From assembly GCA_038204535.1 (NCBI GenBank), contig JBBRCW010000001.1:14619-78618 (forward strand): a stretch of 64,000 bases of DNA, given 5' to 3'. The notes beneath the pieces are model-generated. The model did no database searches. It had not been told where the DNA came from and saw nothing but the letters and a program-made list of their open reading frames with translations. Below, piece after piece: positions 1 to 64,000 of this stretch. Source of the stretch: Chitinophagales bacterium (GTDB lineage Bacteria; Bacteroidota; Bacteroidia; Chitinophagales; Chitinophagaceae). Made by a program: the position numbers and the translations under genes. Positions within the stretch are counted from its first letter, which is position 1, and the number at the start of each line of letters is the position of its first letter.

Positions 1-1
1 T

Positions 2-580
2 GCCACCGTTGAAGACAAGATGCGCAATGCCATGTATCGCACCGAAAAAACCAGGAAACTGGAGCAGGAGAACCATAGTTCATACAACGAATTTTTACAG
101 TCGCTGCACATAAAAGTAACCACCAGGCCCATAGAAGAACGGGATATTGACAGGGCATTGCAATTGGGGCTGCGTACCAACCAGTTTAATATGAATGGCA
201 TCAGGCCCGAAAGGGAACTGATTAAAAGCCATATATTAAGCGAACAACGGCTGGGATGGATGATAGACGTGGCCGACCGCTTTGGTGACTATGGCACAGT
301 TGGATTGCTGCTGGGCACACATAATATGGCTACCTTACAATTGCAAACATTTTTATTGAGTTGCAGGGTGCTGGGCAGAGGCGTTGAAAAAATCATATGG
401 CAAAACGTTCATCAATATTGCGTAACTCATTCGTTGAACGATATAATGCTTCGGTTTCAGACAACTTCAAAAAATAAGCCCTTTGAAATTTTTTTAGCAT
501 CCTCAGGGGTGCAGTGGAGCAACGACAGCCAAAATTGGCATTCAACAGTTAAATATTCTATAGAAGAAATTGGGATTTAA
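2..580 (+). CDS. fkbH: FkbH-like protein (HAD-IIIC glyceryl transferase/phosphatase with C-terminal GNAT-like domain), 5'-truncated by the window edge
   Basis: The frame is open from base 2 (ATVEDKMRNAMYRTEKTR resembles the FkbH T.ED..R..MY..E..R motif), so the ORF-track start at 20 is internal. FkbH C-terminal motifs present: QLGLRTNQFN, DRFGDYGTVG, FLLSCRVLGRGVE. Stop at 578-580, 3 nt before the next ATG. Confidence 0.85.
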   Translation, partial: ATVEDKMRNAMYRTEKTRKLEQENHSSYNEFLQSLHIKVTTRPIEERDIDRALQLGLRTNQFNMNGIRPERELIKSHILSEQRLGWMIDVADRFGDYGTVGLLLGTHNMATLQLQTFLLSCRVLGRGVEKIIWQNVHQYCVTHSLNDIMLRFQTTSKNKPFEIFLASSGVQWSNDSQNWHSTVKYSIEEIGI

Positions 581-583
581 TAA

Positions 584-3500
584 ATGAGTGAAAGTAAGAA
601 ACCAGCCGTTCGTACCGGTAAAGATATTTTTAACCTCGTCCGTTCTAAACAAAACGAAGGACAGGTTAATGTGATTCCCGAACCGGCAGGGGAAGTTCAA
701 ATTGCGCTGATGACTATTTGGAAAGGTATTTTACCGGGCGCCGGGTTTACAACCAGCGACGATTTTTTTAAAGTGGGTGGCAACAGTATAAAAGCGGTTC
801 AACTGGCCAGCCAGGCGTCCAGGCATTTTAATATCTCCGTTGAACTTACCGACATCTTTCTAAATCCCACCATAACCGGACAGGAAATTTTTATTTCGGA
901 AAAAAATCACCAATCAACTATTGTTGCCGCGATTTCTGTTCAGTCGCGTAACGGCAACATCCCCTTATCGTACAATCAGCAGTGGTTATGGTTTGCGGAC
1001 AAATTTGAAGACAGCGTTGAGTACCATTTGGCCGAAGTTTTACAATTAAAAGGAAAGATAAACTACGAGGCGCTACACTTTGCTTTTAATAGATTAATCA
1101 CCCGGCACGAGGTATTGCGAACAATTTATACTGAATATGAAGGTGTGCCTTTTCAAAAGGTAATGGGCCCGGATGAATTTAAAATCGATCAGGAGAATGG
1201 TTTTTTATACCAGGCCGATGAAGAAAGATTGAATGAATTTATTGACGGGGAAATAGGTAAACCCTTCGATCTCTCCAAAGATTACCCCATACGGGCCTTG
1301 CTGATTGCCAAAGGTAATTTTGAACATTTGCTGGTCATTAATATGCACCACATTGCTTCGGATGGTTGGTCCATGTCGATAATTGTAAAAGAAGCCATTG
1401 AAAACTATAATGGTTTTATCAGTGGCAAATTGGATAATAAAGAACCGCTAAAAATCCAATATGCGGATTACGCTATTTGGCAGCGCGATTTCTTACAAAC
1501 CAAGTCCTTAAAGGATAAGCTGGAATTTTGGACAAAAAAATTGGAGGGAGTTACAGCCATAGATCTGCCGGCCGATTTTAGCAGGCCCGCTGTAAAAACC
1601 AAAAAAGGCGCGGTAAAACATTTTTTAATTGATAACGACCTTACAGATCAGGTCCGCAAGTTGGGTAACCAGGAAGGAAGCACTTTGTTTATGACATTGA
1701 TGGCTGCCTTTAATGTGTTGTTACATAAATACAGCGGTCAAAATGATCTATGCGTAGGTACCCCCATGGCCAATCGCTTACAAAACCAAACAGAAAATCT
1801 TGTTGGGTTTTTTACAAATACGATTGCTTTTCGAAGCCGGGTAGATCCCCGGCAATCTTTTAGCGCTTTTTTGACTTCAATTAAACAAACCGCACTGCAG
1901 GCTTACTCGCACCAGGAAGTGCCGTTTGAGAAAGTAGTTGAAGCAGTTGTTAAAGACCGTGACATTAGCAGAAGTCCTTTGTTTGACGTTGTATTTATTT
2001 TACAGAATACGCCGGATATTGAGGAGATAAAATTAATAGATGCAGAGGTCAAACATACAACCCATCATTCATACCAGGTAAAATACGATCTTACATTTAC
2101 GGTTACTGAAATGCCAGATGGACTGGATTTTTTAGTAGAGTATAGATCCGATCTGTATACTTCAGGCCGCATTGATAAGATGATGGATCATTTTATCCAC
2201 CTGCTGAAGTGTATCGTTAATGCTCCTCAGGAATTAATAAGCAAGTACAAAATTGTAACGCCTGCCGAAGAAGACCAGATACTTCATGAGTTCAATTCAC
2301 CTTCCGCGTTTACCCCGCAAAATGTAGTAGAGGTTTTTGAACAGCAGGTAGAAAATGCCCCGGGCAATATTGCCCTTACCTTTAACAACCTGAGCTATTC
2401 CTATGCAGAGTTGAATCAAAAGGCGAACCGGCTGGCCCGTTTTCTTCGTGCCAAAGGGGTAACCACAGAAACACTTGTGCCAATATGTTTGGAGCGAAGC
2501 ACTGAAATAATAGTAGCCATTTTAGGTATATTAAAAGCAGGCGCTGCTTATGTACCCATCGATCCCGCATACCCGGTTGATCGAATACAATACATGCTGG
2601 ACGATATAAAGGCAACCGTTGTATTGGTGAGCCTGGAAACGGTTGATGCTATTCCGCATTTACCCGCAATTGACGTGTTGGATATTTCCTCATCCCATAG
2701 TGAAATTGACGAATTTTCACCTGAAAATCCAAAAGTTGATATCAAGCCCGATAATTTGGCTTATATCATTTACACTTCAGGTTCAACAGGTAAGCCAAAG
2801 GGGGTTATGCTTGAGCACAAAGGGGTAGTTAACCTGGCGAAAAGCCAGGCCGATAATTTGCGACTGAAGCCTGGGTTAAAAACGCTTCAGTTTGCCTCGT
2901 ATGGTTTCGATGCTTCCTGTTACGAAATTTTTAATACCCTGTTAAGTGGCGGCCAATTAGTAATTCCTAAGAAAGAAGACCTTTTATCTGCAAGCCAGTT
3001 TGAATCTTTTATCAACCTGCATAAGGTAGATGTAGCGGTATTGCCGCCATCTTTTTTGCAGGTAATGAAAAACAATATAGGTACCATCAGCACAATTGTT
3101 TCCGCAGGCGAACCCATAAATCCCGACACTTGTAAATTTTTACAGTCGCGGGATATAAGAATGATAAATGCTTATGGTCCTACTGAAAATACGGTATGTA
3201 CCACTTTAACCGATAATCCGGTTTTGGAGAATGATATTATTACCATCGGCAAACCTATAGCCAATGTACAGGTACGAATTGTTGATAAAAATAATGATCT
3301 ATGTTCTATTGGTATTAATGGAGAGATGTGCATCGCGGGTGCACAGGTGGCAAGAGGATATTTTAACCGCCCCGATCTAAGCAAAGAAAAATTTGTAAAG
3401 GACTGGTTTAACAAAGATGAAGACCAGTTAATGTATCGCACCGGCGATATTGGCCGCTGGTTACCCGATGGCAGTATTGAGTTTATCGGCCGTATGGACG

Positions 3501-6500
3501 ACCAGGTTAAGATTAGGGGTTATAGAATTGAATTGGGCGAAATTGAAAATGTATTGCAGCAATGTGAGGGTGTTGAGTTGTGTACCGTAATAGCCGGCGA
3601 AGATAAGTTGGGTGACCTGCAGTTGGTTACCTATATAGAAAGCGATGGCGTTCTTACTCGTCAGCAGGTAACGGAATATTTGCAGACCAGTTTGCCTGAA
3701 TTCATGGTACCGGGCATCATTGTATTTCTGCCTAAAATGCCACTGACCATAAGTGGTAAAATCGACAAAAAATCTTTGCCGGATCCTTCGTCTGTCGAGC
3801 TAACGGATACCGAATTCCAGGCTCCGCAAAATCCGTTACAACAAAAGTTATCTGAAATCTGGATGGAGCTTTTGGAAATTGACCGGTTGGGAATAAATGA
3901 TAACTTTTTTGAACTGGGTGGACATTCAATGCTTGCAATGCGCATGGGGGCCGCGATTCGCAGACAGTTAAACGCGGATCTGCCGGTCAAAGCCATTTTT
4001 CAACATCCAACAATAGCCTCACTATCAAAAATAATTGAACAATTTAAAGAACTGGCTCCGCTGCCCGCGATCATTCCGGGCGACAGACCTGGTAGAATTC
4101 CACTATCGTTCAGTCAGGCAAGGTTATGGTTCATTCACCAGCTTCATGGTACCAATCCGTACCATATTCCCGCGGTATTAAGGTTAAATGGTAAGCTGAA
4201 TATTGATGCGCTTAACCAGGCGTTGCAAAGCGTAGTTGACAGACACCATGCATTGCGTACCATTGTTTTGGAGGACGAAGGGCGACCTTACCAGGTTATT
4301 CAGTCTTCGAAAAAGTGGAAGCTTATGCTGGTAAATGATCCGGATTTGTCTGATGAGGGAAAGCTAAAAGATTATATCCATCAACAAGTTACAAGGGTAT
4401 TTGATCTTTCAAAGGATTATATGCTTAGGGCCCGGCTTGTTGAGTTAAATAGTGAAGAACATATATTAATATTAACGGTACACCATATAGCTGCAGATGG
4501 ATGGTCAATGCCTGTTATAGTGAAAGAAATTGTTGCTCTGTATCAACATTTCGCTTATGGTGCAGTGGCTAGCCTGCCTGTACTTAAGGTTCAATATGCT
4601 GATTATGCTATATGGCAAAACCAGTTTTTGACCGGTGAAGTGCTTGAAAACAGATTGGCGTATTGGACAAAGGTTTTGGAAGATGTTCCTCCGCTCCAAC
4701 TTCCGCTCGACTATAAACGTCCTCCTGTTCAAAGCACCAATGGCGCGGTAACGGAAATGGTATTTCCTGTAGAGGTTTTGAACGGCTTAAAGTTATTGGG
4801 AAAGCAACAATACGCAACTTTGTTCATGACTTTGTTGTCGGCATTCAAAGTATTGCTATACCGCTACTCGGGCCAGCAGGACATTTGCGTTGGAACATCT
4901 GTTGCTAACCGGCAGCATGAGGAAACCGAGGGTGTAGTTGGATTTTTTGTAAACAATATTGCTTTGCGTAGCCAGGTAATTGGCAACGAATCATTTGTAG
5001 ATCTATTAAGCAATGTCAACACTTCAGTACTTGATGCTTTTCAATACCAGGATGTACCTTTTGAAAAGGTGGTTGACGCGGTTGTTCACGAAAGAGAAAT
5101 GAGCCGCAACCCGATTTTCCAGGTGTTGTTTGTTTTACAGAATACACCGGAAATTCCTGCAATAACATTACCGGGGCTGCAGATGTCGCCGCTGGATTTG
5201 GAACACACCACGGCGCAGCTTGATATGATATTCAACGTTAAAGAAAGTGCTGAAGGTTTGCATCTTTCCGTTGAATACTGTACCGATCTTTTTGCTGTTG
5301 AAACCATACAGCGGATGATTGCCAATTTTGGTGTCTTACTTCATTCAGTCACCAAAAATCCATCTTCAAAAATTGATCAGCTTGAGTTGTTCACTGAGGT
5401 TGAAACCAATAAACTATTAAGCGAATTCAATAATACCAATGCAGCTTTGGGCATTGAAAATACTGTTGTGGACTTGTTCAATGCGCAGGTGTCACGGGTG
5501 CCAAATAACATTGCTCTAATTTATGCTGACGAGTCAATCACATTCTCTGAATTAAATGAACGATCAAACCAATTGGCGGGTTACATCGTTAGCAAGGGCA
5601 TACTTGTTGGCGACATAGTTCCCGTTTGCATGCACCGTGGTTTCGATATGCTGGTAGCAATCTGGGCGATTTTAAAAGCCGGGGCAGCCTATGCGCCAAT
5701 TGACCCTGAATATCCTGCGGAACGCATACAATTTATAGCCGGCGACACCAAAGCAAAACTTATTATCTGTAATGAAGATTCAATTTTAAACCTGGATTTA
5801 TTGCAGGCGGTTGAGCAGGTTAATCTTGACCGGTTGCAAAACACGCTTAGCGGGTTTCCAACCCATTTTACAACCATGGCAAAGCCTGGTCAGCTTGCTT
5901 ATATCATTTATACTTCCGGTTCAACCGGTACGCCAAAAGGTGTGGCAATTCAACATTGCTCATTAAGCAACTACCTTTTAAATGGCAGCACAAACTACGT
6001 AAACAGGTCAAGCGGCGGAACGGGTTCGTTCCTTAGTTTGTCATTCACATTCGATGCTTCAATTACATCCTTGTTCATGCCGTCGATAGCAGGAAAGACG
6101 TTGGTGCTAAGTGCGAATACTGGCGTTAAAGTTTTTGATGATGAGAACTTCCTGGCACATGCTCCTTTCGATTTTTTGAAGATAACTCCGGCTCACCTTG
6201 AACTTTTAAAAGCTGTTGATGACAGTTACCTCACTAATTGGTTCACGCGAAAATTAGTTATTGGAGGTGAAGCTTTGTTGCCTGGTCATATCGATCATTT
6301 CATAAAAGAGGACATCAACGTTCAGGTTATAAACGAATACGGCCCAACGGAAGCGGCTGTGGGTTGCAGCACTTATAGTTTTTTTACAGTGACCGACAAG
6401 GATATGATCAAAAACAGCATTTCCATCGGCAAACCAATTGATAACGTAAAGCTATCTATCCTCGGCCCTTCAGGCACCTTGATGCCAATAGGCGCGGCAG

Positions 6501-9500
6501 GGGAAATATGTATCGCGGGCCAAGGTTTATCGTCAGGATATTTGAATCAGCCAGAACTGACAAGCGAAAAGTTTATAGCTGATCCGTTTGGCAAAAGCGC
6601 GAAATCAAAAATTTATAAGACCGGTGACTACGGCCGGTGGTTGCCCGATGGAAACATAGAATATATAGGAAGGATCGACGACCAGGTAAAAGTGAGAGGA
6701 TACCGCGTTGAACTATCCGAAATTGAAAATGTATTGCTGAAAAGTGGGCTGGTAAAACAAGCTGCTGTAATTGTAAAACAAGACAAAGAAAATAATAAGC
6801 GCCTGGCGGCCTATGTTGTTTGCGACGACACTGAAGAACTGGAGCAAGTAAAGGAGTATTCAATCAGGGTATTGCCCGAACACATGCTGCCGTCTTTTTG
6901 GATAGCAGTTAATAGCATGCCCCTAACCATTAGTGGTAAGATTGACAAAAAAGCCTTGCCCGAACCTGTTGATAACAGCCAGCCTGAAAAAGAAATTGAG
7001 GATGCACCTTTAAGTGAATTGAATAATAAACTTGCGGATATTTGGAAAGACCTGCTGGAACTTGACGAGATTGGTATAAACGATAATTTCTTTAACCTTG
7101 GCGGAGATTCTTTACTGGCTGTTCGGGTAGTAGCTGCAATACGTAAAAAGTTGCAGGCCGGGCTTGAGATCAACGCCATATTTGATCATCCCACCATTGC
7201 CGGTTTATCATCCGTTATAGAAGGAGACAAGAACGACTTTTTGTTGCCGCCGATTGTGCCGGCTGATCGCCCGAAGAATATTCCCTTGTCGTTTAGCCAG
7301 GAGCGCTTATGGGTCATTCATCAACTTGAAGGAAGTGTGCAATATCACCTCAATACGGTCTTAAGCATAGATGGTGAGCCTGAGTTGGCGGCGCTGAATG
7401 ATGCGCTGCATCAAATCGTTTCGAGGCACGAAATATTGAGAACCGTGTATCGCCAGCAAGATGGTAAACCTTACCAGGTAATAATGTCTGCCGGCGATAT
7501 CACCCTTAAGTCAATCGATCGATCTTTCAATAATATTAGTGATGCGGAATTAAATCAACTGATATTGGAAGAGACCAGCCAGCCTTTTGATCTGGCTACC
7601 GATTACATGATCAGGGCCAGCCTGGTAAAAATTAATATGGCCCGGTTTGTTTTGATCGTCACCCTGCATCACATTGCATCCGATGGCTGGTCCAATAATA
7701 TTTTTATTAAAGAAGTAACCGAATGTTATAATTCCTTCAAACAAAAAAAGAAAGCCAGCTTACCGGCGTTGCCCATTCAATATGCCGACTTTGCCATTTG
7801 GCAGCGGGCGAATTTGCAGGGCGATCTAATGGGGCAAAAGATCGCTTTCTGGAAAACATATTTACAAAACGTAGAACCGTTGCAGCTTCCGGCCGATTAC
7901 CAGCGGCCAGCCATGCAAAGCTTTAGAGGAGCGGTCATTCCGTTTTCCATCTCATCGCAAATAAAAGAAAAGCTTCAAAACATCAGTAAGCAACACGATG
8001 CTACATTGTTTATGACCCTTTTGTCGGCCTTTTATATTTTACTGAAAGAATACAGCGGGCAGCAAGATATAACCGTTGGCACACCCGTAGCCAATCGAAA
8101 ACAGCAGGAGGTTGAATCGTTAATCGGCTTTTTTGTAAACACGCTGGTTTTACGCACCAGGGTCGATAATGACTTGTCGTTTACCAGCTTGCTTCTGCAG
8201 GTAAAGGGGGATACACTCAAAGCATTTGAACACCAGGATCTTCCGTTTGAAAAAGTGGTGGATGCGGTGGTGAGTGAAAGAGATATGAGCAGGAACCCGC
8301 TTTTCCAGGTAATGTTTGTTTACCAGGAAGATGTGCGGCAGAATAAACATGTTTTAAATGATCTCAGTGTAGCGGTCGTTCAGCCTCAACAGGATACATC
8401 AAAGTTCGACCTCTCGTTTTTTATAAATGAATCAGACGGAGATTTAGAATGTTTTGTAGAGTATTGCACCGATTTATACAGCCACGATACGGTTGTAAGA
8501 ATGATCAGTCACTTTACAAACCTGCTTCAAAATATTGCTTTGAAGTCCGATCAGCGGATTGGATCGCTCTCCTTGCTTTCACCAAACGAGCAGCACCAGT
8601 TGCTGCACGAATTTCAGGGCAGGCACATGGCCTTGAAACAAGAAAGCATGGTTAGCTTATTTGAGCAGCAAGTTGCTTTATCGCTGGATAAACCGGCGAT
8701 TGTAAGCGGCGAAAGATCCATTACTTATAACGAGCTTAACGCGCTTAGTAATCGCATTGGCCGTTATCTGCAGAGCCTTGGTGTTAAGGCCGGAAGTTTT
8801 GTGCCCGTGAATATGGAGCGAAGTATAGAGATGGTAGTGGCGCTGCTGGGCGTGTTAAAAGCGGGTGCGGCTTACGTTCCCATAGATAAGACTTACCCGC
8901 TGCAAAGGGTGGCATACATGATAAAAGACTGCGGCGCCTCAATAGCGCTTTGCAACAGCTCCACCAGCAGCCAATTGATAGATATTTCAGGAATTACAGT
9001 GGTCGAAATTGATAACAACGCAGCGATTGGCCTTCAAAAGTCAGACAATACCAGGCAGGCCATCAGCCAGAACGATCTTGCTTATGTAATGTACACTTCG
9101 GGAAGCACAGGCCAACCAAAGGGAGTAATGATAGAACACAGAAGCGTATCGGACTTTTTGCAATGGTGTCACCAGGAGTTTGGCCAGTCGGATGTGGAAA
9201 CAGTATATGGCGGCACTTCCATTAATTTTGATCTGTCGGTGTTCGAAATTTTTTACAGCCTTACCAGCGGCAAAACCTTAAGGCTTTTGCAAAACGGCTT
9301 AGAGGCCGCCCGCTACCTGCCGGGAGATCAGAAAGTACTGCTCAATAGTGTGCCTTCCGTCATAGAAAGTTTATTAAAAGAAAACACCGATCTACGAAAT
9401 GTAACGGTGCTGAATATGGCTGGCGAGCCTGTATCTGCATTCATACAGCAGCATCTTGACCAGGAAAATATAGAAGTGAGAAACCTGTACGGCCCTACCG

Positions 9501-12500
9501 AAGACACTACCTACAGCACGGTTTACCGCATGCGCAAAGGACAGCCGCTCCTGATCGGCAAGCCTATTGCCAATTCGTATATACGTATTGTAAACCCGCA
9601 ATTGCAATTACTGCCAGTTGGAATAACAGGAGAAATTTGTATTGGAGGTGCAGGCCTGGCGCGGGGTTATTTAAACCGGCATGACCTGACGAATGAAAAA
9701 TTTATAAATGATCCTTTTAGCAGCGAAGCTGACGCGCTATTATACAAGACAGGCGATGTAGGGCGTTGGTTACCCGACGGCAATATAGAATATTTAGGCA
9801 GAATAGACGACCAGGTAAAAATTCGGGGCTACAGGATAGAACTGGGCGAGATTGAAAATGTTTTACAGCAAAACGAAACCATAAGCCAGGCAGCAGCCGT
9901 GGCTATAACAGACAATAATGGAAGTAAAAGATTAGCCGCCTACGTGGTGCCCGGGCCTGGATTCAATAAAGAAAAACTGGAATTGTGGCTGGCTCAAAGA
10001 TTGCCTGACTATATGGTGCCGCATTTGTGGATGCAACTGGAGCGCCTTCCACTAAACCAAAATGGTAAGATCGACAGAAAGGCTTTGCCCGCGATAGAAC
10101 CGGCGGAAAGCTCACCAAAGCGTTACACTGCACCCACCACGCAGACGGAAATTCAGCTTGCCGCCATTTGGGGCGAACTTTTGGGCAAAGAACAGGTGGG
10201 GGTCGATGATAACTTCTTCGGGTTAGGGGGCGATAGCATTTTAACCATTCAGGCGGTAAGCCGGGCCAACCGGCTGGCATACCATTTACATCCGCGGGAT
10301 ATATTTAAGCACCAAACCATCAGGCGTTTGAGTAAAGCCCTGGCTGATAATCATGCAAAGGCAATCACCGGCGAACAGGGTCAGTTGCAGGGTATAGCAG
10401 GGTTGTTGCCCATTCAACATAATTTTCTGGAAAGCGATCAGCCTGAACCTTCGCATTATAATCAAAGCGTGTTGCTGAACATAAACAAAAATGTTAGCAA
10501 ACACATGTTGCGGCAGGTTGTCAGGTTGCTGGTACAACAGCACGATGCGCTCAGGTTTCGCTATTTTAAAAATGACGGAATCTGGCAACAGGAATATGGC
10601 CAGGCACCAGGCGAATTATTTATAGAAGATTTGAGGAGTTCAGGCGATGTACCTGCAGCCCTTGATCAAATAGCCAACCAATACCAGCAGAGCCTTAATA
10701 TTGAAAAGGGCGGCCTGGTAAGAATGGTATGGATACAAATGCCAGGGGAAGTGAATAGTGAAGAACGAATAGTGAATAATGAAGAACGAATAATGAATAG
10801 TGAAGAACGAATAGTGAATAATGAAGAACGAATAATGAATAGTGAAGAACGAATAGTGAATAGTGAAGAACGAATAGTGAATAATGAAGAACGAGCATTA
10901 GTTAATGAAGAATCTTCATCCCTCATTCCTCAACCCAATTCCTTCAGCAATCGCCAACTGACAACTGACAACTCACCACTCACCACTCACCACTCACCAC
11001 TCACCACTCACAACTCACTCACCGCTCACCAGAAAAATCGTCTCCTTATCATCATCCACCACCTGGCAGTAGACGGTGTATCGTGGAGGCTGTTACTGGA
11101 GGATTTGGAAGTGTTGCTGACAGCCGCGGCCAGCGGACAGCAAGCCATTCTTCCCACTAAAACCAGCAGTTACCGCCAATGGTACCAGGCATTGGAACAA
11201 TATGGGCAAAGCAGCAGTCTGCTGAAACAAAAAGAATACTGGCATCAGGCGGCAAGCAGGCAAAGCTTACAGATAACAGATACGAAATACGAAGGCCCCA
11301 TATTGGTAAAAGACCTGGGCAATTACAAAACAAGCTTAGATGCCGGCGAAACCAGTCTTTTGCTGCAGCAGGTACCCAAAGTGTACCATACAGGCATCAA
11401 CGACCTTTTGCTTGCCGCCCTGGCCCGCGCCTTTCAACAGCTTTTGAAAACAAATACATTATTGATCGGTCTCGAGGGGCAGGGCAGGGAGGATATCTCC
11501 GCAGTCATAGATACAAGTCATACGGTTGGCTGGTTCACCAGTTTATACCCGGTGCTGCTCAATATCGAAAATTGTATAAACCACGATCAACTGATAAAGG
11601 CAGTAAAAGAACAGTTGAGAGCGGTACCTGATAAGGGGCTTAGCTATGGGGTTCTAAAATACATCAACCATGATAAAGCGCTTAAAGGGAAAGAGCAGTA
11701 CGATCTAATATTTAATTACCTGGGGCAATTGGATAACGTGACGGGTAACAGCAAATGGTTCAGTGTAGCACGTGAAAATTCAGGCGAAAACAGAAGTGGC
11801 GAAACCGAAGTGTTTGAAAAGATATCTTTAGCGGCACAGGTATTAGAAGGGCAACTCGAACTTCATTGGAGCTATAGTACCAAACATTTTAATGCGCAAA
11901 CCATACAGAATTTAGCCGGGGTTTTTGTAGGCCACCTGGCAGCCATCATCAGCCATTGTCAAAAGCAAGAGGAGATTGCCGGTGCAGTTTATACCCCGTC
12001 TGATTACGGCATAGAAAAAGAGGTAAGTTATCCTGAACTGGATGCCTTTTTACAAACCGGTGTCAATGGGCAGCCCATCAGCCGGCAGATAGAAAGCATT
12101 TACCGGTTAAGCGGATTGCAGCAAGGCATGCTGTTCCATAGCCTTTATCATCCGGGCGGCGCTTATATTGAGCAGTTTACCTGCAGCCTTCCGGCGGAGG
12201 TTAACCTGGAGGCCTTTGAAAAAAGCTGGCAGGCGGTGATAGAACGCCATACCATTTTGCGTTCTTCATTTTGGTTTGATGCCTTAAGCATACCGGTGCA
12301 GGCCGTCATGAAACAGGCCGTACTGCAAATCACCCAAATTGACCTTCGGCAAAAATCCATAGAGGAACAGGCGGCTGCCATATTTACCTTTGAAAGCGAA
12401 GACAGAACGCGGGGCTTCGATTTTAAGCAGGCGCCGCTTATGCGCCTGGTCTTGCTGCATACCACAAACGGCTACAGGTTGGTATGGACCTACCATCACC

Positions 12501-15500
12501 TGCTGATTGATGGCTGGTCGATGCCAGTATTGTTCCAGGAGTTTCTGAAAGCCTACGACCAATTATCTGCCGGGCAGCAACTACCGGCACAACCAATAGA
12601 CCATTACGAAGACTACATCCGGTACATAGAAGGCATCAATAAGGACGAAGAAGAAAGCTACTGGAAAAACTACCTTAAGGGTGTTGACGGCCCAACCTTG
12701 CTGCCCTTTATCAGCGCCCTTGCCGGCCGCAATAAGGCGGGGGGCATTTTTGAAACTATACAATGGAATGCTGATGAAGCCCTTCAAACGGCTGTCCATC
12801 ATTTTGCCCAAAAGAACCGGATAACGGTCAATACGATTATGCAGGGCATATGGGCGTACCTGCTGAGCCAATATACAGGAAAACCAAACGTGGTTTTTGG
12901 TATCATTGTATCTGGCCGTCCAAACGATTTGCCGGAGGTAGAACAACGGGCAGGCCTGTACATCAACACCTTGCCGCTTGCTGCGCATATTGAAAATGCC
13001 GATACAATAGCCGATTGGCTGCAACGCATGCAGCAGGAACAAATTAACAGCCTGGCTTATCAATACACACCGCTGGCAAACCTGCAGGCCTGGGCTAAAA
13101 TACCAGGCGATTTTTTCGACAGCATATTAATTTTCGAAAACTACCCGGTCAGCAAATTATTGACCGATACGCATTGGGGATTAAAGGTGACGGATGCCCG
13201 GATGAACGAGCAAACCAACTATCCTTTGACAATCGCCATTCACGATAGCGGGCAGTTGCAGTTCAGTTTTAGCTATAACACCCAATTGTTAGCGGAACAA
13301 TATGTACACAACATACAAGCTCATTTTAAGCGGGTATTGGCACAGGTGGTGCAAAATGAAGCTACCGCTATCGCCGATCTGCAACTGCTGAGCAAAACCG
13401 AAGAAGAAAAGTTATTGGGATCATACAACCCAACTTCTGCTTATTATCCCAATGACAAAACCATTACCGCTTTATTTGAAGAGCAGGCAGCCAGGACACC
13501 TGAAAACGTAGCGGTAGTTTTCGAGGGTAAGCATTATACGTATGAACAAATAAATAAAAGGGCAAACCAGGTGGCGCACTGCCTTAAAAACAAGGGAGTT
13601 ACTGCTGAAACATTGGTGCCCATTTGCCTGGAAAGAAGTGTGGAGATGATAGTGGGACTGCTGGGTATAATGAAAGCAGGCGGCGCTTATGTTCCTATTG
13701 ATCTGGATTATCCGCTTGACCGCATACGTTTTATTTTGAAGGATACAGCGGCAACGCTTCTTGTAACGAGCGGAGAAGTCGCTGATCGCTTGCATAGTGA
13801 GGTTTCGATAGAGGTCATAAAGATTGACAGCGATCAGCCGCACATCTATAACGAGCCCGAAACCAACCTGCCCGCCATAGCCGGTGGAAATAACCTGGCG
13901 TATATTATTTACACCAGCGGATCCACAGGCATACCCAAGGGCGTAATGATTGAGCATAGTTGCGTGGTCAATTTAGCCATGAGCCAGATCAGGGAATTTG
14001 GTATAGACGAAAGCGAGAAAATACTACAGTTTTCCAGCTATGCATTCGATGCTTCGGTAGAGCAAATAATCATCGCCTTATTTACCGGTGCGGCTTTAAT
14101 ATTGGTTGATAAAGAAACACTAACGGATACCGGCAGGCTGATTGCGCTGATTGAGCGGGAAAAGGTAACACATGTGCATGCCACCCCCAGCTTTCTTGAA
14201 ACAGTAACGCCAGCAAAATATGGCCATTTAAAAAGAGTGATTGCCGGTGGCGAACAATGCCCGCTTGTATTGGCGCAGTCGTGGGGCAAGCTGGTGACCT
14301 TTTATAACGAGTATGGCCCTACCGAAACATCGGTAACCAACATTGAACACAAATATTCACCCGATAATGATTTAGATACACTTGCTATTGGAAGGCCGAT
14401 AAGCAACACTCCCGTCTATATCGTAAATACCGATGGGCAACTGGCACCCGAAGGGGTTGTGGGCGAAATATGGATTGGCGGATCAGGCGTAGCACGTGGA
14501 TATTTGAACCGTGCGGAACTTACAGAAGAAAAATTTATTGCAAACCCATTTGATAAACAAGAGAACGCCAGGGTTTATAAAACCGGTGATTATGGCCGAT
14601 GGTCAGCCAATGGCTATCTTGAATATTATGGCAGAATAGACGAACAGGTTAAGATCAGGGGATACCGGATTGAACCAGGCGAAATTGAAAAAGTATTGCA
14701 GCAGAGCGGGCTGGTAAAACAGGCGGTGGTGGTGGTAAGCGAAAGCAGCACCGGCAACAAGCAATTGGTTGCCTATGTAGTAGCTGGTGAAAAAGCGTTC
14801 GAACAAAAACTTGCTCAGGATTATCTGTTCGGCAGGTTACCTGCTTACATGGTACCCCAGGTTTGGATCGAAATAGAAAAGATACCGCTATCAGCAAATG
14901 GTAAAGTAGATAAAAGCGCTTTGCCATCAGCCGACGATTTAATGGCAGACAGTAACTTGAAAGTACTTCCCCGCAATGCAACCGAAGCAACGCTGGCAAC
15001 CATCTGGCAAAACATATTAGGCACAGATCAGCCATCTGTATTAAGTAATTTCTTTGAGCTGGGAGGCCATTCTTTGCTGGCCATGCGTTTATTGTCTGCT
15101 ATACGCAGGCAGTTCAATGCTGAACTGGGAATAAAAGAAATATTTACGCATCCAACCATCGCGCAAATGGCGGAGCTGCTAAAAACTGTATCGGCAGGTT
15201 CCGATGTAACTCCAATTGTTCAAGTTGATCCAAAACCAGAAAATATTCCCTTATCGTTTGGCCAGGAACGCTTGTGGTTTATCGACAAACTTGAAGGAAC
15301 CACCCAATACCACATCCCTGTCTTGCTGCGCTTAAAAGGAACCCTTGACAGAACATTACTGCAGAAGGCTTTTGAAAAGATAATCGAAAGGCACCATGTG
15401 CTCAGGACCGTACTTGCGGAAAACGCCGGTTCTCCATTCCAGGTGGTAAAAGAAGCGACTGATTTTGATTTGCAGTTTGCCGATGGCGCGGGCTACAGTA

Positions 15501-18388
15501 CCGAAGAAACCAATAAGACTATTCTTGAAGCGGTAAATGCTCCCTTTAATTTGTATGCCGACCAAATGCTTAGGGCAGGGATCATCCAGGCCAATGAAAA
15601 CGAAAACCTGCTTTGGGTGGTGGTGCATCATATAGCCGCCGATGGCTGGTCGATGCCGATATTAATAAAAGAGGTCGTAACGTTTTATAATGCATTTATA
15701 AACGGACAAACTTTCGAACTTTCGCCCTTGCCTGTTCAATATGCAGATTATGCTATTTGGCAGCGAAACTATTTCGATACTCCGGCACTTCATAGAAAAC
15801 TGGCTTACTGGAAACAACAGCTTGAAGATGTGACTGCGCTTGACCTGCCGGCAGATCATAGCCGCCCGGCGATGTTGTCGGGTAAGGGAGACACTTACAC
15901 ATTTACTGTAGAGCAACCAATGGTTGATGCTTTAAATAAAATCAGCCTGCAGCACAATAGCACGTTGTATATGTTGTTATTATCCGCGTTTAAGGTGTTG
16001 TTATTCCGCTATACGGGCCAGGGAGATATTTGCATTGGCGGTACCGTAGCCAACCGCACTCAGCCCGAACTTGAAAATCTTGCAGGCTTCTTTGTAAATA
16101 CAATTGCTTTACGCGATCAGCTTACAGCAGACATGCTGTTTTCAGGCTTATTGCAGCAAGTGAAAAACACTTTACTACAGGCCTACGATAACCAGGAGGT
16201 ACCTTTTGAAAAAGTTGTGGAAGAAACAGTGAGTGTGCGAGACATGAGCCGCAGTCCGTTGTTCCAGGTTATGTTTGCTTTACAAAATGAAGAAAGAACA
16301 GCGGCGCCCCTGTTAGAAAATCTGGAAATCTCAGCGGAAAATATCCCACAAAATACCGCTAAGTTCGAGTTAACCTTCAACCTTGCCGAAACAGGGAACG
16401 GAATGTACGGTACTATTGAGTATAGTACCGATCTGTACCTAAGAGAAAGAATGGAAGCGATGACCGGGCATTTTCTCCAGATTTTGCAATCGGTAGTTTT
16501 AGATCCCGGTCAGTCTATATCAGATTTAACCATCTTAACTAAAGACGAAGAACAGCAAATCCTTACTCAGTTTAACGAAACCCATGACGCTTTTACCGGC
16601 CCTTCAACCTTTATAGAATTTTTCGACAGGCAGCTGCTGGCAAGGCCCAATGATGTTGCCCTGGTTTTTGGAGAGGATAAAATAACTTATGGCGAACTGA
16701 ATAAAAGATCGGCCCTGCTGGCTGATTATCTTACTTCAAGGGGTGTTGCCAAAGAAACGCTGGTGCCGGTTTGTTTGTATAGAAGTGCGGACCTGGTGGT
16801 GGCAATGGTTGCTATTTTAAAAGCGGGCGGCGCTTATGTGCCCATCGATCCCCATTACCCTGCCGAAAGAATTGAATACATGTTGCGCGACACCGGAGCA
16901 ATGCTTGTTATATCAAATAAAAAGGCCGCCGGCGAATTGCCCCGCAATATTGACCTGGAGAAAATATTGATGGATGAAGTGGATTTAAACATTGTCACTT
17001 TGCCTGGCAATCAGACGGTATCCATATCTCCCAATCAGTTGGCTTATGTCATTTATACCTCTGGATCTACCGGCAGGCCAAAAGGCGTAATGATAGAACA
17101 TGCCTCGCTGGCAAATCTTATCCATTGGCATATTAAAGAGTACTGGTTAACCCCTCAAACCATCAGCACTGCTATGGCCGGTGTAGCCTTTGATGCGTTC
17201 GGCTGGGAAATTTTCCCATATCTCGCCGCAGGCGCAACCATTCATATATTAGATGATGATGGGGGGCTTTTGCCTGAAAAGCTGGTTAAAATATTTAATG
17301 CTGAAGGTATTACGCATAGTTTTATTTCTACCGCGCTGGTACCCGAATTTGTTGAACGGTCAAAAGGCAATTTGGCTGCCCTGCAAATGTTATTAACGGG
17401 CGGAGATAAATTGCCACCGGTTGATATTTCGGGTCTGCACTACCGGTTGATCAACAACTATGGCCCCACCGAAAATACTGTAGTGGCAACCCGTTTTGTT
17501 TTGCAGGCATCAAATTATCAGCAAACGCCCCTCATCGGATCACCCATTAGTAACACCAGTTTATTTATTCTGGATGAGAATGACCATTTACTCCCAATCG
17601 GTGTGCCCGGTCAATTATGTATAAGCGGGGCACAGGTAGCGAGGGGTTACCTTCACAATGCAACTTTAACCAGTCAAAAGTTCATCAATAACCCATATAG
17701 GAGCAGCCTGGGCGATGTTTTGTATAAAACAGGCGACAAATGCAGGTGGACAAAAGATGGAAATATTGAATTTTTGGGCAGGCTCGACGACCAGGTTAAA
17801 ATAAGAGGTTACCGGATTGAATTGGGCGAAATTGAAAGTTGTGTGTTACAATCTGGTCTGGTTCAGCAAACACTCGTTTTGGTAAACGACAACGGAAAAA
17901 ATGAAAAACGGCTGGTGGCATATATCGTAGCCGAAAAAGAAGTTGATACGCAATTGCTGATTGGCTATCTTCAAAAATTTCTTCCCGATTATATGATACC
18001 AAGGCTTTGGGTGCCTTTAGAGGCTTTTCCCTTAAATAGCAATGGAAAAATAGATAGAAAAGCCTTGCCCGATGTTGAAAAGGCAGGCACGTCTGAAACG
18101 CCGTTTGTTGCGCCTGAATCTAAAACAGAAATTCAGCTTGCTGACCTTTGGCAGGAATTATTGAAGGTGGAAAAGATTGGCATAAACGATAACTATTTTG
18201 AGGCAGGGGGCCATTCGCTGCTCGCTATGCGGTTGATTGCCGACATTCAGAAAACGTTTGGAATGGAGATAGCGGTAAAAGAGATTTTCGAATTTACCAC
18301 TATCAGAGAGCTTGCGAGGTTCCTTGAAGTAAAAATGGCTGCTCAAAAAACGGATACCATCAATGAATTTGATGAGATAGTGATATAA
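584..18388 (+). CDS. NRPS subunit 1 (5934 aa): T0-[C-A1-T]-[C-A2(Asn)-T]-[C-A3(Ala)-T-E]-[C(DCL)-A4-T]-[C-A5(Leu)-T]
   Basis: N-terminal carrier FFKVGGNS (Ser codon 785-787). Five HHxxxDG C domains, five A domains (YTSGSTG, YGPTE, YRTGD/YKTGD, NGK/SGK.D). T motifs GGHS/GGDS. One E domain (HHLAVDGVSW, EGQGRE). Manual codes: A1 DAYVVAAVCK, A2 DATKVGEVGK, A3 DLFNNALTYK, A4 DAEHIGEVTK, A5 DAWFLGNVVK. Confidence 0.97.
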   Translation: MSESKKPAVRTGKDIFNLVRSKQNEGQVNVIPEPAGEVQIALMTIWKGILPGAGFTTSDDFFKVGGNSIKAVQLASQASRHFNISVELTDIFLNPTITGQEIFISEKNHQSTIVAAISVQSRNGNIPLSYNQQWLWFADKFEDSVEYHLAEVLQLKGKINYEALHFAFNRLITRHEVLRTIYTEYEGVPFQKVMGPDEFKIDQENGFLYQADEERLNEFIDGEIGKPFDLSKDYPIRALLIAKGNFEHLLVINMHHIASDGWSMSIIVKEAIENYNGFISGKLDNKEPLKIQYADYAIWQRDFLQTKSLKDKLEFWTKKLEGVTAIDLPADFSRPAVKTKKGAVKHFLIDNDLTDQVRKLGNQEGSTLFMTLMAAFNVLLHKYSGQNDLCVGTPMANRLQNQTENLVGFFTNTIAFRSRVDPRQSFSAFLTSIKQTALQAYSHQEVPFEKVVEAVVKDRDISRSPLFDVVFILQNTPDIEEIKLIDAEVKHTTHHSYQVKYDLTFTVTEMPDGLDFLVEYRSDLYTSGRIDKMMDHFIHLLKCIVNAPQELISKYKIVTPAEEDQILHEFNSPSAFTPQNVVEVFEQQVENAPGNIALTFNNLSYSYAELNQKANRLARFLRAKGVTTETLVPICLERSTEIIVAILGILKAGAAYVPIDPAYPVDRIQYMLDDIKATVVLVSLETVDAIPHLPAIDVLDISSSHSEIDEFSPENPKVDIKPDNLAYIIYTSGSTGKPKGVMLEHKGVVNLAKSQADNLRLKPGLKTLQFASYGFDASCYEIFNTLLSGGQLVIPKKEDLLSASQFESFINLHKVDVAVLPPSFLQVMKNNIGTISTIVSAGEPINPDTCKFLQSRDIRMINAYGPTENTVCTTLTDNPVLENDIITIGKPIANVQVRIVDKNNDLCSIGINGEMCIAGAQVARGYFNRPDLSKEKFVKDWFNKDEDQLMYRTGDIGRWLPDGSIEFIGRMDDQVKIRGYRIELGEIENVLQQCEGVELCTVIAGEDKLGDLQLVTYIESDGVLTRQQVTEYLQTSLPEFMVPGIIVFLPKMPLTISGKIDKKSLPDPSSVELTDTEFQAPQNPLQQKLSEIWMELLEIDRLGINDNFFELGGHSMLAMRMGAAIRRQLNADLPVKAIFQHPTIASLSKIIEQFKELAPLPAIIPGDRPGRIPLSFSQARLWFIHQLHGTNPYHIPAVLRLNGKLNIDALNQALQSVVDRHHALRTIVLEDEGRPYQVIQSSKKWKLMLVNDPDLSDEGKLKDYIHQQVTRVFDLSKDYMLRARLVELNSEEHILILTVHHIAADGWSMPVIVKEIVALYQHFAYGAVASLPVLKVQYADYAIWQNQFLTGEVLENRLAYWTKVLEDVPPLQLPLDYKRPPVQSTNGAVTEMVFPVEVLNGLKLLGKQQYATLFMTLLSAFKVLLYRYSGQQDICVGTSVANRQHEETEGVVGFFVNNIALRSQVIGNESFVDLLSNVNTSVLDAFQYQDVPFEKVVDAVVHEREMSRNPIFQVLFVLQNTPEIPAITLPGLQMSPLDLEHTTAQLDMIFNVKESAEGLHLSVEYCTDLFAVETIQRMIANFGVLLHSVTKNPSSKIDQLELFTEVETNKLLSEFNNTNAALGIENTVVDLFNAQVSRVPNNIALIYADESITFSELNERSNQLAGYIVSKGILVGDIVPVCMHRGFDMLVAIWAILKAGAAYAPIDPEYPAERIQFIAGDTKAKLIICNEDSILNLDLLQAVEQVNLDRLQNTLSGFPTHFTTMAKPGQLAYIIYTSGSTGTPKGVAIQHCSLSNYLLNGSTNYVNRSSGGTGSFLSLSFTFDASITSLFMPSIAGKTLVLSANTGVKVFDDENFLAHAPFDFLKITPAHLELLKAVDDSYLTNWFTRKLVIGGEALLPGHIDHFIKEDINVQVINEYGPTEAAVGCSTYSFFTVTDKDMIKNSISIGKPIDNVKLSILGPSGTLMPIGAAGEICIAGQGLSSGYLNQPELTSEKFIADPFGKSAKSKIYKTGDYGRWLPDGNIEYIGRIDDQVKVRGYRVELSEIENVLLKSGLVKQAAVIVKQDKENNKRLAAYVVCDDTEELEQVKEYSIRVLPEHMLPSFWIAVNSMPLTISGKIDKKALPEPVDNSQPEKEIEDAPLSELNNKLADIWKDLLELDEIGINDNFFNLGGDSLLAVRVVAAIRKKLQAGLEINAIFDHPTIAGLSSVIEGDKNDFLLPPIVPADRPKNIPLSFSQERLWVIHQLEGSVQYHLNTVLSIDGEPELAALNDALHQIVSRHEILRTVYRQQDGKPYQVIMSAGDITLKSIDRSFNNISDAELNQLILEETSQPFDLATDYMIRASLVKINMARFVLIVTLHHIASDGWSNNIFIKEVTECYNSFKQKKKASLPALPIQYADFAIWQRANLQGDLMGQKIAFWKTYLQNVEPLQLPADYQRPAMQSFRGAVIPFSISSQIKEKLQNISKQHDATLFMTLLSAFYILLKEYSGQQDITVGTPVANRKQQEVESLIGFFVNTLVLRTRVDNDLSFTSLLLQVKGDTLKAFEHQDLPFEKVVDAVVSERDMSRNPLFQVMFVYQEDVRQNKHVLNDLSVAVVQPQQDTSKFDLSFFINESDGDLECFVEYCTDLYSHDTVVRMISHFTNLLQNIALKSDQRIGSLSLLSPNEQHQLLHEFQGRHMALKQESMVSLFEQQVALSLDKPAIVSGERSITYNELNALSNRIGRYLQSLGVKAGSFVPVNMERSIEMVVALLGVLKAGAAYVPIDKTYPLQRVAYMIKDCGASIALCNSSTSSQLIDISGITVVEIDNNAAIGLQKSDNTRQAISQNDLAYVMYTSGSTGQPKGVMIEHRSVSDFLQWCHQEFGQSDVETVYGGTSINFDLSVFEIFYSLTSGKTLRLLQNGLEAARYLPGDQKVLLNSVPSVIESLLKENTDLRNVTVLNMAGEPVSAFIQQHLDQENIEVRNLYGPTEDTTYSTVYRMRKGQPLLIGKPIANSYIRIVNPQLQLLPVGITGEICIGGAGLARGYLNRHDLTNEKFINDPFSSEADALLYKTGDVGRWLPDGNIEYLGRIDDQVKIRGYRIELGEIENVLQQNETISQAAAVAITDNNGSKRLAAYVVPGPGFNKEKLELWLAQRLPDYMVPHLWMQLERLPLNQNGKIDRKALPAIEPAESSPKRYTAPTTQTEIQLAAIWGELLGKEQVGVDDNFFGLGGDSILTIQAVSRANRLAYHLHPRDIFKHQTIRRLSKALADNHAKAITGEQGQLQGIAGLLPIQHNFLESDQPEPSHYNQSVLLNINKNVSKHMLRQVVRLLVQQHDALRFRYFKNDGIWQQEYGQAPGELFIEDLRSSGDVPAALDQIANQYQQSLNIEKGGLVRMVWIQMPGEVNSEERIVNNEERIMNSEERIVNNEERIMNSEERIVNSEERIVNNEERALVNEESSSLIPQPNSFSNRQLTTDNSPLTTHHSPLTTHNSLTAHQKNRLLIIIHHLAVDGVSWRLLLEDLEVLLTAAASGQQAILPTKTSSYRQWYQALEQYGQSSSLLKQKEYWHQAASRQSLQITDTKYEGPILVKDLGNYKTSLDAGETSLLLQQVPKVYHTGINDLLLAALARAFQQLLKTNTLLIGLEGQGREDISAVIDTSHTVGWFTSLYPVLLNIENCINHDQLIKAVKEQLRAVPDKGLSYGVLKYINHDKALKGKEQYDLIFNYLGQLDNVTGNSKWFSVARENSGENRSGETEVFEKISLAAQVLEGQLELHWSYSTKHFNAQTIQNLAGVFVGHLAAIISHCQKQEEIAGAVYTPSDYGIEKEVSYPELDAFLQTGVNGQPISRQIESIYRLSGLQQGMLFHSLYHPGGAYIEQFTCSLPAEVNLEAFEKSWQAVIERHTILRSSFWFDALSIPVQAVMKQAVLQITQIDLRQKSIEEQAAAIFTFESEDRTRGFDFKQAPLMRLVLLHTTNGYRLVWTYHHLLIDGWSMPVLFQEFLKAYDQLSAGQQLPAQPIDHYEDYIRYIEGINKDEEESYWKNYLKGVDGPTLLPFISALAGRNKAGGIFETIQWNADEALQTAVHHFAQKNRITVNTIMQGIWAYLLSQYTGKPNVVFGIIVSGRPNDLPEVEQRAGLYINTLPLAAHIENADTIADWLQRMQQEQINSLAYQYTPLANLQAWAKIPGDFFDSILIFENYPVSKLLTDTHWGLKVTDARMNEQTNYPLTIAIHDSGQLQFSFSYNTQLLAEQYVHNIQAHFKRVLAQVVQNEATAIADLQLLSKTEEEKLLGSYNPTSAYYPNDKTITALFEEQAARTPENVAVVFEGKHYTYEQINKRANQVAHCLKNKGVTAETLVPICLERSVEMIVGLLGIMKAGGAYVPIDLDYPLDRIRFILKDTAATLLVTSGEVADRLHSEVSIEVIKIDSDQPHIYNEPETNLPAIAGGNNLAYIIYTSGSTGIPKGVMIEHSCVVNLAMSQIREFGIDESEKILQFSSYAFDASVEQIIIALFTGAALILVDKETLTDTGRLIALIEREKVTHVHATPSFLETVTPAKYGHLKRVIAGGEQCPLVLAQSWGKLVTFYNEYGPTETSVTNIEHKYSPDNDLDTLAIGRPISNTPVYIVNTDGQLAPEGVVGEIWIGGSGVARGYLNRAELTEEKFIANPFDKQENARVYKTGDYGRWSANGYLEYYGRIDEQVKIRGYRIEPGEIEKVLQQSGLVKQAVVVVSESSTGNKQLVAYVVAGEKAFEQKLAQDYLFGRLPAYMVPQVWIEIEKIPLSANGKVDKSALPSADDLMADSNLKVLPRNATEATLATIWQNILGTDQPSVLSNFFELGGHSLLAMRLLSAIRRQFNAELGIKEIFTHPTIAQMAELLKTVSAGSDVTPIVQVDPKPENIPLSFGQERLWFIDKLEGTTQYHIPVLLRLKGTLDRTLLQKAFEKIIERHHVLRTVLAENAGSPFQVVKEATDFDLQFADGAGYSTEETNKTILEAVNAPFNLYADQMLRAGIIQANENENLLWVVVHHIAADGWSMPILIKEVVTFYNAFINGQTFELSPLPVQYADYAIWQRNYFDTPALHRKLAYWKQQLEDVTALDLPADHSRPAMLSGKGDTYTFTVEQPMVDALNKISLQHNSTLYMLLLSAFKVLLFRYTGQGDICIGGTVANRTQPELENLAGFFVNTIALRDQLTADMLFSGLLQQVKNTLLQAYDNQEVPFEKVVEETVSVRDMSRSPLFQVMFALQNEERTAAPLLENLEISAENIPQNTAKFELTFNLAETGNGMYGTIEYSTDLYLRERMEAMTGHFLQILQSVVLDPGQSISDLTILTKDEEQQILTQFNETHDAFTGPSTFIEFFDRQLLARPNDVALVFGEDKITYGELNKRSALLADYLTSRGVAKETLVPVCLYRSADLVVAMVAILKAGGAYVPIDPHYPAERIEYMLRDTGAMLVISNKKAAGELPRNIDLEKILMDEVDLNIVTLPGNQTVSISPNQLAYVIYTSGSTGRPKGVMIEHASLANLIHWHIKEYWLTPQTISTAMAGVAFDAFGWEIFPYLAAGATIHILDDDGGLLPEKLVKIFNAEGITHSFISTALVPEFVERSKGNLAALQMLLTGGDKLPPVDISGLHYRLINNYGPTENTVVATRFVLQASNYQQTPLIGSPISNTSLFILDENDHLLPIGVPGQLCISGAQVARGYLHNATLTSQKFINNPYRSSLGDVLYKTGDKCRWTKDGNIEFLGRLDDQVKIRGYRIELGEIESCVLQSGLVQQTLVLVNDNGKNEKRLVAYIVAEKEVDTQLLIGYLQKFLPDYMIPRLWVPLEAFPLNSNGKIDRKALPDVEKAGTSETPFVAPESKTEIQLADLWQELLKVEKIGINDNYFEAGGHSLLAMRLIADIQKTFGMEIAVKEIFEFTTIRELARFLEVKMAAQKTDTINEFDEIVI
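10751..11035 (+). repeat. In-frame bipartite tandem-repeat insertion in E domain 1 (about 95 aa)
   Basis: Seven copies of a 21-nt unit (gtgaatagtgaagaacgaata-type, encoding (V/M)N(S/N)EERI), a spacer, then 7-nt repeats actcacc/actcaca/actgaca (LTTHHSP-type). Confidence 0.95.
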
Positions 18389-18515
18389 TGAGGTGCGCCT
18401 TTTTGTAAAGTTGACATTGATTGAAATTTGGAAAGGAAATAATGTAATGTGCGTTTGACAGGGATTTTAAATGATTTTCGGCAAAAATTATATTTTATAG
18501 AAAAACGAAACAATT

Positions 18516-21500
18516 TTGAAGAAAGCGATCGACATATTGTATTTAGCAAGGCAGGCCGGTGTTGAAATATTACTCAATGGCAACGATCTGAATGTGCGCA
18601 TTCCGAAAAACAAAACGATTGATAAGGATATTATTGCTGGTATCAGGGCCAATAAAGAGGCCATCATCAATGTGTTAAGAAACAACGTTTTGGGCAGCGG
18701 TGCCGAAGAAGACAAAATACAGCCATATGATAAAGCTGCTATTCCCTTTGTTCCGCTGTCTTTTAGCCAGGAGAGGTTGTGGTTTATCCATCAAATGGAG
18801 GGCAGCCTGCAGTACCACCTTACAAAACAATTAATATTAAAGGGAAAGGTTGACGCTGATGCCTTGAACCATGCACTGAAAAATGTGCTGGAGAGGCATG
18901 CGATTTTACGCACAGTTTTGCGCGAAAATAGCGGCAAACCTTATCAGCATGTGCTCGATTCCGCCGACTGGAAAATGGATGTGATTGATCTTTTCGCCGA
19001 AAACAACCCCGAATTTGTAAAGAAAGCTGTCGCCGCCCGGTCAAATCTGCCTTTCGATCTAAGCAACGATTATTTGATGCGGGCCTCATTGTTCAGGCTG
19101 AATGAAACAGAACACCTGCTTACATTAACAATGCACCACATTGCCGCCGACGGATGGTCTTTTCCAATAGTTGTAAGAGAGATCATTGAATTGTACCAGC
19201 GCTATCTAACAGGCAATTTGGAGCCCTTAGGTGCTTTGCCGATTCAGTTTGCCGATTATTCCATTTGGGAACGCAGGCAATTGACCAAAGAAGTGCTTGA
19301 TAAAAAACTGGAATACTGGAAAGAAAAATTGAAAAGCATAACACCTTTACAAATACACACTGATTTTGTAAGGTCTTTGGTAAGAAATGCAAAAGGAGCA
19401 TCGGTCAGTGGATCCATAGATAACGACCTGTTAAAACAATTGGTTAAGCTGGCCAATCAGCATGGCTGCACTTTGTACATGCTGATGCTTTCAGTTTTTA
19501 AAGTGCTTTTATATAGACTGAGCAACCAGCAAGATATATGTGTTGGTGCGTCTATTGCTAACCGCAGCCGTGACGAGATCAAAGATCTGGTCGGCTTTTT
19601 TGTAAATACGCTTTCATTCAGAAGCGAGGTTAATGGAACAATGCCGTTTACTGAATTACTTCAGCAGGTAAAGAAAACAACCCTGGAGGCATTTCAGCAC
19701 CAGGATGTTCCGTTTGAAAAAGTAGTGGAGGCGGTTCTTAAAGAAAGAGATACATCGCGTACACCTGTTTTTCAGGTGATGCTGGTGCTGAACAATACAC
19801 CTGCTACTCCGAATATTAATCTGGGCGGGCTCCAAATAGTTGCCGCCGAAGAAGAAGTACCGCTTTCAAAATTCGATTTTACTTTCTTTTTGGCGGAGAC
19901 CGCCAATGGCCTGAATATAAATGCGGTGTATAGCACTGATTTGTTCAGGCACGATACTGTTGTGTCAATGCTTGATCGGTATGTTACGCTCCTGCGATCC
20001 GTGGTAAATGAGCCGGGCTCGCGGGTTGGGCTGTTACGAATGATGACGCCTGCCGAAGAGAAAACTATCGTACAGCGTCTCAAGGCTCCTGCATTTACGA
20101 TGCCTTTAAATAAAAGCGTTGTCAATTTATTTGAAGAACAGGTAGTAAGGTCCCCCGACAGGCTGGCGGTAGTATTTGAAGATGAAGAATGCTCGTTTGC
20201 CGAAATGAATGCCAGGGCAAATAAACTGGCCGGGTTTTTAAATCAGCGGGTGATGCATCCCCAATCGCTTATTCCGGTATTTTTAGATCGGTCGGTCGAT
20301 ATGGTAATAAGCATTTTGGCCATACTAAAGGCAGGTCATGCATATGTGCCTATAGAAGTTGATCTTCCTGAAGGCAGGATTGACTTTTTACTTAAAGACC
20401 TTGATGCGCATTTCATAGTCAGCAACACTATGAATGCCGCCAAACTAAGTGGCCGAAAAGATATTGAAATAATCAGATCGGATGATAATGCCATCGATGC
20501 GCTATCAGCCGATAATTTGCAATTGGAAGTTACCGCCGGCCACCTGGCGTATGTAATTTATACCTCTGGCTCTACGGGCAAACCCAAAGGTGTAATGATC
20601 GAACATGGCAGCATTGTGGATTATGTATGGGGACTGAATGCAGCCATCAGGATAGACGAATGCAAGTCTTACGCGCTGGTTTCGTCGTTTGCTACAGACC
20701 TTGGCAACACCGTTGTGTTCAGCTCATTACTTTTAGGAGGAACCCTTCACATCCTGTCTAAGGAAAGTGTTGCAAGCAGCCATTACCTCTCCGGTTATTT
20801 TTCCAAACACCAGATTGACTGCCTTAAAATAGTCCCTTCGCATTGGAAAGCTTTGAGCCAGGATGGTGAATTATTGCTGCCAAAAAAACGCTTGATTTTT
20901 GGAGGAGAGGCATTGTCAGGACGAATAATTGAAGACATCAGGGCAGCTGATCCTTCCTGTAATATTATCAATCATTACGGACCTACCGAAACAACCATTG
21001 GCAAATTATTGCATCGCGTAGATCTCAACCAAAATTACACCGATACCATTGCCATAGGTAAGCCATTTGGAAATACCCGCGTGCTGGTACTAAGCAGCCA
21101 AATGCAGGTTTGCCCGGCGGGTGTGCCCGGCCAGTTGTATATAGCAGGAAGTGGCGTGGCAAGAGGTTATTTGAACAACGAAGAACTTACCCGGCAAAAG
21201 TTTATACAATACATTTCCGGCGAACAATCAATCAGAATGTACGCAACCGGCGATTTGGTGAAAATGTTGCCCGACGGAAACATTTTGTTTTTAGGCAGGG
21301 TTGACGACCAGGTAAAAATAAGGGGCTACCGCGTAGAGCTCGGGGAGATAGAAAGCGTGCTCCGAAAAATGCCTGGCATTCATTTATGCGCGGTAACTGC
21401 GCCAGCCGATACGCTGGGTGTGCGAAATTTGATAGCATACATCCAGCCGGAAAAATCACTTACGCAGCAGCAGGTTTTGGAATACCTGCAGGCGCTTTTG

Positions 21501-24500
21501 CCTGACTATATGCTGCCCGCCGAAATTGTTTTCTTAGAAGAGATGCCTTTAACCATCAACGGAAAGATTGACAAAAAAGCCTTGCCCGATCCCGGGCAGT
21601 ATACCCATAAACAGCAAAGTTATACACCTGCCCGCAACAGCACAGAACAACGTCTCTGCCAGCTTTGGCAGCATATATTGGAAGTGGAGCCTATTGGTAT
21701 TCACGATGACTTTTTTGCCCTCGGAGGCCATTCGTTGCTGGCTGTCAGATTGATTTCACTTATAAGAAAGGAGTTCGATATTGAAATACCTATCAGTCAT
21801 ATTTTCGATTATCCTACCATAGCCCTGCTGTCAGAACAGTTGGTTAGCGCAAAAGCAGGTGTGGTTTTGCCTCCTGTTTCTGCGGTAGATCCGCGGCCCA
21901 AACATATTCCGCTCTCTTTTAGCCAGGAACGGCTTTGGTTTATTGATAAGTTAGAAGGCAGCCTTGCTTACCATGTTCCTGCTGTGTTGCGTTTAAAGGG
22001 AAAACTGCAGACAGATGCACTCGGTTTGTCGCTCAAAACCATTGTTAATCGTCACGAGGTTTTACGTACTTTTTTTATTGAGCAGGAAGGCCAGGTTTAC
22101 CAGCAGGTAAAAGAAAAAGATCAATGGCATTTGCAATTGGTGGATGGAACAGCATTTATTGGCGATGATACGAGCCTGCGCGGGTATGTGCAACAGTTAA
22201 TAACGTCGCCGTTCGATTTGTCTAAGGATGATATGTTACGGGCAACGCTCATCACAATCTCCGACGAGGAATTTGTATTAGTTATCACGGTGCATCATAT
22301 TGCCTCCGATGGATGGTCGCGTTCAATTATTGTTGATGAGCTGGCCAGCATATATAGCGACATTACAAACAACCAGCCGGTTCATTTATCACCCTTAACG
22401 GTGCAGTACGCGGATTATGCCATTTGGCAACGAAATTATATAAAGGACGACGTTCTGCAGAAACTGCTGCAATACTGGAAAGAAAACCTGGCTGGCACCG
22501 AAACACTACGGTTGCCTGTTAACCATCAGCCTGGTTCAGGCCAAAGTAAGTTAGGTGGCAGCGTTCCCTTTGAAATAGACAGCCAGTCGGTGGTCTCTTT
22601 GCACCGGTTAAGTCAGCAACAGGGCAGCACGTTGTTTATGACTTTGTTGGCTTGTTTTAAAGTGTTGTTATTCCGCTATACCGGTCAAACGGATATTTGT
22701 ATTGGAACACCCATAGCTGGACGGCAACATCAGGAACTGGAAAATCTGATCGGGTTTTTCCTCAATACATTGGTCATTCGCACTAACATTGATTCCAAAC
22801 AGTCTTTCATACAGTATTTGCAGCAGGTTCGTGCGGTAACACTGCAGGCATATGAGCACCAGCAAGTGCCCTTCGAGAAAATTGTGGAGGCGGTAGTTAC
22901 CCATCGCGATGTGGGAACAACACCTTTGTTTAATGTAATGTTTGTGCTACAGAATACACCCGATGTAAAAGTGCTGGTTCTGGGTGATGTTAAACTGACG
23001 GATGAAATGACAGACCTGCATGCCTTCCGGTACGAGCTGTCTATGTTTTTAACTGAAGCAAATGGCGTTATAACCGGATCCCTCGACTATGATGCCAGGT
23101 TGTATAGCAAGCAATGGGTTGAAACACTCGTGGGGCACTATATTCAATTAATTAAAGAAATAGCGGGCCAGCCGGATAAGTCAATTTCCGGCGTTCAGTT
23201 ATTGAGCCAGCAGCAAAAACAACATTTGCTTTTCTTATTAAATGAAACCGGTACCGCAGCACCGCAAGGCAAAACTATCATTCAGTTGTTTGAAGAAAGG
23301 GTTGCTGCCGGTCCGCACCAGGTTGCATTGATACACGGCAACCATTCGCACACTTTTCAAGAGATAAACCAGCGTGCCAATAGCCTGGCAAACCTGCTGA
23401 TTGAAAAGGGGGCAGGTGCCGGAACAATTGTGCCTGTTTATATTGAAAGGTCGGTGGAGATGGTGATCGGTTTACTGGCCGTTGCCAAAACAGGTGCCAT
23501 CTATGTACCGTTAGACCCCGACTATCCCGAAGAAAGGATACAGTATATTATCAATGACACCGAAGCACAGTTTGTGGTTACAAGCCAGGCATTGGCTCAT
23601 TACTTTGACAACGGGCAAAAAAGAACCATCATTGCCATACCTGAAGAATGGAAAAACGAAACTGATTGCAATAATTCATCGCCGGGCATCACGGCTGATT
23701 CTACTTTCTGTATGGTGTATACTTCCGGTTCAACGGGTAATCCAAAAGGAGTAAAACTCAGCAATGCAAATGTACTGAACCGCATCAACTGGATGAACGA
23801 TGCCTATCCTTTTACCCAGGGAGAAAGGGTTGCGCTTAAAACTTCCATAGGCTTTGTGGACCATATCAGCGAAATATTTTCGCCGTTGATATTTGGCATT
23901 ACCGGGGTAATTTTTAGTAAGAACGACTTGTTAGACATGGAACTTCTTTGCGAAAAATTATACAGCCACCAGGTGAGCCGCTGGGTGCTGGTTCCATCAT
24001 TATTAAGCGCCTTTATACAGCATATAAAAGACAACCCGATGTCGTTGCCGGCATTAAAGTATTTTACCAGCAGCGGCGAATTGCTCAGCGGCGAATTGGT
24101 GAAAGATTTTTACAAGGTTTTTCCAGCCGCCCATCATAAACTGCTGAATATTTATGGCTCCAGCGAAGTATCGGCAGACGTAACCTGTTACGATACAAGT
24201 GCAGATTTTATGGGTTATGGCAATGGTAATACAAATGCGGAGCTTTCAGAAAGCGGATATAAAGTGCCCATTGGTAAGCCCATTGCTAATTGCAGCATTT
24301 ACCTGGCAAATAAAGATATGAACCTTGTACCCCAGGGATGTTATGGCGAAATTTGTGTGGGCGGCGCACCGGTGGGCCAGGGATATTATAAGAATGAAGA
24401 ATTAAACCTCCAAAAATTTATAAACGATCCTTTTAATGGCAATGGAGGTAAGATATTTAGAACGGGCGATATTGGCCGCTGGCTGCCCGATGGCAATATT

Positions 24501-25118
24501 GAATATGCCGGCAGAATAGATGACCAGGTAAAAATTAGAGGCAATAGGGTAGAACCGGGCGAAGTGGAGAACGCCTTGATCGAAAGCGGATTGATTATAC
24601 AAGCGGCGGTAGTGGCTGGTAAAGACCAAAAGGGCAATAATTATTTGGTAGCCTATTTAGTTGCAAATGATTATAATAAACAGGCCCTGATAAGTGTTTT
24701 GCAAAAGAAAATACCGGCTTATATGATACCGGCCTTTTGGGTTCAGGTGGAATCTTTGCCTCTAACCCCCAGTGGTAAGATCGATAAAAAACAATTGCTT
24801 TCGTTACCTCTGCCGCAGCAATCGCAAAACGAATATATAGCCCCCCGTACTGCTACTGAAAAAGTATTGGCCGAAATTTGGCAGCACCTTTTGCATATTG
24901 AAAAGGTAGGTGCGGAGGATAATTATTTTGAATTGGGCGGGCATTCATTAATGATCGTAAAATTGGTCTCGGCTATCCGCAAACAATTTTCTATTACGGT
25001 TCCCCTGGCGGTCTTATTTCAGTTGAATACCGTTGCGGCATTAGCCGGTTATATTGATTGGGAGCTAAATTCTATTGGCCACGAGGAAACGGCAGCAATG
25101 GAAGTTGTAAAATTATAA
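18516..25118 (+). CDS. NRPS subunit 2 (2200 aa, TTG start): N-terminal docking domain-[C-A6(Asp)-T]-[C-A7(beta-amino-acid type)-T]
   Basis: TubC_N-like N-terminus (AIDILYLARQAGVEILLNGNDL...IRANKEAIINVL). C motifs HHIAADGWS and HHIASDGWS. A6 code DLTKIGHIGK (Asp type). A7 has FVDHISE and YGSSEVSAD (code VDSVTSIADK). Two GGHS carriers. Confidence 0.96.
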   Translation: MKKAIDILYLARQAGVEILLNGNDLNVRIPKNKTIDKDIIAGIRANKEAIINVLRNNVLGSGAEEDKIQPYDKAAIPFVPLSFSQERLWFIHQMEGSLQYHLTKQLILKGKVDADALNHALKNVLERHAILRTVLRENSGKPYQHVLDSADWKMDVIDLFAENNPEFVKKAVAARSNLPFDLSNDYLMRASLFRLNETEHLLTLTMHHIAADGWSFPIVVREIIELYQRYLTGNLEPLGALPIQFADYSIWERRQLTKEVLDKKLEYWKEKLKSITPLQIHTDFVRSLVRNAKGASVSGSIDNDLLKQLVKLANQHGCTLYMLMLSVFKVLLYRLSNQQDICVGASIANRSRDEIKDLVGFFVNTLSFRSEVNGTMPFTELLQQVKKTTLEAFQHQDVPFEKVVEAVLKERDTSRTPVFQVMLVLNNTPATPNINLGGLQIVAAEEEVPLSKFDFTFFLAETANGLNINAVYSTDLFRHDTVVSMLDRYVTLLRSVVNEPGSRVGLLRMMTPAEEKTIVQRLKAPAFTMPLNKSVVNLFEEQVVRSPDRLAVVFEDEECSFAEMNARANKLAGFLNQRVMHPQSLIPVFLDRSVDMVISILAILKAGHAYVPIEVDLPEGRIDFLLKDLDAHFIVSNTMNAAKLSGRKDIEIIRSDDNAIDALSADNLQLEVTAGHLAYVIYTSGSTGKPKGVMIEHGSIVDYVWGLNAAIRIDECKSYALVSSFATDLGNTVVFSSLLLGGTLHILSKESVASSHYLSGYFSKHQIDCLKIVPSHWKALSQDGELLLPKKRLIFGGEALSGRIIEDIRAADPSCNIINHYGPTETTIGKLLHRVDLNQNYTDTIAIGKPFGNTRVLVLSSQMQVCPAGVPGQLYIAGSGVARGYLNNEELTRQKFIQYISGEQSIRMYATGDLVKMLPDGNILFLGRVDDQVKIRGYRVELGEIESVLRKMPGIHLCAVTAPADTLGVRNLIAYIQPEKSLTQQQVLEYLQALLPDYMLPAEIVFLEEMPLTINGKIDKKALPDPGQYTHKQQSYTPARNSTEQRLCQLWQHILEVEPIGIHDDFFALGGHSLLAVRLISLIRKEFDIEIPISHIFDYPTIALLSEQLVSAKAGVVLPPVSAVDPRPKHIPLSFSQERLWFIDKLEGSLAYHVPAVLRLKGKLQTDALGLSLKTIVNRHEVLRTFFIEQEGQVYQQVKEKDQWHLQLVDGTAFIGDDTSLRGYVQQLITSPFDLSKDDMLRATLITISDEEFVLVITVHHIASDGWSRSIIVDELASIYSDITNNQPVHLSPLTVQYADYAIWQRNYIKDDVLQKLLQYWKENLAGTETLRLPVNHQPGSGQSKLGGSVPFEIDSQSVVSLHRLSQQQGSTLFMTLLACFKVLLFRYTGQTDICIGTPIAGRQHQELENLIGFFLNTLVIRTNIDSKQSFIQYLQQVRAVTLQAYEHQQVPFEKIVEAVVTHRDVGTTPLFNVMFVLQNTPDVKVLVLGDVKLTDEMTDLHAFRYELSMFLTEANGVITGSLDYDARLYSKQWVETLVGHYIQLIKEIAGQPDKSISGVQLLSQQQKQHLLFLLNETGTAAPQGKTIIQLFEERVAAGPHQVALIHGNHSHTFQEINQRANSLANLLIEKGAGAGTIVPVYIERSVEMVIGLLAVAKTGAIYVPLDPDYPEERIQYIINDTEAQFVVTSQALAHYFDNGQKRTIIAIPEEWKNETDCNNSSPGITADSTFCMVYTSGSTGNPKGVKLSNANVLNRINWMNDAYPFTQGERVALKTSIGFVDHISEIFSPLIFGITGVIFSKNDLLDMELLCEKLYSHQVSRWVLVPSLLSAFIQHIKDNPMSLPALKYFTSSGELLSGELVKDFYKVFPAAHHKLLNIYGSSEVSADVTCYDTSADFMGYGNGNTNAELSESGYKVPIGKPIANCSIYLANKDMNLVPQGCYGEICVGGAPVGQGYYKNEELNLQKFINDPFNGNGGKIFRTGDIGRWLPDGNIEYAGRIDDQVKIRGNRVEPGEVENALIESGLIIQAAVVAGKDQKGNNYLVAYLVANDYNKQALISVLQKKIPAYMIPAFWVQVESLPLTPSGKIDKKQLLSLPLPQQSQNEYIAPRTATEKVLAEIWQHLLHIEKVGAEDNYFELGGHSLMIVKLVSAIRKQFSITVPLAVLFQLNTVAALAGYIDWELNSIGHEETAAMEVVKL

Positions 25119-25125
25119 AGTTAAA

Positions 25126-28100
25126 ATGGTTAGCAAGGTTATTGACATATTGCAAAACGCAAGAAGCAAAGGAGTGATTGTCACTTTTGAGGATGGCGAG
25201 CTATTGGTAAAATTTGCCAAAGACCATGCTGTTTCTCCAGGCTTAATGGCCGAATTAAAAGAGAATAAACATGCCATCATTGATTTTTTGAGTAATGATA
25301 AATGGAAATCAACAAAAAACGATGCCCTTCAATTTCATATAAAACCGGCTGATAAAACTTTACTTACATGTTTACCATTATCGTTCAGCCAGGAGCGGTT
25401 GTTATTTATTGATGCGTTGGAAGGAACACTTCAATATCATTTGCCTGCTGTATTTAAAATATCGGGCAATTTAAATACAGGTTATCTTGAAAAGGCCTTT
25501 CGGCAAGTCGTAAATCGCCACGAAGTATTGCGTACCGTAATAGGTAAAACCAAAGAAACCTGGTGCCAGTTAATCAGCCCGCAAGACGAGTGGTTTTTAA
25601 ACAAGACCGATCTTGAAATAGATAGCCGGCAGGATGAAGCAATTGAAGAGGAGATTAAGAAGTTAATAGCAAAGCCTTTCGATCTGTATAAAGACCCTAT
25701 GCTTAGGGCAAACCTTGTTTACCTGGGCGCAGACGAATACCTGCTGGTAGTTGTGGTGCATCATATTGCTGCCGATGGCTGGTCGCTGGGTATTATAATG
25801 AGCGAAGTGGCTGAGATCTTTAACGCCTTGTACCTGCAAAAAGAAGCTCAGCTACTGCCATTGCCCATACAATTTGCCGACTTTGCCATTTGGCAGCGCA
25901 ACTACTTACAGGGCGATGTTTTAGAAAAAAAACTTAAATATTGGACTGATAAATTAAACGACGTCGCTCCCTTGCAACTGCCTGCCGATTTTGCACGACC
26001 GGCCATTCAAAGCACACGTGGAAATGCGGAAACTTTTGAAATTGATTCACCGCTGGTGACATCGCTGCAAAAACTTAGTATCCAGCAGAATAATACCCTT
26101 TTTGTAACCTTGCTTGCAGCCTTTAAATTGTTACTATTCCGGTATAGCAACCAGGCAGACATTTGCGTGGGGTCTCCCATTGCGGGCCGCCAACAAGACG
26201 AGCTGGAAAATTTGGTGGGGTTCTTTGCCAATACCGTTGCATTACGCTCTATTGTTGATCCTGAACTGTCGTTTGTTGATTGGATGCAGCTTGTAAAAAC
26301 AACTACACTGCAAGCTTTTGAACATCAGGAGGTGCCCTTTGAAAAAATAGTTGAAAAGGTAAACATCAAAAGAGACCTTAGCCGAAGCCCGGTTTTCCAG
26401 GTATTGTTTGCGTTGCAAAACATTGGCGGTGTTGCTGCAACGGGTTTAACAGGTGCGGTACTGACCGGCCTGTCTTTGCCGCATTCCACCTCGCGTTTCG
26501 AACTGAGTTTTAATTTAACGGAAACAGCCAATGGTTTACGTGTTACGGTAGAGTATTGTACCGATCTGTTTAAACGGCAGACAATTGTAAGAATGAGTAC
26601 GCATTTTCTGCAATTGCTTCATGAGGTGGTCAACAACCCCGCCCAAAAAATTGCGCATATTAACCTGTTGCCTGATGCTGAAAGGCAACAACTATTGCGT
26701 GATTTTAACAGCACCGAAAAAGCATTGCCAGGCATTCAAACCATATGCGGCATGTTTGAACAGCAGGTAGCTGCCACGCCCAATGCAATCGCCTGCGTAT
26801 TCGAAGACAGTCAAATTAACTATGCAGAATTGAATGGCCGCGCCAATCAACTGGCGCATTATTTACAATTTCGTGGTGTAGGGTCAGAAACCCTGGTGCC
26901 CATTTGTATTGAGCGGGGCATTTCTTTAATGGTGGGGCTTTTGGCCATATTAAAAACCGGTGCGGCATTTGTTCCGGTTGATCCCGAATTTCCGGCTGAA
27001 CGAATACAGTTTATGGTTGAGGATTCAGCTGCAAAATTGATAGTTACCAGCGCACAAAGCAGGGGCAGATTGCCGCAAACGAATACGGCAGCAATCATAG
27101 ATCTGGAAGCCCTTCAGGATACCTTAAACCAACAACCTGCAGAAAATCTTTCAACCGTGGTTTCACCCGGCAGCCTCGCTTATATTATTCACACTTCAGG
27201 TTCTACCGGTAAACCAAAAGGTGTAATGGTTGAGCATAGAAGTGTGGTGAACCTGCTGATGGCAATGGCAGAAAGAATAGATTTTAATGCTTGTTCTTCT
27301 TTTTTATCAGTCACTACCTACAGCTTCGATATTTGCTATCTCGAAGTTTTTATGCCTTTGGTATTCGGTGCCAAATTATTCATAGTACCCAGGCATGTTT
27401 CGGCCGATGGTTTTTTGCTACAAAATAGCCTTTCTAAATTTTCGCCTACCCACATGCAAGCCACACCTTCAACCTGGCAAATGTTAGTGAGCAGCGATTG
27501 GCAGAATAGTGGAGAAATGAAAATGTTAATCGGCGGGGAGGCGGTAAAGGAAGAGATAAAAGAAAGCCTGACCCGGCTGGGAAACGTCTGGAATGTTTAT
27601 GGCCCAACCGAGACAACCATTTGGTCGGCAACACAAAAACTAGAACAGGGCGAAAAGATTGTAATTGGTTCGCCAATCGACAATACACAAATTTATATTT
27701 TAGACCGCAATAATAACCTGGCAGGTATTGGACTGCCCGGCGAAATATGCATAGCCGGCATTGGCCTTGCCAGGGGATATTTAAACAGGCCCGATCTTAC
27801 CGCCGAAAGATTTGTAATAAATCCGTTGGCTGATGCCGGGGGAGCCATCATGTACAGAACCGGCGACCTGGGCAAATGGCTGCCCAACGGAACCATTGAA
27901 TACATAGAGCGTATAGACGACCAGGTAAAAATAAGGGGTTACCGGATAGAATTGGGTGAGATAGAAAATGTGCTGCAGCAAAGCGGGTTGGTTAAACAGG
28001 TGGTGGTAGCGGCCAAACAAGACTTTGCCGGCAACAATATGCTGGTGGGCTATTTTATCGCCGCCGGCAAAGTAGACAAAGATGAGTTGATTAGCTATCT

Positions 28101-31100
28101 AAAAGAAAAATTGCCGGAGTATATGGTCCCCGGCCTGTGGTACGAACTGGAAAGTTTTCCTTTAACACCCAATGGTAAAATTAACCGCAAGGCCCTGCCC
28201 GATGTTGATCTAAAGGGAATTTCGCAACAGGTATATTCAGCGCCGGCAAACGAACTTGAAATACAGCTTGCCAATATCTGGCAATCGTTTTTAGGGTTGG
28301 ATGCAATAGGTGTTCACGATAACTTTTTTGAGCTGGGCGGCCATTCTTTACTTGCTATGCAGGTGATAGCTTCCATTCGAAAAAATTTGGGGATAGAAAT
28401 TTCATTAAGGGAAATATTTATTCATTCAACCATTTTCGATCTGGCGAAAACCACAAAGCAAAAGAAAGATCAAACGGCGGTTGTCAAAATTACACTGGCG
28501 GAGCGCCCTCAACACATACCGCTTTCATTTAGCCAGGAGCGGTTGTGGTTTATTGATCGTTTAGAAGGAACGCTGCCATATCATCTGCCTGCTGTTTTGC
28601 GTCTTACAGGAAATTTAAATGCAGATGCTTTGGAGCAGGCATTTAAAACGGTGATTGCCAGGCACGAGATATTAAGAACCATTTACCTCGACGATCAGGG
28701 CCAGCCTTACCAGTTAGTAAAAGATACATCCGGATTTTTATTGGCTTATAATAAAGATTTGCGTAGCACCTTGCCACAAGACTGGTTATCGTTAATCGCT
28801 AACATTGTATCAAGGCCTTTCGATCTTACAAAAGATGATATGCTGCGGGGCGAATTAATACAGCTAAACGATCAGGAGCATTTACTGGTGGTTGTTTTGC
28901 ACCATATAGCGGCAGACGGCTGGTCAATACAATTGTTTGTTAGCGAGGTGGCATCCTTATACAAACAATACAGTACGGCACAGCCGGCAAACCTGCCTGC
29001 ATTGCCTTTTCAATATGCCGATTATGCCGTTTGGCAGCGTTCCTATTTGCAGGGTCACATCCTTGAAAACAAACTGGCATATTGGAAAAATAAATTAACC
29101 GGAACAGAACCATTGCAGCTTCCCATCGATCATGTACGACCGGTTGTTCAAACGTCGCTGGGCGGTGTAGAGAGCTATTCTTTGCCCGATGACCTGGTAA
29201 ACGGGGTTTGGAATATTAACCGCAAAAACGGGGTTACCACGTTTATATCTATACTATCGGTAATAAAAATATTATTACACAGGTATTGCAGCCAAAGCGA
29301 TATATGCATTGGAACGCCGGTGGCCAACCGCAACCTGCCGGGCCTCGAAGATTTGATCGGTTTTTTTGTAAATACACTTGCTCTGCGTACGCAGGTCGAT
29401 GCCGGCGATTCTTATGACCAGCTACTTCAGAAAGTTAAAACCACCGTATTAGAAGCTTTCGATTACCAGGAGGTTCCTTTTGAAAAAGTGGTTGAAGCCG
29501 TAGTTAAAAAAAGAGATCTCAGCCGCAGCCCCTTGTTCCAGGTGTTGTTTGTAATGCGTACCAGCAAAGGTGGGCAGGCTTTTGATACAGGCGAATTGCA
29601 GATAAGTAACGAACCTTTTGAGCAGTCTACGGCAATGTTCGATCTTATTTTTTACCTGACAGAAACCGGCACCGGCATGCACCTGGCCATAGAATACAGA
29701 AAAGATATTTTTAAGCCGGATACCATACAGCGCATGGTAATTCATTTTAATGAATTACTGACAGGTATTATAATGGATACGGGTCAAATGCTTGGCAATC
29801 TATCCATGCTTACCGGCGTGGAGAAAAGACAGCTATTAATTAATTTCAACGATACCGGTGCGGCTTATCCGGCAAACAAGCGAATAGAACATTTTTTTGA
29901 AGAACAGGTATTGCTTCAGCCAAACGCCACCGCGGTTGTTTTTAACGATGAAGAACTTACCTATAAACAACTGAATCAAAAGGCCAACCAATTGGCGCAT
30001 TATCTGCAGGGTAAAGGTGTTAAAGCCAATACCCTGGTGCCTTTATTTCTGGAGCGTGGTTTTAATATGGTGGTTGCCGTAATGGCAATATTAAAGGCAG
30101 GAGGTGCCTATGTTCCGGTCGATCCCGAATATCCCGCGGAAAGAATTGCATTTATGCTGCAAGAAGTGGAGTCGCCTTTTATCTTATCCACCCGGCAAAG
30201 CAAATCCTTGCTGCAGCCTATGACCAATGCGCAAATTATTGATCTTGACGAAGAAGAGGTTTTTGAAAAACAGCCCATATCCAATCCGATAAAAGAATAT
30301 GTGCCTAATGATATTGGATACATTTTGTACACCTCTGGTTCAACGGGCAGGCCTAAAGGAGCGTTTATGCCGGTTGGTGCACTGGTAAATTTGTTGCATT
30401 GGCAGCAACAGCAGTTTGCTCCCGGACATCGCAATGTGTTGCAATTTGCAACACTAAATTTTGATCCCAGCTTTCTTGAAATTTTTGGCACCCTGGGTTA
30501 TGGTGGTACTTTATTTTTAATTGATGGTGAACGCCGGAAAGATGTGGCCGAACTGGTAGCAGATTTTAAGCGATTCCGCATTACGCATTTTTATACGCCC
30601 TATGTGGTGTTAAAGGCCATTGCGGAGTATATGGGCGATAGAGGTGCTGAATTAACAGATATGAAAGAATATCTGGTTGCCGGTGAGCAGCTTAAAATGA
30701 ATGAAGAACTCATAAATTTTCTTCAAAAAAGCAACGCGGTTCTTACCAATCAATATGGCCCTACAGAGGGGCACGTCGTCAGTAGTTTTACATTCAGGCA
30801 ATATAGCAATGTGCCGTTGCTGCCACCCATAGGCAAACCCATTTATAATACGCAGTTATATATTTTAAATGATTGTTTGCAGCCGGTGCCTGTGGGTGTT
30901 ACCGGCGATTTATTTATTGGGGGAGTGCCGTCGCTGGCCGGATATATAAAACAGCCGAAATTAATGACTGAAAAATTCATTAACGATCCATTTAGTGATA
31001 TTGAAAATGCCCGGCTATATAAAACCGGCGATGTAGCAAAATGGTTGCCCGATGGCAACATCGATTTTTTAGGTAGAAAAGACGATCAGGTTAAAATAAG

Positions 31101-34100
31101 GGGTTTTCGTATTGAACTGGGCGAAATTGAAAGTGTATTGCTGCAATGCGACGAGGTAAACCAGGCAGCGGTTTTGGCAAAAGAAGACCGCAATGGAAAT
31201 AAGCGATTGATCTGCTATGTGGTTTCAAATACAAAATTCGAACAGGATACGCTGGTCAGGTATCTTAAGCAAAAATTGCCCGACTATATGGTGCCTTCTC
31301 TATGGGTACCTATGCAAACGCTGCCCGTAAACAAAAGCGGTAAGATTGACAAACGCTCGTTGCCCGAACCTGATTTAAATAACCTGTTCGATAATCAATA
31401 TACTGCACCGCGAAACCCTGCAGAGAATGCCCTGGCAGAAATCTGGAAAAATTTATTGAAGGTTGAAAGGGTAGGCGTTTATGATAATTTCTTTGAATTG
31501 GGGGGGCATTCTTTATTGGCCACCCGTTTGGTATCAGCAATACGAATTAAGCTGCAGGCAGAACTATCGATACGCGACTTGTTTATGCATCCCGTTATCG
31601 CTGAGCTGGCTGAGCTTATTAAGACGCAAAATACCGAAACCCTGCTGCCACCTTTGCAGCCTATGGAAAGGCCTTTGCACCTGCCATTATCTTTTAGCCA
31701 GGAGCGCCTTTGGTTCATAGACCAGTTAAACGGAAGTGTTGCCTATCACCTGCCTTCCGTTATCAGTCTGACTGGTAATTTACAGTTGCAGGCATTGCAA
31801 TTTGCCTTAAAAACGTTGATTGATCGCCACCAGGTTTTGCGTACCGTTTTTCCAGGTATAGACGGTAAACCCAGCCAGGTGGTAATGGATTCCGATGACT
31901 GGCAAATGTCTGTTATTGATATGCCCGCTACCGATAAAGAGAATGCAAACCTGCATGTTTTAACGGCCAGGCTTATTCAGCAGCCTTTTGATCTTTCAAA
32001 AGATTTCATGCTTCGGGCAACTGTTATAAAAAAGTCGGAAACAGACCATCTGCTTGTCATCAATATTCATCATATTGCTACCGATGGCTGGTCGGTACCA
32101 ATTATTGTAAAAGAAATTTCAGAACTATACCTGGCCTTTATTGAGCGCCGCGAACCGTTGCTGCCTTTATTGCCCGTGCAATATGCTGACTTTGCCATTT
32201 GGCAGCGAAATATTTTACAGGGGGCTTTCTTGGAAACAAAGCTGCAATATTGGAAGCAGAAATTGCAGGGTGCAGAAACCTTACAATTGCACGAAGACTA
32301 TACAAGGCCGGCCTTACAAAGCTATACGGGGGCAAGCATTGAGGGTGCTGTTTCAAAAGAAATTACCGACGGGTTGCAGCAGCTTAGTCTGCAGCACGAC
32401 AGTACGCTATTTATGACTTTGCTGGCTGCGTTTAAAATATTGCTTCACAAATACAGCGGACAAAAGGATATTTGTGTGGGCACACCTATCGCTAACCGTA
32501 CCACCCAGGAAACAGAAAGCCTGGTGGGCAATTTCATTAACCTGCTGGCTATTCGTTCGCATGTGGAGCCAGATGAGGCTTTTACCGCTTTTTTAAAGCA
32601 GGAAAAAGACGAAACCCTACAGGCATACGAACACCAGGAAGTTCCGTTTGAAAAAGTGATTGAAGCGGTAATGCCTGAGAGGGATGTTAGCCGCAGCCCG
32701 CTCTTTCAGGTAATGCTGGTATTGCAGAATTTTGAAGAAGCGCCCGCCCTTTCATTAGGCGATATGCAGCTTTCGGTACAAAGGTATAGCCATGAAAGCA
32801 CCAAATATGATATCACCCTTTTTGCGGTTGAAGGTAAAGACGGACTTCGGTTAACCATAGAGTATTGCTCTGCCTTGTATAAAGAAAGTTCTATCAGCCG
32901 CCTCTTTGAAAACTACATGCGTTTGCTGGGTAATATTGCGGCAAGGCCCGATCAAAAAATTAAAGACATCTGCCTGTTAAATGCACAAGAAAAACAAGGC
33001 CTGCTTTATTTTGGCAGTGGTGCAAAAGTGATTTTGCCGCAAAGTAAAACGGTCGTGACTTTGTTTGAAGAACAGGCTGCAAAATCGGAAGATGCGGTTG
33101 CCCTGATATTTAACGATCAATCCATTTCTTATCGTCTATTGAATGAACAGGCAAATTTATTAGCGCGCCAATTAATAAAGGCTGGTGCAGGTGCAGAAAC
33201 ATTGGTTCCCATTTGCACAAGCGAGGGCCCCGAAATGATTATTGGCATCCTGGGTATTTTAAAAGCCGGTGCGGCATATGTACCCATTGATCCCGCATTG
33301 CCTGCTGAAAGAATTTTATTCATTTTAAAAGATACCGGTGCAGAAATATTGGTCGTTAATTCAGCGGCGTTAAAAAGTATTCCTCCGTCATTGGCCCTTC
33401 ATATCATAAACATTGATACAATGAGGTCAGCAGGTGCCGCAGAAGAAATTAGTAACCTCAACGCAAACATTTCGCTGCAGCAGCTTGCGTATGTTATCTA
33501 TACTTCGGGTTCAACCGGCACACCTAAAGGAGTCTTGTTACAGCATGGTAACTTATTAAATTATTTATTGAACAGTAAAACCCGTTACATCCTAAACAAC
33601 CCGGATGGCGCAGGTTCTTTTGTGCATCTTTCTTACACATTCGATGCTTCGTTAACGGCTATATTTATGCCCCTGGTAGAAGGCAGGCCAATAGTTATTG
33701 CTTCAAAACAATATGCGGATGTATTTGAAGATCCGAATTTTCATATCAATGCACCCTATGATTTTATTAAAGTAACTCCAGCCCATTTGCCATTGCTTTT
33801 TAACCGTTTTAGAACTGAGACAGGTAAAATCGTAACTAATAAAATTGTGGTGGGAGGAGAAGCTTTACAGTTGAGCCAGTTGCAGGTTCTTCAAGACGAA
33901 ACATTAGCCGTAGAGGTGATCAACGAATATGGTCCGACTGAAGCAACGGTTGGGTGCAGCACTTTCAATTTTTTGCGTTCACACATCGATGAAAAGGAAA
34001 AGAGTATTTCTATTGGCAAGCCGATCGATAATGTCGAAATATTTATTCTGGATGATGAACTGCAGCCAATGCCCATTGGTATTGCGGGGGAGATATGCAT

Positions 34101-36453
34101 TGGCGGCGATGGCCTTGCAAGGGGGTATTTAAATCGGGCGGATCTTACAATGGAGAAGTTCATACCGCACCCCTTTGATAATGGAGCGGCTAAAAGATTG
34201 TATAAAACCGCCGACCTGGGCAGATGGTTAGCCGATGGAAATATAGAATACCTTGGGAGGATTGACGACCAGGTAAAGATTAGGGGATATAGAATAGAGC
34301 CAGGCGAAATAGAGAATGTGCTGCAGCAGAACAGTATGGTTAACCAGGCTGCTGTGCAGGTAGTAACGGGCGACAATGGCAATAAAAGATTGGCTGCCTA
34401 TATAGTGCCGGGTAATGGTTTCGAAAAAGAAGCGCTTATAGCCTGGTTAACAGAAAGGCTGCCCGATTACATGCTGCCGCAAGCATGGGTATTGTTACAA
34501 CAAATGCCCCTGACTGCTAATGGCAAAACCGATCGCAAAGCGCTGCCGCCTTTTGAACAGCAGCCACACACTGGTGCCTATATTCGGCCGCAAACAGAAT
34601 TGCAAATGGCAATGGCCGCTATCTGGAGCGAATTGCTGGGCTTAGAACAGGTTGGATTAGACGATAACTTTTTTGAGCTGGGCGGAGATAGTATTCAAAC
34701 GATACAGGCCGTAAGCCGTGCCGGCCGCTTAGGTTATCGCATGCAGCCACGCGACATATTTATTCATCAAACCATAGGGCGTTTAAGTAAAGCGCTGGCA
34801 GACAGATCTGGCCAAAACATTACGGCCGAACAGGGCGAACTTAAGGGGCCTGCCGGTTTGCTGCCAATCCAACAATGGTTATTAAACAACAATACATCCG
34901 GTGTTTCGCACTTCAATCAGAGTGTGTTGCTGCAGATCAGCAAAAGTATTAGTGCCCAGGTTTTACAGCAGGTATTAAATGCGTTGCTCAGGCACCACGA
35001 TGCCTTGCGGTTCAGGTACGAAAACGAACAGGCAAAATGGCTGCAGGTTTATGGTGAGGTCCTGGGAAAGCTGTATATAGAAGACCTGAGAGAAGCACAA
35101 GATAGCAAGTTGGCTGTAGAGGAGGTTACCAACCGGTATCAGCAAAGCCTCGACATACAAAGAGGTGATTTGGTAAGAGTGGTATGGATGCGAATGCCGG
35201 AGGAAGGGAAAAATGAAGAACGAATAGTGAATAATGAAGAACTAATAGTGAACAGTGAAGAACGAATAGTGAATAATGAAGAACCTTCAACTCAAAACCC
35301 TCAGCCATCAACCATCAACGCTTCCGTCAACCGCCAACTGACAACTGACAACTCACAACTCACAACTGACAACTCCCAACTCAACACTCACCACGAAAAT
35401 CGCTTGCTGATCATCATTCATCATTTAGCGGTTGATGGTGTATCGTGGCGAATACTTTTAGAGGATATAGAATTGTTATTGGCTGCTGCTGAGAACAAAC
35501 AACAGGCATTACTTCCGCCAAAAACAAGCAGTTACCGCCAATGGTACCAGGCTTTGGAACTTTATAGCCAATCTAATAAGCTTTTGTTGCAGAAAGATTA
35601 TTGGCAGCAGGTAACTCAGTATAAAAGCAGCATAACCACCGATAGGTCATTTGAGGGAGTTATACAGGTAAAGGACCTTGTAAATCGGAAGGCAGTACTC
35701 GACGCGGAGAATACCAGGCAGTTATTGCAAGACATTCCACGGGTGTATCATACAGGTATAAACGATTTGTTATTGGCCGCACTGGCCCGCACTTTTAAAC
35801 AACAATTCAAAGCGCAAAAATTACTGATTGGTTTAGAGGGCCATGGCCGCGAAGACATAAGCCCCGATATTGATATTAGCCGTACGGTTGGGTGGTTCAC
35901 CAGCCTATACCCGGTACTACTCGATACAGAAAATTGCAGGGATGACGACCAGTTGATTAAAAGTGTAAAGGAACAGTTGCGTGCCATACCCGACAAAGGA
36001 CTCGGCTATGGCGTTTTAAAATATATTAATGGGGAGAAAGATTTACAAACAGATCCTTCGCAGGCGCAATGGGATGTATTATTCAATTACCTGGGCCAGT
36101 TAGACAATACAGCAGGCAGCAGTCCTTATTTGCTGGCAGCTTCGGAAAGTTCGGGTGCTGGCCGTGGTGAGGATATTGCTGTTGATGAAAAGATCTCATT
36201 GCTGTGTTTTGTAACCAATGGCCAGCTTGTTTTTAAATGGGATTATAGCCAGCGTCATTTTTCGCAAAACACGATCATCGCATTGGCTGGTCTTTATGTT
36301 GAAAATCTGAAGGCAATCATTTCGCATTGCAAATGGATAATGGCTAAGGGTGCCACCGTTTATACACCATCAGACTTTGGTTTATCCGGCGATGTTAGTG
36401 TAGAGGAGCTGGACAATTTTTTAGAAGAAGAGGACAATATTTTAAGTTTTTAA
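25126..36453 (+). CDS. NRPS subunit 3 (3775 aa): docking domain-[C-A8(Gly)-T]-[C-A9(Pro-clade)-T]-[C-A10(Asn)-T-E]
   Basis: TubC_N-like N-terminus. Codes: A8 DILQLGVIWK (Gly), A9 DPLYLAQVVK, A10 DATKVGEVGK (Asn). Third carrier is GGDSIQTIQ, followed by an E domain (HHLAVDGVSW, EGHGRE). Acidic tail YTPSDFGL...EELDNFLEEEDNILSF. Confidence 0.96.
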   Translation: MVSKVIDILQNARSKGVIVTFEDGELLVKFAKDHAVSPGLMAELKENKHAIIDFLSNDKWKSTKNDALQFHIKPADKTLLTCLPLSFSQERLLFIDALEGTLQYHLPAVFKISGNLNTGYLEKAFRQVVNRHEVLRTVIGKTKETWCQLISPQDEWFLNKTDLEIDSRQDEAIEEEIKKLIAKPFDLYKDPMLRANLVYLGADEYLLVVVVHHIAADGWSLGIIMSEVAEIFNALYLQKEAQLLPLPIQFADFAIWQRNYLQGDVLEKKLKYWTDKLNDVAPLQLPADFARPAIQSTRGNAETFEIDSPLVTSLQKLSIQQNNTLFVTLLAAFKLLLFRYSNQADICVGSPIAGRQQDELENLVGFFANTVALRSIVDPELSFVDWMQLVKTTTLQAFEHQEVPFEKIVEKVNIKRDLSRSPVFQVLFALQNIGGVAATGLTGAVLTGLSLPHSTSRFELSFNLTETANGLRVTVEYCTDLFKRQTIVRMSTHFLQLLHEVVNNPAQKIAHINLLPDAERQQLLRDFNSTEKALPGIQTICGMFEQQVAATPNAIACVFEDSQINYAELNGRANQLAHYLQFRGVGSETLVPICIERGISLMVGLLAILKTGAAFVPVDPEFPAERIQFMVEDSAAKLIVTSAQSRGRLPQTNTAAIIDLEALQDTLNQQPAENLSTVVSPGSLAYIIHTSGSTGKPKGVMVEHRSVVNLLMAMAERIDFNACSSFLSVTTYSFDICYLEVFMPLVFGAKLFIVPRHVSADGFLLQNSLSKFSPTHMQATPSTWQMLVSSDWQNSGEMKMLIGGEAVKEEIKESLTRLGNVWNVYGPTETTIWSATQKLEQGEKIVIGSPIDNTQIYILDRNNNLAGIGLPGEICIAGIGLARGYLNRPDLTAERFVINPLADAGGAIMYRTGDLGKWLPNGTIEYIERIDDQVKIRGYRIELGEIENVLQQSGLVKQVVVAAKQDFAGNNMLVGYFIAAGKVDKDELISYLKEKLPEYMVPGLWYELESFPLTPNGKINRKALPDVDLKGISQQVYSAPANELEIQLANIWQSFLGLDAIGVHDNFFELGGHSLLAMQVIASIRKNLGIEISLREIFIHSTIFDLAKTTKQKKDQTAVVKITLAERPQHIPLSFSQERLWFIDRLEGTLPYHLPAVLRLTGNLNADALEQAFKTVIARHEILRTIYLDDQGQPYQLVKDTSGFLLAYNKDLRSTLPQDWLSLIANIVSRPFDLTKDDMLRGELIQLNDQEHLLVVVLHHIAADGWSIQLFVSEVASLYKQYSTAQPANLPALPFQYADYAVWQRSYLQGHILENKLAYWKNKLTGTEPLQLPIDHVRPVVQTSLGGVESYSLPDDLVNGVWNINRKNGVTTFISILSVIKILLHRYCSQSDICIGTPVANRNLPGLEDLIGFFVNTLALRTQVDAGDSYDQLLQKVKTTVLEAFDYQEVPFEKVVEAVVKKRDLSRSPLFQVLFVMRTSKGGQAFDTGELQISNEPFEQSTAMFDLIFYLTETGTGMHLAIEYRKDIFKPDTIQRMVIHFNELLTGIIMDTGQMLGNLSMLTGVEKRQLLINFNDTGAAYPANKRIEHFFEEQVLLQPNATAVVFNDEELTYKQLNQKANQLAHYLQGKGVKANTLVPLFLERGFNMVVAVMAILKAGGAYVPVDPEYPAERIAFMLQEVESPFILSTRQSKSLLQPMTNAQIIDLDEEEVFEKQPISNPIKEYVPNDIGYILYTSGSTGRPKGAFMPVGALVNLLHWQQQQFAPGHRNVLQFATLNFDPSFLEIFGTLGYGGTLFLIDGERRKDVAELVADFKRFRITHFYTPYVVLKAIAEYMGDRGAELTDMKEYLVAGEQLKMNEELINFLQKSNAVLTNQYGPTEGHVVSSFTFRQYSNVPLLPPIGKPIYNTQLYILNDCLQPVPVGVTGDLFIGGVPSLAGYIKQPKLMTEKFINDPFSDIENARLYKTGDVAKWLPDGNIDFLGRKDDQVKIRGFRIELGEIESVLLQCDEVNQAAVLAKEDRNGNKRLICYVVSNTKFEQDTLVRYLKQKLPDYMVPSLWVPMQTLPVNKSGKIDKRSLPEPDLNNLFDNQYTAPRNPAENALAEIWKNLLKVERVGVYDNFFELGGHSLLATRLVSAIRIKLQAELSIRDLFMHPVIAELAELIKTQNTETLLPPLQPMERPLHLPLSFSQERLWFIDQLNGSVAYHLPSVISLTGNLQLQALQFALKTLIDRHQVLRTVFPGIDGKPSQVVMDSDDWQMSVIDMPATDKENANLHVLTARLIQQPFDLSKDFMLRATVIKKSETDHLLVINIHHIATDGWSVPIIVKEISELYLAFIERREPLLPLLPVQYADFAIWQRNILQGAFLETKLQYWKQKLQGAETLQLHEDYTRPALQSYTGASIEGAVSKEITDGLQQLSLQHDSTLFMTLLAAFKILLHKYSGQKDICVGTPIANRTTQETESLVGNFINLLAIRSHVEPDEAFTAFLKQEKDETLQAYEHQEVPFEKVIEAVMPERDVSRSPLFQVMLVLQNFEEAPALSLGDMQLSVQRYSHESTKYDITLFAVEGKDGLRLTIEYCSALYKESSISRLFENYMRLLGNIAARPDQKIKDICLLNAQEKQGLLYFGSGAKVILPQSKTVVTLFEEQAAKSEDAVALIFNDQSISYRLLNEQANLLARQLIKAGAGAETLVPICTSEGPEMIIGILGILKAGAAYVPIDPALPAERILFILKDTGAEILVVNSAALKSIPPSLALHIINIDTMRSAGAAEEISNLNANISLQQLAYVIYTSGSTGTPKGVLLQHGNLLNYLLNSKTRYILNNPDGAGSFVHLSYTFDASLTAIFMPLVEGRPIVIASKQYADVFEDPNFHINAPYDFIKVTPAHLPLLFNRFRTETGKIVTNKIVVGGEALQLSQLQVLQDETLAVEVINEYGPTEATVGCSTFNFLRSHIDEKEKSISIGKPIDNVEIFILDDELQPMPIGIAGEICIGGDGLARGYLNRADLTMEKFIPHPFDNGAAKRLYKTADLGRWLADGNIEYLGRIDDQVKIRGYRIEPGEIENVLQQNSMVNQAAVQVVTGDNGNKRLAAYIVPGNGFEKEALIAWLTERLPDYMLPQAWVLLQQMPLTANGKTDRKALPPFEQQPHTGAYIRPQTELQMAMAAIWSELLGLEQVGLDDNFFELGGDSIQTIQAVSRAGRLGYRMQPRDIFIHQTIGRLSKALADRSGQNITAEQGELKGPAGLLPIQQWLLNNNTSGVSHFNQSVLLQISKSISAQVLQQVLNALLRHHDALRFRYENEQAKWLQVYGEVLGKLYIEDLREAQDSKLAVEEVTNRYQQSLDIQRGDLVRVVWMRMPEEGKNEERIVNNEELIVNSEERIVNNEEPSTQNPQPSTINASVNRQLTTDNSQLTTDNSQLNTHHENRLLIIIHHLAVDGVSWRILLEDIELLLAAAENKQQALLPPKTSSYRQWYQALELYSQSNKLLLQKDYWQQVTQYKSSITTDRSFEGVIQVKDLVNRKAVLDAENTRQLLQDIPRVYHTGINDLLLAALARTFKQQFKAQKLLIGLEGHGREDISPDIDISRTVGWFTSLYPVLLDTENCRDDDQLIKSVKEQLRAIPDKGLGYGVLKYINGEKDLQTDPSQAQWDVLFNYLGQLDNTAGSSPYLLAASESSGAGRGEDIAVDEKISLLCFVTNGQLVFKWDYSQRHFSQNTIIALAGLYVENLKAIISHCKWIMAKGATVYTPSDFGLSGDVSVEELDNFLEEEDNILSF
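35206..35397 (+). repeat. In-frame bipartite tandem-repeat insertion in E domain 2 (about 64 aa)
   Basis: About four 21-nt VN(S/N)EE(R/L)I units, a ccatcaa heptamer spacer, then actgaca/actcaca heptamers (LTTDNSQ). Same position as in E1. Confidence 0.93.
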
Positions 36454-36467
36454 AAGAAGAAAATTGT

Positions 36468-39400
36468 ATGGGTATTCAGGAATTTATAGAGCATTTACGG
36501 CAAAACCAATTTTCTTTAATTGCTGACAACGATAAATTGTTATTAAAGGGAGATAAGCGCAAAACGCCCGGTGAAAAAGGCGCACCGATCAACCCCGGTG
36601 ATTTTATAGTTAACTACATTAAGTCAAATAAGCAAGCGCTCATTGAATATTTATCGGACACCACAAGCGATATTTTACAGCAGAAAAATACCAGGAACAT
36701 TGAATCTATGTACCGGTTAAGCGGGCTGCAGCAAGGTATGTTGTTTCATGGTTTGTACGATGCTGGTGTGAAGACATACACCAACCAGTTTTTTTGCGAT
36801 ATAAAAAATGTTCAATTAGATGTTTTTAAAAAGAGCTGGGCTGTTGTATTAGACCGATATACTATTTTAAGAAGCGCCTTTTTTTACGATACGTTTAAGG
36901 TTCCTGTTCAGTGCGTTTTCAGGCAAGTGGAAATGCCGGTAGAGGTAATTGATGTAAGTGATAAAAACGACGCAAGCATTGATGCGCTTTTTCAGGAGTA
37001 CCTTGAAACCGATCGAAACAAAGGATTTGATTTTAAAGCGCCCCCTTTAATGAGGGTAACTTTATTTAAGAAAGACAGCGGAACTTTTAAAATGTTGTGG
37101 ACATTTCACCATCTTTTGTTCGATGGCTGGTCTTTGCCGGTTATTATTGGCGAGTTATTAAAGACCTACGAAATACTTGTTTCGGGCGGGGAGGTAAATC
37201 GCGACGTTGATCATTTTAGAGACTATATCAACTACCTTGACCAGATTGACAGGGAGCTGGAAAAAAAGTATTGGGTAAACTATTTAAAAGGATTGGAATA
37301 CGGCACTGTAATGCCGTTTGCCAGTGCGGCACAAGATCGCAACAAAGGGGCCGGATTGTATAAAACGAATTCGGTAAATCTAAACGTTAATGAAACTGCC
37401 GGGATCATTGCCTTTGTTCAAAAAAATAAAATAACCGTCAATACTTTAATGCAGGGCGTTTGGGCCAGCCTGCTTCATCAATATACCGGCAATAAGCAGG
37501 TTGTTTTTGGTGTAATCGTTTCCGGACGGCCCGAAGATCTTTCGGATGTTGAACAGCGGGTAGGCATGTATATCAACACGCTGCCATTAAAGGCTGTTTT
37601 TGATGATGAACAAACGATTAGCGGGTGGCTGCAGCAGCTTCAGCGCGAACAGATTTCTTCAAGACAATTTCAATATACACCGTTACAGAAAATAAAAGAA
37701 TGGTCGGGGCTAAAAGATGAATTGTTTGACAGTTTACTGGTATTCGAAAATTATCCCGTCAGTGAACTGTTATCATCAAAAAAATGGGCTATCGGGTTCG
37801 ACAATATTTCTTTTAAAGAAAATACAAATTTCCCGTTCACTATTCTCGTTTCGCAGTCAAGCCAGATAAATATATCCTTCAGTTATAATGCTGATATAAT
37901 TGGTGATAATGATGCTGCGGCTATCCGCAATCACTTTACCACCCTGCTTCAAAATTTAGTGCTGAATTCAAACCAGCCGCCGGGGTCGCTGTCGTTGCTT
38001 TCAGATAGTGAGCGGCGGCAAATACTGCATGATTTTCAGGGAAGGAAAGCCTTATTTAAAAAAGAGAGCCTGGTAACTTTATTCGAACAGCAGGTTGCTG
38101 TTTCCTTGAGCAAGCCCGCAATTATAAGCGGAGATCGAACGATTACGTATCAGGAACTAAATGAACGGGCAAACCGTCTCGGTCATTATTTGCAAAGCCT
38201 TGGCGCAAAAAAAGATAGCCTGGTTCCTGTTTTTATGGATCGGGATATAGAAATGGTTGTAGCCTTGTTAGCCATTTTAAAATGCGGTGCGGCGTATGTG
38301 CCGGTAGATGTAAGCTATCCGCAGCAAAGGGTAGATTACATGATCAAAGACAGCGGCGCTGCATGGGTACTTTGCAGCACAACTGTCAGCGACCGGCTGC
38401 AGCATATAGAAGGCGTTCAGGTGATTGAGATTGATAAAGAAGTACAATTTAATCTTCACCCGATAAGCGACCTGCATTTAACCATCAGCCTGCATGATCT
38501 GGCTTATGTAATGTACACCTCTGGCAGCACCGGCCAGCCAAAGGGAGTGATGATAGAACATAAAAGCGTCAGTACATTTATACAATGGTGTCACCAGGAG
38601 TTTGCGCAATCCGACATTGAAACGGTATATGGCGGCACGTCAGTTTGTTTCGATCTTTCGGTGTTTGAAATTTTCTTTAGCCTGACCGCCGGTAAAAGAC
38701 TGCGCATCTTACAAAACGGCCTGCAGGCTGCTGCTTACCTGCAGACCGACCAAAAAGTCTTGCTCAACAGCGTTCCTTCGGTCATAGAAAGTTTACTAAA
38801 AGAGCAGGCCGGCTTCAGCAATGTAACGGTCATAAATATGGCTGGCGAACCAGTACCTGTTTACGTTCAGCAACACCTGGACCAGGACCGGATTGAGGTG
38901 CGTAATTTATATGGCCCCACAGAAGATACTACCTACAGTACTGTGTACCGTATGCGCAAAGGGCAGCCGCTGTACATAGGCAAACCAATAGCCAATACAA
39001 ATGTGTTTATAGTAAACCCACAGATGCAATTGTTGCCGCCGGGTATCGCCGGCGAGATTTGTATTGGAGGCGATGGCCTTGCCAGGGGATATTTGAACAG
39101 GGAAGACCTTACGAAAGAAAAATTTCTACCAAATTCTTTTTACAATGAATTAAAGGAAAGACTATATAAGACCGGCGATTTGGGGCGCTGGTTACCTGAC
39201 GGAAATATTGAATACCTGGGCAGAAAAGACGACCAGGTAAAAATACGCGGCTACCGGATAGAGTTGGGCGAGATAGAAAGCGTGTTGCAACAAAACGAAT
39301 CGATAAGCCAGGCAGCAGTCCTGGCAATTGCCAGCGATCAGGGCTCCAGGTTATTGGCAGCCTATGTAGTGCCCGCAGCAGGATATAACAAAGAACAGTT

Positions 39401-42400
39401 AGGAGCGTGGCTTGGCGAAAGATTACCCCAGTATATGATACCGCAAGTGTGGGTAACATTACAAAGCCTGCCCTTAACCCCCAATGGAAAAATTGACCGA
39501 AGGGCTCTTGCGGAAATTGAACACAACCAATTGACCGGATACAGTACAAAATACAAGGCGCCTCAGACTAAATTCGAAATAGAGACTGCAGCCATATGGG
39601 GCGAACTTTTGGGCAGAGAGCAAGTAGGTTCAGAGGACAATTTTTTCGAGTTGGGCGGCGACAGTATATTAACCATACAGGCAGTAAGCCGCACCAACAG
39701 GCTGGGCTACCACCTGCAGCCCAAAGACATTTTTGAGCACCAAACAATCAGGCGCCTGGGCAAAGCGCTCGCCGACAGAAAAGCCGCCGCCATTACAGGT
39801 GAACAGGGACGCCTGGAAGGTTTTTCGGGGCTGTTGCCCATACAGCAGGAGTTTTTGAATAGTGAACATATTGAGCCATCGCATTATAACCAAAGTGTGC
39901 TTTTAAGTATCAGCCAAAGTGTTGATAAAGACACGCTGCAGCAGGCGGCGGAGCTATTGTTGCAGCATCATGATGCACTTAGGTTCCGCTATTTTCAGCA
40001 GGATGGACACTGGAAGCAATCGTATGGCGATGCCACAGGAAAATTATATACGGAAGACATAAGAAACGCAGGCAATCCCTCCACCGCTATCAACGAGATA
40101 GCCAACCGCTACCATCGCACGCTGGATATTGCGAAGGGCGACCTCGTAAGGCTGGTTTTGATTCAAATGCAGGAGGAAGTGAACAGTGAAGAATCATTAA
40201 TGAATAGTGAAGAACGAATAGTGAATAATGAAGAATCATTAGTGAATAGTGAAGAGCGAATAGTGAATAGTGAAGAAGGAGCATCTCTAAGCAATCGCCA
40301 ACTCACAACTCACAACTCACAACTCACAACTCACAACTCACCACTCACCACCACTCACATCTCACCACTCACAACTCACCACTCACCACTCACATCTCAC
40401 CACAAAAATCGTCTGCTGATTATCATCCATCATTTAGCGGTAGATGGCGTTTCGTGGCGCATAATGCTTCAAGACCTGGAAATATTACTGCATGCCGCGG
40501 AAAAAGGGCAACTGCTAAAGGCAAACCTGCTGGGTGCCAAAACGAGCAGTTACCGGCAATGGTTTACCGCGCTGGAGCAATATGGCCAAAGCAAAAGGGT
40601 ACTTAACCAGGCCGGCTTTTGGAAACAGGTGAAAAGTCACCAAAGCCGTTTGCCCACCGATTCAACCTTTGACGGAGTAATAAAAGTAAAAGACCTCGGC
40701 CACTGCCAGGTAACCTTTGACGCCGATAAAACAAAGAGCCTGCTGCAAGACATCCCCAAAGTGTACCAAACCGGAATGAACGATTTATTGTTAGCTGCAC
40801 TTGCCCGCACCTTTAGCCAGCAGCGGCAAACCCGCCAACTGCTGATTGGTTTAGAAGGTCATGGCAGACAAGAGATTGCTGAAGGTATTGATACCAGCCA
40901 TACAGTCGGCTGGTTTACCAGTTTATATCCCCTTTTGCTCGATACCGAAAATTGTACAAACGACGACCAGTTAATAAAAGCGGTTAAGGAACAGTTACGT
41001 GCCATACCCGGCAAAGGGCTTGGTTATGGTGTGCTTAAATATATCAGCAAAGAGGATGCGCTGAAAGGCAATGAACAATACGACATTTTGTTCAATTACC
41101 TGGGCCAGTTAGATAATGTAGTAACAAGCAGCCGTTTCTTTAGCGCGGCGCCCGAAAGCACCGGGCAGGGTAGAAGTCCGGAAATGGTAGTCAAAGAAAA
41201 GATATCACTGAGCGGCCATGTTTCCGATGGTCGTCTGGTACTTAATTGGAGCTACAGTAAAAAACATTTTGAGGAAGCCACTATCCAAAATATAGCTGAA
41301 AGCTACCTGGGCCACCTGGCGGATATTTTGCAGCATTGCCAAAACCAGGGCCGCGTTTGCACCCCGTCCGATTTTGGTATTGCTAAAGAAGTAAGTTATA
41401 CTGAACTCGACGCCTTTTTACAAACTGAAGTGAACGGCCGGCCGCTTGGCACCCAATTCGAAAGCCTCTGCCGGTTAAGTGGTTTGCAGCAAGGCATGCT
41501 TTTCCACAGCCTGTATGGTGCCAATGGAACTGCGTATGTGCAGCAGCTTAGCTGTTTGCTGCATAATGCGGATATAACAGCGTTCAGGGCAGCATGGCAG
41601 CAAGTAGTGGATCGCCACAGTATTTTACGTACCGCGTTTTTCGCCAGTTCTTTGCCTATACCTGTTCAGGTAGTAATGAAAAATGTATTTGTAAATGTGG
41701 ATGAAAAAGACCTGACACATCTTGCGGAACAGGAACAACAAAATTCCATTGTTGCTTTTGAACAGGCCGACAGACAGCAAGGCTTTCGTTTTGACGAAGC
41801 ACCGCTAATGCGGCTTACATTATTAAAGGTTAAAGGTGGCCACCAAATGGTGTGGACTTATCATCACCTGGTGAGCGATGGTTGGTCGCTGCCAGTAATG
41901 ATGCAGGAATTTCTCCAGAATTACGATCAGCACCGGGCAGGTTTTCACTTAGCGGGGGAACTTCAAATGGAGGACCGTTACGAAGATTACATACATTTCA
42001 TAAATAACACTGACGAAGAAGGAGAAGAAAATTACTGGCGTCATTACCTGCAAAGCGCTGACGGGCCAACGCTGCTGCCTTTTATTAGCTCATCGTCTGA
42101 CCGCAATAAAACCGAAGGCCAATACGTAAATGAGCACCTGCGGTTAGATGCCGATGCCAGTGCCCTTGTTCATCGCTATGCCAGGCAGCATCGCCTTACA
42201 GTTAATACCATTATGCAAGGCGTTTGGTCCTTTTTGTTAAGCCGGTACACAGGCAACGCTCATGTAACCTATGGCATTGTCGTCTCGGGCCGTCCCGACA
42301 GTTTGCCCGAAGTGGAGAACCGCGTTGGTTTGTATATTAATACGCTTCCGTTGCATGCCGCCGTACCGGCAGATGCCGGTATAGCCCAATGGCTAAACGA

Positions 42401-44636
42401 AATACAGCAAGGACAGGTTAATAGTTTACCATGGCAATTCACGCCATTATCAAAAATTCAAAGCTGGACAGAGGTAAAAGGCGGTATGTTCGACAGCCTT
42501 TTGGTTTTTGAAAACTATCCCATTAATAAATTGCTCACCGATCGTCAGTGGGGGCTAAAAGCTACGAACATAAAGGTAGAAGAGCAGACCAATTACCCGC
42601 TGAACCTGGTTGTGCAAAGCGCACAGCAGATACACATCACCTTTAATTATAACTGCGATTTGCTGGCTTCTAACTACGCAGCAGCCATAAGAGACCATTT
42701 TGCGCAAGTGTTGGATGAGGTAATTAAAGGAGCGGAAAAGCTATCGCAGTTAAACTTAATGAGCGAAAAAGCCCGGCTTCAGCTAATAAATACCGGCCTT
42801 GGCCCCAAATTCGACTATCCCCAAAATAAAACCCTTAGCCAGCTTTTTGAAGAGCAGGTACAAAAGTCGCCTGACAATATTGCCCTGGTGTATGAAGAAC
42901 GTCACTTGACCTATCAACAACTAAACGAACGTGCCAACCAGGTGGCGCATTTTCTTAGAAGCAAGGGTGTAACGGCCGAAATGCTGGTGCCTGTTTGTTT
43001 AGAAAGAAGTGTTGAAGTGATCGTGGCCATGCTGGCCATAGTGAAAGCAGGTGGTGCTTACGTGCCGATCGATCCATCGTACCCGCAGGAACGAATACGG
43101 TTTATGATTAAGGATACCGGGGCCAAAATGGTTATTAGCAGCAGCGAATTAGAAGGCAAACTAACTTTTGATACGGAAGGTGGATTAAATAATTCAGCGT
43201 TACCAGACATAATTTGCCTCGATAAGGCTGAACAGGAAATCAACCGGCATCCAGTTGAGAATATTCAGCCCGTTTCGGGCAGCAATAACCTGGTGTATGT
43301 AATCTATACTTCGGGTTCTACCGGAAAACCCAAAGGTGTTATGGTGGAACATCGTAATTTGATGAATTTGATTTTCTGGCATATATCGCATTACGAATTG
43401 AATGCATCGGCCAAAGCCACCTGCCTGGCAGGAATTGGTTTTGACGCGTTTGGCTGGGAAGTTTGGCCGTACCTGGCAGCAGGGGCATCGGTCTTTCTAA
43501 TTTCAAATGAAACGAGGAGTTCCTATCTGCAGCTCACAAATTATCTTTTGGAGCACGATATCACCCATAGCTTTATTCCAACTGCGATTGTACCCGATGT
43601 AATTAGTTACGCGAAAAACATATTAATAAATTTGAGGTTTTTATTAACCGGAGGCGACAAACTTTCGTCATTAGATATAGACGGTTTAAATTTTAAGGTA
43701 TTCAATAACTATGGGCCAACAGAAAATACGGTAGTGGCAACCAGTTATTGCTTATCCATGCACGATAAAATTTTGAATCCTGCTATTGGTAAACCTGTAG
43801 CAAATGCCAGTGTTTATATTGTGGATAAAGATAAAAAACTGGTTGTAGAAGGGGCTTTAGGCGAAATTTGGATCGGGGGTGATAGTTTGGCGAGGGGATA
43901 TTGGAACCAGCCGGATATAACACTTCAAAAGTTTAAGCCGGATCCTTTTTCGAATCTGCCAGGTGCCAGGATCTATAAAACCGGCGATCTTGGCAAATGG
44001 TTACCAGGCGGAAAAATTGAATTTGCCGGAAGAATTGATAACCAGATTAAATTAAGAGGTTTTAGGATTGAATTGGGCGAAATTGAAAATGTAATAATGC
44101 AAAGTGGCCTTGTTCGGCAGGTAGTTGTGATATTAAAGGAAAATGATTTATTAAATAAGAATCTGGTAGCTTATGCGGTTTTTTCGCATAAAGGCACGCG
44201 GGATCAAATAATGCGGTATTTGCAGAATCAATTACCTGCTTATATGGTGCCGGCAGCCATGATCGGTCTTCATGAGTTACCTTTAACCGCTAATGGTAAG
44301 ATTGATAGCAAGGCTTTGAGGTTGAGAAATGATGAATCTGAAAAAAGTGTATATGTTGGGCCGGAAAACGAAACAGAAGAAAAATTGGTTGAAATTTGGG
44401 AAAAACTTTTAAATGTTAATAAAGTTGGGATCTATGATAATTTTTTCGATTTGGGAGGAAATTCTATAATGATCATGAGAATGGTTGCATCCATTGAAAA
44501 AGAGTTGTCATTAACTATTCCAATGAAGGTCATTTTTCAATCAAAATGTATAAAAGATTTAAGTAAATATTTTGAAATTCAGTCTGGTCAAAAGTGGGTA
44601 GAAAATTCGGAAGCTTTTGAGGTGATTGATGTATAG
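36468..44636 (+). CDS. NRPS subunit 4 (2722 aa): docking domain-[C(DCL)-A11(Ala)-T-E]-[C(DCL)-A12(Leu)-T]
   Basis: DCL-type C starts (YRLSGLQQGMLFH; FHHLLFDGWS, YHHLVSDGWS). A11 code DLFNNALTYK, A12 code DAWFLGNVVK. Carriers GGDS (before E) and GGNS. E domain HHLAVDGVSW / EGHGRQ. Confidence 0.96.
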   Translation: MGIQEFIEHLRQNQFSLIADNDKLLLKGDKRKTPGEKGAPINPGDFIVNYIKSNKQALIEYLSDTTSDILQQKNTRNIESMYRLSGLQQGMLFHGLYDAGVKTYTNQFFCDIKNVQLDVFKKSWAVVLDRYTILRSAFFYDTFKVPVQCVFRQVEMPVEVIDVSDKNDASIDALFQEYLETDRNKGFDFKAPPLMRVTLFKKDSGTFKMLWTFHHLLFDGWSLPVIIGELLKTYEILVSGGEVNRDVDHFRDYINYLDQIDRELEKKYWVNYLKGLEYGTVMPFASAAQDRNKGAGLYKTNSVNLNVNETAGIIAFVQKNKITVNTLMQGVWASLLHQYTGNKQVVFGVIVSGRPEDLSDVEQRVGMYINTLPLKAVFDDEQTISGWLQQLQREQISSRQFQYTPLQKIKEWSGLKDELFDSLLVFENYPVSELLSSKKWAIGFDNISFKENTNFPFTILVSQSSQINISFSYNADIIGDNDAAAIRNHFTTLLQNLVLNSNQPPGSLSLLSDSERRQILHDFQGRKALFKKESLVTLFEQQVAVSLSKPAIISGDRTITYQELNERANRLGHYLQSLGAKKDSLVPVFMDRDIEMVVALLAILKCGAAYVPVDVSYPQQRVDYMIKDSGAAWVLCSTTVSDRLQHIEGVQVIEIDKEVQFNLHPISDLHLTISLHDLAYVMYTSGSTGQPKGVMIEHKSVSTFIQWCHQEFAQSDIETVYGGTSVCFDLSVFEIFFSLTAGKRLRILQNGLQAAAYLQTDQKVLLNSVPSVIESLLKEQAGFSNVTVINMAGEPVPVYVQQHLDQDRIEVRNLYGPTEDTTYSTVYRMRKGQPLYIGKPIANTNVFIVNPQMQLLPPGIAGEICIGGDGLARGYLNREDLTKEKFLPNSFYNELKERLYKTGDLGRWLPDGNIEYLGRKDDQVKIRGYRIELGEIESVLQQNESISQAAVLAIASDQGSRLLAAYVVPAAGYNKEQLGAWLGERLPQYMIPQVWVTLQSLPLTPNGKIDRRALAEIEHNQLTGYSTKYKAPQTKFEIETAAIWGELLGREQVGSEDNFFELGGDSILTIQAVSRTNRLGYHLQPKDIFEHQTIRRLGKALADRKAAAITGEQGRLEGFSGLLPIQQEFLNSEHIEPSHYNQSVLLSISQSVDKDTLQQAAELLLQHHDALRFRYFQQDGHWKQSYGDATGKLYTEDIRNAGNPSTAINEIANRYHRTLDIAKGDLVRLVLIQMQEEVNSEESLMNSEERIVNNEESLVNSEERIVNSEEGASLSNRQLTTHNSQLTTHNSPLTTTHISPLTTHHSPLTSHHKNRLLIIIHHLAVDGVSWRIMLQDLEILLHAAEKGQLLKANLLGAKTSSYRQWFTALEQYGQSKRVLNQAGFWKQVKSHQSRLPTDSTFDGVIKVKDLGHCQVTFDADKTKSLLQDIPKVYQTGMNDLLLAALARTFSQQRQTRQLLIGLEGHGRQEIAEGIDTSHTVGWFTSLYPLLLDTENCTNDDQLIKAVKEQLRAIPGKGLGYGVLKYISKEDALKGNEQYDILFNYLGQLDNVVTSSRFFSAAPESTGQGRSPEMVVKEKISLSGHVSDGRLVLNWSYSKKHFEEATIQNIAESYLGHLADILQHCQNQGRVCTPSDFGIAKEVSYTELDAFLQTEVNGRPLGTQFESLCRLSGLQQGMLFHSLYGANGTAYVQQLSCLLHNADITAFRAAWQQVVDRHSILRTAFFASSLPIPVQVVMKNVFVNVDEKDLTHLAEQEQQNSIVAFEQADRQQGFRFDEAPLMRLTLLKVKGGHQMVWTYHHLVSDGWSLPVMMQEFLQNYDQHRAGFHLAGELQMEDRYEDYIHFINNTDEEGEENYWRHYLQSADGPTLLPFISSSSDRNKTEGQYVNEHLRLDADASALVHRYARQHRLTVNTIMQGVWSFLLSRYTGNAHVTYGIVVSGRPDSLPEVENRVGLYINTLPLHAAVPADAGIAQWLNEIQQGQVNSLPWQFTPLSKIQSWTEVKGGMFDSLLVFENYPINKLLTDRQWGLKATNIKVEEQTNYPLNLVVQSAQQIHITFNYNCDLLASNYAAAIRDHFAQVLDEVIKGAEKLSQLNLMSEKARLQLINTGLGPKFDYPQNKTLSQLFEEQVQKSPDNIALVYEERHLTYQQLNERANQVAHFLRSKGVTAEMLVPVCLERSVEVIVAMLAIVKAGGAYVPIDPSYPQERIRFMIKDTGAKMVISSSELEGKLTFDTEGGLNNSALPDIICLDKAEQEINRHPVENIQPVSGSNNLVYVIYTSGSTGKPKGVMVEHRNLMNLIFWHISHYELNASAKATCLAGIGFDAFGWEVWPYLAAGASVFLISNETRSSYLQLTNYLLEHDITHSFIPTAIVPDVISYAKNILINLRFLLTGGDKLSSLDIDGLNFKVFNNYGPTENTVVATSYCLSMHDKILNPAIGKPVANASVYIVDKDKKLVVEGALGEIWIGGDSLARGYWNQPDITLQKFKPDPFSNLPGARIYKTGDLGKWLPGGKIEFAGRIDNQIKLRGFRIELGEIENVIMQSGLVRQVVVILKENDLLNKNLVAYAVFSHKGTRDQIMRYLQNQLPAYMVPAAMIGLHELPLTANGKIDSKALRLRNDESEKSVYVGPENETEEKLVEIWEKLLNVNKVGIYDNFFDLGGNSIMIMRMVASIEKELSLTIPMKVIFQSKCIKDLSKYFEIQSGQKWVENSEAFEVIDV
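40179..40406 (+). repeat. In-frame bipartite tandem-repeat insertion in E domain 3 (about 76 aa)
   Basis: Five 21-nt units (VNSEESL/MNSEERI type), a short spacer, then a long actcaca/actcacc heptamer run. Same position as in E1 and E2. Confidence 0.93.
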
Positions 44637-44662
44637 CCGGTAATGTTCAGGCAACTAAATCT

Positions 44663-47600
44663 ATGAAACAAACGTTTAACAAAATAGTTGATATTATATA
44701 TACCGCCCGAAAAGATGGCGTTGAATTTGTGTTGAATGGCGACAAATTGCAACTTAGGTATGCTGAAAAGAAAACGATCGATAAAGAGTTACTCCAGGAG
44801 ATAAAGGACAACAAACTTGAAATAATTGATTTTTTAAGAAACGATAGTTGGAAAACACGTGCGGTTAATGGCGCGCCTAAATTGATAGGAGCCTTTGATA
44901 GAAATGATGTTTCTCAAATTCCACTCTCGTTCGCCCAGGAGAGATTGTGGTTTATAGACAAATTACAGGGAAGTATCCAATACCATACAGTAGTCGCATT
45001 AAGATTAAAAGGCAATTTAAGCCGGCAGGCACTGGAGCATGCCCTGGAGCGTTTGATTGAACGACACCAGGTTTTACGCACGGTCTATTATGAGTTAGAG
45101 GGGGTTGTATATCAAAAAATTAAAGAAGCAACCGAATGGAAACTTTCGTGGGATGATGGTCTGTTCGGCAATGCGGATAACCATGTGCTTGAAAGAAAAA
45201 TAAACGAGCTGATTAGCCAGCCATTTCATCTTGATAGAGATTATATGTTTAGGGCCACGCTGCTGGCGCTTGATGACAATGAATTTTTATTGGTGGCGGT
45301 AGTTCATCACATTGCCTGCGATGCATGGTCTGCCCCGATTATTGTAAAAGAGGTAGCAGACTTTTACAGCAGGTTTACAAAAGGTGAAACTGCGCCTTTT
45401 GCCTCTTTGCGCCTGCAATTCGCCGATTATGCGGTTTGGGAAAGAGCCCATCATACAAAAGACTATCTGCAGCCAAAAATTGACTATTGGAAACAGAAGC
45501 TTGATGGTTTTTCGCCTCTTCAGCTCCCGTACGATTTTGATGCTCCGGTAGTAAGATCAGCAAAAGGCGACAGTATAAGCTATAAGATTGATGCTGAGGT
45601 GGTTGCAAAATTAAATGACATATGCAGGCAGAATGACTGTAGCCTTTATATGTTGCTGCTGGCCGCATACAATATTTTGCTTTACAGGTATAGTAACCAA
45701 ACCGATATTACGGTAGGCGCATCTGTGGCCAATAGAAACCAGGCTGAAATAGAAGAGCTGGTAGGTTTTTTTGTAAATACGGTTGTCTTCCGCAATCAAA
45801 TTGAAAGCAACAGAAGTTTCATTGATTTATTAAACCAGGTCAAAGCCACTACCATTGGGGCATACGAAAATCAGGACGTTCCGTTTGAAAAGGTGGTAGA
45901 AAATGTTTTAAAGGAAAGAGAAAGCAGCAAAGCATCATTGTTTCAGGTGATGCTTGTTTTTCTGAATACCCCGGGAGGAGACAGAAAAGCATTGGGGGAA
46001 CTTGAAATTACCGGGGAACCTGTTCGGTCATCTGTTTCAAAATTCGACTTTACCTTTTTTATTGCCGAAACGCTTCCCGGGCTCTCAATAACAGTAGAAT
46101 ACAGCACAGAATTATTTAAAGAAGCCACCATTTTTCAGTTGCTGCAACATTTTGATAAACTGCTTCAGGAAATTACCATTGATCCAAATAGGTCTGTCTC
46201 ATCGCTGCCCATGCTTACAGATAAACAGCGGCATAAACTGGTAAACGACTATGGCTTCAGCTCCGTGGCCTTACCAGCAGAAAACAACATTGTTTCGCTT
46301 TTTGAAAATGAGGTTAGAAAAAAGCCGGGTATTGCTGCGGTTAAATTTGAGGGAGAAAAAATGACCTACGGGCAATTGAACAAAAGGGTCAATCAGGTAG
46401 CGCATTATTTAAGATCTAAAGGTATTGGGCCTGATAAATATGTTCCAATTATAGCGGAACCTGGTTTGGATCTCGTGGTAGGCATTCTTGGTATTTTGAA
46501 ATCGGGCGGCGCTTATGTACCCATAGATACCGCATTACCTGCCGAACGAATTGGTTTTATAACAAAGGATACCGGCGCTTCAATTGTTCTGGTAACCCCA
46601 AAGCAAAGGCACAAAATTGAAGTGTCTGATTTTTCGTCGTTGATCGTATTACAAACCGATGAGGCTGCATTTGAAACCCAGCCTGGTACCGATCCCGAAC
46701 CAGTTATTAATAATGACCATCTGGCCTATGTTATTTATACCTCCGGATCTACCGGCACGCCAAAAGGTGTAATGATTACGCACCGGTGCTTAGTGGATTA
46801 TTTTTACGGAATTGCTGATAAGCTGCCGGTGAAGCTTTGCAATTCGTTCGCGCTTTTATCATCGGCAGCTACCGATTTGGGTAACACGGTTATTTATAGC
46901 GCATTCTTAACGGGCGGATGCCTTCATCTCTTTTCTGCTGAAACTTTAAGTGACGCCTATGCGTTGCACAGCTATTTTGATGAGCATAGTATAGATTGCA
47001 TAAAGATTGTTCCATCGCATTGGAACGCCCTGGAGATAGAGGAGAAAAAATTACTGCCAAACAATTTATTGATTTTTGGCGGCGAAGTTTTATACACCGA
47101 TTCAGTAAAGAATATTTTATCTGCCAATCCAAATCTCACTGTTGTCAACCATTATGGTCCAACTGAAACAACTATTGGAAAGTTGTTGCATGTTTTAGAT
47201 AGAAATGCTGTTTACGGAAATACAATTCCGCTGGGCAGGCCGTTTGGAAATACAAGCGTATATGTGTTGTCGAACGACATGAAACTATCGCCTGTTGGCG
47301 TGCCAGGCAAACTATTTATTGCAGGCCAAGGCTTAGCAAAAGGTTACCTGAACAATGAAGCACTTACAAATGAAAAATTTGTTTCCAATCCAATTGACGG
47401 CAATAAATATGATATTGTTTACAATACCGGCGATATTGTAAAATATTTACCCGACGGTAATATCTTATTTATCAACAGAGCCGATGACCAGGTAAAAATA
47501 AGGGGATACAGGGTAGAACCTGGAGAGGTTGAGGCCGCATTTCAATCAATAGATTCCATTAGGCAGGCTGTGGCTATAATTAAAGAGGATTCAAGCCGAA

Positions 47601-50600
47601 ACAAGAACCTGGTTGTTTTTGCAGTACCTGATAAGGCTTTTGACCATGAAGAAGTTTTAAATATTATAAAAGCGAAACTTCCTGATTACATGATTCCGGC
47701 TAAGATTGTTGAGCTGGAAAGTTTTCCATTAATGCCAAATGGAAAAGTAGATCGGCGAGCGCTTCAGTTTATTGATATTAAGTCAACTGGAAAATCAAAT
47801 AACGTAAATCCACGCAATAATACCGAAGCAAAACTTGTTGAAATTTGGATGGAGGTGTTAGAGTTGGATAACGTAGGAATCAACGATGATTTTTTTGAGC
47901 AAGGCGGACATTCGTTGCTGGCAATCAGGGTGGTTTCAGCTATTCGTAAAGCCTTTAAGGTAGAGTTGCCTATTGGCGATATTTTTGACTTTCCAACTAT
48001 CGCACTTCTTTCTGCACAGGTTGAAGCACGGAATGAAAATGAATTGTTGACAAGTATTAAGGCTATCACTCCCAGGCCGGATTATGTACCCCTTTCATTT
48101 AGCCAGGAGCGGCTTTGGTTTATTCATCAGCTTGGCGGAAGTGCTCAATATCATATTCCTGCGGTTTTTAAATTGGCAGGTTCACTGGATGTAAATGTTT
48201 TAAAAAATGCTTTTCACCAGGTAATAGAGCGGCACGAAGCACTTAGAACAGTTTTTATTACAAAGAACGATTTGCCCGGTCAATACCTTAAGAAAAGTGA
48301 AGATTGGCAATTATCAATTATAGCAAAGGAAATTGCCATTAAAAAGCAGGAGGAGATTATAGCTTCTATGGTAAATGAGCCTTTCGATCTTGAAAAAGAT
48401 TTTATGATAAGGGCTTGTGTATTAGAGCTGGATAAACCGGAATTTTTGCTGGTAATAAATCTACATCATATTGCTTCAGATGCGTGGTCATCTTCACTGT
48501 TCGTAAAGGAAATTACTGAAATATACAACGCGCAATTCGAAGGCCGGGCTCCGGTTCTCCCCATTTTGCCCGTTCAATATGCCGACTATTCCATCTGGCA
48601 AAGAGAACAGGCAAAAAGCGAAAGCTGGAAGAAGAAAATAGAATTCTGGAAAAATTACCTGCAGCAAATTGACGTTTTACAATTGCCTGCCGATTTTGTA
48701 CGGCCAATGGTGCAAAGCCTGAATGGGGCAATGTTGCCGGTTGCTGTAAATAGCGAATTGGCTCATCAAGTTCGAAAATTAAACATGCGGCCTGGTACAA
48801 CCATGTACATGACTTTGCTTGGGGCCTTCAATTTGCTTTTATATAAGTATACCAACCAGACTGATATTTGTGTTGGTACGCCAGTGGCCGGTAGACAAAT
48901 GCAGGAAATTGAAAGTCTGATAGGTTTTTTTATAAACACCGTTGTGGTGCGTACCCGTATCAACGAACAGGAAACATTTTCTGATCTTTTATATAATGTC
49001 AGGGAAAATACGCTTTCCATGACTCCCTACCACGACATTCCATTCGAAAAGGTAGTTGAAGCAACTGTCAGCGAAAGAGACATAAGCAGAAATCCAATTT
49101 TCCAGGTGGCCTTCAGTTATCAAAGTATCGGCGAAGGCGACACCGGGCACCTAAAAAATATTACACTTAAGCCTTTTAATTCAAAAGGAACGGAACATAA
49201 AACTTCCAAATTCGATATAACCTTTAATATCACTGAAAGTCAAAATAATTTATTTCTTTCTGTTGAGTACTGCACCGACCTGTTTAAGGAAGAGACCATA
49301 CAAAGAATGATAGCTAATTACATCCAGCTGTTATCGGTGGTTTGTAAGAATTCTGATATCCCTTTAAATCAAATATCGGTTATCACCCCTGCAGAACAGG
49401 ATCAACTAAACCGTTTGAATGATACTTACCGTGATATTCCTTCTGATTTAGGTTTGGTGCAATTGTTTAAACAGCGCATAGCTGCTGCACCTGAAACTAT
49501 TGCAATCGTTGATAATCATACAAAAGTTACCTATAGGCAATTAGATGAAAGGTCAAACCAGGTTGCTAATCAATTATCGACTGGCGGAATAAAAGAAGGG
49601 GCATCTATAGCGTTAATTGCCAACCGTGGTATCGACATGATTGTCGCCATTTGGGGTATTATTAAACTCGGTTGTACTTATGTTCCGTTGAATATTGACT
49701 TTCCAACAGAAAGGTTACAATTTATTGTTGAGAACGCTAATGCAGCCGCTGTTGTATGTACAGATGCCAGTCTGCTTCAAACTAAAACCATAACAGGGTG
49801 CAAGACTTTTTGTGTTGCCGGGGCCGAAACATTTGAAAGAAGTTTTGAACCGAAAGCTTATCTGCCCCAAACGCCGGTTTACATAATGTTCACAAGCGGC
49901 ACTACCGGTAAGCCAAAGGGAATAAAGGTAAGCCAACAAAATATAGTGAACCTGGCATGTCAGCAAAATGAAATCAGGGTGCGCCAAAATGATGTATTGC
50001 TGCAATGGTCTGATTACGGATTCGATGGCAGCATCTACGAAATTTTTGGCGCTCATTTAAATGGTGCCTCTTTGTGTCTATTACAGGAAGGAATGGCTGC
50101 CAATGTTGAGGCCATGGCAAAAGTAATCATTGACAACAAGGTTTCGGTATGCTTTATAACCACCGCTATTTTCAATGCAATTGCCGATACTGACCCTTTT
50201 ATATTAAAGGGCCTGCGAAAGGTGTTGTTTGGGGGAGAAGCTGTTTCTTCTTTTCACGTTCGAAAAGTGATTGGGATCATAGGTGCCGACAAAATTGTTC
50301 ACGTTTACGGGCCTACCGAAACAACGGTATATGCTACCAGCTGCCCTTTAAACCAGGTGAATGAGAATGAAATAATTCCTATTGGAAGACCGCTGAATAA
50401 TGTGAAAGCTTTTGTTTTAGATCAGAATAAAAATCCGGTTCCAATAGGTGCACCTGGCGAATTGTACATAGGTGGCAAGGGTGTATCCATGGGTTATTCT
50501 AATAATGAAGCCTTAACCGGTGAGAAGTTCTTAAGTTTATTTATCGTAAATAGTATAGAAAGACTTTATAAAACGGGAGACATTGTAAGATGGAACAGCA

Positions 50601-53506
50601 ATGGTTTACTTGAATTTATGGGTCGAATAGATGACCAGGTTAAAATTCGCGGTTATCGGATTGAGCCATCCGAGATCGGGAATGTGCTGCAGGATAATGT
50701 GATGGTACAATCGGCATTTGTAAATGTTAGAAATTACCGAGGTTTTAAATCGCTGGTAGCCTATGTTATTCCGGGAGCTAATTTTGAAAGACCAAAACTC
50801 ATCAATTGGTTAAAGTCGAAAGTGCCAGATTTTATGGTGCCTGCCTATTGGGTTGAGATGGAGGGTTTTCCCTTAACAGCCAATGGAAAGATTGACAAAA
50901 ATGCGCTGCCCGAGCCGGCTATGGATGAACGGGATGCACGTAAACTGGAGGCCCCTTCTACCGATCTTGAAAGAAAATTGGCGGATATGTGGCAGTCGCT
51001 TTTAGGAATAAAAAATATTGGTGTCAATGATAATTTCTTTGAGATCGGTGCCGATTCTATCCTTACCATACAGTTTGCAAACCTTGCACGCAGAAATAAT
51101 ATCGAAATTCAGCCGAGGGATATTTTTGTTTACCAAAGCATTTCTCAATTAGCGGTATTTATAGCAGAAAATGCAGGAGTAAAAATTAATGGCGAACAAG
51201 AGCTTTTAACCGGAAATGCCGGATTGTTACCTGTTCAGCAATGGTTTTTTGAAAATACAGGCCCGGCTGTGTCTCATTTTAACCAGGCACTCATATTGGG
51301 TATCGAAAAGCAAATAACTCCCGACCAGCTAAACAGGGCCTGGAGTTTATTGATCAAACAACACGATGCCTTAAGATTTGTTTATTCTAAAAGTAATGGT
51401 AACTGGAGCCAGGAATACAGTAATCAATTACCTGCGGTGATAGTAGAGAATATTGAAACAGGTGACGAGGCTGCTTTAAGAACGAAATTGCTGGAAAGAT
51501 CAAATTATTTCCAGCAAAGTCTGGACATTTTTAAAGGCCAGATAATAAAAGTTGTATTATTTCAAACTCCTGGCTTCGAAAGCCGAAATCGTTTGTTAGC
51601 GGTAGTTCATCACCTGGCAATCGATGCAGTTTCGTGGAGAATATTGATTGAAAATCTTGAATATATTTTATCCGCAATAGTAAAAGGGGATGAACCGGAC
51701 CTGGGGAGTAAAGGTTCGTCGTACAGGCAATGGCACCAGGCGTTAGTGAAATATGGGCAGCAGCCAGCCGTAAAAAGAGAAGTTGAGTACTGGAAAGAAG
51801 AACAAAAAAAGTATCGGCCAATACAAAAAGGAAAAACAACTATTGGAAGGGTTCGAATTGGAGATATCAGGTCTCTATCAATGAATTTAAGCAGCGAACA
51901 GACCAGCATTTTGGTGAATGAAGTTCCGAAAGTTTATCAAACTGAAATAAATGATGTTTTATTAACCGGGCTTGCATTAGCTATTAAACAGTGGGGAGGA
52001 ATTAGCGATGTAACGATCGGAATGGAGGGATATGGCAGAAATGAAATAGATAAGGAAATTGACTTGAGCAGAACGGTAGGCTGGTTTACCACTATCTATC
52101 CGGTTGTTATAGAGACCGGCGATCATAGTCTTCCGGCGTCGCTTTTGCCGGTTGTTAAAAACGTACTTAGAAATTTGCCGGCCAAAGGCATTGGTTTTGG
52201 AGTTTTAAAATATATAAATAAAGATGAAAGGCTTGCTGATGTGCCAAAGTGGAATGTTGTTTTTAACTACCTCGGCCAACTGGATAGTGTGACCAGATCC
52301 GGGCAATGGATATCAGCAACGACTGATTCTGCTGGTAAATCGATTGGCGACGAGCATTTTGTTCAGGAAGATTTATCGCTAAACGGATCAATTCAAAACG
52401 GGCAGCTGTTTTTTAATATAGGGTACAATAGTAAAAACTTTTCTCAAAGCGACACCGAAGATTTTGTCAGTAAATTCCAGGCTATTCTTGAAGAACTGAT
52501 AAGCGCTGTTGCTTTAGAAAAAATTAAGTTTGAAGCCGACAAAACAACCTCATCGTTTGCTGCGGCTAATCCGTTGGAAGAAATTATAGAAGAGGATTTG
52601 ATTAAGAGTGCAAAAAACAAATATCTTATACCACTAAAGGCGGCTGGCAAAAAGAGCCCTTTGTATATAGTTGCTGGCGGGGGAGGCACAGCTACAAAAT
52701 TTATGCGTTTTGCAAGAATGTTAGACGAAGAGCAGCCTGTGTATGCATTGCAGCCACCGATTGATTATGATGATCTGAAAGCTTTTCCGGATACGATTGA
52801 AAAGATCGCCGAGGTATTTGTAGCGGAAATTCTTTCGGTTGACCCAGATGGTCCATTTGCATTGTCTGGCCATTGCACCGGGGGAAAAATCGCTTTTGAA
52901 ATGGCTAAGCAACTAAAAGCGGCCGGCAAAGAAGTATCTATGCTCGCTATGTTTGATACCTTGATCGGACGAAAATTTGTTGATGAGAAGCCGTCCTTAA
53001 AAAACTACTATAAAATTCCGGCAACTTTTAAATCGATTATAGCAAGTGTAAAATTGAAAATTGACTTTGAAACCTATTTATTGCGAAAACATACTAAAAA
53101 AGCCATTCTCTATAAATTAAATTCGCTCCAAAACTTTTTCAAACATCATTTTGGCAAGCGATCAAATAACGATTTGAAGACTTATGATGAATATGAGATA
53201 TTCTTTAAAACCTCCGAACACTACACTAAGGCCAGCAGAAAATACCAAATGGCGCCCTATGATGATGCGATTATCCTTTTTTATGCAAAAGAACGTTACT
53301 ATTTTGTAGATGTTAATAATAAGATCAATTTTAAAAAGATAGATTTGGACATTGGATCGCAGCATGCCTGGGAGGATTATGCAACAAAAGTGATGTTATA
53401 TGAGATAAAGGGAGAACATTCCAATATTTTTGAAAGCATACATGGCGATGAGTTTGCAATGATCTTACAAGAGCAGTTAAATAAATCATCACTGTTAAAC
53501 AAATGA
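44663..53506 (+). CDS. NRPS subunit 5, termination (2947 aa): docking domain-[C-A13(Asp)-T]-[C-A14(Ile-like)-T-E]-TE
   Basis: TubC_N-like N-terminus. A13 code DLTKIGHIGK (Asp). A14 code DGYFLGVVYK (one residue from the Ile code DGFFLGVVYK). Carrier GADS, E domain HHLAIDAVSW. C-terminal alpha/beta-hydrolase TE with GHCTG, AMFDT and GEHSNIF. Confidence 0.96.
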   Translation: MKQTFNKIVDIIYTARKDGVEFVLNGDKLQLRYAEKKTIDKELLQEIKDNKLEIIDFLRNDSWKTRAVNGAPKLIGAFDRNDVSQIPLSFAQERLWFIDKLQGSIQYHTVVALRLKGNLSRQALEHALERLIERHQVLRTVYYELEGVVYQKIKEATEWKLSWDDGLFGNADNHVLERKINELISQPFHLDRDYMFRATLLALDDNEFLLVAVVHHIACDAWSAPIIVKEVADFYSRFTKGETAPFASLRLQFADYAVWERAHHTKDYLQPKIDYWKQKLDGFSPLQLPYDFDAPVVRSAKGDSISYKIDAEVVAKLNDICRQNDCSLYMLLLAAYNILLYRYSNQTDITVGASVANRNQAEIEELVGFFVNTVVFRNQIESNRSFIDLLNQVKATTIGAYENQDVPFEKVVENVLKERESSKASLFQVMLVFLNTPGGDRKALGELEITGEPVRSSVSKFDFTFFIAETLPGLSITVEYSTELFKEATIFQLLQHFDKLLQEITIDPNRSVSSLPMLTDKQRHKLVNDYGFSSVALPAENNIVSLFENEVRKKPGIAAVKFEGEKMTYGQLNKRVNQVAHYLRSKGIGPDKYVPIIAEPGLDLVVGILGILKSGGAYVPIDTALPAERIGFITKDTGASIVLVTPKQRHKIEVSDFSSLIVLQTDEAAFETQPGTDPEPVINNDHLAYVIYTSGSTGTPKGVMITHRCLVDYFYGIADKLPVKLCNSFALLSSAATDLGNTVIYSAFLTGGCLHLFSAETLSDAYALHSYFDEHSIDCIKIVPSHWNALEIEEKKLLPNNLLIFGGEVLYTDSVKNILSANPNLTVVNHYGPTETTIGKLLHVLDRNAVYGNTIPLGRPFGNTSVYVLSNDMKLSPVGVPGKLFIAGQGLAKGYLNNEALTNEKFVSNPIDGNKYDIVYNTGDIVKYLPDGNILFINRADDQVKIRGYRVEPGEVEAAFQSIDSIRQAVAIIKEDSSRNKNLVVFAVPDKAFDHEEVLNIIKAKLPDYMIPAKIVELESFPLMPNGKVDRRALQFIDIKSTGKSNNVNPRNNTEAKLVEIWMEVLELDNVGINDDFFEQGGHSLLAIRVVSAIRKAFKVELPIGDIFDFPTIALLSAQVEARNENELLTSIKAITPRPDYVPLSFSQERLWFIHQLGGSAQYHIPAVFKLAGSLDVNVLKNAFHQVIERHEALRTVFITKNDLPGQYLKKSEDWQLSIIAKEIAIKKQEEIIASMVNEPFDLEKDFMIRACVLELDKPEFLLVINLHHIASDAWSSSLFVKEITEIYNAQFEGRAPVLPILPVQYADYSIWQREQAKSESWKKKIEFWKNYLQQIDVLQLPADFVRPMVQSLNGAMLPVAVNSELAHQVRKLNMRPGTTMYMTLLGAFNLLLYKYTNQTDICVGTPVAGRQMQEIESLIGFFINTVVVRTRINEQETFSDLLYNVRENTLSMTPYHDIPFEKVVEATVSERDISRNPIFQVAFSYQSIGEGDTGHLKNITLKPFNSKGTEHKTSKFDITFNITESQNNLFLSVEYCTDLFKEETIQRMIANYIQLLSVVCKNSDIPLNQISVITPAEQDQLNRLNDTYRDIPSDLGLVQLFKQRIAAAPETIAIVDNHTKVTYRQLDERSNQVANQLSTGGIKEGASIALIANRGIDMIVAIWGIIKLGCTYVPLNIDFPTERLQFIVENANAAAVVCTDASLLQTKTITGCKTFCVAGAETFERSFEPKAYLPQTPVYIMFTSGTTGKPKGIKVSQQNIVNLACQQNEIRVRQNDVLLQWSDYGFDGSIYEIFGAHLNGASLCLLQEGMAANVEAMAKVIIDNKVSVCFITTAIFNAIADTDPFILKGLRKVLFGGEAVSSFHVRKVIGIIGADKIVHVYGPTETTVYATSCPLNQVNENEIIPIGRPLNNVKAFVLDQNKNPVPIGAPGELYIGGKGVSMGYSNNEALTGEKFLSLFIVNSIERLYKTGDIVRWNSNGLLEFMGRIDDQVKIRGYRIEPSEIGNVLQDNVMVQSAFVNVRNYRGFKSLVAYVIPGANFERPKLINWLKSKVPDFMVPAYWVEMEGFPLTANGKIDKNALPEPAMDERDARKLEAPSTDLERKLADMWQSLLGIKNIGVNDNFFEIGADSILTIQFANLARRNNIEIQPRDIFVYQSISQLAVFIAENAGVKINGEQELLTGNAGLLPVQQWFFENTGPAVSHFNQALILGIEKQITPDQLNRAWSLLIKQHDALRFVYSKSNGNWSQEYSNQLPAVIVENIETGDEAALRTKLLERSNYFQQSLDIFKGQIIKVVLFQTPGFESRNRLLAVVHHLAIDAVSWRILIENLEYILSAIVKGDEPDLGSKGSSYRQWHQALVKYGQQPAVKREVEYWKEEQKKYRPIQKGKTTIGRVRIGDIRSLSMNLSSEQTSILVNEVPKVYQTEINDVLLTGLALAIKQWGGISDVTIGMEGYGRNEIDKEIDLSRTVGWFTTIYPVVIETGDHSLPASLLPVVKNVLRNLPAKGIGFGVLKYINKDERLADVPKWNVVFNYLGQLDSVTRSGQWISATTDSAGKSIGDEHFVQEDLSLNGSIQNGQLFFNIGYNSKNFSQSDTEDFVSKFQAILEELISAVALEKIKFEADKTTSSFAAANPLEEIIEEDLIKSAKNKYLIPLKAAGKKSPLYIVAGGGGTATKFMRFARMLDEEQPVYALQPPIDYDDLKAFPDTIEKIAEVFVAEILSVDPDGPFALSGHCTGGKIAFEMAKQLKAAGKEVSMLAMFDTLIGRKFVDEKPSLKNYYKIPATFKSIIASVKLKIDFETYLLRKHTKKAILYKLNSLQNFFKHHFGKRSNNDLKTYDEYEIFFKTSEHYTKASRKYQMAPYDDAIILFYAKERYYFVDVNNKINFKKIDLDIGSQHAWEDYATKVMLYEIKGEHSNIFESIHGDEFAMILQEQLNKSSLLNK

Positions 53507-53686
53507 TCATTGTTTTTTAAAAAATTTAAACCGCGTTTAAAATAAACGATCTACAGAGTTTGGCCATTAAATGAGAACCGGGATGCTGAAGTTCATTTTC
53601 AAAATGCAACTATAAAGGGTAAAACCAAATCTACATTTAGTATTGCCGGGCTAAATCAAAAATCAAATCGCTGAGCCTTCAAAATT

Positions 53687-54457
53687 ATGAGAAAAATAAA
53701 CCACAGCAGGTTAAAATCCTTTATTGCATCAAATGTTGTTTTTTTAATAATTGTATTTTTGGCATCCTGTAAAACTTCCAAAAGCCTCGATTACTTCACT
53801 TTTCCAGCTTACGATAGCAGCCACATGTTTGTACAGGAAAGTTACGAAGTGCCCATAAAGGTGGGCGACCAGCTTAATATTACGCTGACCTCGTTAAAAC
53901 CCGAATATGCTATTCCATACCTGGTTCCGCCTGGCAAGGCTTTAACTGTAGACGATGATGGTTATATTCTTTACCCGCAATTGGGACCTCAAAAGGTGGT
54001 TGGTATGTCAAGAAACCAGGTAAGAGATATGCTTGTAAATAAATTGAAAGTTTACCTGATTGATCCGGTTGTTTTTGTTGATTTTGTCAATTTTAAGATT
54101 ACAGTAATGGGTGAAGTGGGAAGGCAGGGCACACTTTCGGTTCCTGACGGAAAAATAAACCTGTTGGAGGCTTTGGCCCAGTCGGGAGATATTACTCAAT
54201 ATGGGAGAAAGGAATCAGTGGTAATAATTCGCGAGAAAAACGGGCTGAGAGAATTTGGATATGTTAACCTTTTATCGCCTAACTTTTTTACAACACCGTA
54301 TTATCGTTTGCAACAAAATGATATCATTTATGTTCGTTCTCAAAACAAGCAACCGGTAAGCGAACAGGTGTTAACGAGAAAGATTTCTTTTGCTTCAACT
54401 ATCTTAGGCGCCTTTACAACTGTCACATTCTTAATACTTACGTTAACCCGAAAATAA
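53687..54457 (+). CDS. wza: Polysaccharide export outer-membrane lipoprotein (Wza/Poly_export-SLBB family, Bacteroidota type)
   Basis: Lipobox FLASC. Motifs IKVGDQLNI, VDDDGYILYPQLG, ITVMGEV..QG, NLLEALAQSGDIT.YGRKESV..IRE, YYRLQQNDIIYV. Confidence 0.85.
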   Translation: MRKINHSRLKSFIASNVVFLIIVFLASCKTSKSLDYFTFPAYDSSHMFVQESYEVPIKVGDQLNITLTSLKPEYAIPYLVPPGKALTVDDDGYILYPQLGPQKVVGMSRNQVRDMLVNKLKVYLIDPVVFVDFVNFKITVMGEVGRQGTLSVPDGKINLLEALAQSGDITQYGRKESVVIIREKNGLREFGYVNLLSPNFFTTPYYRLQQNDIIYVRSQNKQPVSEQVLTRKISFASTILGAFTTVTFLILTLTRK

Positions 54458-54846
54458 GCCATAGCAAATAAACCTAATGCGAATGGTTGTACCCGAAATC
54501 TTGGTTTTTAAGTAAATATTTCCTATTTTTAAATCCTGCTCCAATATCAATCACTTGTTAAATGCTACAAGTGTTATGCTGCCATTAATCAACAACAAGG
54601 ATTTTCAGTGGATTTTTATTTTGCTGGCCAATTGAATACATTTAAAAAAATTATAATTAGATTTATCTTCTAATTTATACTTTGGGTATTATGCAACCTA
54701 AAGTGTTTTTTAGCCTTCTTTTAAAGGCTGATAATTCAGTTTTATTTTATTATAAATTTTTATAAGTAAATATTGATTTATAATTTAAAAGCAGGTTTTA
54801 TATCGTCCATTCCTGATCAACCTTTGCAAATTGAAAAGAACAGAAG

Positions 54847-56328
54847 ATGAATTTTTTTTATAAAGAAACCCGAAAAAAGCAGCTTCATTATTACCGAAAT
54901 AATAAATCAGGTAAGAGTTCTTCATTTAGTATCGGCCGCAATATAGATTTTGAAAATATTGACGTCGTTTCGCCTACTCCAATCAAATTATTTCGATTTT
55001 CAATATTATTTATTGACTTGCTGGCGCTTAACGTTATAAAAATTGCGTTGTTTCATTTGCCATATTTTGCACTTGATGCTAATAATCAGCCTTTTTTTAT
55101 TACAATAAATCTTTCCTGGATTTTTTCAAGTTATTTAACTGCCCTGTATTTTGGCCGGGAGCGGCTTTTATTAAGAACCATCCAGGCATATTTTTTATTT
55201 TTTGCATTCACTTTGCTCTTGAACTTTTTGCTAAAAAGTGATTTTACCAGGGGTTATGTTCTTGCAAATTTCCTGTGTTTCGGACTTTCTCTGGTGGTTT
55301 CGCGGGTGGTCCTTTTAGGGGCATCTTCTTACATTAAGCATAATATGGTTTCCCATAAGTATATTGTTTTAGGATGTAATGAATTATCGCACCGTTTGGT
55401 AACCAACCTTAAGGCTCAGAATTCTGGTAATAGTATGGCAGGTTTTTTTGATGATTTGGCCCCAATTTCCTCCAGCCACTCTTCATTTCCGGTATTGGGC
55501 TGTTTGAATGATTGTCTTGCCTATGCTGTTCGAAACGGTATTTCCGAAATTTATTCAACGATACCCCCCGAAAGAAACCCGGATATTTATGAGATAGCAC
55601 ATGAGGCTGAAATGAATTTCATTCGGTTTAGATTTGTGCCAGACTTCAGTGTTTTTATCAACAAAAGGGTGCATGTTAGCTTTGTGGAAGATTTGCCGGT
55701 ATTGTCTTTAAGGCAAGAGCCATTGGAGGATATTGGAAACCGGTTTAAGAAGAGGGTTTTTGATGTTGTTTTCAGTTCGTTAATTATATTGTTTGTGTTA
55801 TCGTGGCTGGTGCCAATCATTGCACTCTTAATTAAACTTGATTCGCGGGGTCCGGTGTTTTTTAAACAATTGCGCTCAGGTAAGAATAATCAGCCATTTC
55901 TTTGTTTTAAGTTTAGAAGCCTTACTGTAAATGATGAGGCGAATTCTAAGCAGGTTACAAAAAACGATACCAGGTACACGAGGTTAGGCAGATTTCTCCG
56001 GAAATCTAATTTGGATGAATTTCCGCAGTTTTTTAATGTATTTCAAGGCTATATGTCGATTGTTGGTCCCAGGCCTCATATGCTTAGACATACACAACAA
56101 TACTCTGAAGAAATTAACCAATACATGATCAGGCACTACGTTAAACCAGGAATAACCGGTTTGGCTCAGGTGAATGGCTTTAGAGGCGAAATTACCAAAG
56201 AAGATGATCTTGCAAAAAGAATTGAATTCGACATAAAATATATGGAAAACTGGGGGATGTTATTAGACATTCAAATAATTCTACAGACAATCTATGTTAC
56301 ATTCAAGGGAGACAAGAATGCATTTTAA
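54847..56328 (+). CDS. wcaJ: Undecaprenyl-phosphate glucose phosphotransferase (WcaJ/WbaP-like priming glycosyltransferase)
   Basis: N-terminal TM segments, a CoA-binding-like middle region, and a bacterial sugar transferase domain (KRVFDVVFS, IKLDSRGPVFFKQLRSG, FKFRS, GRFLRKSNLDEFPQFFNV, MSIVGPRPH, VKPGITGLAQVNG). Confidence 0.9.
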   Translation: MNFFYKETRKKQLHYYRNNKSGKSSSFSIGRNIDFENIDVVSPTPIKLFRFSILFIDLLALNVIKIALFHLPYFALDANNQPFFITINLSWIFSSYLTALYFGRERLLLRTIQAYFLFFAFTLLLNFLLKSDFTRGYVLANFLCFGLSLVVSRVVLLGASSYIKHNMVSHKYIVLGCNELSHRLVTNLKAQNSGNSMAGFFDDLAPISSSHSSFPVLGCLNDCLAYAVRNGISEIYSTIPPERNPDIYEIAHEAEMNFIRFRFVPDFSVFINKRVHVSFVEDLPVLSLRQEPLEDIGNRFKKRVFDVVFSSLIILFVLSWLVPIIALLIKLDSRGPVFFKQLRSGKNNQPFLCFKFRSLTVNDEANSKQVTKNDTRYTRLGRFLRKSNLDEFPQFFNVFQGYMSIVGPRPHMLRHTQQYSEEINQYMIRHYVKPGITGLAQVNGFRGEITKEDDLAKRIEFDIKYMENWGMLLDIQIILQTIYVTFKGDKNAF

Positions 56329-56395
56329 GTCGGCAGTTCATTTTCGGTCATTCATTTGTGGTCTTTTTTAAAAAAATGAGCAATTACCTGTTACG

Positions 56396-57046
56396 TTACC
56401 CTCCTACTTTTTCTATATTTCCTCTATTATCAAACCATTTTTGTACCAGAACTGAAAATAACATAGTGCAAACAGCTACCAGCATACCTGCCGCAATATC
56501 TAAGGGGAAATGCTGGCCTAAATAAATGCGCGAATATCCAACCAGGCTTGCAGCAACAAAAGTTGCAATTGGCCAAACTTTCTTTTTTGATAACAGGGCA
56601 ATCAAAATGCAAAATGTAAATGCCGTAACTGTATGGCCCGAAGGAAAGCTATTGATAGAATGTACAGTAACTCCATTTACGTAGTGAACAAGGTGCTGAT
56701 CGCTTATCGCCAGCAGCGGCCGGGCTTCGTCTGGTAAAATAACCTGTTTACTAAACTGGGTTATTGCGGTAGAAAAAATGATGGCCGAGAAAAGAAGTGG
56801 TAAGAGGTTGTATTTTTTTGATACAATAACGAAAATAAACCAGCCGATCCATAAAACGCCATCGCCGGCATAGGTATAATATTGAAAAAAAATGTCAGAT
56901 ACCCTTCCCATATCATTGTTCAAAAAGAGGAAGAATTCGATTTTACCTATGTAAAATGAAAGTAATAACAAGACGCCGCCCAGCGAGGCAACAATCGCCA
57001 TCAAAGTCTTGTAATAGGAATAATTCAGGTTATTTTTTAACTGCAT
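56396..57046 (-). CDS. PAP2-family membrane phosphatase
   Basis: K...ARP, SFPSGHT and SRIYLGQHFPLDI motifs within hydrophobic TM segments. Confidence 0.88.
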   Translation of the reverse strand: MQLKNNLNYSYYKTLMAIVASLGGVLLLLSFYIGKIEFFLFLNNDMGRVSDIFFQYYTYAGDGVLWIGWFIFVIVSKKYNLLPLLFSAIIFSTAITQFSKQVILPDEARPLLAISDQHLVHYVNGVTVHSINSFPSGHTVTAFTFCILIALLSKKKVWPIATFVAASLVGYSRIYLGQHFPLDIAAGMLVAVCTMLFSVLVQKWFDNRGNIEKVGG

Positions 57047-57220
57047 AAATAAAAGTGGTGGAATTGTTAAACAGATCGTGGTATTGGGCCTTTTGATGAA
57101 GCGGGAGTGATTGTAATGCGTCTGCGAATTCGGTGCGGGAAAAGAGCATAAAAGCCAATAATCCTAATAACCACCAAAAATGTGCTGGCTTATGTAATTT
57201 ATAATATTGCAATAAAATTT

Positions 57221-57634
57221 TTATTTCGGGGCCAAAACTACAACATTTGAATTCTCTGCTATGATGGTTTGTTTTTCTCTTGGTTTTACAACAATATAAT
57301 AATAACCAATGATAAGCAACCCAAGCGAAAAAGGAATGATGGTATAAAACCTGAGACTGTCGTTGGTAGAAAAGAACTCCACCAGCATCCAATAGGCGTT
57401 TGCGGTAATCCATAAAACGACCGCCAGGTTGTGTAATAATTCGCTTTTTATGTTACGCGTTTGCCAGGTTATCAAAAGGGCCGCTATCATTGTAGGAAAA
57501 ATCATGATTAAACCCAGCGGTTTCCATAACATCGCCCAGCTCAGGTCTTTTATCAGCCAGAATACAATATGAAGATTTTCGATCCGCCTAAATCGGGCGG
57601 GAATGGAATAAAGCGTTTCCTGCTGTTGTGGCAT
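57221..57634 (-). CDS. Hypothetical integral membrane protein (about 4 TM)
   Basis: 137-aa ORF with four hydrophobic stretches (ENLHIVFWLIKDLSW...). Lies in a run of co-oriented minus-strand genes. Confidence 0.7.
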   Translation of the reverse strand: MPQQQETLYSIPARFRRIENLHIVFWLIKDLSWAMLWKPLGLIMIFPTMIAALLITWQTRNIKSELLHNLAVVLWITANAYWMLVEFFSTNDSLRFYTIIPFSLGLLIIGYYYIVVKPREKQTIIAENSNVVVLAPK

Positions 57635-57673
57635 GGGTTAAAGTTTTGATCTAAAAATAATGAGAATCAAAAC

Positions 57674-58747
57674 TCAATGCATTTTTCTGGCTAATACTTT
57701 TTCGAATCTGGCTACATCAATCTCTGCATCCAGCGGTTTTTCATCAACCAAATATTCGGCAAACTGCCGGGCAAAAAATGGCGCCAGCGAGCAGCCTTTG
57801 GCGCCCATCCCATTAAATATGCCCAGACTTTTAAATTGGGGATGTAACCCGACAAAAGGCCTTCGTTCCAGATTAGCGGGCCGTTCGCTGGCCAGGTGAT
57901 CTACTGTGTTGAACGGCAGTCTTAGCCAATAATTTAGTTGTTCTTCAGCTTTTTTTCGCCAGGCAGGTGTTGGGCGTAAGTCCTTAAATGACCATTCATA
58001 GGTAGAGCCAACCCAAAAAAGATCATGCTTCCAGGGCACAATGTTTAAGCCTTGTTTGTAAATTTTATCCCTTGTCAATCCGGGTATAGAAACAATCAAT
58101 GCCTCGCCCTTCATACGTGTATAAGGAAGGTTTTTAAAGTATGGGTTTTCAAATCCTTCCACACCTTCGCAGCAAATTAACTTGCCGCCTTTTGTATCAT
58201 TATAATGCACTCCATCATTTGAGAACTTGCAATTTTCCCAGCTAAATTTTTCTTCTAAAAGGCTTTTGGATTGTTTTAAATGAATTCTCCAGCCATCCAA
58301 TAAAGGATGAATATCTATCAGCAGGCTGCCTAAAATTTCACCTATGCCATAATTGAACCGAAAGGTTTCTTTCCATTGATCTTCATCGGGATTTCTTTGC
58401 AAATAGGTAGTTTCGTCTTGCAACCTGTTATCAAAAGCTTCCTTCATTTGCGGGGTGGAATGAAAATCGAGGATGGGACAATCATTCACCAGATCAACTC
58501 CCAATTCCTTGCCAATGGTCTCGTATTCATTTAAAGCAAATGGAAGCAATTCGTTGATGCGCCAGGTAGTAGCGATGCGGCGGCCGGTAACAGGATTTAT
58601 TATGCCGCTTGCCACTTTTGACGCCGTAAAGGGCCTGTCCTCATCAATAACCAATACGGTTTTGCCTCTTTTTTGTAATTGCCGGCTAAGCAATGTGCCG
58701 CAGATGCCCTGGCCCAGAATGATATAGTCGTAAGATGAATTCGGCAC
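57674..58747 (-). CDS. FAD-dependent oxidoreductase (DAO/glycine oxidase-like family), GTG start
   Basis: Rossmann motif IILGQGICGTL, ASKVASGIINPVTGRR, and C-terminal RPANLERRPFVG...GIFNGMGAKGCSLAP. Confidence 0.85.
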   Translation of the reverse strand: MPNSSYDYIILGQGICGTLLSRQLQKRGKTVLVIDEDRPFTASKVASGIINPVTGRRIATTWRINELLPFALNEYETIGKELGVDLVNDCPILDFHSTPQMKEAFDNRLQDETTYLQRNPDEDQWKETFRFNYGIGEILGSLLIDIHPLLDGWRIHLKQSKSLLEEKFSWENCKFSNDGVHYNDTKGGKLICCEGVEGFENPYFKNLPYTRMKGEALIVSIPGLTRDKIYKQGLNIVPWKHDLFWVGSTYEWSFKDLRPTPAWRKKAEEQLNYWLRLPFNTVDHLASERPANLERRPFVGLHPQFKSLGIFNGMGAKGCSLAPFFARQFAEYLVDEKPLDAEIDVARFEKVLARKMH

Positions 58748-59006
58748 TTTTTTTATATTTTTTCAATTTAATGCAAACGAAAAATAAATGAATTTAAAGT
58801 GCCAACGCACCAGTTCGGATAATTTTTAGGGGGGAGCCATATTCGGGCTGATCACTCCAGTATTTTTTAATGGCCTTATTTGACTAAGGATGACGTCAGG
58901 AGTACAAGCCAAATGCGGCGATTTTTGTTAGAGCAGTTGTTAACTTTTTATATTATAATTATTAGTTTGCAGGGTAGTGGTACATTTATTAAAATTTTTC
59001 AAGAAC

Positions 59007-59555
59007 ATGAGGCGGTTTTTTTTGTTTGCAATCATTTCGTTTTTATCATTGCAGGGCTCCGCGCAAGGATTTCTGCCTGCGGAATTTATTGGAATGCCGG
59101 TGAGCGGCCGATTTTATCGTTCGGTACCTTTTGACAGCCTTTCAAATAAGAAATGGTCCCTATCAAGATACAGCGGAATTTCAACGTCATTTTCAATTTT
59201 TAACGGAGGGTCGGCAACCGTCTTCTCGGCACCAGTCGGTTTGCAATTAAACCGAAAAATCACCAACAACCTCTATGCATTTGCCGGTGTTAATCTCGCT
59301 CCTTCATATGTAAATTTTAACCAGGCTTTTTTAAATAGTACGGGTGTTAATAAGTTAGCAAACGGCAATTCTTTTATGTATAGCCCCAATGGTTTTGCTT
59401 TATACCGACGCGCCGAATTGGGATTAATGTACACCAATGATGAGCGCACCTTTCAAATTTCGGGAAGTATTGGAATAGAGCGGAAACAGTATCCTGCCTT
59501 TGGCGGATTTCAAAATGTCACTCCTAAAAGCAATCGCCAGATTATTGTCCGGTAG
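59007..59555 (+). CDS. Hypothetical secreted protein (signal peptide)
   Basis: Likely ATG at 59007 (MRRFFLFAIISFLSLQGSAQ is a Sec signal ending in Q, typical of Bacteroidota). The ORF-track start at 58977 is an upstream GTG. Confidence 0.65.
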   Translation: MRRFFLFAIISFLSLQGSAQGFLPAEFIGMPVSGRFYRSVPFDSLSNKKWSLSRYSGISTSFSIFNGGSATVFSAPVGLQLNRKITNNLYAFAGVNLAPSYVNFNQAFLNSTGVNKLANGNSFMYSPNGFALYRRAELGLMYTNDERTFQISGSIGIERKQYPAFGGFQNVTPKSNRQIIVR

Positions 59556-59579
59556 CAGAAAATCAACTTAAAAGAAGGT

Positions 59580-59924
59580 TTATATTTTTCGGGTATTCTT
59601 ATAATTGTTTTTGAGAAGCCACTGCAATACCTTTTCGCGCTGGTCGCCCTGAACTATAATTTGCCCGTCTTTGGCGCTTCCCCCTGTTCCGCAAAAATTT
59701 TTCAGCTTTTTACCCAGGTCTTCCAGGTCTTCATTTTTTCCTGCAAATCCTTCAACCAATGTAACCGCTTTACCTGCCCTATGGCGTTTATCCAGCATAA
59801 TTTTTAATTTCTGTTGCTGGGGCGGCAATGTTTCCAATAATGGGTCTTCGGTATGTTCAAATGAAAAGCCGGGGTCGGTGCTATAAACAAAACCCCTGCT
59901 GTCTGGTTTGTTTTTCTTGTTCAT
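59580..59924 (-). CDS. yciH: Translation initiation factor SUI1/eIF1 homologue
   Basis: RAGKAVTLVEGF, LEDLGKKLKNFCGTGGSAKDGQIIVQGDQREKV. Confidence 0.92.
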   Translation of the reverse strand: MNKKNKPDSRGFVYSTDPGFSFEHTEDPLLETLPPQQQKLKIMLDKRHRAGKAVTLVEGFAGKNEDLEDLGKKLKNFCGTGGSAKDGQIIVQGDQREKVLQWLLKNNYKNTRKI

Positions 59925-59988
59925 ATAAAAATTGACTAATCTTTAATGGTGGTGATAGCTGGTTTCGAAAGAACACGCTGCTGATGAA

Positions 59989-60846
59989 TCAAAACTCAGC
60001 TTTCAGGCTAAGGTCAACGCTTTGAGCCTGGTGAATTAAGGCGCCCACACTTATAAAATCCACACCGGTTTGGGCATATTTTTCAATATTGTCCAGGTTG
60101 ATGCCACCGCTTGATTCTGTTTCAAATTGTTTATCAATAATGGAAAGCGCTTCGCAAATCATCATCGGTGTAAAATTATCAAGCATAACCCTCGATACTT
60201 TACCCAAGCCTGTCGCAACCACCTCTTTTACCTCTTGTAAATTGCGTGTTTCCACCTCAATTTTTAAACCGGGTTTTTTGGCGGTAACATAGTTCCATGC
60301 TTTATTCACTGCTTTTTCAATTCCGCCGCAATAGTCAATATGATTGTCTTTTAGCATGATCATATCATACAAAGCATACCGGTGATTATAACCCCCGCCA
60401 ATACGAACCGCCTCTTTTTCAAGCAATCTGAAGTTGGGCGTTGTTTTTCGGGTGTCCAATATTTTTGTGTGATAGCCCGAGATCTTCTGGCTATATTGAT
60501 GCGTTAATGTAGCAATACCGCACATTCGCTGCATTATATTTAAGACGACACGCTCTGTTTGTAAAATTTTTTGAATTTCGGCTTCCAGGGTAAAAGCTTT
60601 TTCGCCATTTGTCATTTTATCGCCATCTTTTTTATAAAAGGCCAATACAGCGGAACTGTCCACTTTCTTAAAAATATGTTCTGCCACATGCATACCTGCT
60701 AAAATGCCATCTTGCTTAATTTTTAAAACCGCTTTGCCCCGAACGCCGGGCGGAATACAACTAAGAGTACTGTGATCGCCCTCTCCAATATCTTCTTTTA
60801 AAGCTTCGGTAACCAGGTGGTTTAATAAAGGTTGGTAGGTACTCAT
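59989..60846 (-). CDS. nadC: Nicotinate-nucleotide pyrophosphorylase (carboxylating), quinolinate phosphoribosyltransferase
   Basis: ALKEDIGEGDHST, ILDTRKTTPNFRLLEKEAVRIGGG.NHR, MIMLKDNH, KIEVETRNL, VMLDNF, ESSGGI, GVDFISVGALIH. Confidence 0.97.
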   Translation of the reverse strand: MSTYQPLLNHLVTEALKEDIGEGDHSTLSCIPPGVRGKAVLKIKQDGILAGMHVAEHIFKKVDSSAVLAFYKKDGDKMTNGEKAFTLEAEIQKILQTERVVLNIMQRMCGIATLTHQYSQKISGYHTKILDTRKTTPNFRLLEKEAVRIGGGYNHRYALYDMIMLKDNHIDYCGGIEKAVNKAWNYVTAKKPGLKIEVETRNLQEVKEVVATGLGKVSRVMLDNFTPMMICEALSIIDKQFETESSGGINLDNIEKYAQTGVDFISVGALIHQAQSVDLSLKAEF

Positions 60847-60960
60847 GCGGATAAAATTAGAAAAAGAATAATTGATGACCTATTTAGATCAGAATCAACG
60901 CTCACAAACCGTGGTCAAAAGAACTTTTGAAAGTGACGGTTAAATGAATAAATGTTAAGA

Positions 60961-60997
60961 AAAGTCAAAAGCCCCGCTAAGCAGGGCTTTTGACTTT
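60961..60997 (-). terminator. Rho-independent terminator downstream of the 61015-61398 gene
   Basis: Perfect 14-bp inverted repeat aaagtcaaaagccc / gggcttttgacttt with a 9-nt loop, 18 nt past the minus-strand stop. T-rich on the minus strand after the GC core. Confidence 0.8.
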
Positions 60998-61014
60998 CAC
61001 CAGGTCTTTTAAAT

Positions 61015-61398
61015 TTAATTTATTCTTACGGTAATGATCTGGTATTTTCCGTCTTTTAATTTCAGCATAATAGATAGTTTGTAACCATCTGAATTATTTA
61101 ACAATTTTCCGGCTATATACATTGTACCGCTCATTTCGCGTTGCGATGAAAGTTCAAAACCATTGATCTTATTATCATCGTAAAACGACTTTAATGCAAT
61201 ACCTGCCTGGTTTCTGCCAATACTTTTAATCTCGTCTTTATCAGGAAATTTTATATCAAGAATTTTGTCGAAATAGTCTGAAACCGCTTCTGCATTGCCC
61301 GATTTTAATGCGTTAACTATGGGAGTGCCGTCGGTTTGCGCCTTAAAAGACATCCCAACTATCGCTAAAAAGGCAAAAAATAATACTCTTTTCATCAT
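61015..61398 (-). CDS. DUF4783-like secreted protein
   Basis: Signal peptide, then IVNALKSGNAEAVSDYFD..LDI, QAGIALKSFY. Resembles this Bacteroidota family, which is often found near nadC (recalled, not searched). Confidence 0.7.
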   Translation of the reverse strand: MMKRVLFFAFLAIVGMSFKAQTDGTPIVNALKSGNAEAVSDYFDKILDIKFPDKDEIKSIGRNQAGIALKSFYDDNKINGFELSSQREMSGTMYIAGKLLNNSDGYKLSIMLKLKDGKYQIITVRIN

Positions 61399-61511
61399 AA
61401 CTTTTATTAATTAAATCAATCTTCGCTAAAAATATGCCAAACTAATCAATATCTAAAAGGCAGTTTCCTGGCGGTCTCAAAAAGATCCTTCAAATAAAGT
61501 AGCTTTAACGC

Positions 61512-63041
61512 ATGGAAAAAAAACGTGTTATCCTTATAATTATGGACGGTTGGGGTCTCGGAAAAATTAAATCAGCCGATGCAATTCAAAATGCCAACGT
61601 TCCTTTTGTAACCTCTCTATACCAAAAATATCCCAATACAACCCTTATTACCTGCGGCGAAGCAGTGGGCCTGCCAGACGGTCAAATGGGGAACAGCGAA
61701 GTAGGCCATTTAAACTTAGGCGCCGGCCGCGTGGTGTACCAGGAGCTGCAGCGTATTAATGTTGCCATAAGGGATGGAAGTATGTTCACCAATCCTGTTT
61801 TACTGAGAAGTATTCAATATGCAAAAGCAAATAACAAAGCTTTGCATTTAATCGGGTTGGTGAGCGACGGCGGTGTTCACAGCCATATAAATCATGTAAA
61901 AGCGCTTACCACATTTTGTAAAAACGAAGGCTTGACGGAAGTTTACCTGCATGTTTTTACCGATGGACGGGATACCGACCCAAAAAGCGGGTTGGGTTTT
62001 ATAACCGAATTACAACAGCACCTTAATCAATCGGTGGGTAAGATTGCTACTGTTAGCGGCCGTTACTATGCCATGGACAGGGATAAGCGCTGGGAAAGGG
62101 TAAAACTGGCCTACGATGCAATGGTAAATGGCGAAGGCGCAAAGGCAACTGATGCGATCGCGGCTATTGAGCAATCGTATGCGGCAAATGAAACCGATGA
62201 ATTTTTAAAACCAACTGTCGTTGTAAATGAGGCCCGGCAACCATTGGCTACTATTAAAGAGGGTGATGCGGTCATTTGTTTTAATTTCAGGACAGATCGC
62301 TGCCGCGAAATTTCTGAAGTGCTTACCCAAACCGATTTTCCCGCGTTTGGTATGCATAAACTGAACGTGCATTTTACTACCATGACCGAGTACGATGCCA
62401 GCTTCAAAAATGTATCGGTCATTTTTGAAACCGATAATTTAATTAATACGATTGGACAAGTATTAGCCGGGAATGGTAAAAAGCAAATTCGTATAGCCGA
62501 AACTGAAAAATATCCGCACGTAACTTTCTTTTTTAGCGGCGGCAGAGAAGCCATTTTTGATGGCGAAACCCGAATTATAATTCCTTCGCCAAAAGTTGCC
62601 ACCTACGACCTGCAGCCTGAAATGAGTGCTGAAGGCATTACTGATGCCATTGTAGCGGAGTTGAAAAAAGAGGAAGTAGACTTTGTTTGCCTCAATTATG
62701 CCAATGCGGATATGGTAGGCCATACCGGCTTTTTTAATGCAGTGGTTAAGGCAGTTGAAACAGTTGACCGTTGTGTACAAAAGGTGGTAACCACCGCTAT
62801 CGATCATGGCTACACCGTATTTTTGACCGCCGATCATGGTAATGCCGACTTTATGATCAATAACGATGGTTCGCCCAATACTGCTCATTCGTTAAATCCG
62901 GTGCCGTTTTTTATAATCGATAACGAATTTAAAGGAAAGCTAAAGCCCGGAAAATTAGGCGACCTGGCCCCTACTATATTAACCATGATGCAATTACCGG
63001 TACCCAAAGAAATGGCTGGCGATATACTTATTAACCCTTAA
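61512..63041 (+). CDS. gpmI: 2,3-bisphosphoglycerate-independent phosphoglycerate mutase
   Basis: LIIMDGWG, GLPDGQMGNSEVGHLNLGAGR, SDGGVHSH, FTDGRDT, GRYYAMDRD.RWER, FNFRTDR, AETEKYPHVTFFFSGG, NYANADMVGHTG, TADHGNAD. Confidence 0.98.
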   Translation: MEKKRVILIIMDGWGLGKIKSADAIQNANVPFVTSLYQKYPNTTLITCGEAVGLPDGQMGNSEVGHLNLGAGRVVYQELQRINVAIRDGSMFTNPVLLRSIQYAKANNKALHLIGLVSDGGVHSHINHVKALTTFCKNEGLTEVYLHVFTDGRDTDPKSGLGFITELQQHLNQSVGKIATVSGRYYAMDRDKRWERVKLAYDAMVNGEGAKATDAIAAIEQSYAANETDEFLKPTVVVNEARQPLATIKEGDAVICFNFRTDRCREISEVLTQTDFPAFGMHKLNVHFTTMTEYDASFKNVSVIFETDNLINTIGQVLAGNGKKQIRIAETEKYPHVTFFFSGGREAIFDGETRIIIPSPKVATYDLQPEMSAEGITDAIVAELKKEEVDFVCLNYANADMVGHTGFFNAVVKAVETVDRCVQKVVTTAIDHGYTVFLTADHGNADFMINNDGSPNTAHSLNPVPFFIIDNEFKGKLKPGKLGDLAPTILTMMQLPVPKEMAGDILINP

Positions 63042-63054
63042 ATTATCGCCCCTC

Positions 63055-63558
63055 ATGTTTAAAAAGCTGATTGTCTTTTTGGTGGTGCTTTTGATTTTAT
63101 TACAGTTTTACCGGCCCAAACGCAATATATCTGCGGAGCCTATGCCCAACGACATTAGCCAGGTATTTACCGTACCTGGCGATGTGGAAGCGATCTTAAA
63201 AAAATCGTGTAATGATTGCCACAGCAATAATACCTTTTACCCCTGGTATGCTGAGCTTCAGCCGGTGCGCTGGTGGCTTGACGATCATATAGCCGAAGGA
63301 AAAAAAGAGTTGAATTTTAATGAGTTTAAAACCTACAGGCCCGGTAAACAATATAACAAACTGGAAGAGGTTGTTAAAATGGTAAAGGAAGATGAGATGC
63401 CGTTGTCGTCCTACACATTGATACATACCAATGCAAAATTATCCAAAGCGGAGAAGAATAAATTAATAAACTGGGCCAATGACATCCGCGATACCATGAA
63501 AGCAACTTACCCAATAGACAGCCTTGAAAGAAAGAAGCCGCCGGTGTCGGCTAAGTAG
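63055..63558 (+). CDS. Haem-binding domain protein (c-type haem, Haem_bd-like)
   Basis: N-terminal anchor, CNDCHS (CxxCH), YPWYAELQPVRWWL..HI.EGK..LNF, MPL.SY...H..AKLS. Confidence 0.85.
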   Translation: MFKKLIVFLVVLLILLQFYRPKRNISAEPMPNDISQVFTVPGDVEAILKKSCNDCHSNNTFYPWYAELQPVRWWLDDHIAEGKKELNFNEFKTYRPGKQYNKLEEVVKMVKEDEMPLSSYTLIHTNAKLSKAEKNKLINWANDIRDTMKATYPIDSLERKKPPVSAK

Positions 63559-63633
63559 ATTTTTGTGAAATCGAATGATTATTCAGGTGAAGACAGGCAT
63601 TGTTTTTGAAACTTTTTCTAAAAATAAATAGAT

Positions 63634-63870
63634 ATGCAAAACCAAACTTTTCAGTTGTTGATTGATGGAGTACCGTACCAGGTAAATGCCGAAGCTTTTA
63701 AATTTAATGAGGGCGTGCGGTATAAGGTGAGCTATAACCAAAGCGACGATTTTATTTTTGCCTGGGACGATAATGTTGGGCAATATATCTCTATTGATTC
63801 CGATAGTCCCAAAATACCTTCGAACGTTGAAACGGCAATTGCTGTACAATTAGAGCGGATGACCGCCTGA
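63634..63870 (+). CDS. Small hypothetical protein
   Basis: 78-aa ORF co-oriented with its neighbours and with plausible composition. No family recognised. Confidence 0.6.
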   Translation: MQNQTFQLLIDGVPYQVNAEAFKFNEGVRYKVSYNQSDDFIFAWDDNVGQYISIDSDSPKIPSNVETAIAVQLERMTA

Positions 63871-63981
63871 TCTTAATTTATATATTTATTGCTTCCATGG
63901 AATCTCTGCAATGCACGTTGAAAACTATGCTGCATGGTGTAACTTTATGCATTATAAAATTTAATAAACAAACTTTCCATC

Positions 63982-64000
63982 ATGAAAAAAATAACTTTTT
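63982..64000 (+). CDS. Possible start of a gene running off the window (MKKITF...)
   Basis: ATG AAA AAA ATA ACT TTT resembles a Bacteroidota signal-peptide start after an AT-rich spacer. Only 6 codons are visible. Confidence 0.35.

Follow-up and report, generated by a model that had tools for sequence, protein, structure and literature searches.

A split FkbH-carrier junction at the head of a 14-module NRPS assembly line in a Chitinophagaceae bacterium, read as a candidate ester-forming glycerate module

The window, i.e. the whole stretch of 64,000 nucleotides that was analysed, opens inside the last part of an FkbH-type gene, which is followed by five NRPS genes. The features that concern us here are all located on the forward strand:

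2..580, +: FkbH-type protein, C-terminal 192 aa plus TAA (from TIGR01686, conserved residues and an AF2 model)
362..382, +: SCRVLGR(G) motif, C121 and then R-x-x-G-x-G (from conservation in FkbH homologues)
578..586, +: gene junction TAA-TAA-ATG, with the FkbH stop, a second TAA at 581-583 and the NRPS ATG at 584
584..18388, +: NRPS subunit 1 (5,934 aa), T0-C-A-T-C-A-T-C-A-T-E-C(DCL)-A-T-C-A-T, modules 1-5
608..655, +: N-terminal motif VRTGKDIFNLVRSKQN ahead of T0, conserved among T0-first NRPS relatives
689..907, +: T0, carrier domain lacking an A domain (PP-binding in Pfam at aa 42-97, E 3.6e-10)
932..2215, +: C1, condensation domain of the LCL type (HHIASDG, aa 255-261)
18516..25118, +: NRPS subunit 2, C-A-T-C-A-T, modules 6-7
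25126..36453, +: NRPS subunit 3, (weak TubC_N dock)-C-A-T-C-A-T-C-A-T-E, modules 8-10
36468..44636, +: NRPS subunit 4, C(DCL)-A-T-E-C(DCL)-A-T, modules 11-12
44663..53506, +: NRPS subunit 5, TubC_N dock-C-A-T-C-A-T-E-TE, modules 13-14 and release

The FkbH reading frame is open from position 2 to 577 and is closed by the TAA stop at 578-580, while the remainder of the protein, with its N-terminal extension and HAD phosphatase half, is located to the left of window position 1. The 192-aa fragment significantly matches the NCBIfam profile TIGR01686 ("FkbH domain") over positions 150-320 of 323 (E 7.8e-37), and thus belongs to the FkbH family; its score of 127 bits lies under the cut-off of 146.65 bits only because half of the domain is outside the window, the full-length relatives L001, L002 and L003 scoring 248-296 bits. 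All the residues that are conserved in the family are kept (R51, Q61, N63, D92-R93-F94-G95, S120-C121, L124-G125 and E129), S120, C121, L124 and G125 being invariant in 25 homologues and conserved across more than 60 FkbH loci, and the C-terminal FkbH motifs RALQLGLRTNQFNM, DRFGDYG, LSCRVLGRGVE and SKN are present. The R-x-x-G-x-G that follows C121 resembles the pantetheine-binding motif A of GNAT enzymes; C121 itself we take to be the putative covalent glyceryl carrier, following the published work on OzmB and FkbH. The AF2 model of the fragment has a pLDDT of 91.4 and all of its top Foldseek hits in the PDB are GNAT acetyltransferases, so that the fragment is confidently modelled as a GNAT fold; we read it as the acyl-transfer half of FkbH, in an intact state. 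The sole match of a sequence search against the PDB was the HAD part of BF1531 (3slr), which is uninformative for the C-terminal half, and a set of 5.8 billion proteins contained none identical to the fragment, nor to the T0 query. The Logan contigs of one run (X1) contain the window sequence and extend 511 nt further left.

The sequence-only reading had placed the end of an FkbH-type ORF 3 nt before NRPS subunit 1, had seen that subunit open with a lone carrier (serine at 785-787) and had described the next domain as an LCL-looking C domain, all of which our analysis bears out. The gap between the two genes is 3 nt; the carrier string that had been quoted is found in T0, where the GGNS motif occupies aa 65-68 and the phosphopantetheine-accepting Ser68 corresponds to nt 785-787, and a custom T-domain HMM matches aa 36-108. 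T0 is thus an A-less carrier that comes straight after FkbH and is followed by C1, as in modules of the vioprolide/cystomanamide type. The idea that T0 represents a special class of post-FkbH carriers was rejected, since post-FkbH and post-A carriers had similar median BLAST ranks, and no sequence signature distinguishes T0 from ordinary PCPs. In a neighbour-joining tree, C1 groups with the C domains that have no E domain before them, i.e. with the LCL type; of approximately 220 C domains, the one closest to it is its post-T0 counterpart in L003 (49% identity), and post-T0 C domains are mutual nearest neighbours.

The five NRPS genes encode 14 A domains and 15 T domains, i.e. T0 and 14 C-A-T modules, along with a TE and four E domains, the latter following modules 3, 10, 11 and 14; the earlier count of 14 residues therefore holds, and the predicted product would be an unusually long, Asp/Asn-rich peptide of 14 residues, four of them D-residues. 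The Pfam domains across these genes are limited to C, A, T, TE and TubC_N docking domains, and the search of all six frames of the window for KS and AT motifs returned none, in agreement with the earlier remark that no KS is visible.

The same tight junction between FkbH and T0 also occurs in seven relatives (L001, L002, L003, L068, L069, L070 and L071), in which the FkbH/T0-C1 cassette is kept despite non-orthologous downstream modules: while RTGKDI(F/I/V)xL is retained in the N-termini of all T0-first NRPS relatives, the downstream modules are just 37-46% identical. From its conservation, the VRTGKDIFNLVRSKQN motif may be where the FkbH protein makes contact or docks, and we propose that the FkbH/T0 interface may be formed by the FkbH tail KYSIEEIGI and the N-terminus of NRPS subunit 1, RTGKDIFNLVRSKQN. 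Co-linearity of the downstream NRPS with those of L001, L002, L068 or L069, which was examined in order to transfer the upstream regions of the relatives to the window by orthology, was rejected: at that level of identity, diagonal module matches are about as good as off-diagonal ones. The standalone carrier genes of 156 and 169 aa in L070 and L071 were also rejected, as truncations; in L070 there is a frameshift, with the C-domain sequence resuming in another frame, and the break at the same place in L071 is probably a frameshift or a chimeric join.

What is located ahead of FkbH in the relatives bears on the nature of the truncated gene. In a neighbour-joining tree of the 192-aa region (without support values), the window groups with L001, L070, L002 and L071, while the standalone FkbH forms L003 and P0045 make up a sister subclade. 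Within the window's subclade, a C domain is fused ahead of FkbH in every relative whose upstream region is known, with the following layouts, where a slash marks a boundary between proteins: Cs-A-T-C-FkbH / T0 in L002, ...T-C-A-T / dock-C'-FkbH / T0 in L001 and ...C-FkbH / T0 in L070. At least one C-A-T module precedes C-FkbH in L002 and L001, and in L070 the sequence breaks off within the C domain. L005 (...A-T-E / C-FkbH-T) provides a fourth in-line example, from outside this subclade. HAD motif I reads DCDNT in L002, L003 and L005 and DADNT in L070, and is thus intact in all four. Among the 150 nearest representatives of 50%-identity clusters, 27 are FkbH-terminal proteins, as in the window, and approximately 16 of these carry C, A-T-C, C-A-T-C or KS-T-C domains upstream; the census also includes C-A-T-C-FkbH, KS-T-C-FkbH and even tandem FkbH modules. 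The C domains that precede FkbH constitute a sequence class of their own, the nearest neighbour being also a pre-FkbH domain in 74 of 86 cases. The FkbH gene at the edge of the window, earlier pictured as a small standalone gene, is therefore probably the tail of a larger C-FkbH protein.

In the FkbH family, as established for OzmB, FkbH and the vioprolide system, the HAD half uses D-1,3-bisphosphoglycerate as its substrate and dephosphorylates it, and the conserved cysteine of the GNAT-like half carries the glyceryl group until this is handed to the phosphopantetheine arm of a carrier. Since the fragment keeps the conserved residues and the GNAT fold, the loading of glyceryl on T0 by FkbH is well supported by homology. 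What follows on the substrate, on its transfer to T0 and on all that precedes window position 1 is inferred. The acceptor would be the A-less T0, and because this carrier is the first domain encoded by the next gene, FkbH and T0 would act as one module that is split over two proteins, with FkbH in place of an A domain. C1 would join the T0-bound glyceryl thioester to residue 1, the 14 C-A-T modules would extend the chain and the TE would release it. The N-terminal part of the FkbH protein, to the left of the window, would most likely be a specialised C domain, located after at least one C-A-T module; the full module, C-FkbH / T0, would then esterify a (lipo)aminoacyl or peptidyl unit to a glycerate hydroxyl, and glycerate would form, at least during assembly, an ester hinge near the N-terminus rather than a free starter. 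As the window's subclade is C-fused and the standalone FkbH forms are located in the sister subclade, a split, ester-forming C-FkbH / T0 glycerate module that is fed by an upstream (lipo)aminoacyl unit is the reading that we favour, and we regard it as a whole as moderately probable.

The sequence-only reading had proposed a glycerate-primed NRPS, and part of this proposal stands: a genuine FkbH with an intact acyl-transfer half, together with an A-less T0 that heads a pure NRPS without a KS, makes the incorporation of glycerate ahead of the 14-residue peptide the natural reading. The words "starter" and "primed" are unsupported as they were stated, the relatives of the subclade carrying an upstream C domain; what had been added as an aside, i.e. 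O-acylation of the glycerate by upstream domains, is the more likely case in view of the C domains that are fused ahead of FkbH in the relatives, and in the nearest relatives an ester link between glycerate and an upstream unit would be commoner than glycerate as a free starter.

Each part of this arrangement has a known counterpart: starter, fatty-acyl-ester and internal FkbH modules have all been published in NRPS lines (PMC8949500, PMC10099666, PMC8609519, PMC9581180), and with the loading module, FAAL-ACP-C-FkbH-T and the internal C-FkbH-PCP previously described, the chemistry is not new. Vioprolide and corramycin, from Myxococcota, are initiated by FAAL-ACP-C-FkbH-T, in which FkbH replaces the A domain, glyceryl is held on the PCP, the C domain ahead of FkbH is ester-forming and the next module is an ordinary C-A-T (PMC8949500, PMC10099666); in the window, C1-A-T is also next, and the C domain ahead is expected from the relatives. 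The differences are that FkbH and T are here located on two proteins, that the phylum is Bacteroidota and that the donor in the relatives of the window is a C-A-T (aminoacyl) module, not FAAL-ACP. Module 4 of cystomanamide is an internal C-FkbH-PCP between the Phe and Tyr modules, i.e. a glycerate module that works in line and receives its peptidyl donor from the preceding C-A-PCP-E (PMC9581180), which matches the layout of L005 and the probable one of L002 and L001; it is, however, part of a single polypeptide near the C-terminus of a 5-module line, whereas the present module is located ahead of 14 modules, with T0 heading a separate subunit. The FkbH, OzmB and tetronate glyceryl-ACP loaders of PKS lines share the TIGR01686 family and the LRTNQFNM, DRFG and SCR motifs with the window, but they feed methoxymalonyl-ACP or tetronate chemistry with dehydrogenase or KS-like partners, which are absent here.

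A possible, if rather unlikely, alternative is that a standalone FkbH of approximately 550 aa loads glycerate on T0 as a true starter, the 14-residue peptide being N-capped with free glycerate. Exactly this layout is seen in L003 (a Flavisolibacter MAG, 51% identity), where a CmlA-like hydroxylase gene is followed by a standalone FkbH of 550 aa without a C domain and then by T0-C, so that a true starter arrangement does exist within this FkbH family; approximately 6 of the 27 FkbH-terminal representatives are likewise standalone (roughly 530-560 aa). FkbH-T loading modules at the start of an NRPS that give an N-terminal glycerate are known from the cyanobacterial suomilide (SuoB) and dysinosin (PMC8609519), but there FkbH and T are fused and accompanied by methylation and sulfation functions, and no such tailoring genes are visible here. 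The window copy, however, clusters with the C-fused forms and away from the standalone ones, and domains ahead of FkbH are found in 80% of the nearest representatives whose N-terminus is known.

A remnant FkbH copy that is decayed or inactive, with T0 unloaded or skipped and the line starting or continuing otherwise, is suggested by the closest relative, L001 (63% identity), and is in our view improbable. In the FkbH copy of L001, DxDxT has become DCNNT, a stop codon interrupts the frame 13 codons further on, and a deletion has removed the C-lobe of a C domain of the ordinary LCL kind together with the FkbH N-terminal extension, so that the N-lobe of that C domain now runs straight into the HAD core; this decay may be an artefact of how that one metagenome contig was assembled. 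In the window, by contrast, the visible frame is uninterrupted, every family-invariant residue is kept, and both the T0 serine and the HHxxxDG of C1 are retained.

That the FkbH product is processed further, whether into lactate, pyruvate, a tetronate or, for use by a PKS, hydroxymalonyl- or methoxymalonyl-ACP, is highly improbable, and the methoxymalonyl and tetronate routes were rejected as largely excluded for want of KS, AT or dehydrogenase partners: most of the actinomycete FkbH homologues found in GTDB species genomes do occur in PKS or tetronate-like contexts, but a C domain comes directly after T0, the window contains none of the fkbGHIJK methoxymalonyl-ACP set (FkbI/FkbK dehydrogenases, FkbG O-methyltransferase, a discrete ACP, a KS-bearing PKS), fkbGHIJK-type partner genes are likewise missing upstream in five close relatives, and neither the window nor the upstream regions of L001, L002, L003, L005 and L070 contain a KS, an AT, an FkbG/I/K-like gene or a DH/KR domain.

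Returning to the split, ester-forming glycerate module, we tentatively extend it, at a level of confidence well under that of the module itself, to a cassette found across the Chitinophagaceae, (Cs-A-T)-C*-FkbH / T0-C1, that would attach a short (lipo)aminoacyl leader to a long peptide by way of a glycerate ester; the leader would serve as a hydrolysable pro-drug or export handle and the split junction as a dedicated docking interface. If so, the leader would be analogous to the acyl-glycerate of pre-vioprolide, but aminoacyl-based; docking through RTGKDIFNL would let the cassette swap between otherwise unrelated assembly lines, and the decayed copy of L001 would show how the cassette is lost. 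C-FkbH-T modules are, in any case, far commoner among sequences than one would expect from the three or four that have been characterised, and their census is useful for genome-mining rules. FkbH is unmentioned in the searched literature that mentions Bacteroidetes, Chitinophaga and NRPS, and the locus would therefore, if our reading is true, be an early case of FkbH-dependent glycerate incorporation in Bacteroidota.

The left end of the window carries the C-terminal 192 residues of an FkbH-type protein (open frame from position 2 to 577), which match positions 150-320 of the 323 positions of the NCBIfam profile TIGR01686 ("FkbH domain", E 7.8e-37); no Pfam model covers this region. The stop codon (TAA, 578-580) is followed by a second TAA and by the ATG at 584, so that the frame ends 3 nt before NRPS subunit 1, a 5,934-residue protein that begins with a carrier domain lacking an A domain, T0 (PP-binding, residues 42-97, E 3.6e-10; GGNS serine at residue 68, nucleotides 785-787). 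T0 is followed by C1, a C domain with the motif HHIASDG. When 36 C and E domains are placed in a neighbour-joining tree, C1 joins the C domains that do not come after an E domain (LCL), apart from the clades of the E domains themselves and of the C domains located after an E domain (DCL). The five NRPS genes contain 14 A domains and 15 carriers, and a search of all six frames of the window has revealed no KS or AT motifs. Every element that the sequence-only reading had described (the ORF, the junction, T0, C1 and the absence of KS) is thus confirmed; its interpretation, that glycerate primes the line as the starter of a 14-residue peptide, stands in part, since glycerate is likely loaded on T0, but more probably by an in-line, ester-linked module than as a starter.

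NRPS genes of the window
584-18388, + strand, subunit 1: T0-C-A-T-C-A-T-C-A-T-E-C-A-T-C-A-T
18516-25118, + strand, subunit 2: C-A-T-C-A-T
25126-36453, + strand, subunit 3: C-A-T-C-A-T-C-A-T-E
36468-44636, + strand, subunit 4: C-A-T-E-C-A-T
44663-53506, + strand, subunit 5: C-A-T-C-A-T-E-TE

The FkbH fragment has been aligned with more than 60 FkbH-like regions of relative loci and with 24 database homologues, and every residue of the C-terminal half that is invariant or nearly so is retained in it (R..QL.LRTNQFNM, DRFG..G, LSCRVLGRGVE and KN). Its AlphaFold2 model, based on an alignment of 25 sequences, has high confidence (mean pLDDT 91.4, pTM 0.83), and only GNAT acetyltransferases occur among its top PDB matches (probability 1.0, TM about 0.55-0.72). 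The invariant Cys121 is directly followed by R-x-x-G-x-G, which has the shape of the pantetheine/pyrophosphate-binding motif A of GNAT enzymes. Because of this motif and the GNAT-like model, the portion of FkbH inside the window is the acyl-transfer half, expected to face the phosphopantetheine arm of the carrier. In full-length relatives, the HAD phosphatase half is accompanied by an N-terminal extension (~215 residues); at this locus both are located to the left of position 1, where the architecture is deduced from the relatives; HAD motif I is absent from all six frames of the window.

In the mechanism described for the family (PMC8949500, PMC10099666, and the work on OzmB and FkbH), the HAD half binds D-1,3-bisphosphoglycerate and dephosphorylates it, and the glyceryl group rides on the conserved cysteine before passing to the carrier. 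At this locus, the acceptor would be T0; C*, the specialised C domain directly before FkbH, would, if present, transfer the acyl or aminoacyl group from the upstream thioester to a hydroxyl of glycerate, forming an ester, and C1 would link the glyceryl carbonyl to residue 1 through an amide.

The same head, FkbH followed by T0-C1, has been found in eight relative loci.

Relative loci (identity to the window FkbH fragment; slashes mark protein boundaries)
L001: 63%, upstream region known; ...T-C-A-T / TubC_N dock-C(N-lobe only)-FkbH core / T0-C
L002 (Chitinophagaceae MAG): 51%, upstream region known; C-A(Ala code)-T-C*-FkbH in a single 2,038-residue protein / T0-C-A...
L003 (Flavisolibacter MAG): 51%, upstream region known; CmlA-like gene / standalone 550-residue FkbH / T0-C
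L070: 52%, upstream region known; ...C*-FkbH / T0-C
L005: about 37-41%, upstream region known; ...A-T-E / C(DCL)-FkbH-T, fused
L068, L069, L071: each cut by the contig end

The tight stop/start junction between FkbH and T0 is common to all of these loci except L005, where the two are fused; the N-terminal motif RTGKDI(F/I/V)xL ahead of T0 is conserved among the T0-first relatives, and the C domains that follow T0 are mutual nearest neighbours. The modules farther downstream, in contrast, are only 37-46% identical and not co-linear; the head is thus a cassette that has been inherited, or has moved, as a unit.

Whether the window FkbH forms the tail of a C-FkbH protein that an upstream module supplies, or acts as a standalone starter loader, has been examined through these relatives and through HMMER, run in full against 1.84 billion representatives, with 9,127 matches; HMMs derived from the domains of the window served to map those of the best 150. 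The starter layout is real in L003, where no C domain precedes FkbH and some 1.1 kb to the left of the genes contain no sizeable ORFs, and ~6 of the 27 proteins among these 150 in which FkbH is terminal, as in the window, are likewise standalone (about 550 residues). Roughly 16 of the 27, however, read C-A-T-C-Fk, A-T-C-Fk, C-Fk or KS-T-C-Fk, and about 80% of the representatives with a known N-terminus among the best 150 carry domains upstream of FkbH. In a neighbour-joining tree of the 192-residue region, computed without support values, the window joins first L001 and then L070, L002 and L071, the sister group being the standalone L003 and P0045 (a database protein), with L068, L069 and P0047. 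The C domains that precede FkbH form a sequence class of their own (the nearest neighbour is also pre-FkbH in 74 of 86), which fits a specialised, ester-forming role. On the grounds of tree placement, domain census and this distinct class, we consider the C-FkbH tail the appreciably more probable arrangement.

HAD motif I reads DCDNT or DADNT in L002, L003, L005 and L070. In L001 (3788-5725), a TubC_N dock and the N-lobe alone of a C domain are joined straight to the FkbH HAD core, the motif reads DCNNT instead of DxDxT, an in-frame stop occurs 13 codons on, the C-lobe and the FkbH N-terminal extension are missing, and the C remnant is an ordinary LCL domain, with the C domain that opens window subunit 2 as its nearest neighbour; because of these features, the glycerate module of L001 appears decayed and looks like what a deletion has left of a dock-C-A-T-C*-FkbH gene of the L002 type, unless it is an artefact of assembly. 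The first C domain of the L002 protein, an outlier, is probably a starter C; farther upstream are located a PPTase, a type II TE and a CmlA-like beta-hydroxylase, with a non-cluster gene beyond. In both L002 and L003, a CmlA-like di-iron beta-hydroxylase gene (2450-4075 and 1148-2794, respectively) lies just ahead of the gene that carries FkbH, which suggests beta-hydroxylated residues in their peptides; as none is found within the 64-kb window, such a gene may lie to its left.

All three candidate readings of the locus are of known kinds: in vioprolide and corramycin, FkbH replaces an A domain in the layout FAAL-ACP-C-FkbH-T, where an ester-bond-forming C domain attaches to glycerate a fatty acyl group that is removed later (PMC8949500, PMC10099666); in cystomanamide, an internal C-FkbH-PCP module gives Asn-Asn-Phe-GA-Tyr (PMC9581180); and suomilide and dysinosin have cyanobacterial FkbH loading modules (PMC8609519). 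The window locus differs from these systems in phylum, in the division of the module at the FkbH-T boundary and in the length of the downstream line, while the donor module of its relatives is aminoacyl instead of fatty-acyl. The term FkbH is absent from the literature found on Bacteroidetes, Chitinophaga and NRPS.

The specificity codes of the C-A-T modules M1-M14 were extracted by alignment to the Phe-activating domain of GrsA, for which the procedure reproduces DAWTIAAICK.

Stachelhaus-type codes (with predicted residues)
M1: DAYVVAAVCK, aromatic
M2: DATKVGEVGK, Asn
M3: DLFNNALTYK, Ala; then E domain
M4: DAEHIGEVTK
M5: DAWFLGNVVK, Leu
M6: DLTKIGHIGK, Asp-like
M7: VDSVTSIADK, without Asp235, beta-amino-acid type
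M8: DILQLGVIWK, Gly
M9: DPLYLAQVVK
M10: DATKVGEVGK, Asn; then E domain
M11: DLFNNALTYK, Ala; then E domain
M12: DAWFLGNVVK, Leu
M13: DLTKIGHIGK, Asp-like
M14: DGYFLGVVYK, Ile/Val-like; then E domain and TE

Asp235 of A domains binds the alpha-amino group; since the code of M7 (A domain at 23277-24803) lacks it and resembles those of domains that activate beta-alanine or beta-amino acids, residue 7 is possibly something other than an alpha-amino acid. Modules 3 (A domain at 8648-10093) and 11 (38070-39515) have A domains that are 75% identical, all other pairs reaching at most 52%, and the code order Asn-Ala-(x)-Leu-Asp found in modules 2-6 reappears in modules 10-13, which hints at a partial internal duplication of the line. 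TubC_N-type docking domains are located N-terminally in subunit 3 (weak, 25126-25300) and subunit 5 (44663-44840); subunit 1 has none, and the conserved motif RTGKDIFNL precedes T0 instead. The line ends (50960-53506) in T-E-TE, with no carrier between the thioesterase and the E-type domain (HHLAIDA, placed in the E clade), and the final residue is probably released in the D-form.

The cluster ends on the right at ~53.5 kb, and no transporter, PPTase, MbtH or tailoring genes are found in the region that follows:

53687-64000 (53.7-64 kb), non-cluster housekeeping genes: Wza-like polysaccharide export, WbaP-like sugar transferase, PAP2, DAO-family oxidoreductase, NadC, GpmI and haem-binding protein

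GpmI shares 75-78% identity with proteins of Danxiaibacter, Niastella and Chitinophagaceae. The source contig measures 84,546 nt, and a Logan contig reaches 511 nt to the left of position 1. The window sequence is present in sediment-metagenome runs; no identical FkbH or NRPS protein was found across the protein, genome and metagenome collections searched.

Beyond this locus, some database megasynthases (P0043, P0044) carry two FkbH modules within one protein, in tandem in P0044 (C-FkbH-T-C-FkbH-T-C-A-T), an arrangement that would place two glycerate units in a row, and many other database proteins are of the type KS-T-C-FkbH-T; FkbH modules inside assembly lines appear to be much commoner than the few characterised cases.

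Follow-up and report, generated by a model that had tools for sequence, protein, structure and literature searches.

A stretch of DNA of 64,000 nucleotides, called the window in the following, was analysed. The reading which we favour and regard as fairly probable is that it contains the last 192 residues of an FkbH subunit together with five complete subunits of a nonribosomal peptide synthetase (NRPS), and that this assembly line is primed with a glyceryl unit. The five NRPS genes occupy positions 584–53506 of the plus strand, on which all features described below are located. They are ORF A (584–18388, 5934 amino acids), ORF B (18516–25118, 2200 amino acids, TTG start), ORF C (25126–36453, 3775 amino acids), ORF D (36468–44636, 2722 amino acids), and ORF E (44663–53506, 2947 amino acids), separated in this order by gaps of 127, 7, 14, and 26 nt. 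None of them contains an internal stop, so the line is uninterrupted, as had originally been predicted. A misassembly via long exact repeats was considered and rejected, as no such repeats were found and the module copies are 60–86% identical at the DNA level.

The host is an uncultured Chitinophagaceae (Bacteroidota) bacterium from a sediment metagenome. In a sequencing-run search the sequence was found only in sediment-metagenome DNA runs, and the flanking iPGM gene shares 77-78% identity with Danxiaibacter and Niastella, both Chitinophagaceae, which bears out the earlier assignment to a Bacteroidota genome. Among the named GTDB species genomes nothing closer than 46% identity was found, and collinear relatives (50–57% identity) occurred in metagenome contigs only, in line with the earlier impression that the cluster is not a described one. 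It is a real, intact, and undescribed NRPS, an orphan cluster of a kind which is common.

FkbH fragment, carrier domain T0, and the start of the line

The gene cut by the left edge of the window is represented at positions 2–580 by what is probably the C-terminal half of an FkbH (glyceryl transferase/phosphatase) domain, in a frame that is open to the window start, and the cluster therefore extends past this edge, beyond which a Logan contig continues for 511 nt. The N-terminal half of the domain, where the HAD phosphatase motif DxDxT would be located, falls outside the window. The fragment matches positions 150–320 of the 323 positions of the FkbH model TIGR01686 (E 7.8e-37), with a score of 127 bits, which is below the full-length cut-off of 146.65; a lower score is expected for half of a domain but does not count as a full match. 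It contains the motif FLLSCRVLGR, which is invariant in the FkbH alignment and the cysteine of which (nt 362–364) we take to be the catalytic residue. A search for solved structures matching the fragment found none.

A distance of 3 nt separates the end of the FkbH gene from ORF A, and ORF A opens with an extra N-terminal PP-binding domain, T0 (674–883, FFKVGGNSI, Ser68 at nt 785–787), located directly 3' of FkbH. It was detected by Pfam as a second PP-binding stretch in the first part of ORF A, with carrier-region matches at amino acids 31–137. The ten best matches of T0 are all N-terminal T domains (59–113 bits), eight of them directly following FkbH proteins, whereas ordinary T domains reach 40–44 bits against it. 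Judged by these matches T0 is presumed to be the acceptor of the glyceryl unit. The original prediction of a 14-module line on five subunits therefore does not hold as it stands, since a sixth, FkbH-ended gene is cut by the window edge and ORF A starts with a carrier domain. The line probably comprises about 16 units, distributed over at least six subunits, and the first residue, which had been listed as "X", is probably glycerate.

What precedes the visible fragment can be judged from related loci. Among the 11 nearest FkbH relatives, the complete order C-A-T-C-FkbH is present in five proteins of ~2,050–2,470 amino acids (L002, L008, L017, L084, and L085), and two more (L039 and L087) are cut at the contig start and still show a C domain fused to FkbH. 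A C domain is thus visibly fused upstream of FkbH in seven of the 11, and an eighth relative, L080, has a truncated one. The C domains preceding FkbH group by themselves, with 58% mutual identity and 28% identity to the LCL type. Genes for a PPTase, a type II TE, and a CmlA-like hydroxylase are found upstream in L085 and L005, TE and CmlA-like genes in L008, and a CmlA-like gene in L002. Against the fused pattern, in L005 the T0 protein follows directly after the hydroxylase gene, and FkbH is encoded elsewhere. L080, although the nearest FkbH relative (63%), was set aside as a proxy for the upstream region: its C domain is truncated, a TAA in frame interrupts its FkbH reading frame, and the identity of its NRPS to ORF A is no more than 37–42%.

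On the pattern of these relatives only, the edge-cut protein would have about 2,050 amino acids and the order starter-C - A - T - C* - FkbH, where C* is the C domain preceding FkbH, and genes for a PPTase, a type II TE, and a CmlA-like beta-hydroxylase would be located farther upstream. In the mechanism that we favour, FkbH would dephosphorylate 1,3-bisphosphoglycerate and hand the glyceryl group via its conserved cysteine to the phosphopantetheine of T0. An N-acylated amino acid would be joined by an ester bond to a hydroxyl of the glycerate, a step likewise modelled on the relatives, for which the C-FkbH-PCP module of cystomanamide and the FkbH module of vioprolide offer precedents. The first C domain of ORF A (C1), which is of the ordinary elongation type, would then couple the T0 thioester to Phe. 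Thirteen more cycles would lead to a glyceryl-14-residue chain ending with D-Ile, and the cysteine thioesterase would free this chain by cyclisation or hydrolysis. In an extended reading, the product would represent an undescribed Chitinophagaceae class, in which the N-acyl amino acid of a starter module is ester-linked to glycerate and this in turn connects it to a long peptide; it would be made through a split C*-FkbH | T0 module with its own C domain subtype and comprise about 16 units including a beta-amino acid and four D-residues, with release by a cysteine-TE. We propose this extended reading tentatively, as a serious possibility somewhat short of probable.

Glycerate might also serve merely as a cap. 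A short stand-alone FkbH would then prime T0, and six proteins would make a 14-residue peptide of 15 units in total, no further amino-acid module being present upstream. This arrangement has a precedent in L086, which apparently has an FkbH ORF of 545 amino acids with no C domain fused to it, and glyceric acid is also reported from cyanobacterial peptides. The fused C domain in most of the nearest relatives, five of them with the complete C-A-T-C-FkbH order, argues against the cap, and we consider it unlikely.

Modules and predicted peptide

Pfam yielded 14 complete sets of Condensation, AMP-binding, AMP-binding_C, and PP-binding domains (E-values 1e-65 to 1e-113), distributed as 5+2+3+2+2 over ORFs A to E, and the original count of 14 C-A-T modules is thereby confirmed. 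Following the C-terminal half of FkbH, ORF A has the visible order T0-[C-A-T]x2-[C-A-T-E]-[C-A-T]x2. ORF B is [C-A-T]x2, ORF C [C-A-T]x2-[C-A-T-E], ORF D [C-A-T-E]-[C-A-T], and ORF E [C-A-T]-[C-A-T-E]-TE. The core motifs of modular type I NRPSs, namely the carrier serines (GGxS), the HHxxxD motifs, and A3 and A10 of the A domains with Lys517, are all in place. Docking elements are the C-terminal tail of ORF A (...NEFDEIVI), the N-terminal region of ORF B (18516–18695), a TubC_N-like domain in ORF C (25138–25293), and a TubC_N domain in ORF E (44684–44839).

Substrate codes were anchored on the NMR-verified Chitinophaga modules reported with chitinopeptin (PMC9248904). Module 1 (953–4015, DAYVVAAVCK) matches the verified beta-OH-Phe module of chitinopeptin, DAYTVAAVCK, in nine of ten positions and is assigned to Phe, possibly beta-hydroxylated later. 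The code DAWFLGNVVK of modules 5 (15242–18325) and 12 (41472–44570) is identical to verified Leu modules of Chitinophaga, and DLTKIGHIGK of modules 6 (18747–21824, the first of ORF B) and 13 (44915–48004, the first of ORF E) to the Asp/beta-OH-Asp modules of chitinopeptin. Module 4 (12092–15160) has the code DAEHIGEVTK, identical to a C. niastensis code listed as "X (Lys?)"; the verified D-Lys code is DAEDVGEVVK, and a Lys-like or other basic residue is the candidate. Modules 3 (7277–11971) and 11 (36702–41348, the first of ORF D) have the Ala code DLFNNALTYK, module 8 (25372–28434, the first of ORF C) the Gly code DILQLGVIWK, and module 14 (48083–52507) the Ile code DGYFLGVVYK. Modules 2 (4094–7195) and 10 (31678–36333) share DATKVGEVGK, which we take to be the canonical Asn code. 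In module 7 (21900–25055, VDSVTSIADK) Val replaces Asp235 and an Asp is present at 236; the code is conserved in two orthologues as VDSVMSIADK and VDCVTSIADK. Its substrate is probably a beta-amino acid of the beta-Ala type, the code presumably being a beta-Ala code. Module 9 (28510–31599, DPLYLAQVVK) is weakly Pro-like, with DPLYIAQVVK and DVLYIAQVVK in the orthologues. For the module 9 code no match was found in the literature searched, and look-ups of the other unassigned codes and of the beta-Ala code likewise gave no match.

From these codes the chain is predicted to read glyceryl-Phe-Asn-D-Ala-(Lys-like)-Leu-Asp-(beta-amino acid)-Gly-X-D-Asn-D-Ala-Leu-Asp-D-Ile. The peptide originally predicted was reproduced by these codes; its 15 names for 14 modules were not, as the leading "X" corresponds to the cargo of T0 and not to a module of ORF A. 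The linear glyceryl-14-mer would have a mass of about 1,546 Da (1,528 Da if cyclic), to which the upstream acyl-amino acid and 16 Da for each hydroxylation would be added, and would contain the tags Asn-Ala-x-Leu-Asp and Asn-Ala-Leu-Asp. Three metagenomic relatives (P0363, an orthologue of ORF A, L082, and L083) have collinear A | B | C genes with 50–57% identity. The codes for Asp, the beta-amino acid, Gly, and module 9 are conserved in them, and P0363 likewise begins with T0. Position 1 is Asn instead of the Phe of the window, and there are slight differences at positions 4 and 5. A recent duplication of modules 2–6 to modules 10–13 was rejected since same-code domains are only 46–47% identical. 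The Ala A-T-E unit is an exception, with 70% identity between A3 and A11 and 64% between E3 and E11.

Epimerization, condensation, and thioesterase domains

An additional domain of the Condensation family follows T3, T10, T11, and T14 according to Pfam. These four domains form a cluster separate from the C domains and share the motif HHLAVDGVSW, each is preceded by a carrier motif GGDSI or GADSI (GGDSI in T3, GADSI in T14), and the E domains known from TycA and GrsA are among the best solved-structure matches of E3. The original placement of E domains in modules 3, 10, 11, and 14 is borne out by these results (E3 10331–11971, E10 34783–36333, E11 39765–41348, and E14 51221–52507). C4, C11, and C12 stand apart as a clade with 41–49% mutual identity and about 20% identity to the other eleven C domains. 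This fits an assignment as D-donor (DCL) C domains sited after E domains, as predicted originally for the first three E domains; the subtype names of C and E domains were given by clustering and motif, not by reference HMMs.

Three of the E domains contain in-frame repeat insertions. In E3 (10750–11018) these are tandem 21-nt and 7-nt repeats, encoding (N[NS]EERI[VM])n and then (PLTTHHS)n, and insertions of the same kind are found in E10 (35208–35391) and E11 (40178–40400, CAACTCA x 14). Formation of an RNA hairpin from the purine-rich and pyrimidine-rich repeat blocks of E3 was rejected (z-score +1.46, no long inverted repeats). One might suppose that these insertions of 61–92 amino acids beside the catalytic HHxxxDG strand disable E3, E10, and E11, or that slippage of the 7-nt units, of which only multiples of three preserve the reading frame, shifts this frame and silences the synthetase in some of the cells; such insertions are missing from E14 and, among the other Bacteroidota E domains examined, from those in which the anchor motif is present. 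All three copies are in frame, however, with the remainder of each E domain intact, and DCL-type C domains still come after the insertion-bearing E domains. The intact orthologue P0363 has a homologous insertion of about 30 amino acids in E3, which lacks tandem repeats, and repeat-length variants were not seen in Logan contigs, though such contigs hide rare variants. An impaired or switchable line is therefore improbable.

C1 was also tried as a lipid starter C domain. It shares 41% identity with the LCL group of the window and only 15% with the starter-like C domains located at the N-termini of the relatives' proteins, and it was rejected for this role, as it groups with the elongation C domains. 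Lipoinitiation would call for a divergent starter C as the first domain, and in ORF A this place is taken by T0; a starter C domain may be located on an upstream protein beyond the window. The model originally proposed, a self-contained 14-module line on five subunits whose first C domain takes an unspecified starter such as a fatty acyl-CoA, draws on the presence of all 14 modules and the TE inside the window and on the many Bacteroidota lipopeptides that begin with a starter C domain. It is largely refuted, and very improbable, in view of the grouping of C1, the carrier domain at the start of ORF A, the membership of this carrier in an FkbH-associated subgroup, and the adjacent end of the FkbH gene.

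ORF E ends with a TE domain (52658–53503, PF00975) with the motif SGHCTGG. The nucleophile position, aligned to the catalytic Ser of the TE 7CRN, is a cysteine (Cys2738, nt 52874–52876), which is also present in eight close Bacteroidota TE homologues. Candidates for the Asp and His sit in the expected places, as in a chain-releasing TE. By the criteria of PMC11298585 a SulM-type beta-lactam thioesterase was rejected: the catalytic cysteine is present, but it is flanked as His-Cys-Thr instead of Gln-Cys-Asn, and the last code is Ile-like instead of Dap. The cysteine TE, T0, the edge-cut FkbH gene, and the repeat insertions in three E domains are four features that were absent from the original prediction.

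Significance and comparison with known systems

Peptides from Bacteroidota are little explored, and chitinopeptins, pedopeptins, and isopedopeptins are antifungal or antibacterial leads among them. If glycerate incorporation is true, the product class would be new to reports from Bacteroidota. As a practical consequence, cloning of the line would have to begin about 10 kb farther upstream than the window implies. Taken alone, the cluster is one of very many orphans, with an uncultured host and a product predicted from genes.

A literature search combining FkbH with Bacteroidetes or Chitinophaga found no papers, and in the literature searched an FkbH domain in a Bacteroidota NRPS is mentioned once, in a passing genome-mining note. 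This concerns a predicted NRPS of Flavobacterium sp. Leaf82, which came up in genome mining that used the cysteine-TE of SulM as query (PMC11298585). Like the line of the window, it is a Bacteroidota NRPS with an FkbH-like domain in the position of an A domain, and it ends in a TE, which in Leaf82 was retrieved with the SulM query. The Leaf82 cluster, in contrast, has seven modules, the last of them for Dap, and was assessed by criteria for beta-lactam-forming TEs, including Gln-Cys-Asn, whereas the line of the window has His-Cys-Thr and ends with D-Ile.

The chitinopeptin NRPSs of Chitinophaga eiseniae and C. flava (PMC9248904) likewise stem from Chitinophagaceae and have 14–15 modules with in-line E domains. 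They share the Asp and Leu codes with the window and have nearly the same Phe code, and CmlA-like hydroxylases occur in the relatives of the window. Chitinopeptin A contains N-Me-Val, Thr, Ser, Dap, Lys, beta-OH-Ile, and others (PMC9248904), whereas the line of the window differs in residue order and has neither an N-methyltransferase nor a Thr, Ser, or Dap code. It starts with FkbH/T0 instead of the starter C domain or PKS module of chitinopeptin lines, has a beta-amino-acid-like module, and ends with T-E-TE. Membership in the described chitinopeptin gene cluster family, for which the 14 modules, the host, the identical codes, and the DAEHIGEVTK shared with the C. niastensis variant might be quoted, is hardly conceivable given the unlike composition (codes against Table S7), the lack of any methyltransferase domain by Pfam, the different start, and a match of only 40% to the C. 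eiseniae locus, and the original opinion that the product is not of the chitinopeptin type was sound.

Among myxobacteria (Cystobacter), the cystomanamide NRPS contains a C-FkbH-PCP module (PMC8949500) and the vioprolide line an FkbH module (PMC9581180). In the line of the window, FkbH and the carrier would be located on two proteins in a Chitinophagaceae host, with 14 residues following, and the C domain upstream of FkbH is modelled on relatives only. The principle would be the same in all three systems: glycerate is loaded on the carrier by an FkbH domain that takes the position of an A domain, and the chain is continued by a C domain.

Architecture of the synthetase genes

Five open reading frames on the forward strand, ORFs A to E (5934, 2200, 3775, 2722, and 2947 amino acids), span positions 584–53506 without internal stops and with gaps of 127, 7, 14, and 26 nt between successive genes. 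A Pfam scan of the ORFs, cut into 18 pieces, detected the set of Condensation, AMP-binding, AMP-binding_C, and PP-binding domains fourteen times (E-values 1e-65 to 1e-113), with the modules divided 5+2+3+2+2 over ORFs A to E, and an extra Condensation-family domain after each of the carrier domains T3, T10, T11, and T14. The ORF calls and Pfam thus bear out the 14 C-A-T modules without stops in about 53 kb of the original prediction. A8-motif DNA recurs 14 times at a spacing of about 3.1–3.5 kb, or 4.8–5.0 kb across an E domain, and none of these repeats were alike enough for misassembly via near-identical module copies. The gap between ORFs A and B (18389–18515) is AT-rich and is followed by TTG as the sole canonical start of ORF B. 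The other subunit junctions measure 7–26 nt; those orthologous to the A/B gap are also long in two related loci (159 nt in L082 and 114 nt in L083). It may contain an internal promoter or a regulatory element.

Compared all against all, the 18 C-family domains fell into three groups; the subtypes are named from this clustering, without reference models. C1–3, C5–10, C13, and C14 share 38–47% identity and the motif HHIAxDGWS. C4, C11, and C12 (41–49% mutual identity, motif HHLLxDGWS) are only about 20% identical to these. The E domains carry HHLAVDGVSW, with 61–64% identity among E3, E10, and E11 as compared to 36–39% between these three and E14. The E domains of TycA and GrsA were among the top solved-structure matches of E3. 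In addition, the carrier domains preceding E domains have GGDSI or GADSI, a recognised signature of this position, in place of the GGHSL found elsewhere. Because the clustering, the structure match of E3, and the carrier signatures coincide, the predicted E domains in modules 3, 10, 11, and 14 and the D-donor C domains are correct. The two alanine modules 3 (7277–11971) and 11 (36702–41348) are paralogous as A-T-E units, with 70% identity between A3 and A11 and 64% between E3 and E11; in the remaining pairs of modules with the same code, identity is only 46–47%.

E3, E10, and E11, and not E14, contain 61–92 extra residues of low complexity in the hairpin just ahead of the HHxxxDG strand (10750–11018, 35208–35391, and 40178–40400, respectively). 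In these domains HH lies 124, 93, and 105 residues from the QQSLDI anchor, as compared to 32 in E14 and 27–33 in almost every other E domain examined; in P0363, an orthologue of ORF A, the insertion is shorter (about 30 residues) and non-repetitive. Tandem repeats of 21 nt and 7 nt, such as ACTCACC x 7 and CAACTCA x 14, code in frame for the insertions in E3, E10, and E11, giving (N[NS]EERI[VM])n and then (QLTTDNS/PLTTHHS)n. As 7-nt units are in frame only in threes, slippage could shift the reading frame. An RNA hairpin at the repeats was not predicted (z-score +1.46). Words of the heptanucleotide repeat at 35251–35385 reached depths of 77–526x in three sediment metagenome runs, with flanks at about 4–9x, and were also carried by contigs with unrelated flanks, so that the motif is abundant elsewhere in the community or genome. 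Words of the E3 repeat region (10400–11300) were common in human runs.

An FkbH gene cut by the window edge and the carrier domain T0

The original prediction overlooked two features at the left edge. ORF A opens not with a C domain but with a carrier domain, T0 (FFKVGGNSI, Ser68). Frame 2–580, open up to the first base of the window, matches the C-terminal half of the FkbH domain (TIGR01686 positions 150–320 of 323, E 7.8e-37), including the invariant FLLSCRVLGR motif, and ends 3 nt ahead of ORF A. Among all fetched loci, the ten best matches of T0 score 59–113 bits, as compared to 40–44 bits for ordinary internal carrier domains. Each of the ten is an N-terminal carrier domain, and eight directly follow an FkbH protein. 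At the level of sequence comparison the FkbH-T0 pairing is shown.

Among the 11 FkbH sequences closest to that of the window, five belong to complete C-A-T-C-FkbH proteins of about 2,050–2,470 amino acids (L002, L008, L017, L084, and L085). Two truncated by a contig start (L039, L087) still have FkbH fused to a preceding C domain, in L080 this C domain is itself truncated, two (L081, L004) are cut by contig ends, and one (L086) apparently lacks it. The N-terminal C domain of the C-A-T-C-FkbH proteins (motif HHLxTDGYG) shares about 15% identity with each of the other groups, a divergence as would be expected for a starter C domain. In the five complete proteins, the C domain preceding FkbH forms a clade of its own, with 58% identity within it, 28% to ordinary elongation-type (LCL) C domains, and the motif HHIISDGWSKG, and is a candidate ester-forming subtype. 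The C domain following T0 in the relatives is of ordinary elongation type, like C1. The region upstream of the line includes PPTase, type II thioesterase, and CmlA-like diiron beta-hydroxylase genes in L085 and L005, and in L005 these directly precede the T0 protein; L008 has the thioesterase and hydroxylase, and L002 the hydroxylase.

L080, the nearest FkbH relative (63%), has an in-frame TAA within the FkbH domain (4680–4800) and about 100 residues from HH to the HAD motif, as compared to about 530 elsewhere; its FkbH gene is likely a pseudogene or an assembly problem. Positions 1–141 of L080 and of L082, from the same ENA sample, are identical, and the two have no other stretch in common. 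This length equals the assembler k of 141, and the two are branches from one repeat node in an A8-motif region.

Substrate codes, chain release and origin

The A domains were aligned to a GrsA fragment, and its canonical code DAWTIAAICK was recovered at the right numbering. The resulting 10-residue codes of the 14 A domains reproduced the substrate list predicted originally. DATKVGEVGK (modules 2 and 10) is read as a code for Asn, DLFNNALTYK (modules 3 and 11) for Ala, and DGYFLGVVYK (module 14) for Ile. In module 7 (VDSVTSIADK), positions 235 and 236 are Val and Asp, presumably the pattern of beta-alanine A domains, and the module may activate a beta-amino acid; no published source for the beta-alanine reading was found in the literature searched. 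DILQLGVIWK (module 8) points to Gly and DPLYLAQVVK (module 9) is only weakly Pro-like and is given no assignment; the codes of modules 7 and 9 are conserved in orthologues. The remaining codes can be compared with Table S7 of the chitinopeptin paper, which ties A-domain codes to NMR-verified residues in Chitinophaga (PMC9248904). Modules 5 and 12 are identical to its Leu code DAWFLGNVVK, and modules 6 and 13 to its Asp/beta-OH-Asp code DLTKIGHIGK, read here as Asp. Module 1 (DAYVVAAVCK, Phe) equals the beta-OH-Phe code DAYTVAAVCK at 9 of 10 positions. Module 4 (DAEHIGEVTK), putatively Lys-like, equals the D-Lys code DAEDVGEVVK at 7 of 10, and its exact code is entered as 'X (Lys?)' for C. niastensis (PMC9248904). 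With position 4 taken as Lys, 7 as beta-Ala, and 9 as Pro, the predicted glyceryl-14-mer would have a mass of 1545.77 Da in linear or 1527.76 Da in cyclic form.

ORF E ends in a thioesterase domain (PF00975), absent from the original description, whose nucleophile is a cysteine (SGHCTGG, Cys2738, 52874–52876) rather than the more usual serine. In the alignment to an NRPS thioesterase of solved structure, this cysteine falls on the catalytic serine. As SGHCxGG is common to all eight closest homologues in the fetched loci, at the ends of Chitinophagaceae and Mucilaginibacter synthetases, the cysteine marks a subfamily. Beta-lactam-forming cysteine thioesterases have a Gln-Cys-Asn motif and a Dap-activating last module (PMC11298585); an assignment to these was rejected, with neither mark present.

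The ORF E stop is the right border of the cluster. The genes at 53687–63558, with 35–41% G+C as compared to 40–48% in the NRPS genes, lie outside it and include housekeeping genes: they encode a Wza-like polysaccharide export protein, a WcaJ-type undecaprenyl-phosphate glucose phosphotransferase, a PAP2 phosphatase, an FAD oxidoreductase, NadC, iPGM, and a haem-binding domain protein. No family matches were found for the ORF at 58977–59555 (192 amino acids). The iPGM is 77–78% identical to those of Danxiaibacter and Niastella (Chitinophagaceae) and 87% to metagenome proteins. The proteins encoded in the window lie on a contig of 84,546 nt. Near-identical DNA turned up only in a single sediment metagenome study, in three of its runs, at about 5–7x depth. 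With one genome per GTDB species searched, the best match of T0-C1 was 46%, and true collinear relatives are metagenome contigs only. P0363 is a full-length ORF A orthologue with 50% identity, which keeps the T0-...-E-... order and has Asn at position 1; L082 and L083 contain the end of A and the B and C genes at 50–57% identity. The NRPS cluster is real, intact, and orphan, derives from an uncultured bacterium, and is incomplete within the window.

Proposed assembly and known systems

In NRPS lines FkbH replaces an A domain and transfers dephosphorylated glyceryl from 1,3-bisphosphoglycerate to a carrier domain; in the described cases, the cystomanamide C-FkbH-PCP module and the vioprolide line, the ester bond to glycerate is made by a C domain (PMC8949500, PMC9581180). 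In the most likely scheme for the present line, the residue 'X' with which the predicted peptide started would be glycerate carried on T0, C1 would couple it to Phe, and the 14 modules would build the chain, which the cysteine thioesterase would then release. By analogy to the relatives, an acylated amino acid from a starter module outside the window may be esterified to the glycerate. FkbH chemistry, upstream module, and release mode are what we infer in this scheme.

A Flavobacterium NRPS with an FkbH-like domain has been mentioned once, in passing (PMC11298585), and no paper linking FkbH to Bacteroidetes or Chitinophaga was found in the literature searched. With the chitinopeptin family the line has A-domain codes and probably hydroxylases in common; membership in this family was rejected despite the common codes. 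With the myxobacterial FkbH-containing lines it shares the working principle, and the cluster would gain in interest if a glycerate-bridged product class were confirmed.

What the first reader, a model, noticed from the sequence alone, without database searches (positions are those of the whole stretch)
10751..40406. Three of four epimerisation domains carry 64-95 aa low-complexity insertions at the same site beside the catalytic motif
Seen: in E1 (10751-11035), E2 (35206-35397) and E3 (40179-40406) the loop between ...(W/L)I/MxM(P/Q)xE and NRLL(I)IIHHLAVDG is expanded by (VNSEERI)n-spacer-(LTTHNSP)n. Lengths are 95, 64 and 76 aa, with different copy numbers. E4 has only about 4 residues here (QTPGFESRNRLLAVVHHLAID). 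Every insert keeps the frame although it is built from 7-nt DNA units, which would usually shift it. The downstream C domains are DCL type. Inference: purifying selection keeps the E domains functional, and the insert is a tolerated disordered loop still expanding and contracting. It could be a selfish repeat domesticated in a megasynthase, a tunable spacer, or a slippage hot-spot able to switch downstream modules off by frameshift.
Basis: partly seen in the sequence, partly recalled or inferred. Interest (0 to 1): 0.75.

Follow-up and report, generated by a model that had tools for sequence, protein, structure and literature searches.

The report
In-frame heptamer-repeat inserts in epimerisation domains
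Three of the four epimerisation domains of a 14-module peptide synthetase carry a translated insert of 64-95 residues built from 7-base DNA repeats, in a surface turn next to the catalytic motif. Half of that insert belongs to a small repeat family that also sits in frame inside housekeeping genes of unrelated gut and rumen bacteria.

Summary
E1 (10748-11035), E2 (35200-35397) and E3 (40173-40406) each carry an in-frame insert: array 1, a spacer, then array 2. It lies between the strand LVRxVxxQ and the strand NRLLIIIHHLAVDG. E4, 116 listed outside E domains and the solved E domains have only a 2-8-residue turn there.

Array 1 is a 21-nt unit, not a pure 7-mer: GTGAATA-GTGAAGA-ACGAATA, read as VNSEERI. 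The third heptamer is altered exactly where TAG and TGA would fall in frame. Array 2 is a true 7-nt, G-poor array (CAACTCA/CCACTCA).

E1-E3 form one paralogue clade (200/200 bootstraps), so a single ancestral insertion is the simplest history. Their flanks are saturated at synonymous sites, yet the arrays share identical codons that are rare in this host. DNA-level turnover, not selection on the peptide, therefore keeps the arrays alike.

AlphaFold keeps the E fold (core pLDDT above 90). Array 1 is modelled as a helix and array 2 as disordered.

New here: the same 21-mer, often as a 30-nt block, occurs in frame as VNSEERIVNS in HflX, Vsr, HisH, QueA, MutY and an ABC exporter of rumen and gut bacteria. 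In AroB it forms a ladder of 0-10 copies.

My best reading is a tolerated, slippage-prone passenger from a dispersed heptamer-repeat family. How the family spreads is unknown.

The parts
10316..11998 (+). Epimerisation domain E1 (module 3, ORF 584-18388), including the insert
   Evidence: TIGR01720 123.9 bits. AlphaFold mean pLDDT 87, and Foldseek TM-score 0.92 to 6ta8. phmmer matches PvdL, TycA and GrsA E domains.
10748..11035 (+). E1 insert (96 codons): array 1, spacer, array 2
   Evidence: PvdL has 2 residues where E1 has 96.
10750..10894 (+). E1 array 1: 6.9 copies of the 21-nt unit AGTGAATAGTGAAGAACGAAT (VNSEERI, with S/N and V/M variants in a 42-nt super-period)
   Evidence: TRF; layout. 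Modelled as helix 149-190, pLDDT 63-84.
10955..11026 (+). E1 array 2: CAACTGA x2, then ACTCACC/ACTCACA heptamers (LTTDNSP/LTTHHSP), with a perfect 7-nt run of 41 nt from 10971
   Evidence: Modelled as disordered, pLDDT below 50.
11057..11077 (+). E1 catalytic motif HHLAVDG
34771..36402 (+). Epimerisation domain E2 (module 10, C-terminal end of ORF 25126-36453)
   Evidence: TIGR01720 121.4 bits.
35200..35397 (+). E2 insert (66 codons): array 1 at 35208-35284, spacer with CCATCAA heptamers, array 2 at 35334-35391
   Evidence: Both junctions are reproduced by X1 contigs with 0 differences.
35419..35439 (+). E2 catalytic motif HHLAVDG
39744..41369 (+). Epimerisation domain E3 (module 11, ORF 36468-44636)
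   Evidence: TIGR01720 124.8 bits. AlphaFold mean pLDDT 84.8.
40173..40406 (+). E3 insert (78 codons): array 1 at 40178-40277 (42-nt super-period), short spacer, array 2 at 40299-40400, with a perfect 43-nt CAACTCA run from 40299 and a 3-nt irregularity near 40343-40353
   Evidence: Modelled as helix 148-163, then disordered 162-218.
40428..40448 (+). E3 catalytic motif HHLAVDG
51134..52498 (+). Epimerisation domain E4 (module 14, before the thioesterase). It has no insert; the turn QTPGFESR lies at about 51563-51586 and HHLAIDA at 51608-51628
   Evidence: TIGR01720 85.6 bits. It is only 38-40% identical to E1-E3.
12050..13399 (+). C domain after E1, with the DCL-type N-terminal motif RLSGLQQGMLF (HH at 12494)
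   Evidence: The subtype rests on the motif only.
36468..37898 (+). C domain after E2 (start of the next ORF), with motif LSGLQQGMLF (HH at 37107)
41421..42800 (+). C domain after E3, with motif RLSGLQQGMLF (HH at 41862)

Best explanation
The three inserts are copies of one composite, translated minisatellite derived from heptanucleotide repeats. It sits in the short turn between the two beta-strands that lead into the catalytic HHxxxDG motif of the epimerisation domain.

Origin (inferred): it most likely entered once, in the ancestor of the E1/E2/E3 paralogue clade, and was carried along when the modules duplicated.

Turnover (inferred): the arrays have since changed copy number by replication slippage or unequal exchange. 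Array 1 changes in 21-nt steps, which are frame-neutral. Array 2 changes in 7-nt steps, which survive only in threes or together with compensating 3-nt indels. DNA-level exchange keeps the three arrays alike, either by gene conversion between them or by exchange with other genomic copies of the same family.

Selection (shown by the pattern): it acts mainly to keep the frame open. There are no in-frame stops and the total length is a multiple of 3, so the E domain and all downstream modules are made.

Protein level (predicted): the insert is a tolerated outgrowth at the end of a hairpin turn whose anchor lies 8 residues along the strand from the catalytic His pair. It forms an acidic amphipathic helix (VNSEERI repeats) followed by a proline- and histidine-containing disordered tail (LTTHNSP repeats). 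It is a passenger, not a new catalytic part.

Wider family (shown): the left half is a 21-nt unit, and often a 30-nt block, found across phyla in frame inside housekeeping genes and also between genes. How the family moves between sites is not known.
For: Same site and same build in E1-E3; absent from E4, from all 116 of the 120 listed outside homologues in which the motif could be located, and from solved E domains.

An exhaustive HMMER search of 1.84 billion representatives with the E1 insert found the composite only in this window's own proteins.

E1+E2+E3 form a clade in 200/200 bootstraps and E1+E3 in 180/200. E1 and E3 also share the unique junction AGCAATCGCCAACT.

Four-fold sites of the flanks match at only 30-34%, which is saturation. 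All three arrays nevertheless use the same codons, which are rare in this host: CGA 8%, CTC 5%, AGT 16%. The immediate flanks show no conversion tract.

Stop avoidance: frame 0 has no stops against 8-17 in the other frames. The third heptamer of array 1 is changed exactly at the would-be TAG and TGA. CAACTGA occurs only where its TGA is out of frame.

Fold: the AlphaFold core has pLDDT above 90, and the insert lies between strands 135-141 and 240-248. In E1 it is a helix followed by a disordered stretch, and E3 gives the same picture. The Foldseek top hits are E domains, and all four domains pass TIGR01720.

Family: the 26-mer and the 20-mer of array 1 occur in rumen and gut Prevotella and Clostridia contigs, in frame in HflX, AroB, Vsr, HisH, QueA, MutY and an ABC exporter. 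AroB lengths run 353, 360, 367 ... 423 aa in steps of 7. In the sediment and soil runs that hold the locus, array words reach depths of about 2,000 (X1) to 11,000 (X2), against 6-9x for the flanks where those are covered, and they have many different neighbours.

Precedent: dispersed heptamer repeats are shared by Beggiatoaceae, Cyanobacteria and Bacteroidetes (PMC4679880).
Against: If the insertion is as old as the E1-E3 split, the near-identity of the array units needs concerted evolution, and I could not show it directly.

No close relative of the cluster, with or without the insert, was found to date the event.

No read-level data show length variation at these loci.

Conservation of the 21-mer across phyla could mean that the DNA or RNA sequence itself is under constraint, which a pure 'passenger' view does not explain.

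Three of four E domains keeping 64-95 extra residues beside the catalytic strand may hint at a benefit.

The surface position rests on predicted models and on the shortness of the turn in homologues. I had no coordinates to measure it.
Confidence: 0.6

Rival explanations
1. Contingency switch. The perfect 7-nt tracts are kept because frequent slips of 7 nt reversibly truncate the synthetase inside E1, E2 or E3, giving on/off variation of lipopeptide production in the population.
For: The unit length is not a multiple of 3, and perfect period-7 runs of 41 nt (E1) and 43 nt (E3) exist. Simulated slips of 7 or 14 nt give stops 1-68 codons after the insert. Heptanucleotide repeats are a known and abundant class of slippage-prone repeats (PMC4679880 introduction; PMC2651432).
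Against: No length heterogeneity was seen, but only contigs were available. E2 has no long perfect tract. Three switches in one pathway are redundant. Array 1 and the spacers play no part in such a switch. The same family sits in housekeeping genes (AroB, HflX), where switching off would be harmful.
Confidence: 0.12
2. Adaptive peptide. The acidic amphipathic heptad helix and the His/Thr/Pro-rich tail have been co-opted. They might act as a spacer arm, as a coiled-coil contact that brings the three E domains or partner proteins together, or as a metal or membrane contact.
For: Array 1 is modelled as a 16-42-residue helix. Its heptad hydrophobic moment is 0.37-0.49 against 0.14-0.20 for shuffles, and its net charge is -5 to -9. 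The insert is retained in all three members of an old paralogue clade.
Against: Any 7-residue repeat with two hydrophobic residues gives such a moment. The variation between copies is non-synonymous (S/N, V/M, RI/SL) while synonymous positions are identical, which is the reverse of peptide-level purifying selection. The same peptide occurs in unrelated enzymes. pLDDT is only 63-84 for the helix and below 50 for the tail.
Confidence: 0.12
3. Three separate, recent insertions of a mobile micro-element that targets this loop, or one recent insertion copied into the paralogues by short-tract conversion.
For: The array units are identical at synonymous sites although the flanks are saturated. The same 30-nt block, with the same ends, is found in at least five unrelated genes elsewhere. 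E1 and E3 start in the same phase as that block (GTGAAYAGTGAAGAA; GTGAATA in E1, GTGAACA in E3).
Against: Both junctions, the order of parts and the unique spacer-to-array-2 junction are homologous, and they follow the E-domain tree (E1+E3 against E2). E4 and the 14 C domains, which share the same fold, were not hit. Outgroup loops show no AGTGAA or ACTCAC seed. No flanking conversion tract is seen.
Confidence: 0.12
4. Assembly artefact. Abundant repeat reads from other loci were threaded into the synthetase contig.
For: Array words are 100-1000 times deeper than the flanks in the metagenomes that hold the locus. The Logan contigs break inside the long arrays.
Against: There are three inserts at the same codon, all in frame and free of stops. 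X1 contigs run from unique flank into the E2 insert on both sides with 0 differences at single-copy depth, and into E3 from the left. Only the copy number within the long perfect arrays remains uncertain.
Confidence: 0.03

Closest known systems
Dispersed heptanucleotide direct repeats: cyanobacterial STRR (own knowledge: Mazel et al. 1990) and the TAACTGA repeats of Beggiatoaceae, Cyanobacteria and Bacteroidetes (PMC4679880)
   Same: The unit is 7 nt. The same heptamer recurs at many loci and in distant phyla. Arrays of different heptamers lie side by side. Horizontal spread is suspected and no mechanism is known. Rare in-ORF copies are translated as 7-residue repeats. Array 2 starts with CAACTGA, one base away from TAACTGA.
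   Different: Those repeats are overwhelmingly intergenic or at the ends of ORFs. Here two arrays sit deep inside an enzyme domain, are altered to avoid stops, and one has become a 21-nt unit. Whether the source genome as a whole is rich in such arrays could not be tested.
Rickettsia palindromic elements (own knowledge: Ogata et al. 2000, Science; mentioned in PMC1779305 and PMC10969869)
   Same: Small non-autonomous repeats inserted in frame into unrelated protein-coding genes, including housekeeping genes, at places the fold tolerates, and translated.
   Different: RPEs are palindromic sequences of 100-150 bp with a conserved RNA or DNA hairpin. Here there is no hairpin (z = +1.5 and -0.4). 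The elements are tandem 7- and 21-nt repeats with variable copy number, and the family crosses phyla.
Phase-variable simple sequence repeats (contingency loci), including heptanucleotide tracts in Haemophilus (PMC2651432)
   Same: A perfect tract whose unit is not a multiple of 3 lies inside an ORF. Slippage would switch the product off.
   Different: No variation was observed. The tracts lie in a biosynthetic megasynthase rather than a surface-structure gene, and they are embedded in a larger in-frame repeat.
Interrupted NRPS domains, such as adenylation domains with embedded methyltransferase or ketoreductase domains (own knowledge)
   Same: A large insertion is tolerated inside a catalytic NRPS domain at a defined loop.
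   Different: Those inserts are folded catalytic domains with a role in the chemistry. This one is low-complexity, gave no extra Pfam family when the whole ORFs were scanned at E <= 1e-5, and lies in the E domain, for which I found no report of such an insert.

Membership tests
NRPS epimerisation domain (condensation-domain superfamily) | HHxxxDG catalytic motif | tested here: met
   HHLAVDG in E1-E3 and HHLAIDA in E4.
NRPS epimerisation domain (condensation-domain superfamily) | E-specific C-terminal signature (TIGR01720) and the E-G-x-G-R motif | tested here: met
   TIGR01720 scores 123.9, 121.4, 124.8 and 85.6 bits against a cut-off of 74.2. The motifs are EGQGRE, EGHGRE, EGHGRQ and EGYGRN.
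NRPS epimerisation domain (condensation-domain superfamily) | Fold of solved E domains | tested here: met
   Foldseek: 6ta8 E = 2.8e-47 with target TM-score 0.92; also 2xhg, 5isx, 9lco. C domains score far lower.
NRPS epimerisation domain (condensation-domain superfamily) | Placed after a carrier domain and before a D-specific (DCL) condensation domain or the terminus | tested here: met
   Domain order. The following C domains begin (R)LSGLQQGMLF, and E4 is followed by a thioesterase. The DCL subtype was judged by motif only.
NRPS epimerisation domain (condensation-domain superfamily) | Epimerase activity with the insert present | not testable with these tools
   Needs an enzyme assay or the stereochemistry of the product.
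Dispersed heptanucleotide direct-repeat family (STRR / TAACTGA type) | Tandem 7-nt unit | tested here: met
   Array 2 has period 7 with 84-97% matches. Array 1 has period 21 with a 7-nt sub-period at 68-71%.
Dispersed heptanucleotide direct-repeat family (STRR / TAACTGA type) | The same unit at many unrelated loci and genomes | tested here: met
   Five genome loci and 63 metagenome loci carry the array 1 word. (CAACTCA)3 or more occurs in 6 viral contigs, and PLTTHHS-type predicted proteins exist. Read depth is 100-1000 times that of the flanks.
Dispersed heptanucleotide direct-repeat family (STRR / TAACTGA type) | Predominantly intergenic location | tested here: not met
   All three window copies are inside an ORF. 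In the related loci, 45 of 101 arrays lie well inside long open frames.
Rickettsia-palindromic-element-like in-frame selfish repeats | In-frame insertion into unrelated protein genes | tested here: met
   VNSEERIVNS occurs in Vsr, HisH, QueA, MutY, an ABC exporter, HflX and AroB.
Rickettsia-palindromic-element-like in-frame selfish repeats | Palindromic sequence able to form a stable hairpin | tested here: not met
   RNA fold z-scores are +1.53 (E1) and -0.40 (E3). Alignment of one arm against the reverse complement of the other scores below the shuffle mean.
Phase-variable contingency locus | Long perfect tract, unit not a multiple of 3, inside the ORF | tested here: met
   Runs of 41 nt (E1) and 43 nt (E3), but only 20 nt in E2.
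Phase-variable contingency locus | Tract-length heterogeneity within a population | tested here: inconclusive
   Only assembled contigs were available, and they drop rare variants.
Intein | Hint-domain blocks, a nucleophile at the N-terminus, and a terminal His-Asn followed by Cys/Ser/Thr | tested here: not met
   The inserts are low-complexity stretches of 64-96 residues. They end in HQK, HHE or HHK before NRLL. Pfam scans of the whole ORFs at E <= 1e-5 listed only Condensation, AMP-binding, AMP-binding_C and PP-binding.

The most novel reading that the evidence does not exclude
The 21-nt unit GTGAATA-GTGAAGA-ACGAATA, together with the roughly 30-nt heptamer micro-arrays around it, may be the footprint of an undescribed copy-and-paste process that is widespread and crosses phyla. 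That process would write short heptamer-periodic blocks of characteristic length (about 31-34 nt) into genomes. The blocks that land in frame in tolerant loops survive, and some then expand. On this reading the synthetase inserts are expanded products of that process, and a trans-acting enzyme that recognises or templates the repeat remains to be found.
Probability: 0.3. Interest if true: 0.8.

Novelty: new variant of a known kind. Interest (0 to 1): 0.6.

Why it matters
For NRPS enzymology, nature has marked a permissive site. A turn whose anchor lies 8 residues before the catalytic His pair of an E domain accepts 64-95 extra residues in three domains that otherwise look intact. That makes it a candidate handle for tags, linkers or probes, and a test of how much the N-lobe hairpin matters for carrier-domain docking.

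For genome evolution, the locus links two things usually treated apart: dispersed heptamer repeats, whose spread between phyla is unexplained, and in-frame 'selfish' inserts in proteins. The same 21-mer in a sediment Bacteroidota-like synthetase and in rumen and gut Prevotella and Clostridia housekeeping genes, with a ladder of 0-10 copies in AroB, gives a concrete and searchable marker for studying how such repeats move and how proteins absorb them.

Practically, the arrays are a likely source of mis-assembly, of frameshift 'pseudogenes' in cluster annotation, and of instability when the cluster is cloned.

Tried and rejected
- **Hairpin or MITE-like palindrome.** No inverted repeat joins the arms, the fold z-scores are not significant, and arm complementarity is below shuffles. 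What remains is a compositional switch: in E1 the left arm has G 42 / C 8 and the right arm C 56 / G 6.
- **Intein, embedded domain, known RNA, internal promoter or terminator.** None was found.
- **Seeding from the ancestral loop.** I tested whether PESETH is encoded as GAA-AGT-GAA-ACT-CAC, which would give microhomology to both arrays. Three outgroup genes use TCA, TCT or GCC instead and have no ACTCAC. The idea is not supported.
- **Recent gene conversion including the flanks.** The flanking 190-210 nt are as diverged as the rest of the domain.
- **Protein search with a synthetic (VNSEERI)7.** It gave 1124 word candidates, none with E <= 0.001, probably because of composition correction. 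The search was wasted.
- **Source genome.** It is absent from the species-representative genomes. ORF D was not found by exact look-up. The window proteins are NCBI singletons on an 84.5-kb contig with no names. The taxon stays 'Bacteroidota-like', judged from the best E-domain hits and the flank genes.
- **Phage carriers of the 21-mer.** None was found in IMG/VR. Only short, probably chance 18-mers turned up.
- **A caveat.** The listing shows no protein longer than about 1050 aa. '116 of 116 lack the insert' therefore concerns fragments and short proteins. The exhaustive search does include multi-thousand-residue proteins.

Full report
**Context**

The window holds five co-linear NRPS genes on the + strand: 584-18388, 18516-25118, 25126-36453, 36468-44636 and 44663-53506. 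HHxxxDG positions and Pfam hits give 14 modules. There is a starter C domain, E domains in modules 3, 10, 11 and 14, and a terminal thioesterase.

The flanking genes are a polysaccharide export protein, a sugar transferase, PAP2, NadC and iPGM. The best outside E-domain hits are from Chitinophagaceae and Sphingobacteriaceae, which points to a Bacteroidota-like organism. This is an inference. The genome is not among the species representatives, and its proteins are unnamed NCBI singletons on an 84.5-kb contig. Sediment, soil and salt-lake metagenome runs hold near-identical sequence.

**The observation**

An array 1 word is 18 against 0.37 over chance in the window, and 16 of those hits lie in the three inserts. 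No other heptamer array of 3 or more copies exists in the 64 kb.

All four E domains pass the E-specific TIGR01720 model. In the alignment with the solved PvdL E domain, 2 residues stand where E1 has 96. Of the 120 best database homologues, the HHxxxDG motif could be located in 116, and all 116 have a turn of a few residues there, typically QTPESExHNRLL. An exhaustive HMMER search of 1.84 billion representatives with the E1 insert returned the composite only in this window's own ORFs (P0153 and P0155 are exact matches to ORFs C and D). The other hits were generic heptad peptides translated from other heptamer arrays.

**Anatomy**

Each insert has three parts, in this order:
- Array 1 is rich in purines and poor in C.
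- A spacer follows, with decayed 7-nt periodicity.
- Array 2 is poor in G and rich in C and A.

In E1 the left half has G 42 / C 8 and the right half C 56 / G 6. E2 and E3 behave the same way. The arms are not complementary beyond GTGA/TCAC cores, and the RNA does not fold better than shuffles.

Array 1 is a 21-nt unit, ATAGTGA-ATAGTGA-AGAACGA in reading phase. A pure heptamer array would read ATA GTG AAT AGT GAA TAG TGA. The third heptamer differs at exactly the bases that turn TAG TGA into GAA CGA.

In array 2 the variant CAACTGA appears only at heptamer positions where its TGA is out of frame. E3 carries a 3-nt irregularity that restores phase.

Frame 0 has no stops, while the other two frames have 8-17 each. 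This pattern is what selection for an open frame acting on a DNA repeat would produce. It shows that the segment is meant to be translated.

**History**

In a neighbour-joining tree of 100 E domains, E1+E2+E3 form a clade in 200/200 bootstraps and E1+E3 in 180/200. They are 60-63% identical to one another, about 52% to the nearest outsiders and 38-40% to E4. Both junctions are homologous in the three inserts. E1 and E3 share the unique junction AGCAATCGCCAACT, while E2 has CAACCGCCAACT, which mirrors the tree. One insertion in the clade's ancestor is therefore the simplest history.

The flanks, however, are saturated. Four-fold sites under identical amino acids match at 30-34%, and the adjacent 200 nt show no conversion tract. 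The arrays nevertheless share the same codons, which are rare for this host: CGA 8%, CTC 5% and AGT 16%. The variation between repeat copies is non-synonymous (S/N, V/M, RI/SL). So the similarity is kept at the DNA level, by conversion among arrays or with other copies, or by renewal. It is not kept by selection on the peptide. This step is inferred.

**Protein**

AlphaFold models of E1 and E3 (mean pLDDT 87 and 85, pTM 0.82 and 0.83) keep the E-domain core above 90. The insert lies between the strands LVRMVWI and RLLIIIHH. Array 1 is modelled as a helix, residues 149-190 in E1 at pLDDT 63-84 and residues 148-163 in E3. Array 2 is disordered, with pLDDT below 50.

Foldseek puts the model on the TycB3, TycA, GrsA and PvdL E domains, with a target TM-score up to 0.92. 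The catalytic motifs are intact, and C domains with the DCL-type motif LSGLQQGMLF follow. That the turn is exposed and well away from the active site is inferred. The turn is only 2-8 residues long in homologues, and its anchor lies 8 residues along the strand from the His pair. I had no coordinates to measure it.

As a helix, array 1 would be acidic and amphipathic. That follows automatically from the repeat and is not evidence of function.

**The wider family (the new lead)**

A 26-mer of array 1 does not find the source genome. It does hit rumen Prevotella and Clostridia MAGs, and a 20-mer finds 63 metagenome loci.

In many of these loci a discrete 30-nt block, GTGAATAGTGAAGAACGAATAGTGAATAGT, sits in frame as VNSEERIVNS inside unrelated genes. 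These are Vsr (after CFWHGH), HisH (after PHMGWN), QueA, MutY and an ABC exporter. A phase variant sits in HflX. Other copies are intergenic, and some form an inverted pair followed by a T-run (L019, L024) or lie next to a tmRNA end (L004).

In one AroB lineage the unit forms a ladder. Protein lengths run 353, 360, 367, 374 ... 423 aa, which corresponds to 0-10 copies of NSEERI(V/G). This shows directly that the unit expands and contracts in 21-nt steps while its host enzyme is kept.

The same loci are full of short arrays of other heptamers. Seventy-three of 101 arrays are 27-35 nt long, with a peak at 31-34, and 45 of 101 lie well inside long open frames. This sample is biased by how the loci were chosen.

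In the sediment and soil runs, words of both arrays reach depths of about 2,000 (X1) to 11,000 (X2). The synthetase flanks, where they are covered, are at 6-9x. The deep words have many different neighbours that are not in the window. CAACTCA arrays also occur beside other heptamer arrays in six viral contigs.

The literature describes a parallel case. TAACTGA repeats are shared by Beggiatoaceae, Cyanobacteria and Bacteroidetes, with suspected horizontal transfer and no known mechanism. Heptanucleotides are reported as the commonest long simple repeats in prokaryotes (PMC4679880). I found no report of such repeats in an NRPS domain.

**Assembly**

X1 contigs run from unique flank into the E2 insert from both sides with no differences, at single-copy depth. 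They also run into E3 from the left, with one C>T difference. E1 could not be examined. The inserts are real, but exact copy numbers in the longest perfect arrays are unverified. No statement on heterogeneity is possible from contigs.

**Verdict**

My best explanation, at confidence 0.6, is a single-origin, translated, slippage-prone passenger that belongs to a dispersed heptamer-repeat family. It is tolerated in a surface hairpin of the E domain and shaped mainly by the need to stay open.

The rivals are a selected frameshift switch (0.12), a co-opted peptide (0.12), separate targeted insertions (0.12) and an artefact (0.03).

I rate it a new variant of known kinds: in-frame selfish repeats and dispersed heptamer arrays. 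The unexplained part is how an identical 21- to 30-nt block comes to lie in frame in unrelated genes of distant phyla.

Noticed in passing
L003:6785-7021, L034:1532-1579, L035:6969-7079, L065:1671-1781; proteins P0273-P0392: 3-dehydroquinate synthase (AroB) of a rumen Prevotella-like lineage carries the same 21-nt unit as an in-frame VNTR. Database alleles form a ladder of 353, 360, 367 ... 423 aa, which is 0-10 copies of NSEERI(V/G). The 353-aa relatives have a different 20-residue local sequence at that site.
   Followed up: yes
L008:172-202, L009:422-451, L012:2314-2346, L014:1591-1621, L029:3148-3181, L002:3046-3071: An identical 30-nt block (VNSEERIVNS) is inserted in frame in Vsr (between CFWHGH and the following Cys pair), HisH, an ABC exporter, QueA, MutY and, in another phase, HflX. 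The contigs differ in composition, so several taxa are probably involved.
   Followed up: partly
L001-L068 (TRF): Heptamer micro-arrays of many different units cluster at 27-35 nt (peak 31-34 nt, about 4.5 copies), and 45 of 101 lie well inside long open frames. This suggests a characteristic insertion size. The sample is biased towards loci chosen for one such block, and TRF's threshold cuts off the low end.
   Followed up: partly
L004:3186-3300; L019:3535-3627; L024:7270-7348: Intergenic copies occur as inverted pairs. In L024 there is a perfect 23-nt stem followed by a T-run, which looks like a terminator. In L004 the block lies directly after the 3' end of a tmRNA-like gene, a classic integration site.
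   Followed up: no
L043:62-147, 1460-1549, 4108-4197, 5768-5795: Neighbouring paralogous genes with T9SS-type C-terminal tails carry two in-frame micro-arrays, an ATGAATA-type and a CTCACGC-type, on either side of the conserved VYDLQGRR strand. The order, purine-rich array first and CTCAC-type array second, is the same as in the synthetase inserts.
   Followed up: partly
window 1-64000: The synthetase genes carrying E1-E3 have GC 0.43-0.47, the last NRPS gene 0.40 and the flanking housekeeping genes 0.37-0.40. The cluster may have been acquired horizontally or assembled from parts.
   Followed up: no
window 11470-11490 (E1), about 52300 (E4): The E-domain motif EGHGRE reads EGQGRE in E1 and EGYGRN in E4. 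The Glu, Gly and Arg are kept, but the His is not.
   Followed up: no
In sediment and soil runs the array words are 100-1000 times deeper than the flanks. The repeat family is therefore abundant in very different habitats.
   Followed up: partly
L001:4388-4700 (minus strand): Downstream of the 30-nt block lies a series of short GC-rich hairpins, each followed by GTGAAAT. This is another repeat family, and it was not examined.
   Followed up: no
window 53476-53514: An 18-nt tandem duplication (2.2 copies) spans the stop codon of the last NRPS gene.
   Followed up: no

Follow-up and report, generated by a model that had tools for sequence, protein, structure and literature searches.

The 64,000-nucleotide stretch analysed here (hereafter the window) carries five co-directional non-ribosomal peptide synthetase (NRPS) genes in its list of open reading frames, at positions 584–18388, 18516–25118, 25126–36453, 36468–44636 and 44663–53506. 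Pfam assigns five, two, three, two and two adenylation (A) domains to these genes, in that order, and a terminal thioesterase ends the set. The domain of interest, A7, belongs to the second gene (18516–25118, plus strand), which according to the open reading frame list, its translation and Pfam encodes a 2200-residue NRPS subunit with the architecture C-A-T-C-A-T, where the first A domain has an Asp code and the second is A7. The source is an uncultured Chitinophagaceae soil bacterium with a 95%-complete genome.

The contig extends 14.6 kb upstream of the window and holds a further NRPS gene there (contig C1, 9070–15198), the final 192 codons of which correspond to window positions 2–580. This gene encodes C-A-T-C followed by a HAD/FkbH-like tail with the motif DCDNTLWKG, and it is preceded by genes for a type II thioesterase, a CmlA-like diiron beta-hydroxylase and a PPTase. 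The whole assembly line comprises 15 A domains and an FkbH (glycerate) unit. Because of the additional upstream gene, A7 is the eighth A domain of the line, and the "module 7" of a preliminary description of this DNA is one too low (two too low once the FkbH unit is included). The cluster as a whole occupies positions 3005–68124 of contig C1. Chitinopeptin, from Chitinophaga clusters, was considered as a known product and rejected, as its residue order differs and it contains no beta-alanine (beta-Ala).

Sequence features and specificity code of A7

A7 occupies residues 1592–2088 of the subunit (23289–24779; this and all following features lie on the plus strand). We assign it to a shifted-Asp beta-alanine type on the basis of its code, its position in the trees and its Pfam AMP-binding and AMP-binding_C matches. 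Its core A4 reads GFVDHISE (residues 1779–1786; 23850–23873), with Val at the equivalent of Asp235 in GrsA numbering (23856–23858), Asp at 236 (23859–23861) and Ser at 239 (23868–23870). In a gap-free HMMER alignment FVDHISE is matched to FDISVAE of LgrA module 2, with Val falling on Asp235 and Asp on 236, and a MAFFT alignment of all 14 window A domains confirms this assignment. A7 thus lacks the Asp235 that is canonical for alpha-amino acids and has instead a hydrophobic residue at 235 followed by Asp236. Core A5, NIYGSSEVSADVT (24147–24185), contains Ile322, Ala330 and Asp331 and has YGSSE in place of YGPTE. Translation and alignments therefore bear out both motif readings of the preliminary description, namely the Asp one residue late in core A4 and the YGSSE form of core A5. 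Downstream lie a lengthened loop between cores A5 and A6, SADFMGYGNGNTNAELSESGYK (24198–24263), and directly after it VPIGKP (24264–24281).

The catalytic cores are preserved. Core A3 (YTSGSTGNPKG, 23718–23750) is intact, core A10 (SGKIDKK, 24771–24791) contains the Lys517 equivalent K2088 (24777–24779), and the carrier domain T7, recognised from the translation and Pfam, has the motif FELGGHSL (24927–24950) with the phosphopantetheine-attachment Ser. None of the core motifs A3, A6, A7, A8 and A10 is disrupted and the carrier Ser is in place, so the domain gives no sign of inactivity.

Ten-residue codes were read from this MAFFT alignment, which was anchored on the core motifs and checked against the Asp code DLTK... 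The code of A7, VDSVTSIADK, is the same in the HMMER and MAFFT alignments and agrees with the one previously derived by hand. All the other 13 window domains have codes that begin with D, so that A7 alone is without Asp235: DAYVVAAVCK in A1, DATKVGEVGK in A2 and A10, DLFNNALTYK in A3 and A11 (and in A0, the domain upstream of the window), DAEHIGEVTK in A4, DAWFLGNVVK in A5 and A12, DLTKIGHIGK in A6 and A13, DILQLGVIWK in A8, DPLYLAQVVK in A9 and DGYFLGVVYK in A14. By the established codes (Stachelhaus 1999) we take the A6 code to be Asp-like and the A8 code to be Gly-like. The residue of A7 is accordingly placed between Asp and Gly, and the mid-chain position proposed earlier stands on these flanking codes.

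A clade of shifted-Asp domains

When the A7 region was searched against 5.8 billion proteins, the window's own protein came back as a singleton, and the closest others among the matches listed were 44–50% identical. Scanning 120 proteins among the matches listed for an F-x-D motif gave 16 more domains with the same code skeleton, for example VDCVTSIADK, VDWVTSIADK, VDWVSSIADK (from a Ferruginibacter MAG), VDAVVSLADK and VDWVVSLADK. In the alignment of these relatives the columns K-T, F, D236, E240, R..V-P.LL, S-G-E, N.Y-G-S.E and D331 are invariant, and A7 carries all the clade motifs (KT..F.D...E, TR.VLVPSLL, SGE and N.YGS.E...D). D236 is found without exception in 15 of 15 and in 24 of 24 aligned clade members.

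A profile built from the relatives' alignment and scanned against one genome per prokaryote species matched at least 599 stretches, and at least 581 shifted-Asp loci were confirmed in these species-representative genomes. The best 80 of the at least 599 matches come from Chitinophagales MAGs, Acidobacteriota, Nostocales and other cyanobacteria, Chloroflexota and a few Proteobacteria; within these 80, the Chitinophagales MAG relatives (Ferruginibacter, Segetibacter) stand at 58–60% identity and the codes are mostly VDW[VI]xS[IL]A[DN]K. Position 331 is Asn in 18 Nostocales members, so Asp331 is not essential to the clade.

This last point bears on the idea that A7 activates another non-alpha substrate in need of a deep acidic residue, such as GABA, or Dap or Dab in an unusual pose. 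Asp236 and Asp331 would supply two acidic residues in a pocket that is enlarged by the replacement of Trp239 with Ser, but the second of these acids is dispensable in the clade, no characterised member is known to take such substrates, and no sbnA/B-like or ectB-like genes adjoin the cluster. We consider substrates of this kind improbable.

The phylogeny was computed with FastTree on 452 A domains (15 contributed by this cluster, every domain of the 120 match proteins and 73 locus domains). A pure shifted-Asp clade of 91 domains, each with a hydrophobic residue at 235 followed by Asp236, was recovered with a support of 99, with Ser-type (DVWH...) domains as its sister group, and A7 fell within an eight-member Chitinophagales subclade with a support of 100. 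Four Pseudomonas domains (LDT/IDT...S.GDK) were placed just outside the 91-member clade, and a quick IQ-TREE of 84 rows set all 36 shifted domains, the Pseudomonas four included, on one side of a branch with an SH-aLRT of 85. The phylogeny suggested in the preliminary description thus puts A7 inside the shifted-Asp clade, in a tree that contains no characterised W-type beta-Ala sequences.

Judged from these alignments and trees, the shifted-Asp pattern of A7 is a family feature and no chance pattern. The departures of its motifs are invariant across the 91-member clade in many phyla, which argues that they are under selection and are not the result of drift. This invariance weighs heavily against reading A7 as inactive or skipped, or as an ordinary alpha-amino-acid domain with drifted motifs, a reading for which nothing speaks beyond the departure from FDxS and YGPTE themselves; with the catalytic cores and carrier Ser intact and an AlphaFold2 model that is confident, we regard it as highly improbable. 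The shifted Asp is absent from every solved PDB chain, the best matches there being Ser/Gly-type A domains. As structures have been solved for none of the clade members, the way in which Asp236 would read the beta-amino group is our inference.

Comparison with beta-amino acid-activating domains

Beta-alanine is activated by bleomycin synthetase, exochelin FxbB, destruxin synthetase, Drosophila Ebony and vertebrate ACSF4-U26, and the code of the bleomycin beta-Ala A domain is reportedly VDWVISLADK (Du et al. 2000). A7 equals this reported code at 7 of 10 positions, Val235/Asp236, Ser301, Ala330, Asp331 and Lys517 being common to both, and differs by Ser instead of Trp at 239, Thr instead of Ile at 299 and Ile instead of Leu at 322. 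Full-text searches of a paper library for this code yielded nothing relevant. Its support here comes from its verbatim occurrence in two of the relatives found (L015 and L063); near-identical codes occur in 76 of the best 80. A7 also differs from the bleomycin, FxbB, destruxin and Ebony type in its Chitinophagaceae host and in a loop after core A5 that is 13–14 residues longer.

Four characterised domains load beta-aminoisobutyrate (BAIBA) or methyl-beta-alanine, and one of them, KasE, loads beta-Ala too (PMC12305651). Their codes are GDAVFSLADK in CrpD-A1 (cryptophycin), LDGTISLADK in KasE-A1 (kasichelin), LDTTVSLADK in SurC-A1 (surugamide F) and LDTTVSLGDK in CdeI-A1 (cadaside) (PMC12305651, SI Fig. 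S44). A7 shares with all four D236, S301, A/G330, D331, K517 and a small residue at 239, and with CrpD-A1 also Val278; it differs from them in having Val at 235, where they have Leu or Gly, and three of the four have Thr278. The code skeleton xD...S.[A/G][D/N]K is present in A7 when it is compared with the four published beta-Ala/BAIBA domains and with 95 clade members.

The Pseudomonas domains described above resemble these BAIBA domains and lie outside the 91-member clade in the FastTree phylogeny but inside the shifted-Asp group in IQ-TREE. A Dab specificity of the syringomycin type was considered for their codes LDTVVSFGDK and IDTVVSLGDK and was rejected, as the codes match the published BAIBA codes. 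The genomic context of one of them, P0066, is not a syr cluster.

A second type of beta-amino acid enzyme is represented by VinN, IdnL1, CmiS6 and HitB. These keep Asp at the 235-equivalent beside a bulky residue (Phe, Tyr or Thr), have a beta13-beta14 loop that is shorter by one residue, and are stand-alone enzymes of macrolactam pathways (PMC11253843). The VinN type resembles the class of A7 in that it selects a beta-amino acid, its Asp binding the beta-amino group. A7, in contrast, has Val235, has lost no residue between YGSSE and positions 330/331 when compared with the other A domains, and sits inside a C-A-T module instead of standing alone and serving a separate ACP. The A7-clade profile scored 30–45 bits on the HitB, IdnL1 and CmiS6 entries of the PDB, as opposed to 90–102 bits on Ser/Gly-type NRPS A domains. 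Since A7 shows none of the VinN-type features, we place it outside the VinN class; by its code and motifs it is a member of the beta-Ala/BAIBA class.

Position 239 and the lengthened loop

Among the 91 clade members, position 239 is Trp in 79, Ala in six, Pro in three, Cys in two and Ser in A7 only. The two Cys239 carriers, P0003 and L003, are the nearest relatives of A7. Trp239 is typical of the plain beta-Ala code, though not universal in the clade, and A7 lacks it.

All four published domains, whose residue at 239 is small (Ala, Gly or Thr), load methyl-substituted beta-alanine, so the substrate of A7 is perhaps not plain beta-Ala. By analogy with these domains, a small residue at 239 may make room for a methyl group, and the loss of Trp239 would then have opened space for a substituted small beta-amino acid such as BAIBA (3-amino-2-methylpropionate), 3-aminobutyrate or isoserine. 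The uniqueness of Ser239 and the Cys239 of the nearest relatives point in this direction, as do the dihydropyrimidinase and carbamoylases encoded in the genome, which are of a kind that would yield BAIBA from thymine. On the other side, the A7 code is, save for position 239, that of the W-type Ferruginibacter relative L002 (VDWVTSIADK); three of the four BAIBA domains differ from A7 in their Thr278, and the Pseudomonas look-alikes lie outside its 91-member clade in FastTree; KasE, with Gly239, accepts plain beta-Ala too; and genes for a methyltransferase, an aminomutase, a glutamate mutase or a decarboxylase were not found beside the cluster. We therefore treat a retuning of A7 towards a substituted beta-amino acid as a tentative alternative, and equally tentative is the proposal that the Trp-to-Ser replacement at 239 brought it about in a beta-Ala domain, perhaps jointly with the lengthened, disordered loop.

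The spacing of VPIGKP from the YG of core A5 amounts to 37 residues in A7 and 22–26 in most of the clade; it is 29–30 in the nearest relatives L002–L006 and 51–52 in P0005 and P0008. The extra segment of about 15 residues noticed earlier is thus real, exceeding the clade norm by 13–14 residues in this spacing comparison. Within the Chitinophagales subclade the loop after core A5 varies in length and its sequence is not conserved. An AlphaFold2 model of A7, built on 24 clade members, reached a mean pLDDT of 88.8 and a pTM of 0.88, with the pLDDT falling under 50 precisely over YGNGNTNAELS (model residues 311–321; window 24216–24248). We take the extra segment, which is predicted to be disordered, for a surface loop, and nothing points to a part in specificity.

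Precursor supply

The preliminary description had suggested a genome search for panD. PF02261 has no match in this genome, which is 95% complete, nor in any of 12 genomes of the same genus; six of eight genomes from other families of the order have it. It is thus the lineage that lacks the gene and not the assembly that has a gap, and since the whole genus lacks panD, the negative result says nothing about A7.

The genome does encode panC, which implies that the cell needs beta-alanine. It also contains a dihydropyrimidinase equivalog (588 bits against a cut-off of 393) and two carbamoylase-family amidases over the cut-off. From their family membership, these enzymes are consistent with a reductive pyrimidine route, which would give beta-Ala from uracil and BAIBA from thymine. 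A supply of beta-Ala is plausible given panC, the dihydropyrimidinase and the carbamoylases. A search beside the cluster for dedicated precursor genes (aminomutase, glutamate mutase, methyltransferase, decarboxylase) found none. A group II PLP decarboxylase on another contig (C485) was considered as a substitute for PanD. It scores far below the PanP and DABA-decarboxylase cut-offs, and only one other PanD-less relative has a counterpart; as its occurrence does not anticorrelate with panD, it was not adopted.

Discussion

Clade membership, the published codes, the intact cores and the Asp and Gly neighbours support the reading of A7 as a beta-amino acid domain. This reading, which the preliminary description had proposed with beta-Ala as the likeliest substrate, holds at the level of the class by virtue of the clade and the published codes. 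From sequence evidence, A7 probably activates a small beta-amino acid of the beta-alanine type. Beta-alanine itself is the most likely substrate that we infer for A7, and we favour the plain, unsubstituted compound by a modest degree of confidence.

In the mechanism that we propose, beta-Ala would be supplied by primary metabolism. In ordinary A domains the alpha-amino group is held at position 235, which is Val in A7, and Asp236, an acidic group shifted by one position, could reach an amino group that lies one carbon beyond, as seen from the carboxylate. As Lys517 and the ATP-binding cores are unchanged, a beta-aminoacyl-AMP would be formed and loaded on the next carrier domain. Chain assembly would then place the beta-residue after the Asp that the preceding module adds and before the Gly incorporated by the first module of the subunit that follows.

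By its sequence, A7 is an additional member of a known and widespread class, set apart by a single unusual residue in its pocket and by a lengthened loop. Its reading fixes one residue, not otherwise predictable, of the peptide expected from this uncharacterised line of 15 A domains; the remainder of the finding is routine NRPS annotation. The shifted-Asp beta-alanine clade to which it belongs is large and is common in Acidobacteriota, Nostocales and Chitinophagales. To our knowledge, no beta-Ala peptides have been described from these three groups, nor from the phylum of the host.

The natural W239S/C/A variants of the clade offer cheap test cases for the selection of beta-Ala versus methyl-beta-Ala. 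Should A7 take a substrate of the BAIBA type, the cluster would encode a Chitinophagaceae lipopeptide with a rare beta-residue drawn from pyrimidine catabolism, with no dedicated supply genes, and a single natural replacement, at position 239, would suffice to switch selectivity between beta-Ala and methyl-beta-Ala.

Architecture of the assembly line

Upstream of the window, contig JBBRCW010000001.1 carries an extra NRPS gene (contig positions 9070-15198; L082:9070-14700; window 2-580), which is laid out as C-A(DLFNNALTYK)-T-C followed by a HAD/FkbH-like tail of about 570 residues with the motif DCDNTLWKG; the next subunit seems to begin with a carrier domain. With this gene and its tail, the assembly line comprises 15 A domains and a probable glycerate unit, the latter contributed by the HAD/FkbH-like tail. 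Genes for a type II thioesterase, a CmlA-like diiron beta-hydroxylase and an Sfp-type PPTase also precede the NRPS genes upstream of the window (L082:6648-8998 and 3005-3637). The CmlA-like protein matches CmlA_N with 304 bits, suggesting that the product contains a beta-hydroxylated residue, possibly Asp or Asn.

We compared the codes of the A domains encoded between window positions 584 and 53506 and of A0, the domain encoded upstream. The code of A2 recurs in A10 (Asn-like), that of A0 in A3 and A11 (Ala-like), that of A5 in A12 (Leu-like) and that of A6 in A13 (Asp-like). Codes without an obvious match are found in A1 (DAYVVAAVCK, about 2770-3900), A4 (DAEHIGEVTK, 13950-14350) and A9 (DPLYLAQVVK, 30460-30780). 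In the predicted peptide, betaAla-Gly-X would be flanked by Asn-Ala-X-Leu-Asp and Asn-Ala-Leu-Asp blocks, and these together with the repeated codes suggest that a block of modules was duplicated inside the NRPS line.

Relatives of the shifted-Asp domain

Among the best 80 of at least 581 loci with shifted-Asp domains, a Nostocales subclade (L026, L028, L042, L044, L047, L050-L052, L054, L057, L060, L062, L068-L071, L075, L077, L081) carries Asn in place of Asp at position 331, with the code VDW[IV]IS[LF]ANK. Asp331 is therefore dispensable for the clade, unlike Asp236, which is invariant.

The Pseudomonas NRPS domains P0031, P0066, P0113 and P0114 (L001) show the codes LDTVVSFGDK and IDTVVSLGDK, closely resembling the BAIBA codes published for SurC and CdeI (PMC12305651, SI Fig. 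S44). The NRPS that holds them is distinct from the syringomycin cluster.

Beta-alanine supply in the genus

The genome encodes panC, a dihydropyrimidinase and carbamoylases. It also encodes a group II PLP-dependent decarboxylase of 533 residues on a 3.7-kb contig (C485:1407-3005, L085), which scores about 100 bits against the DABA decarboxylase and PanP models, far under their cut-offs, and has a 56%-identical copy in only 1 of 20 relatives. PanD (PF02261) was not found in any of 13 genomes of the genus (this one and 12 others), and is present in 6 of 8 other families of the order. Its absence across the genus indicates that beta-alanine is made there by another route.
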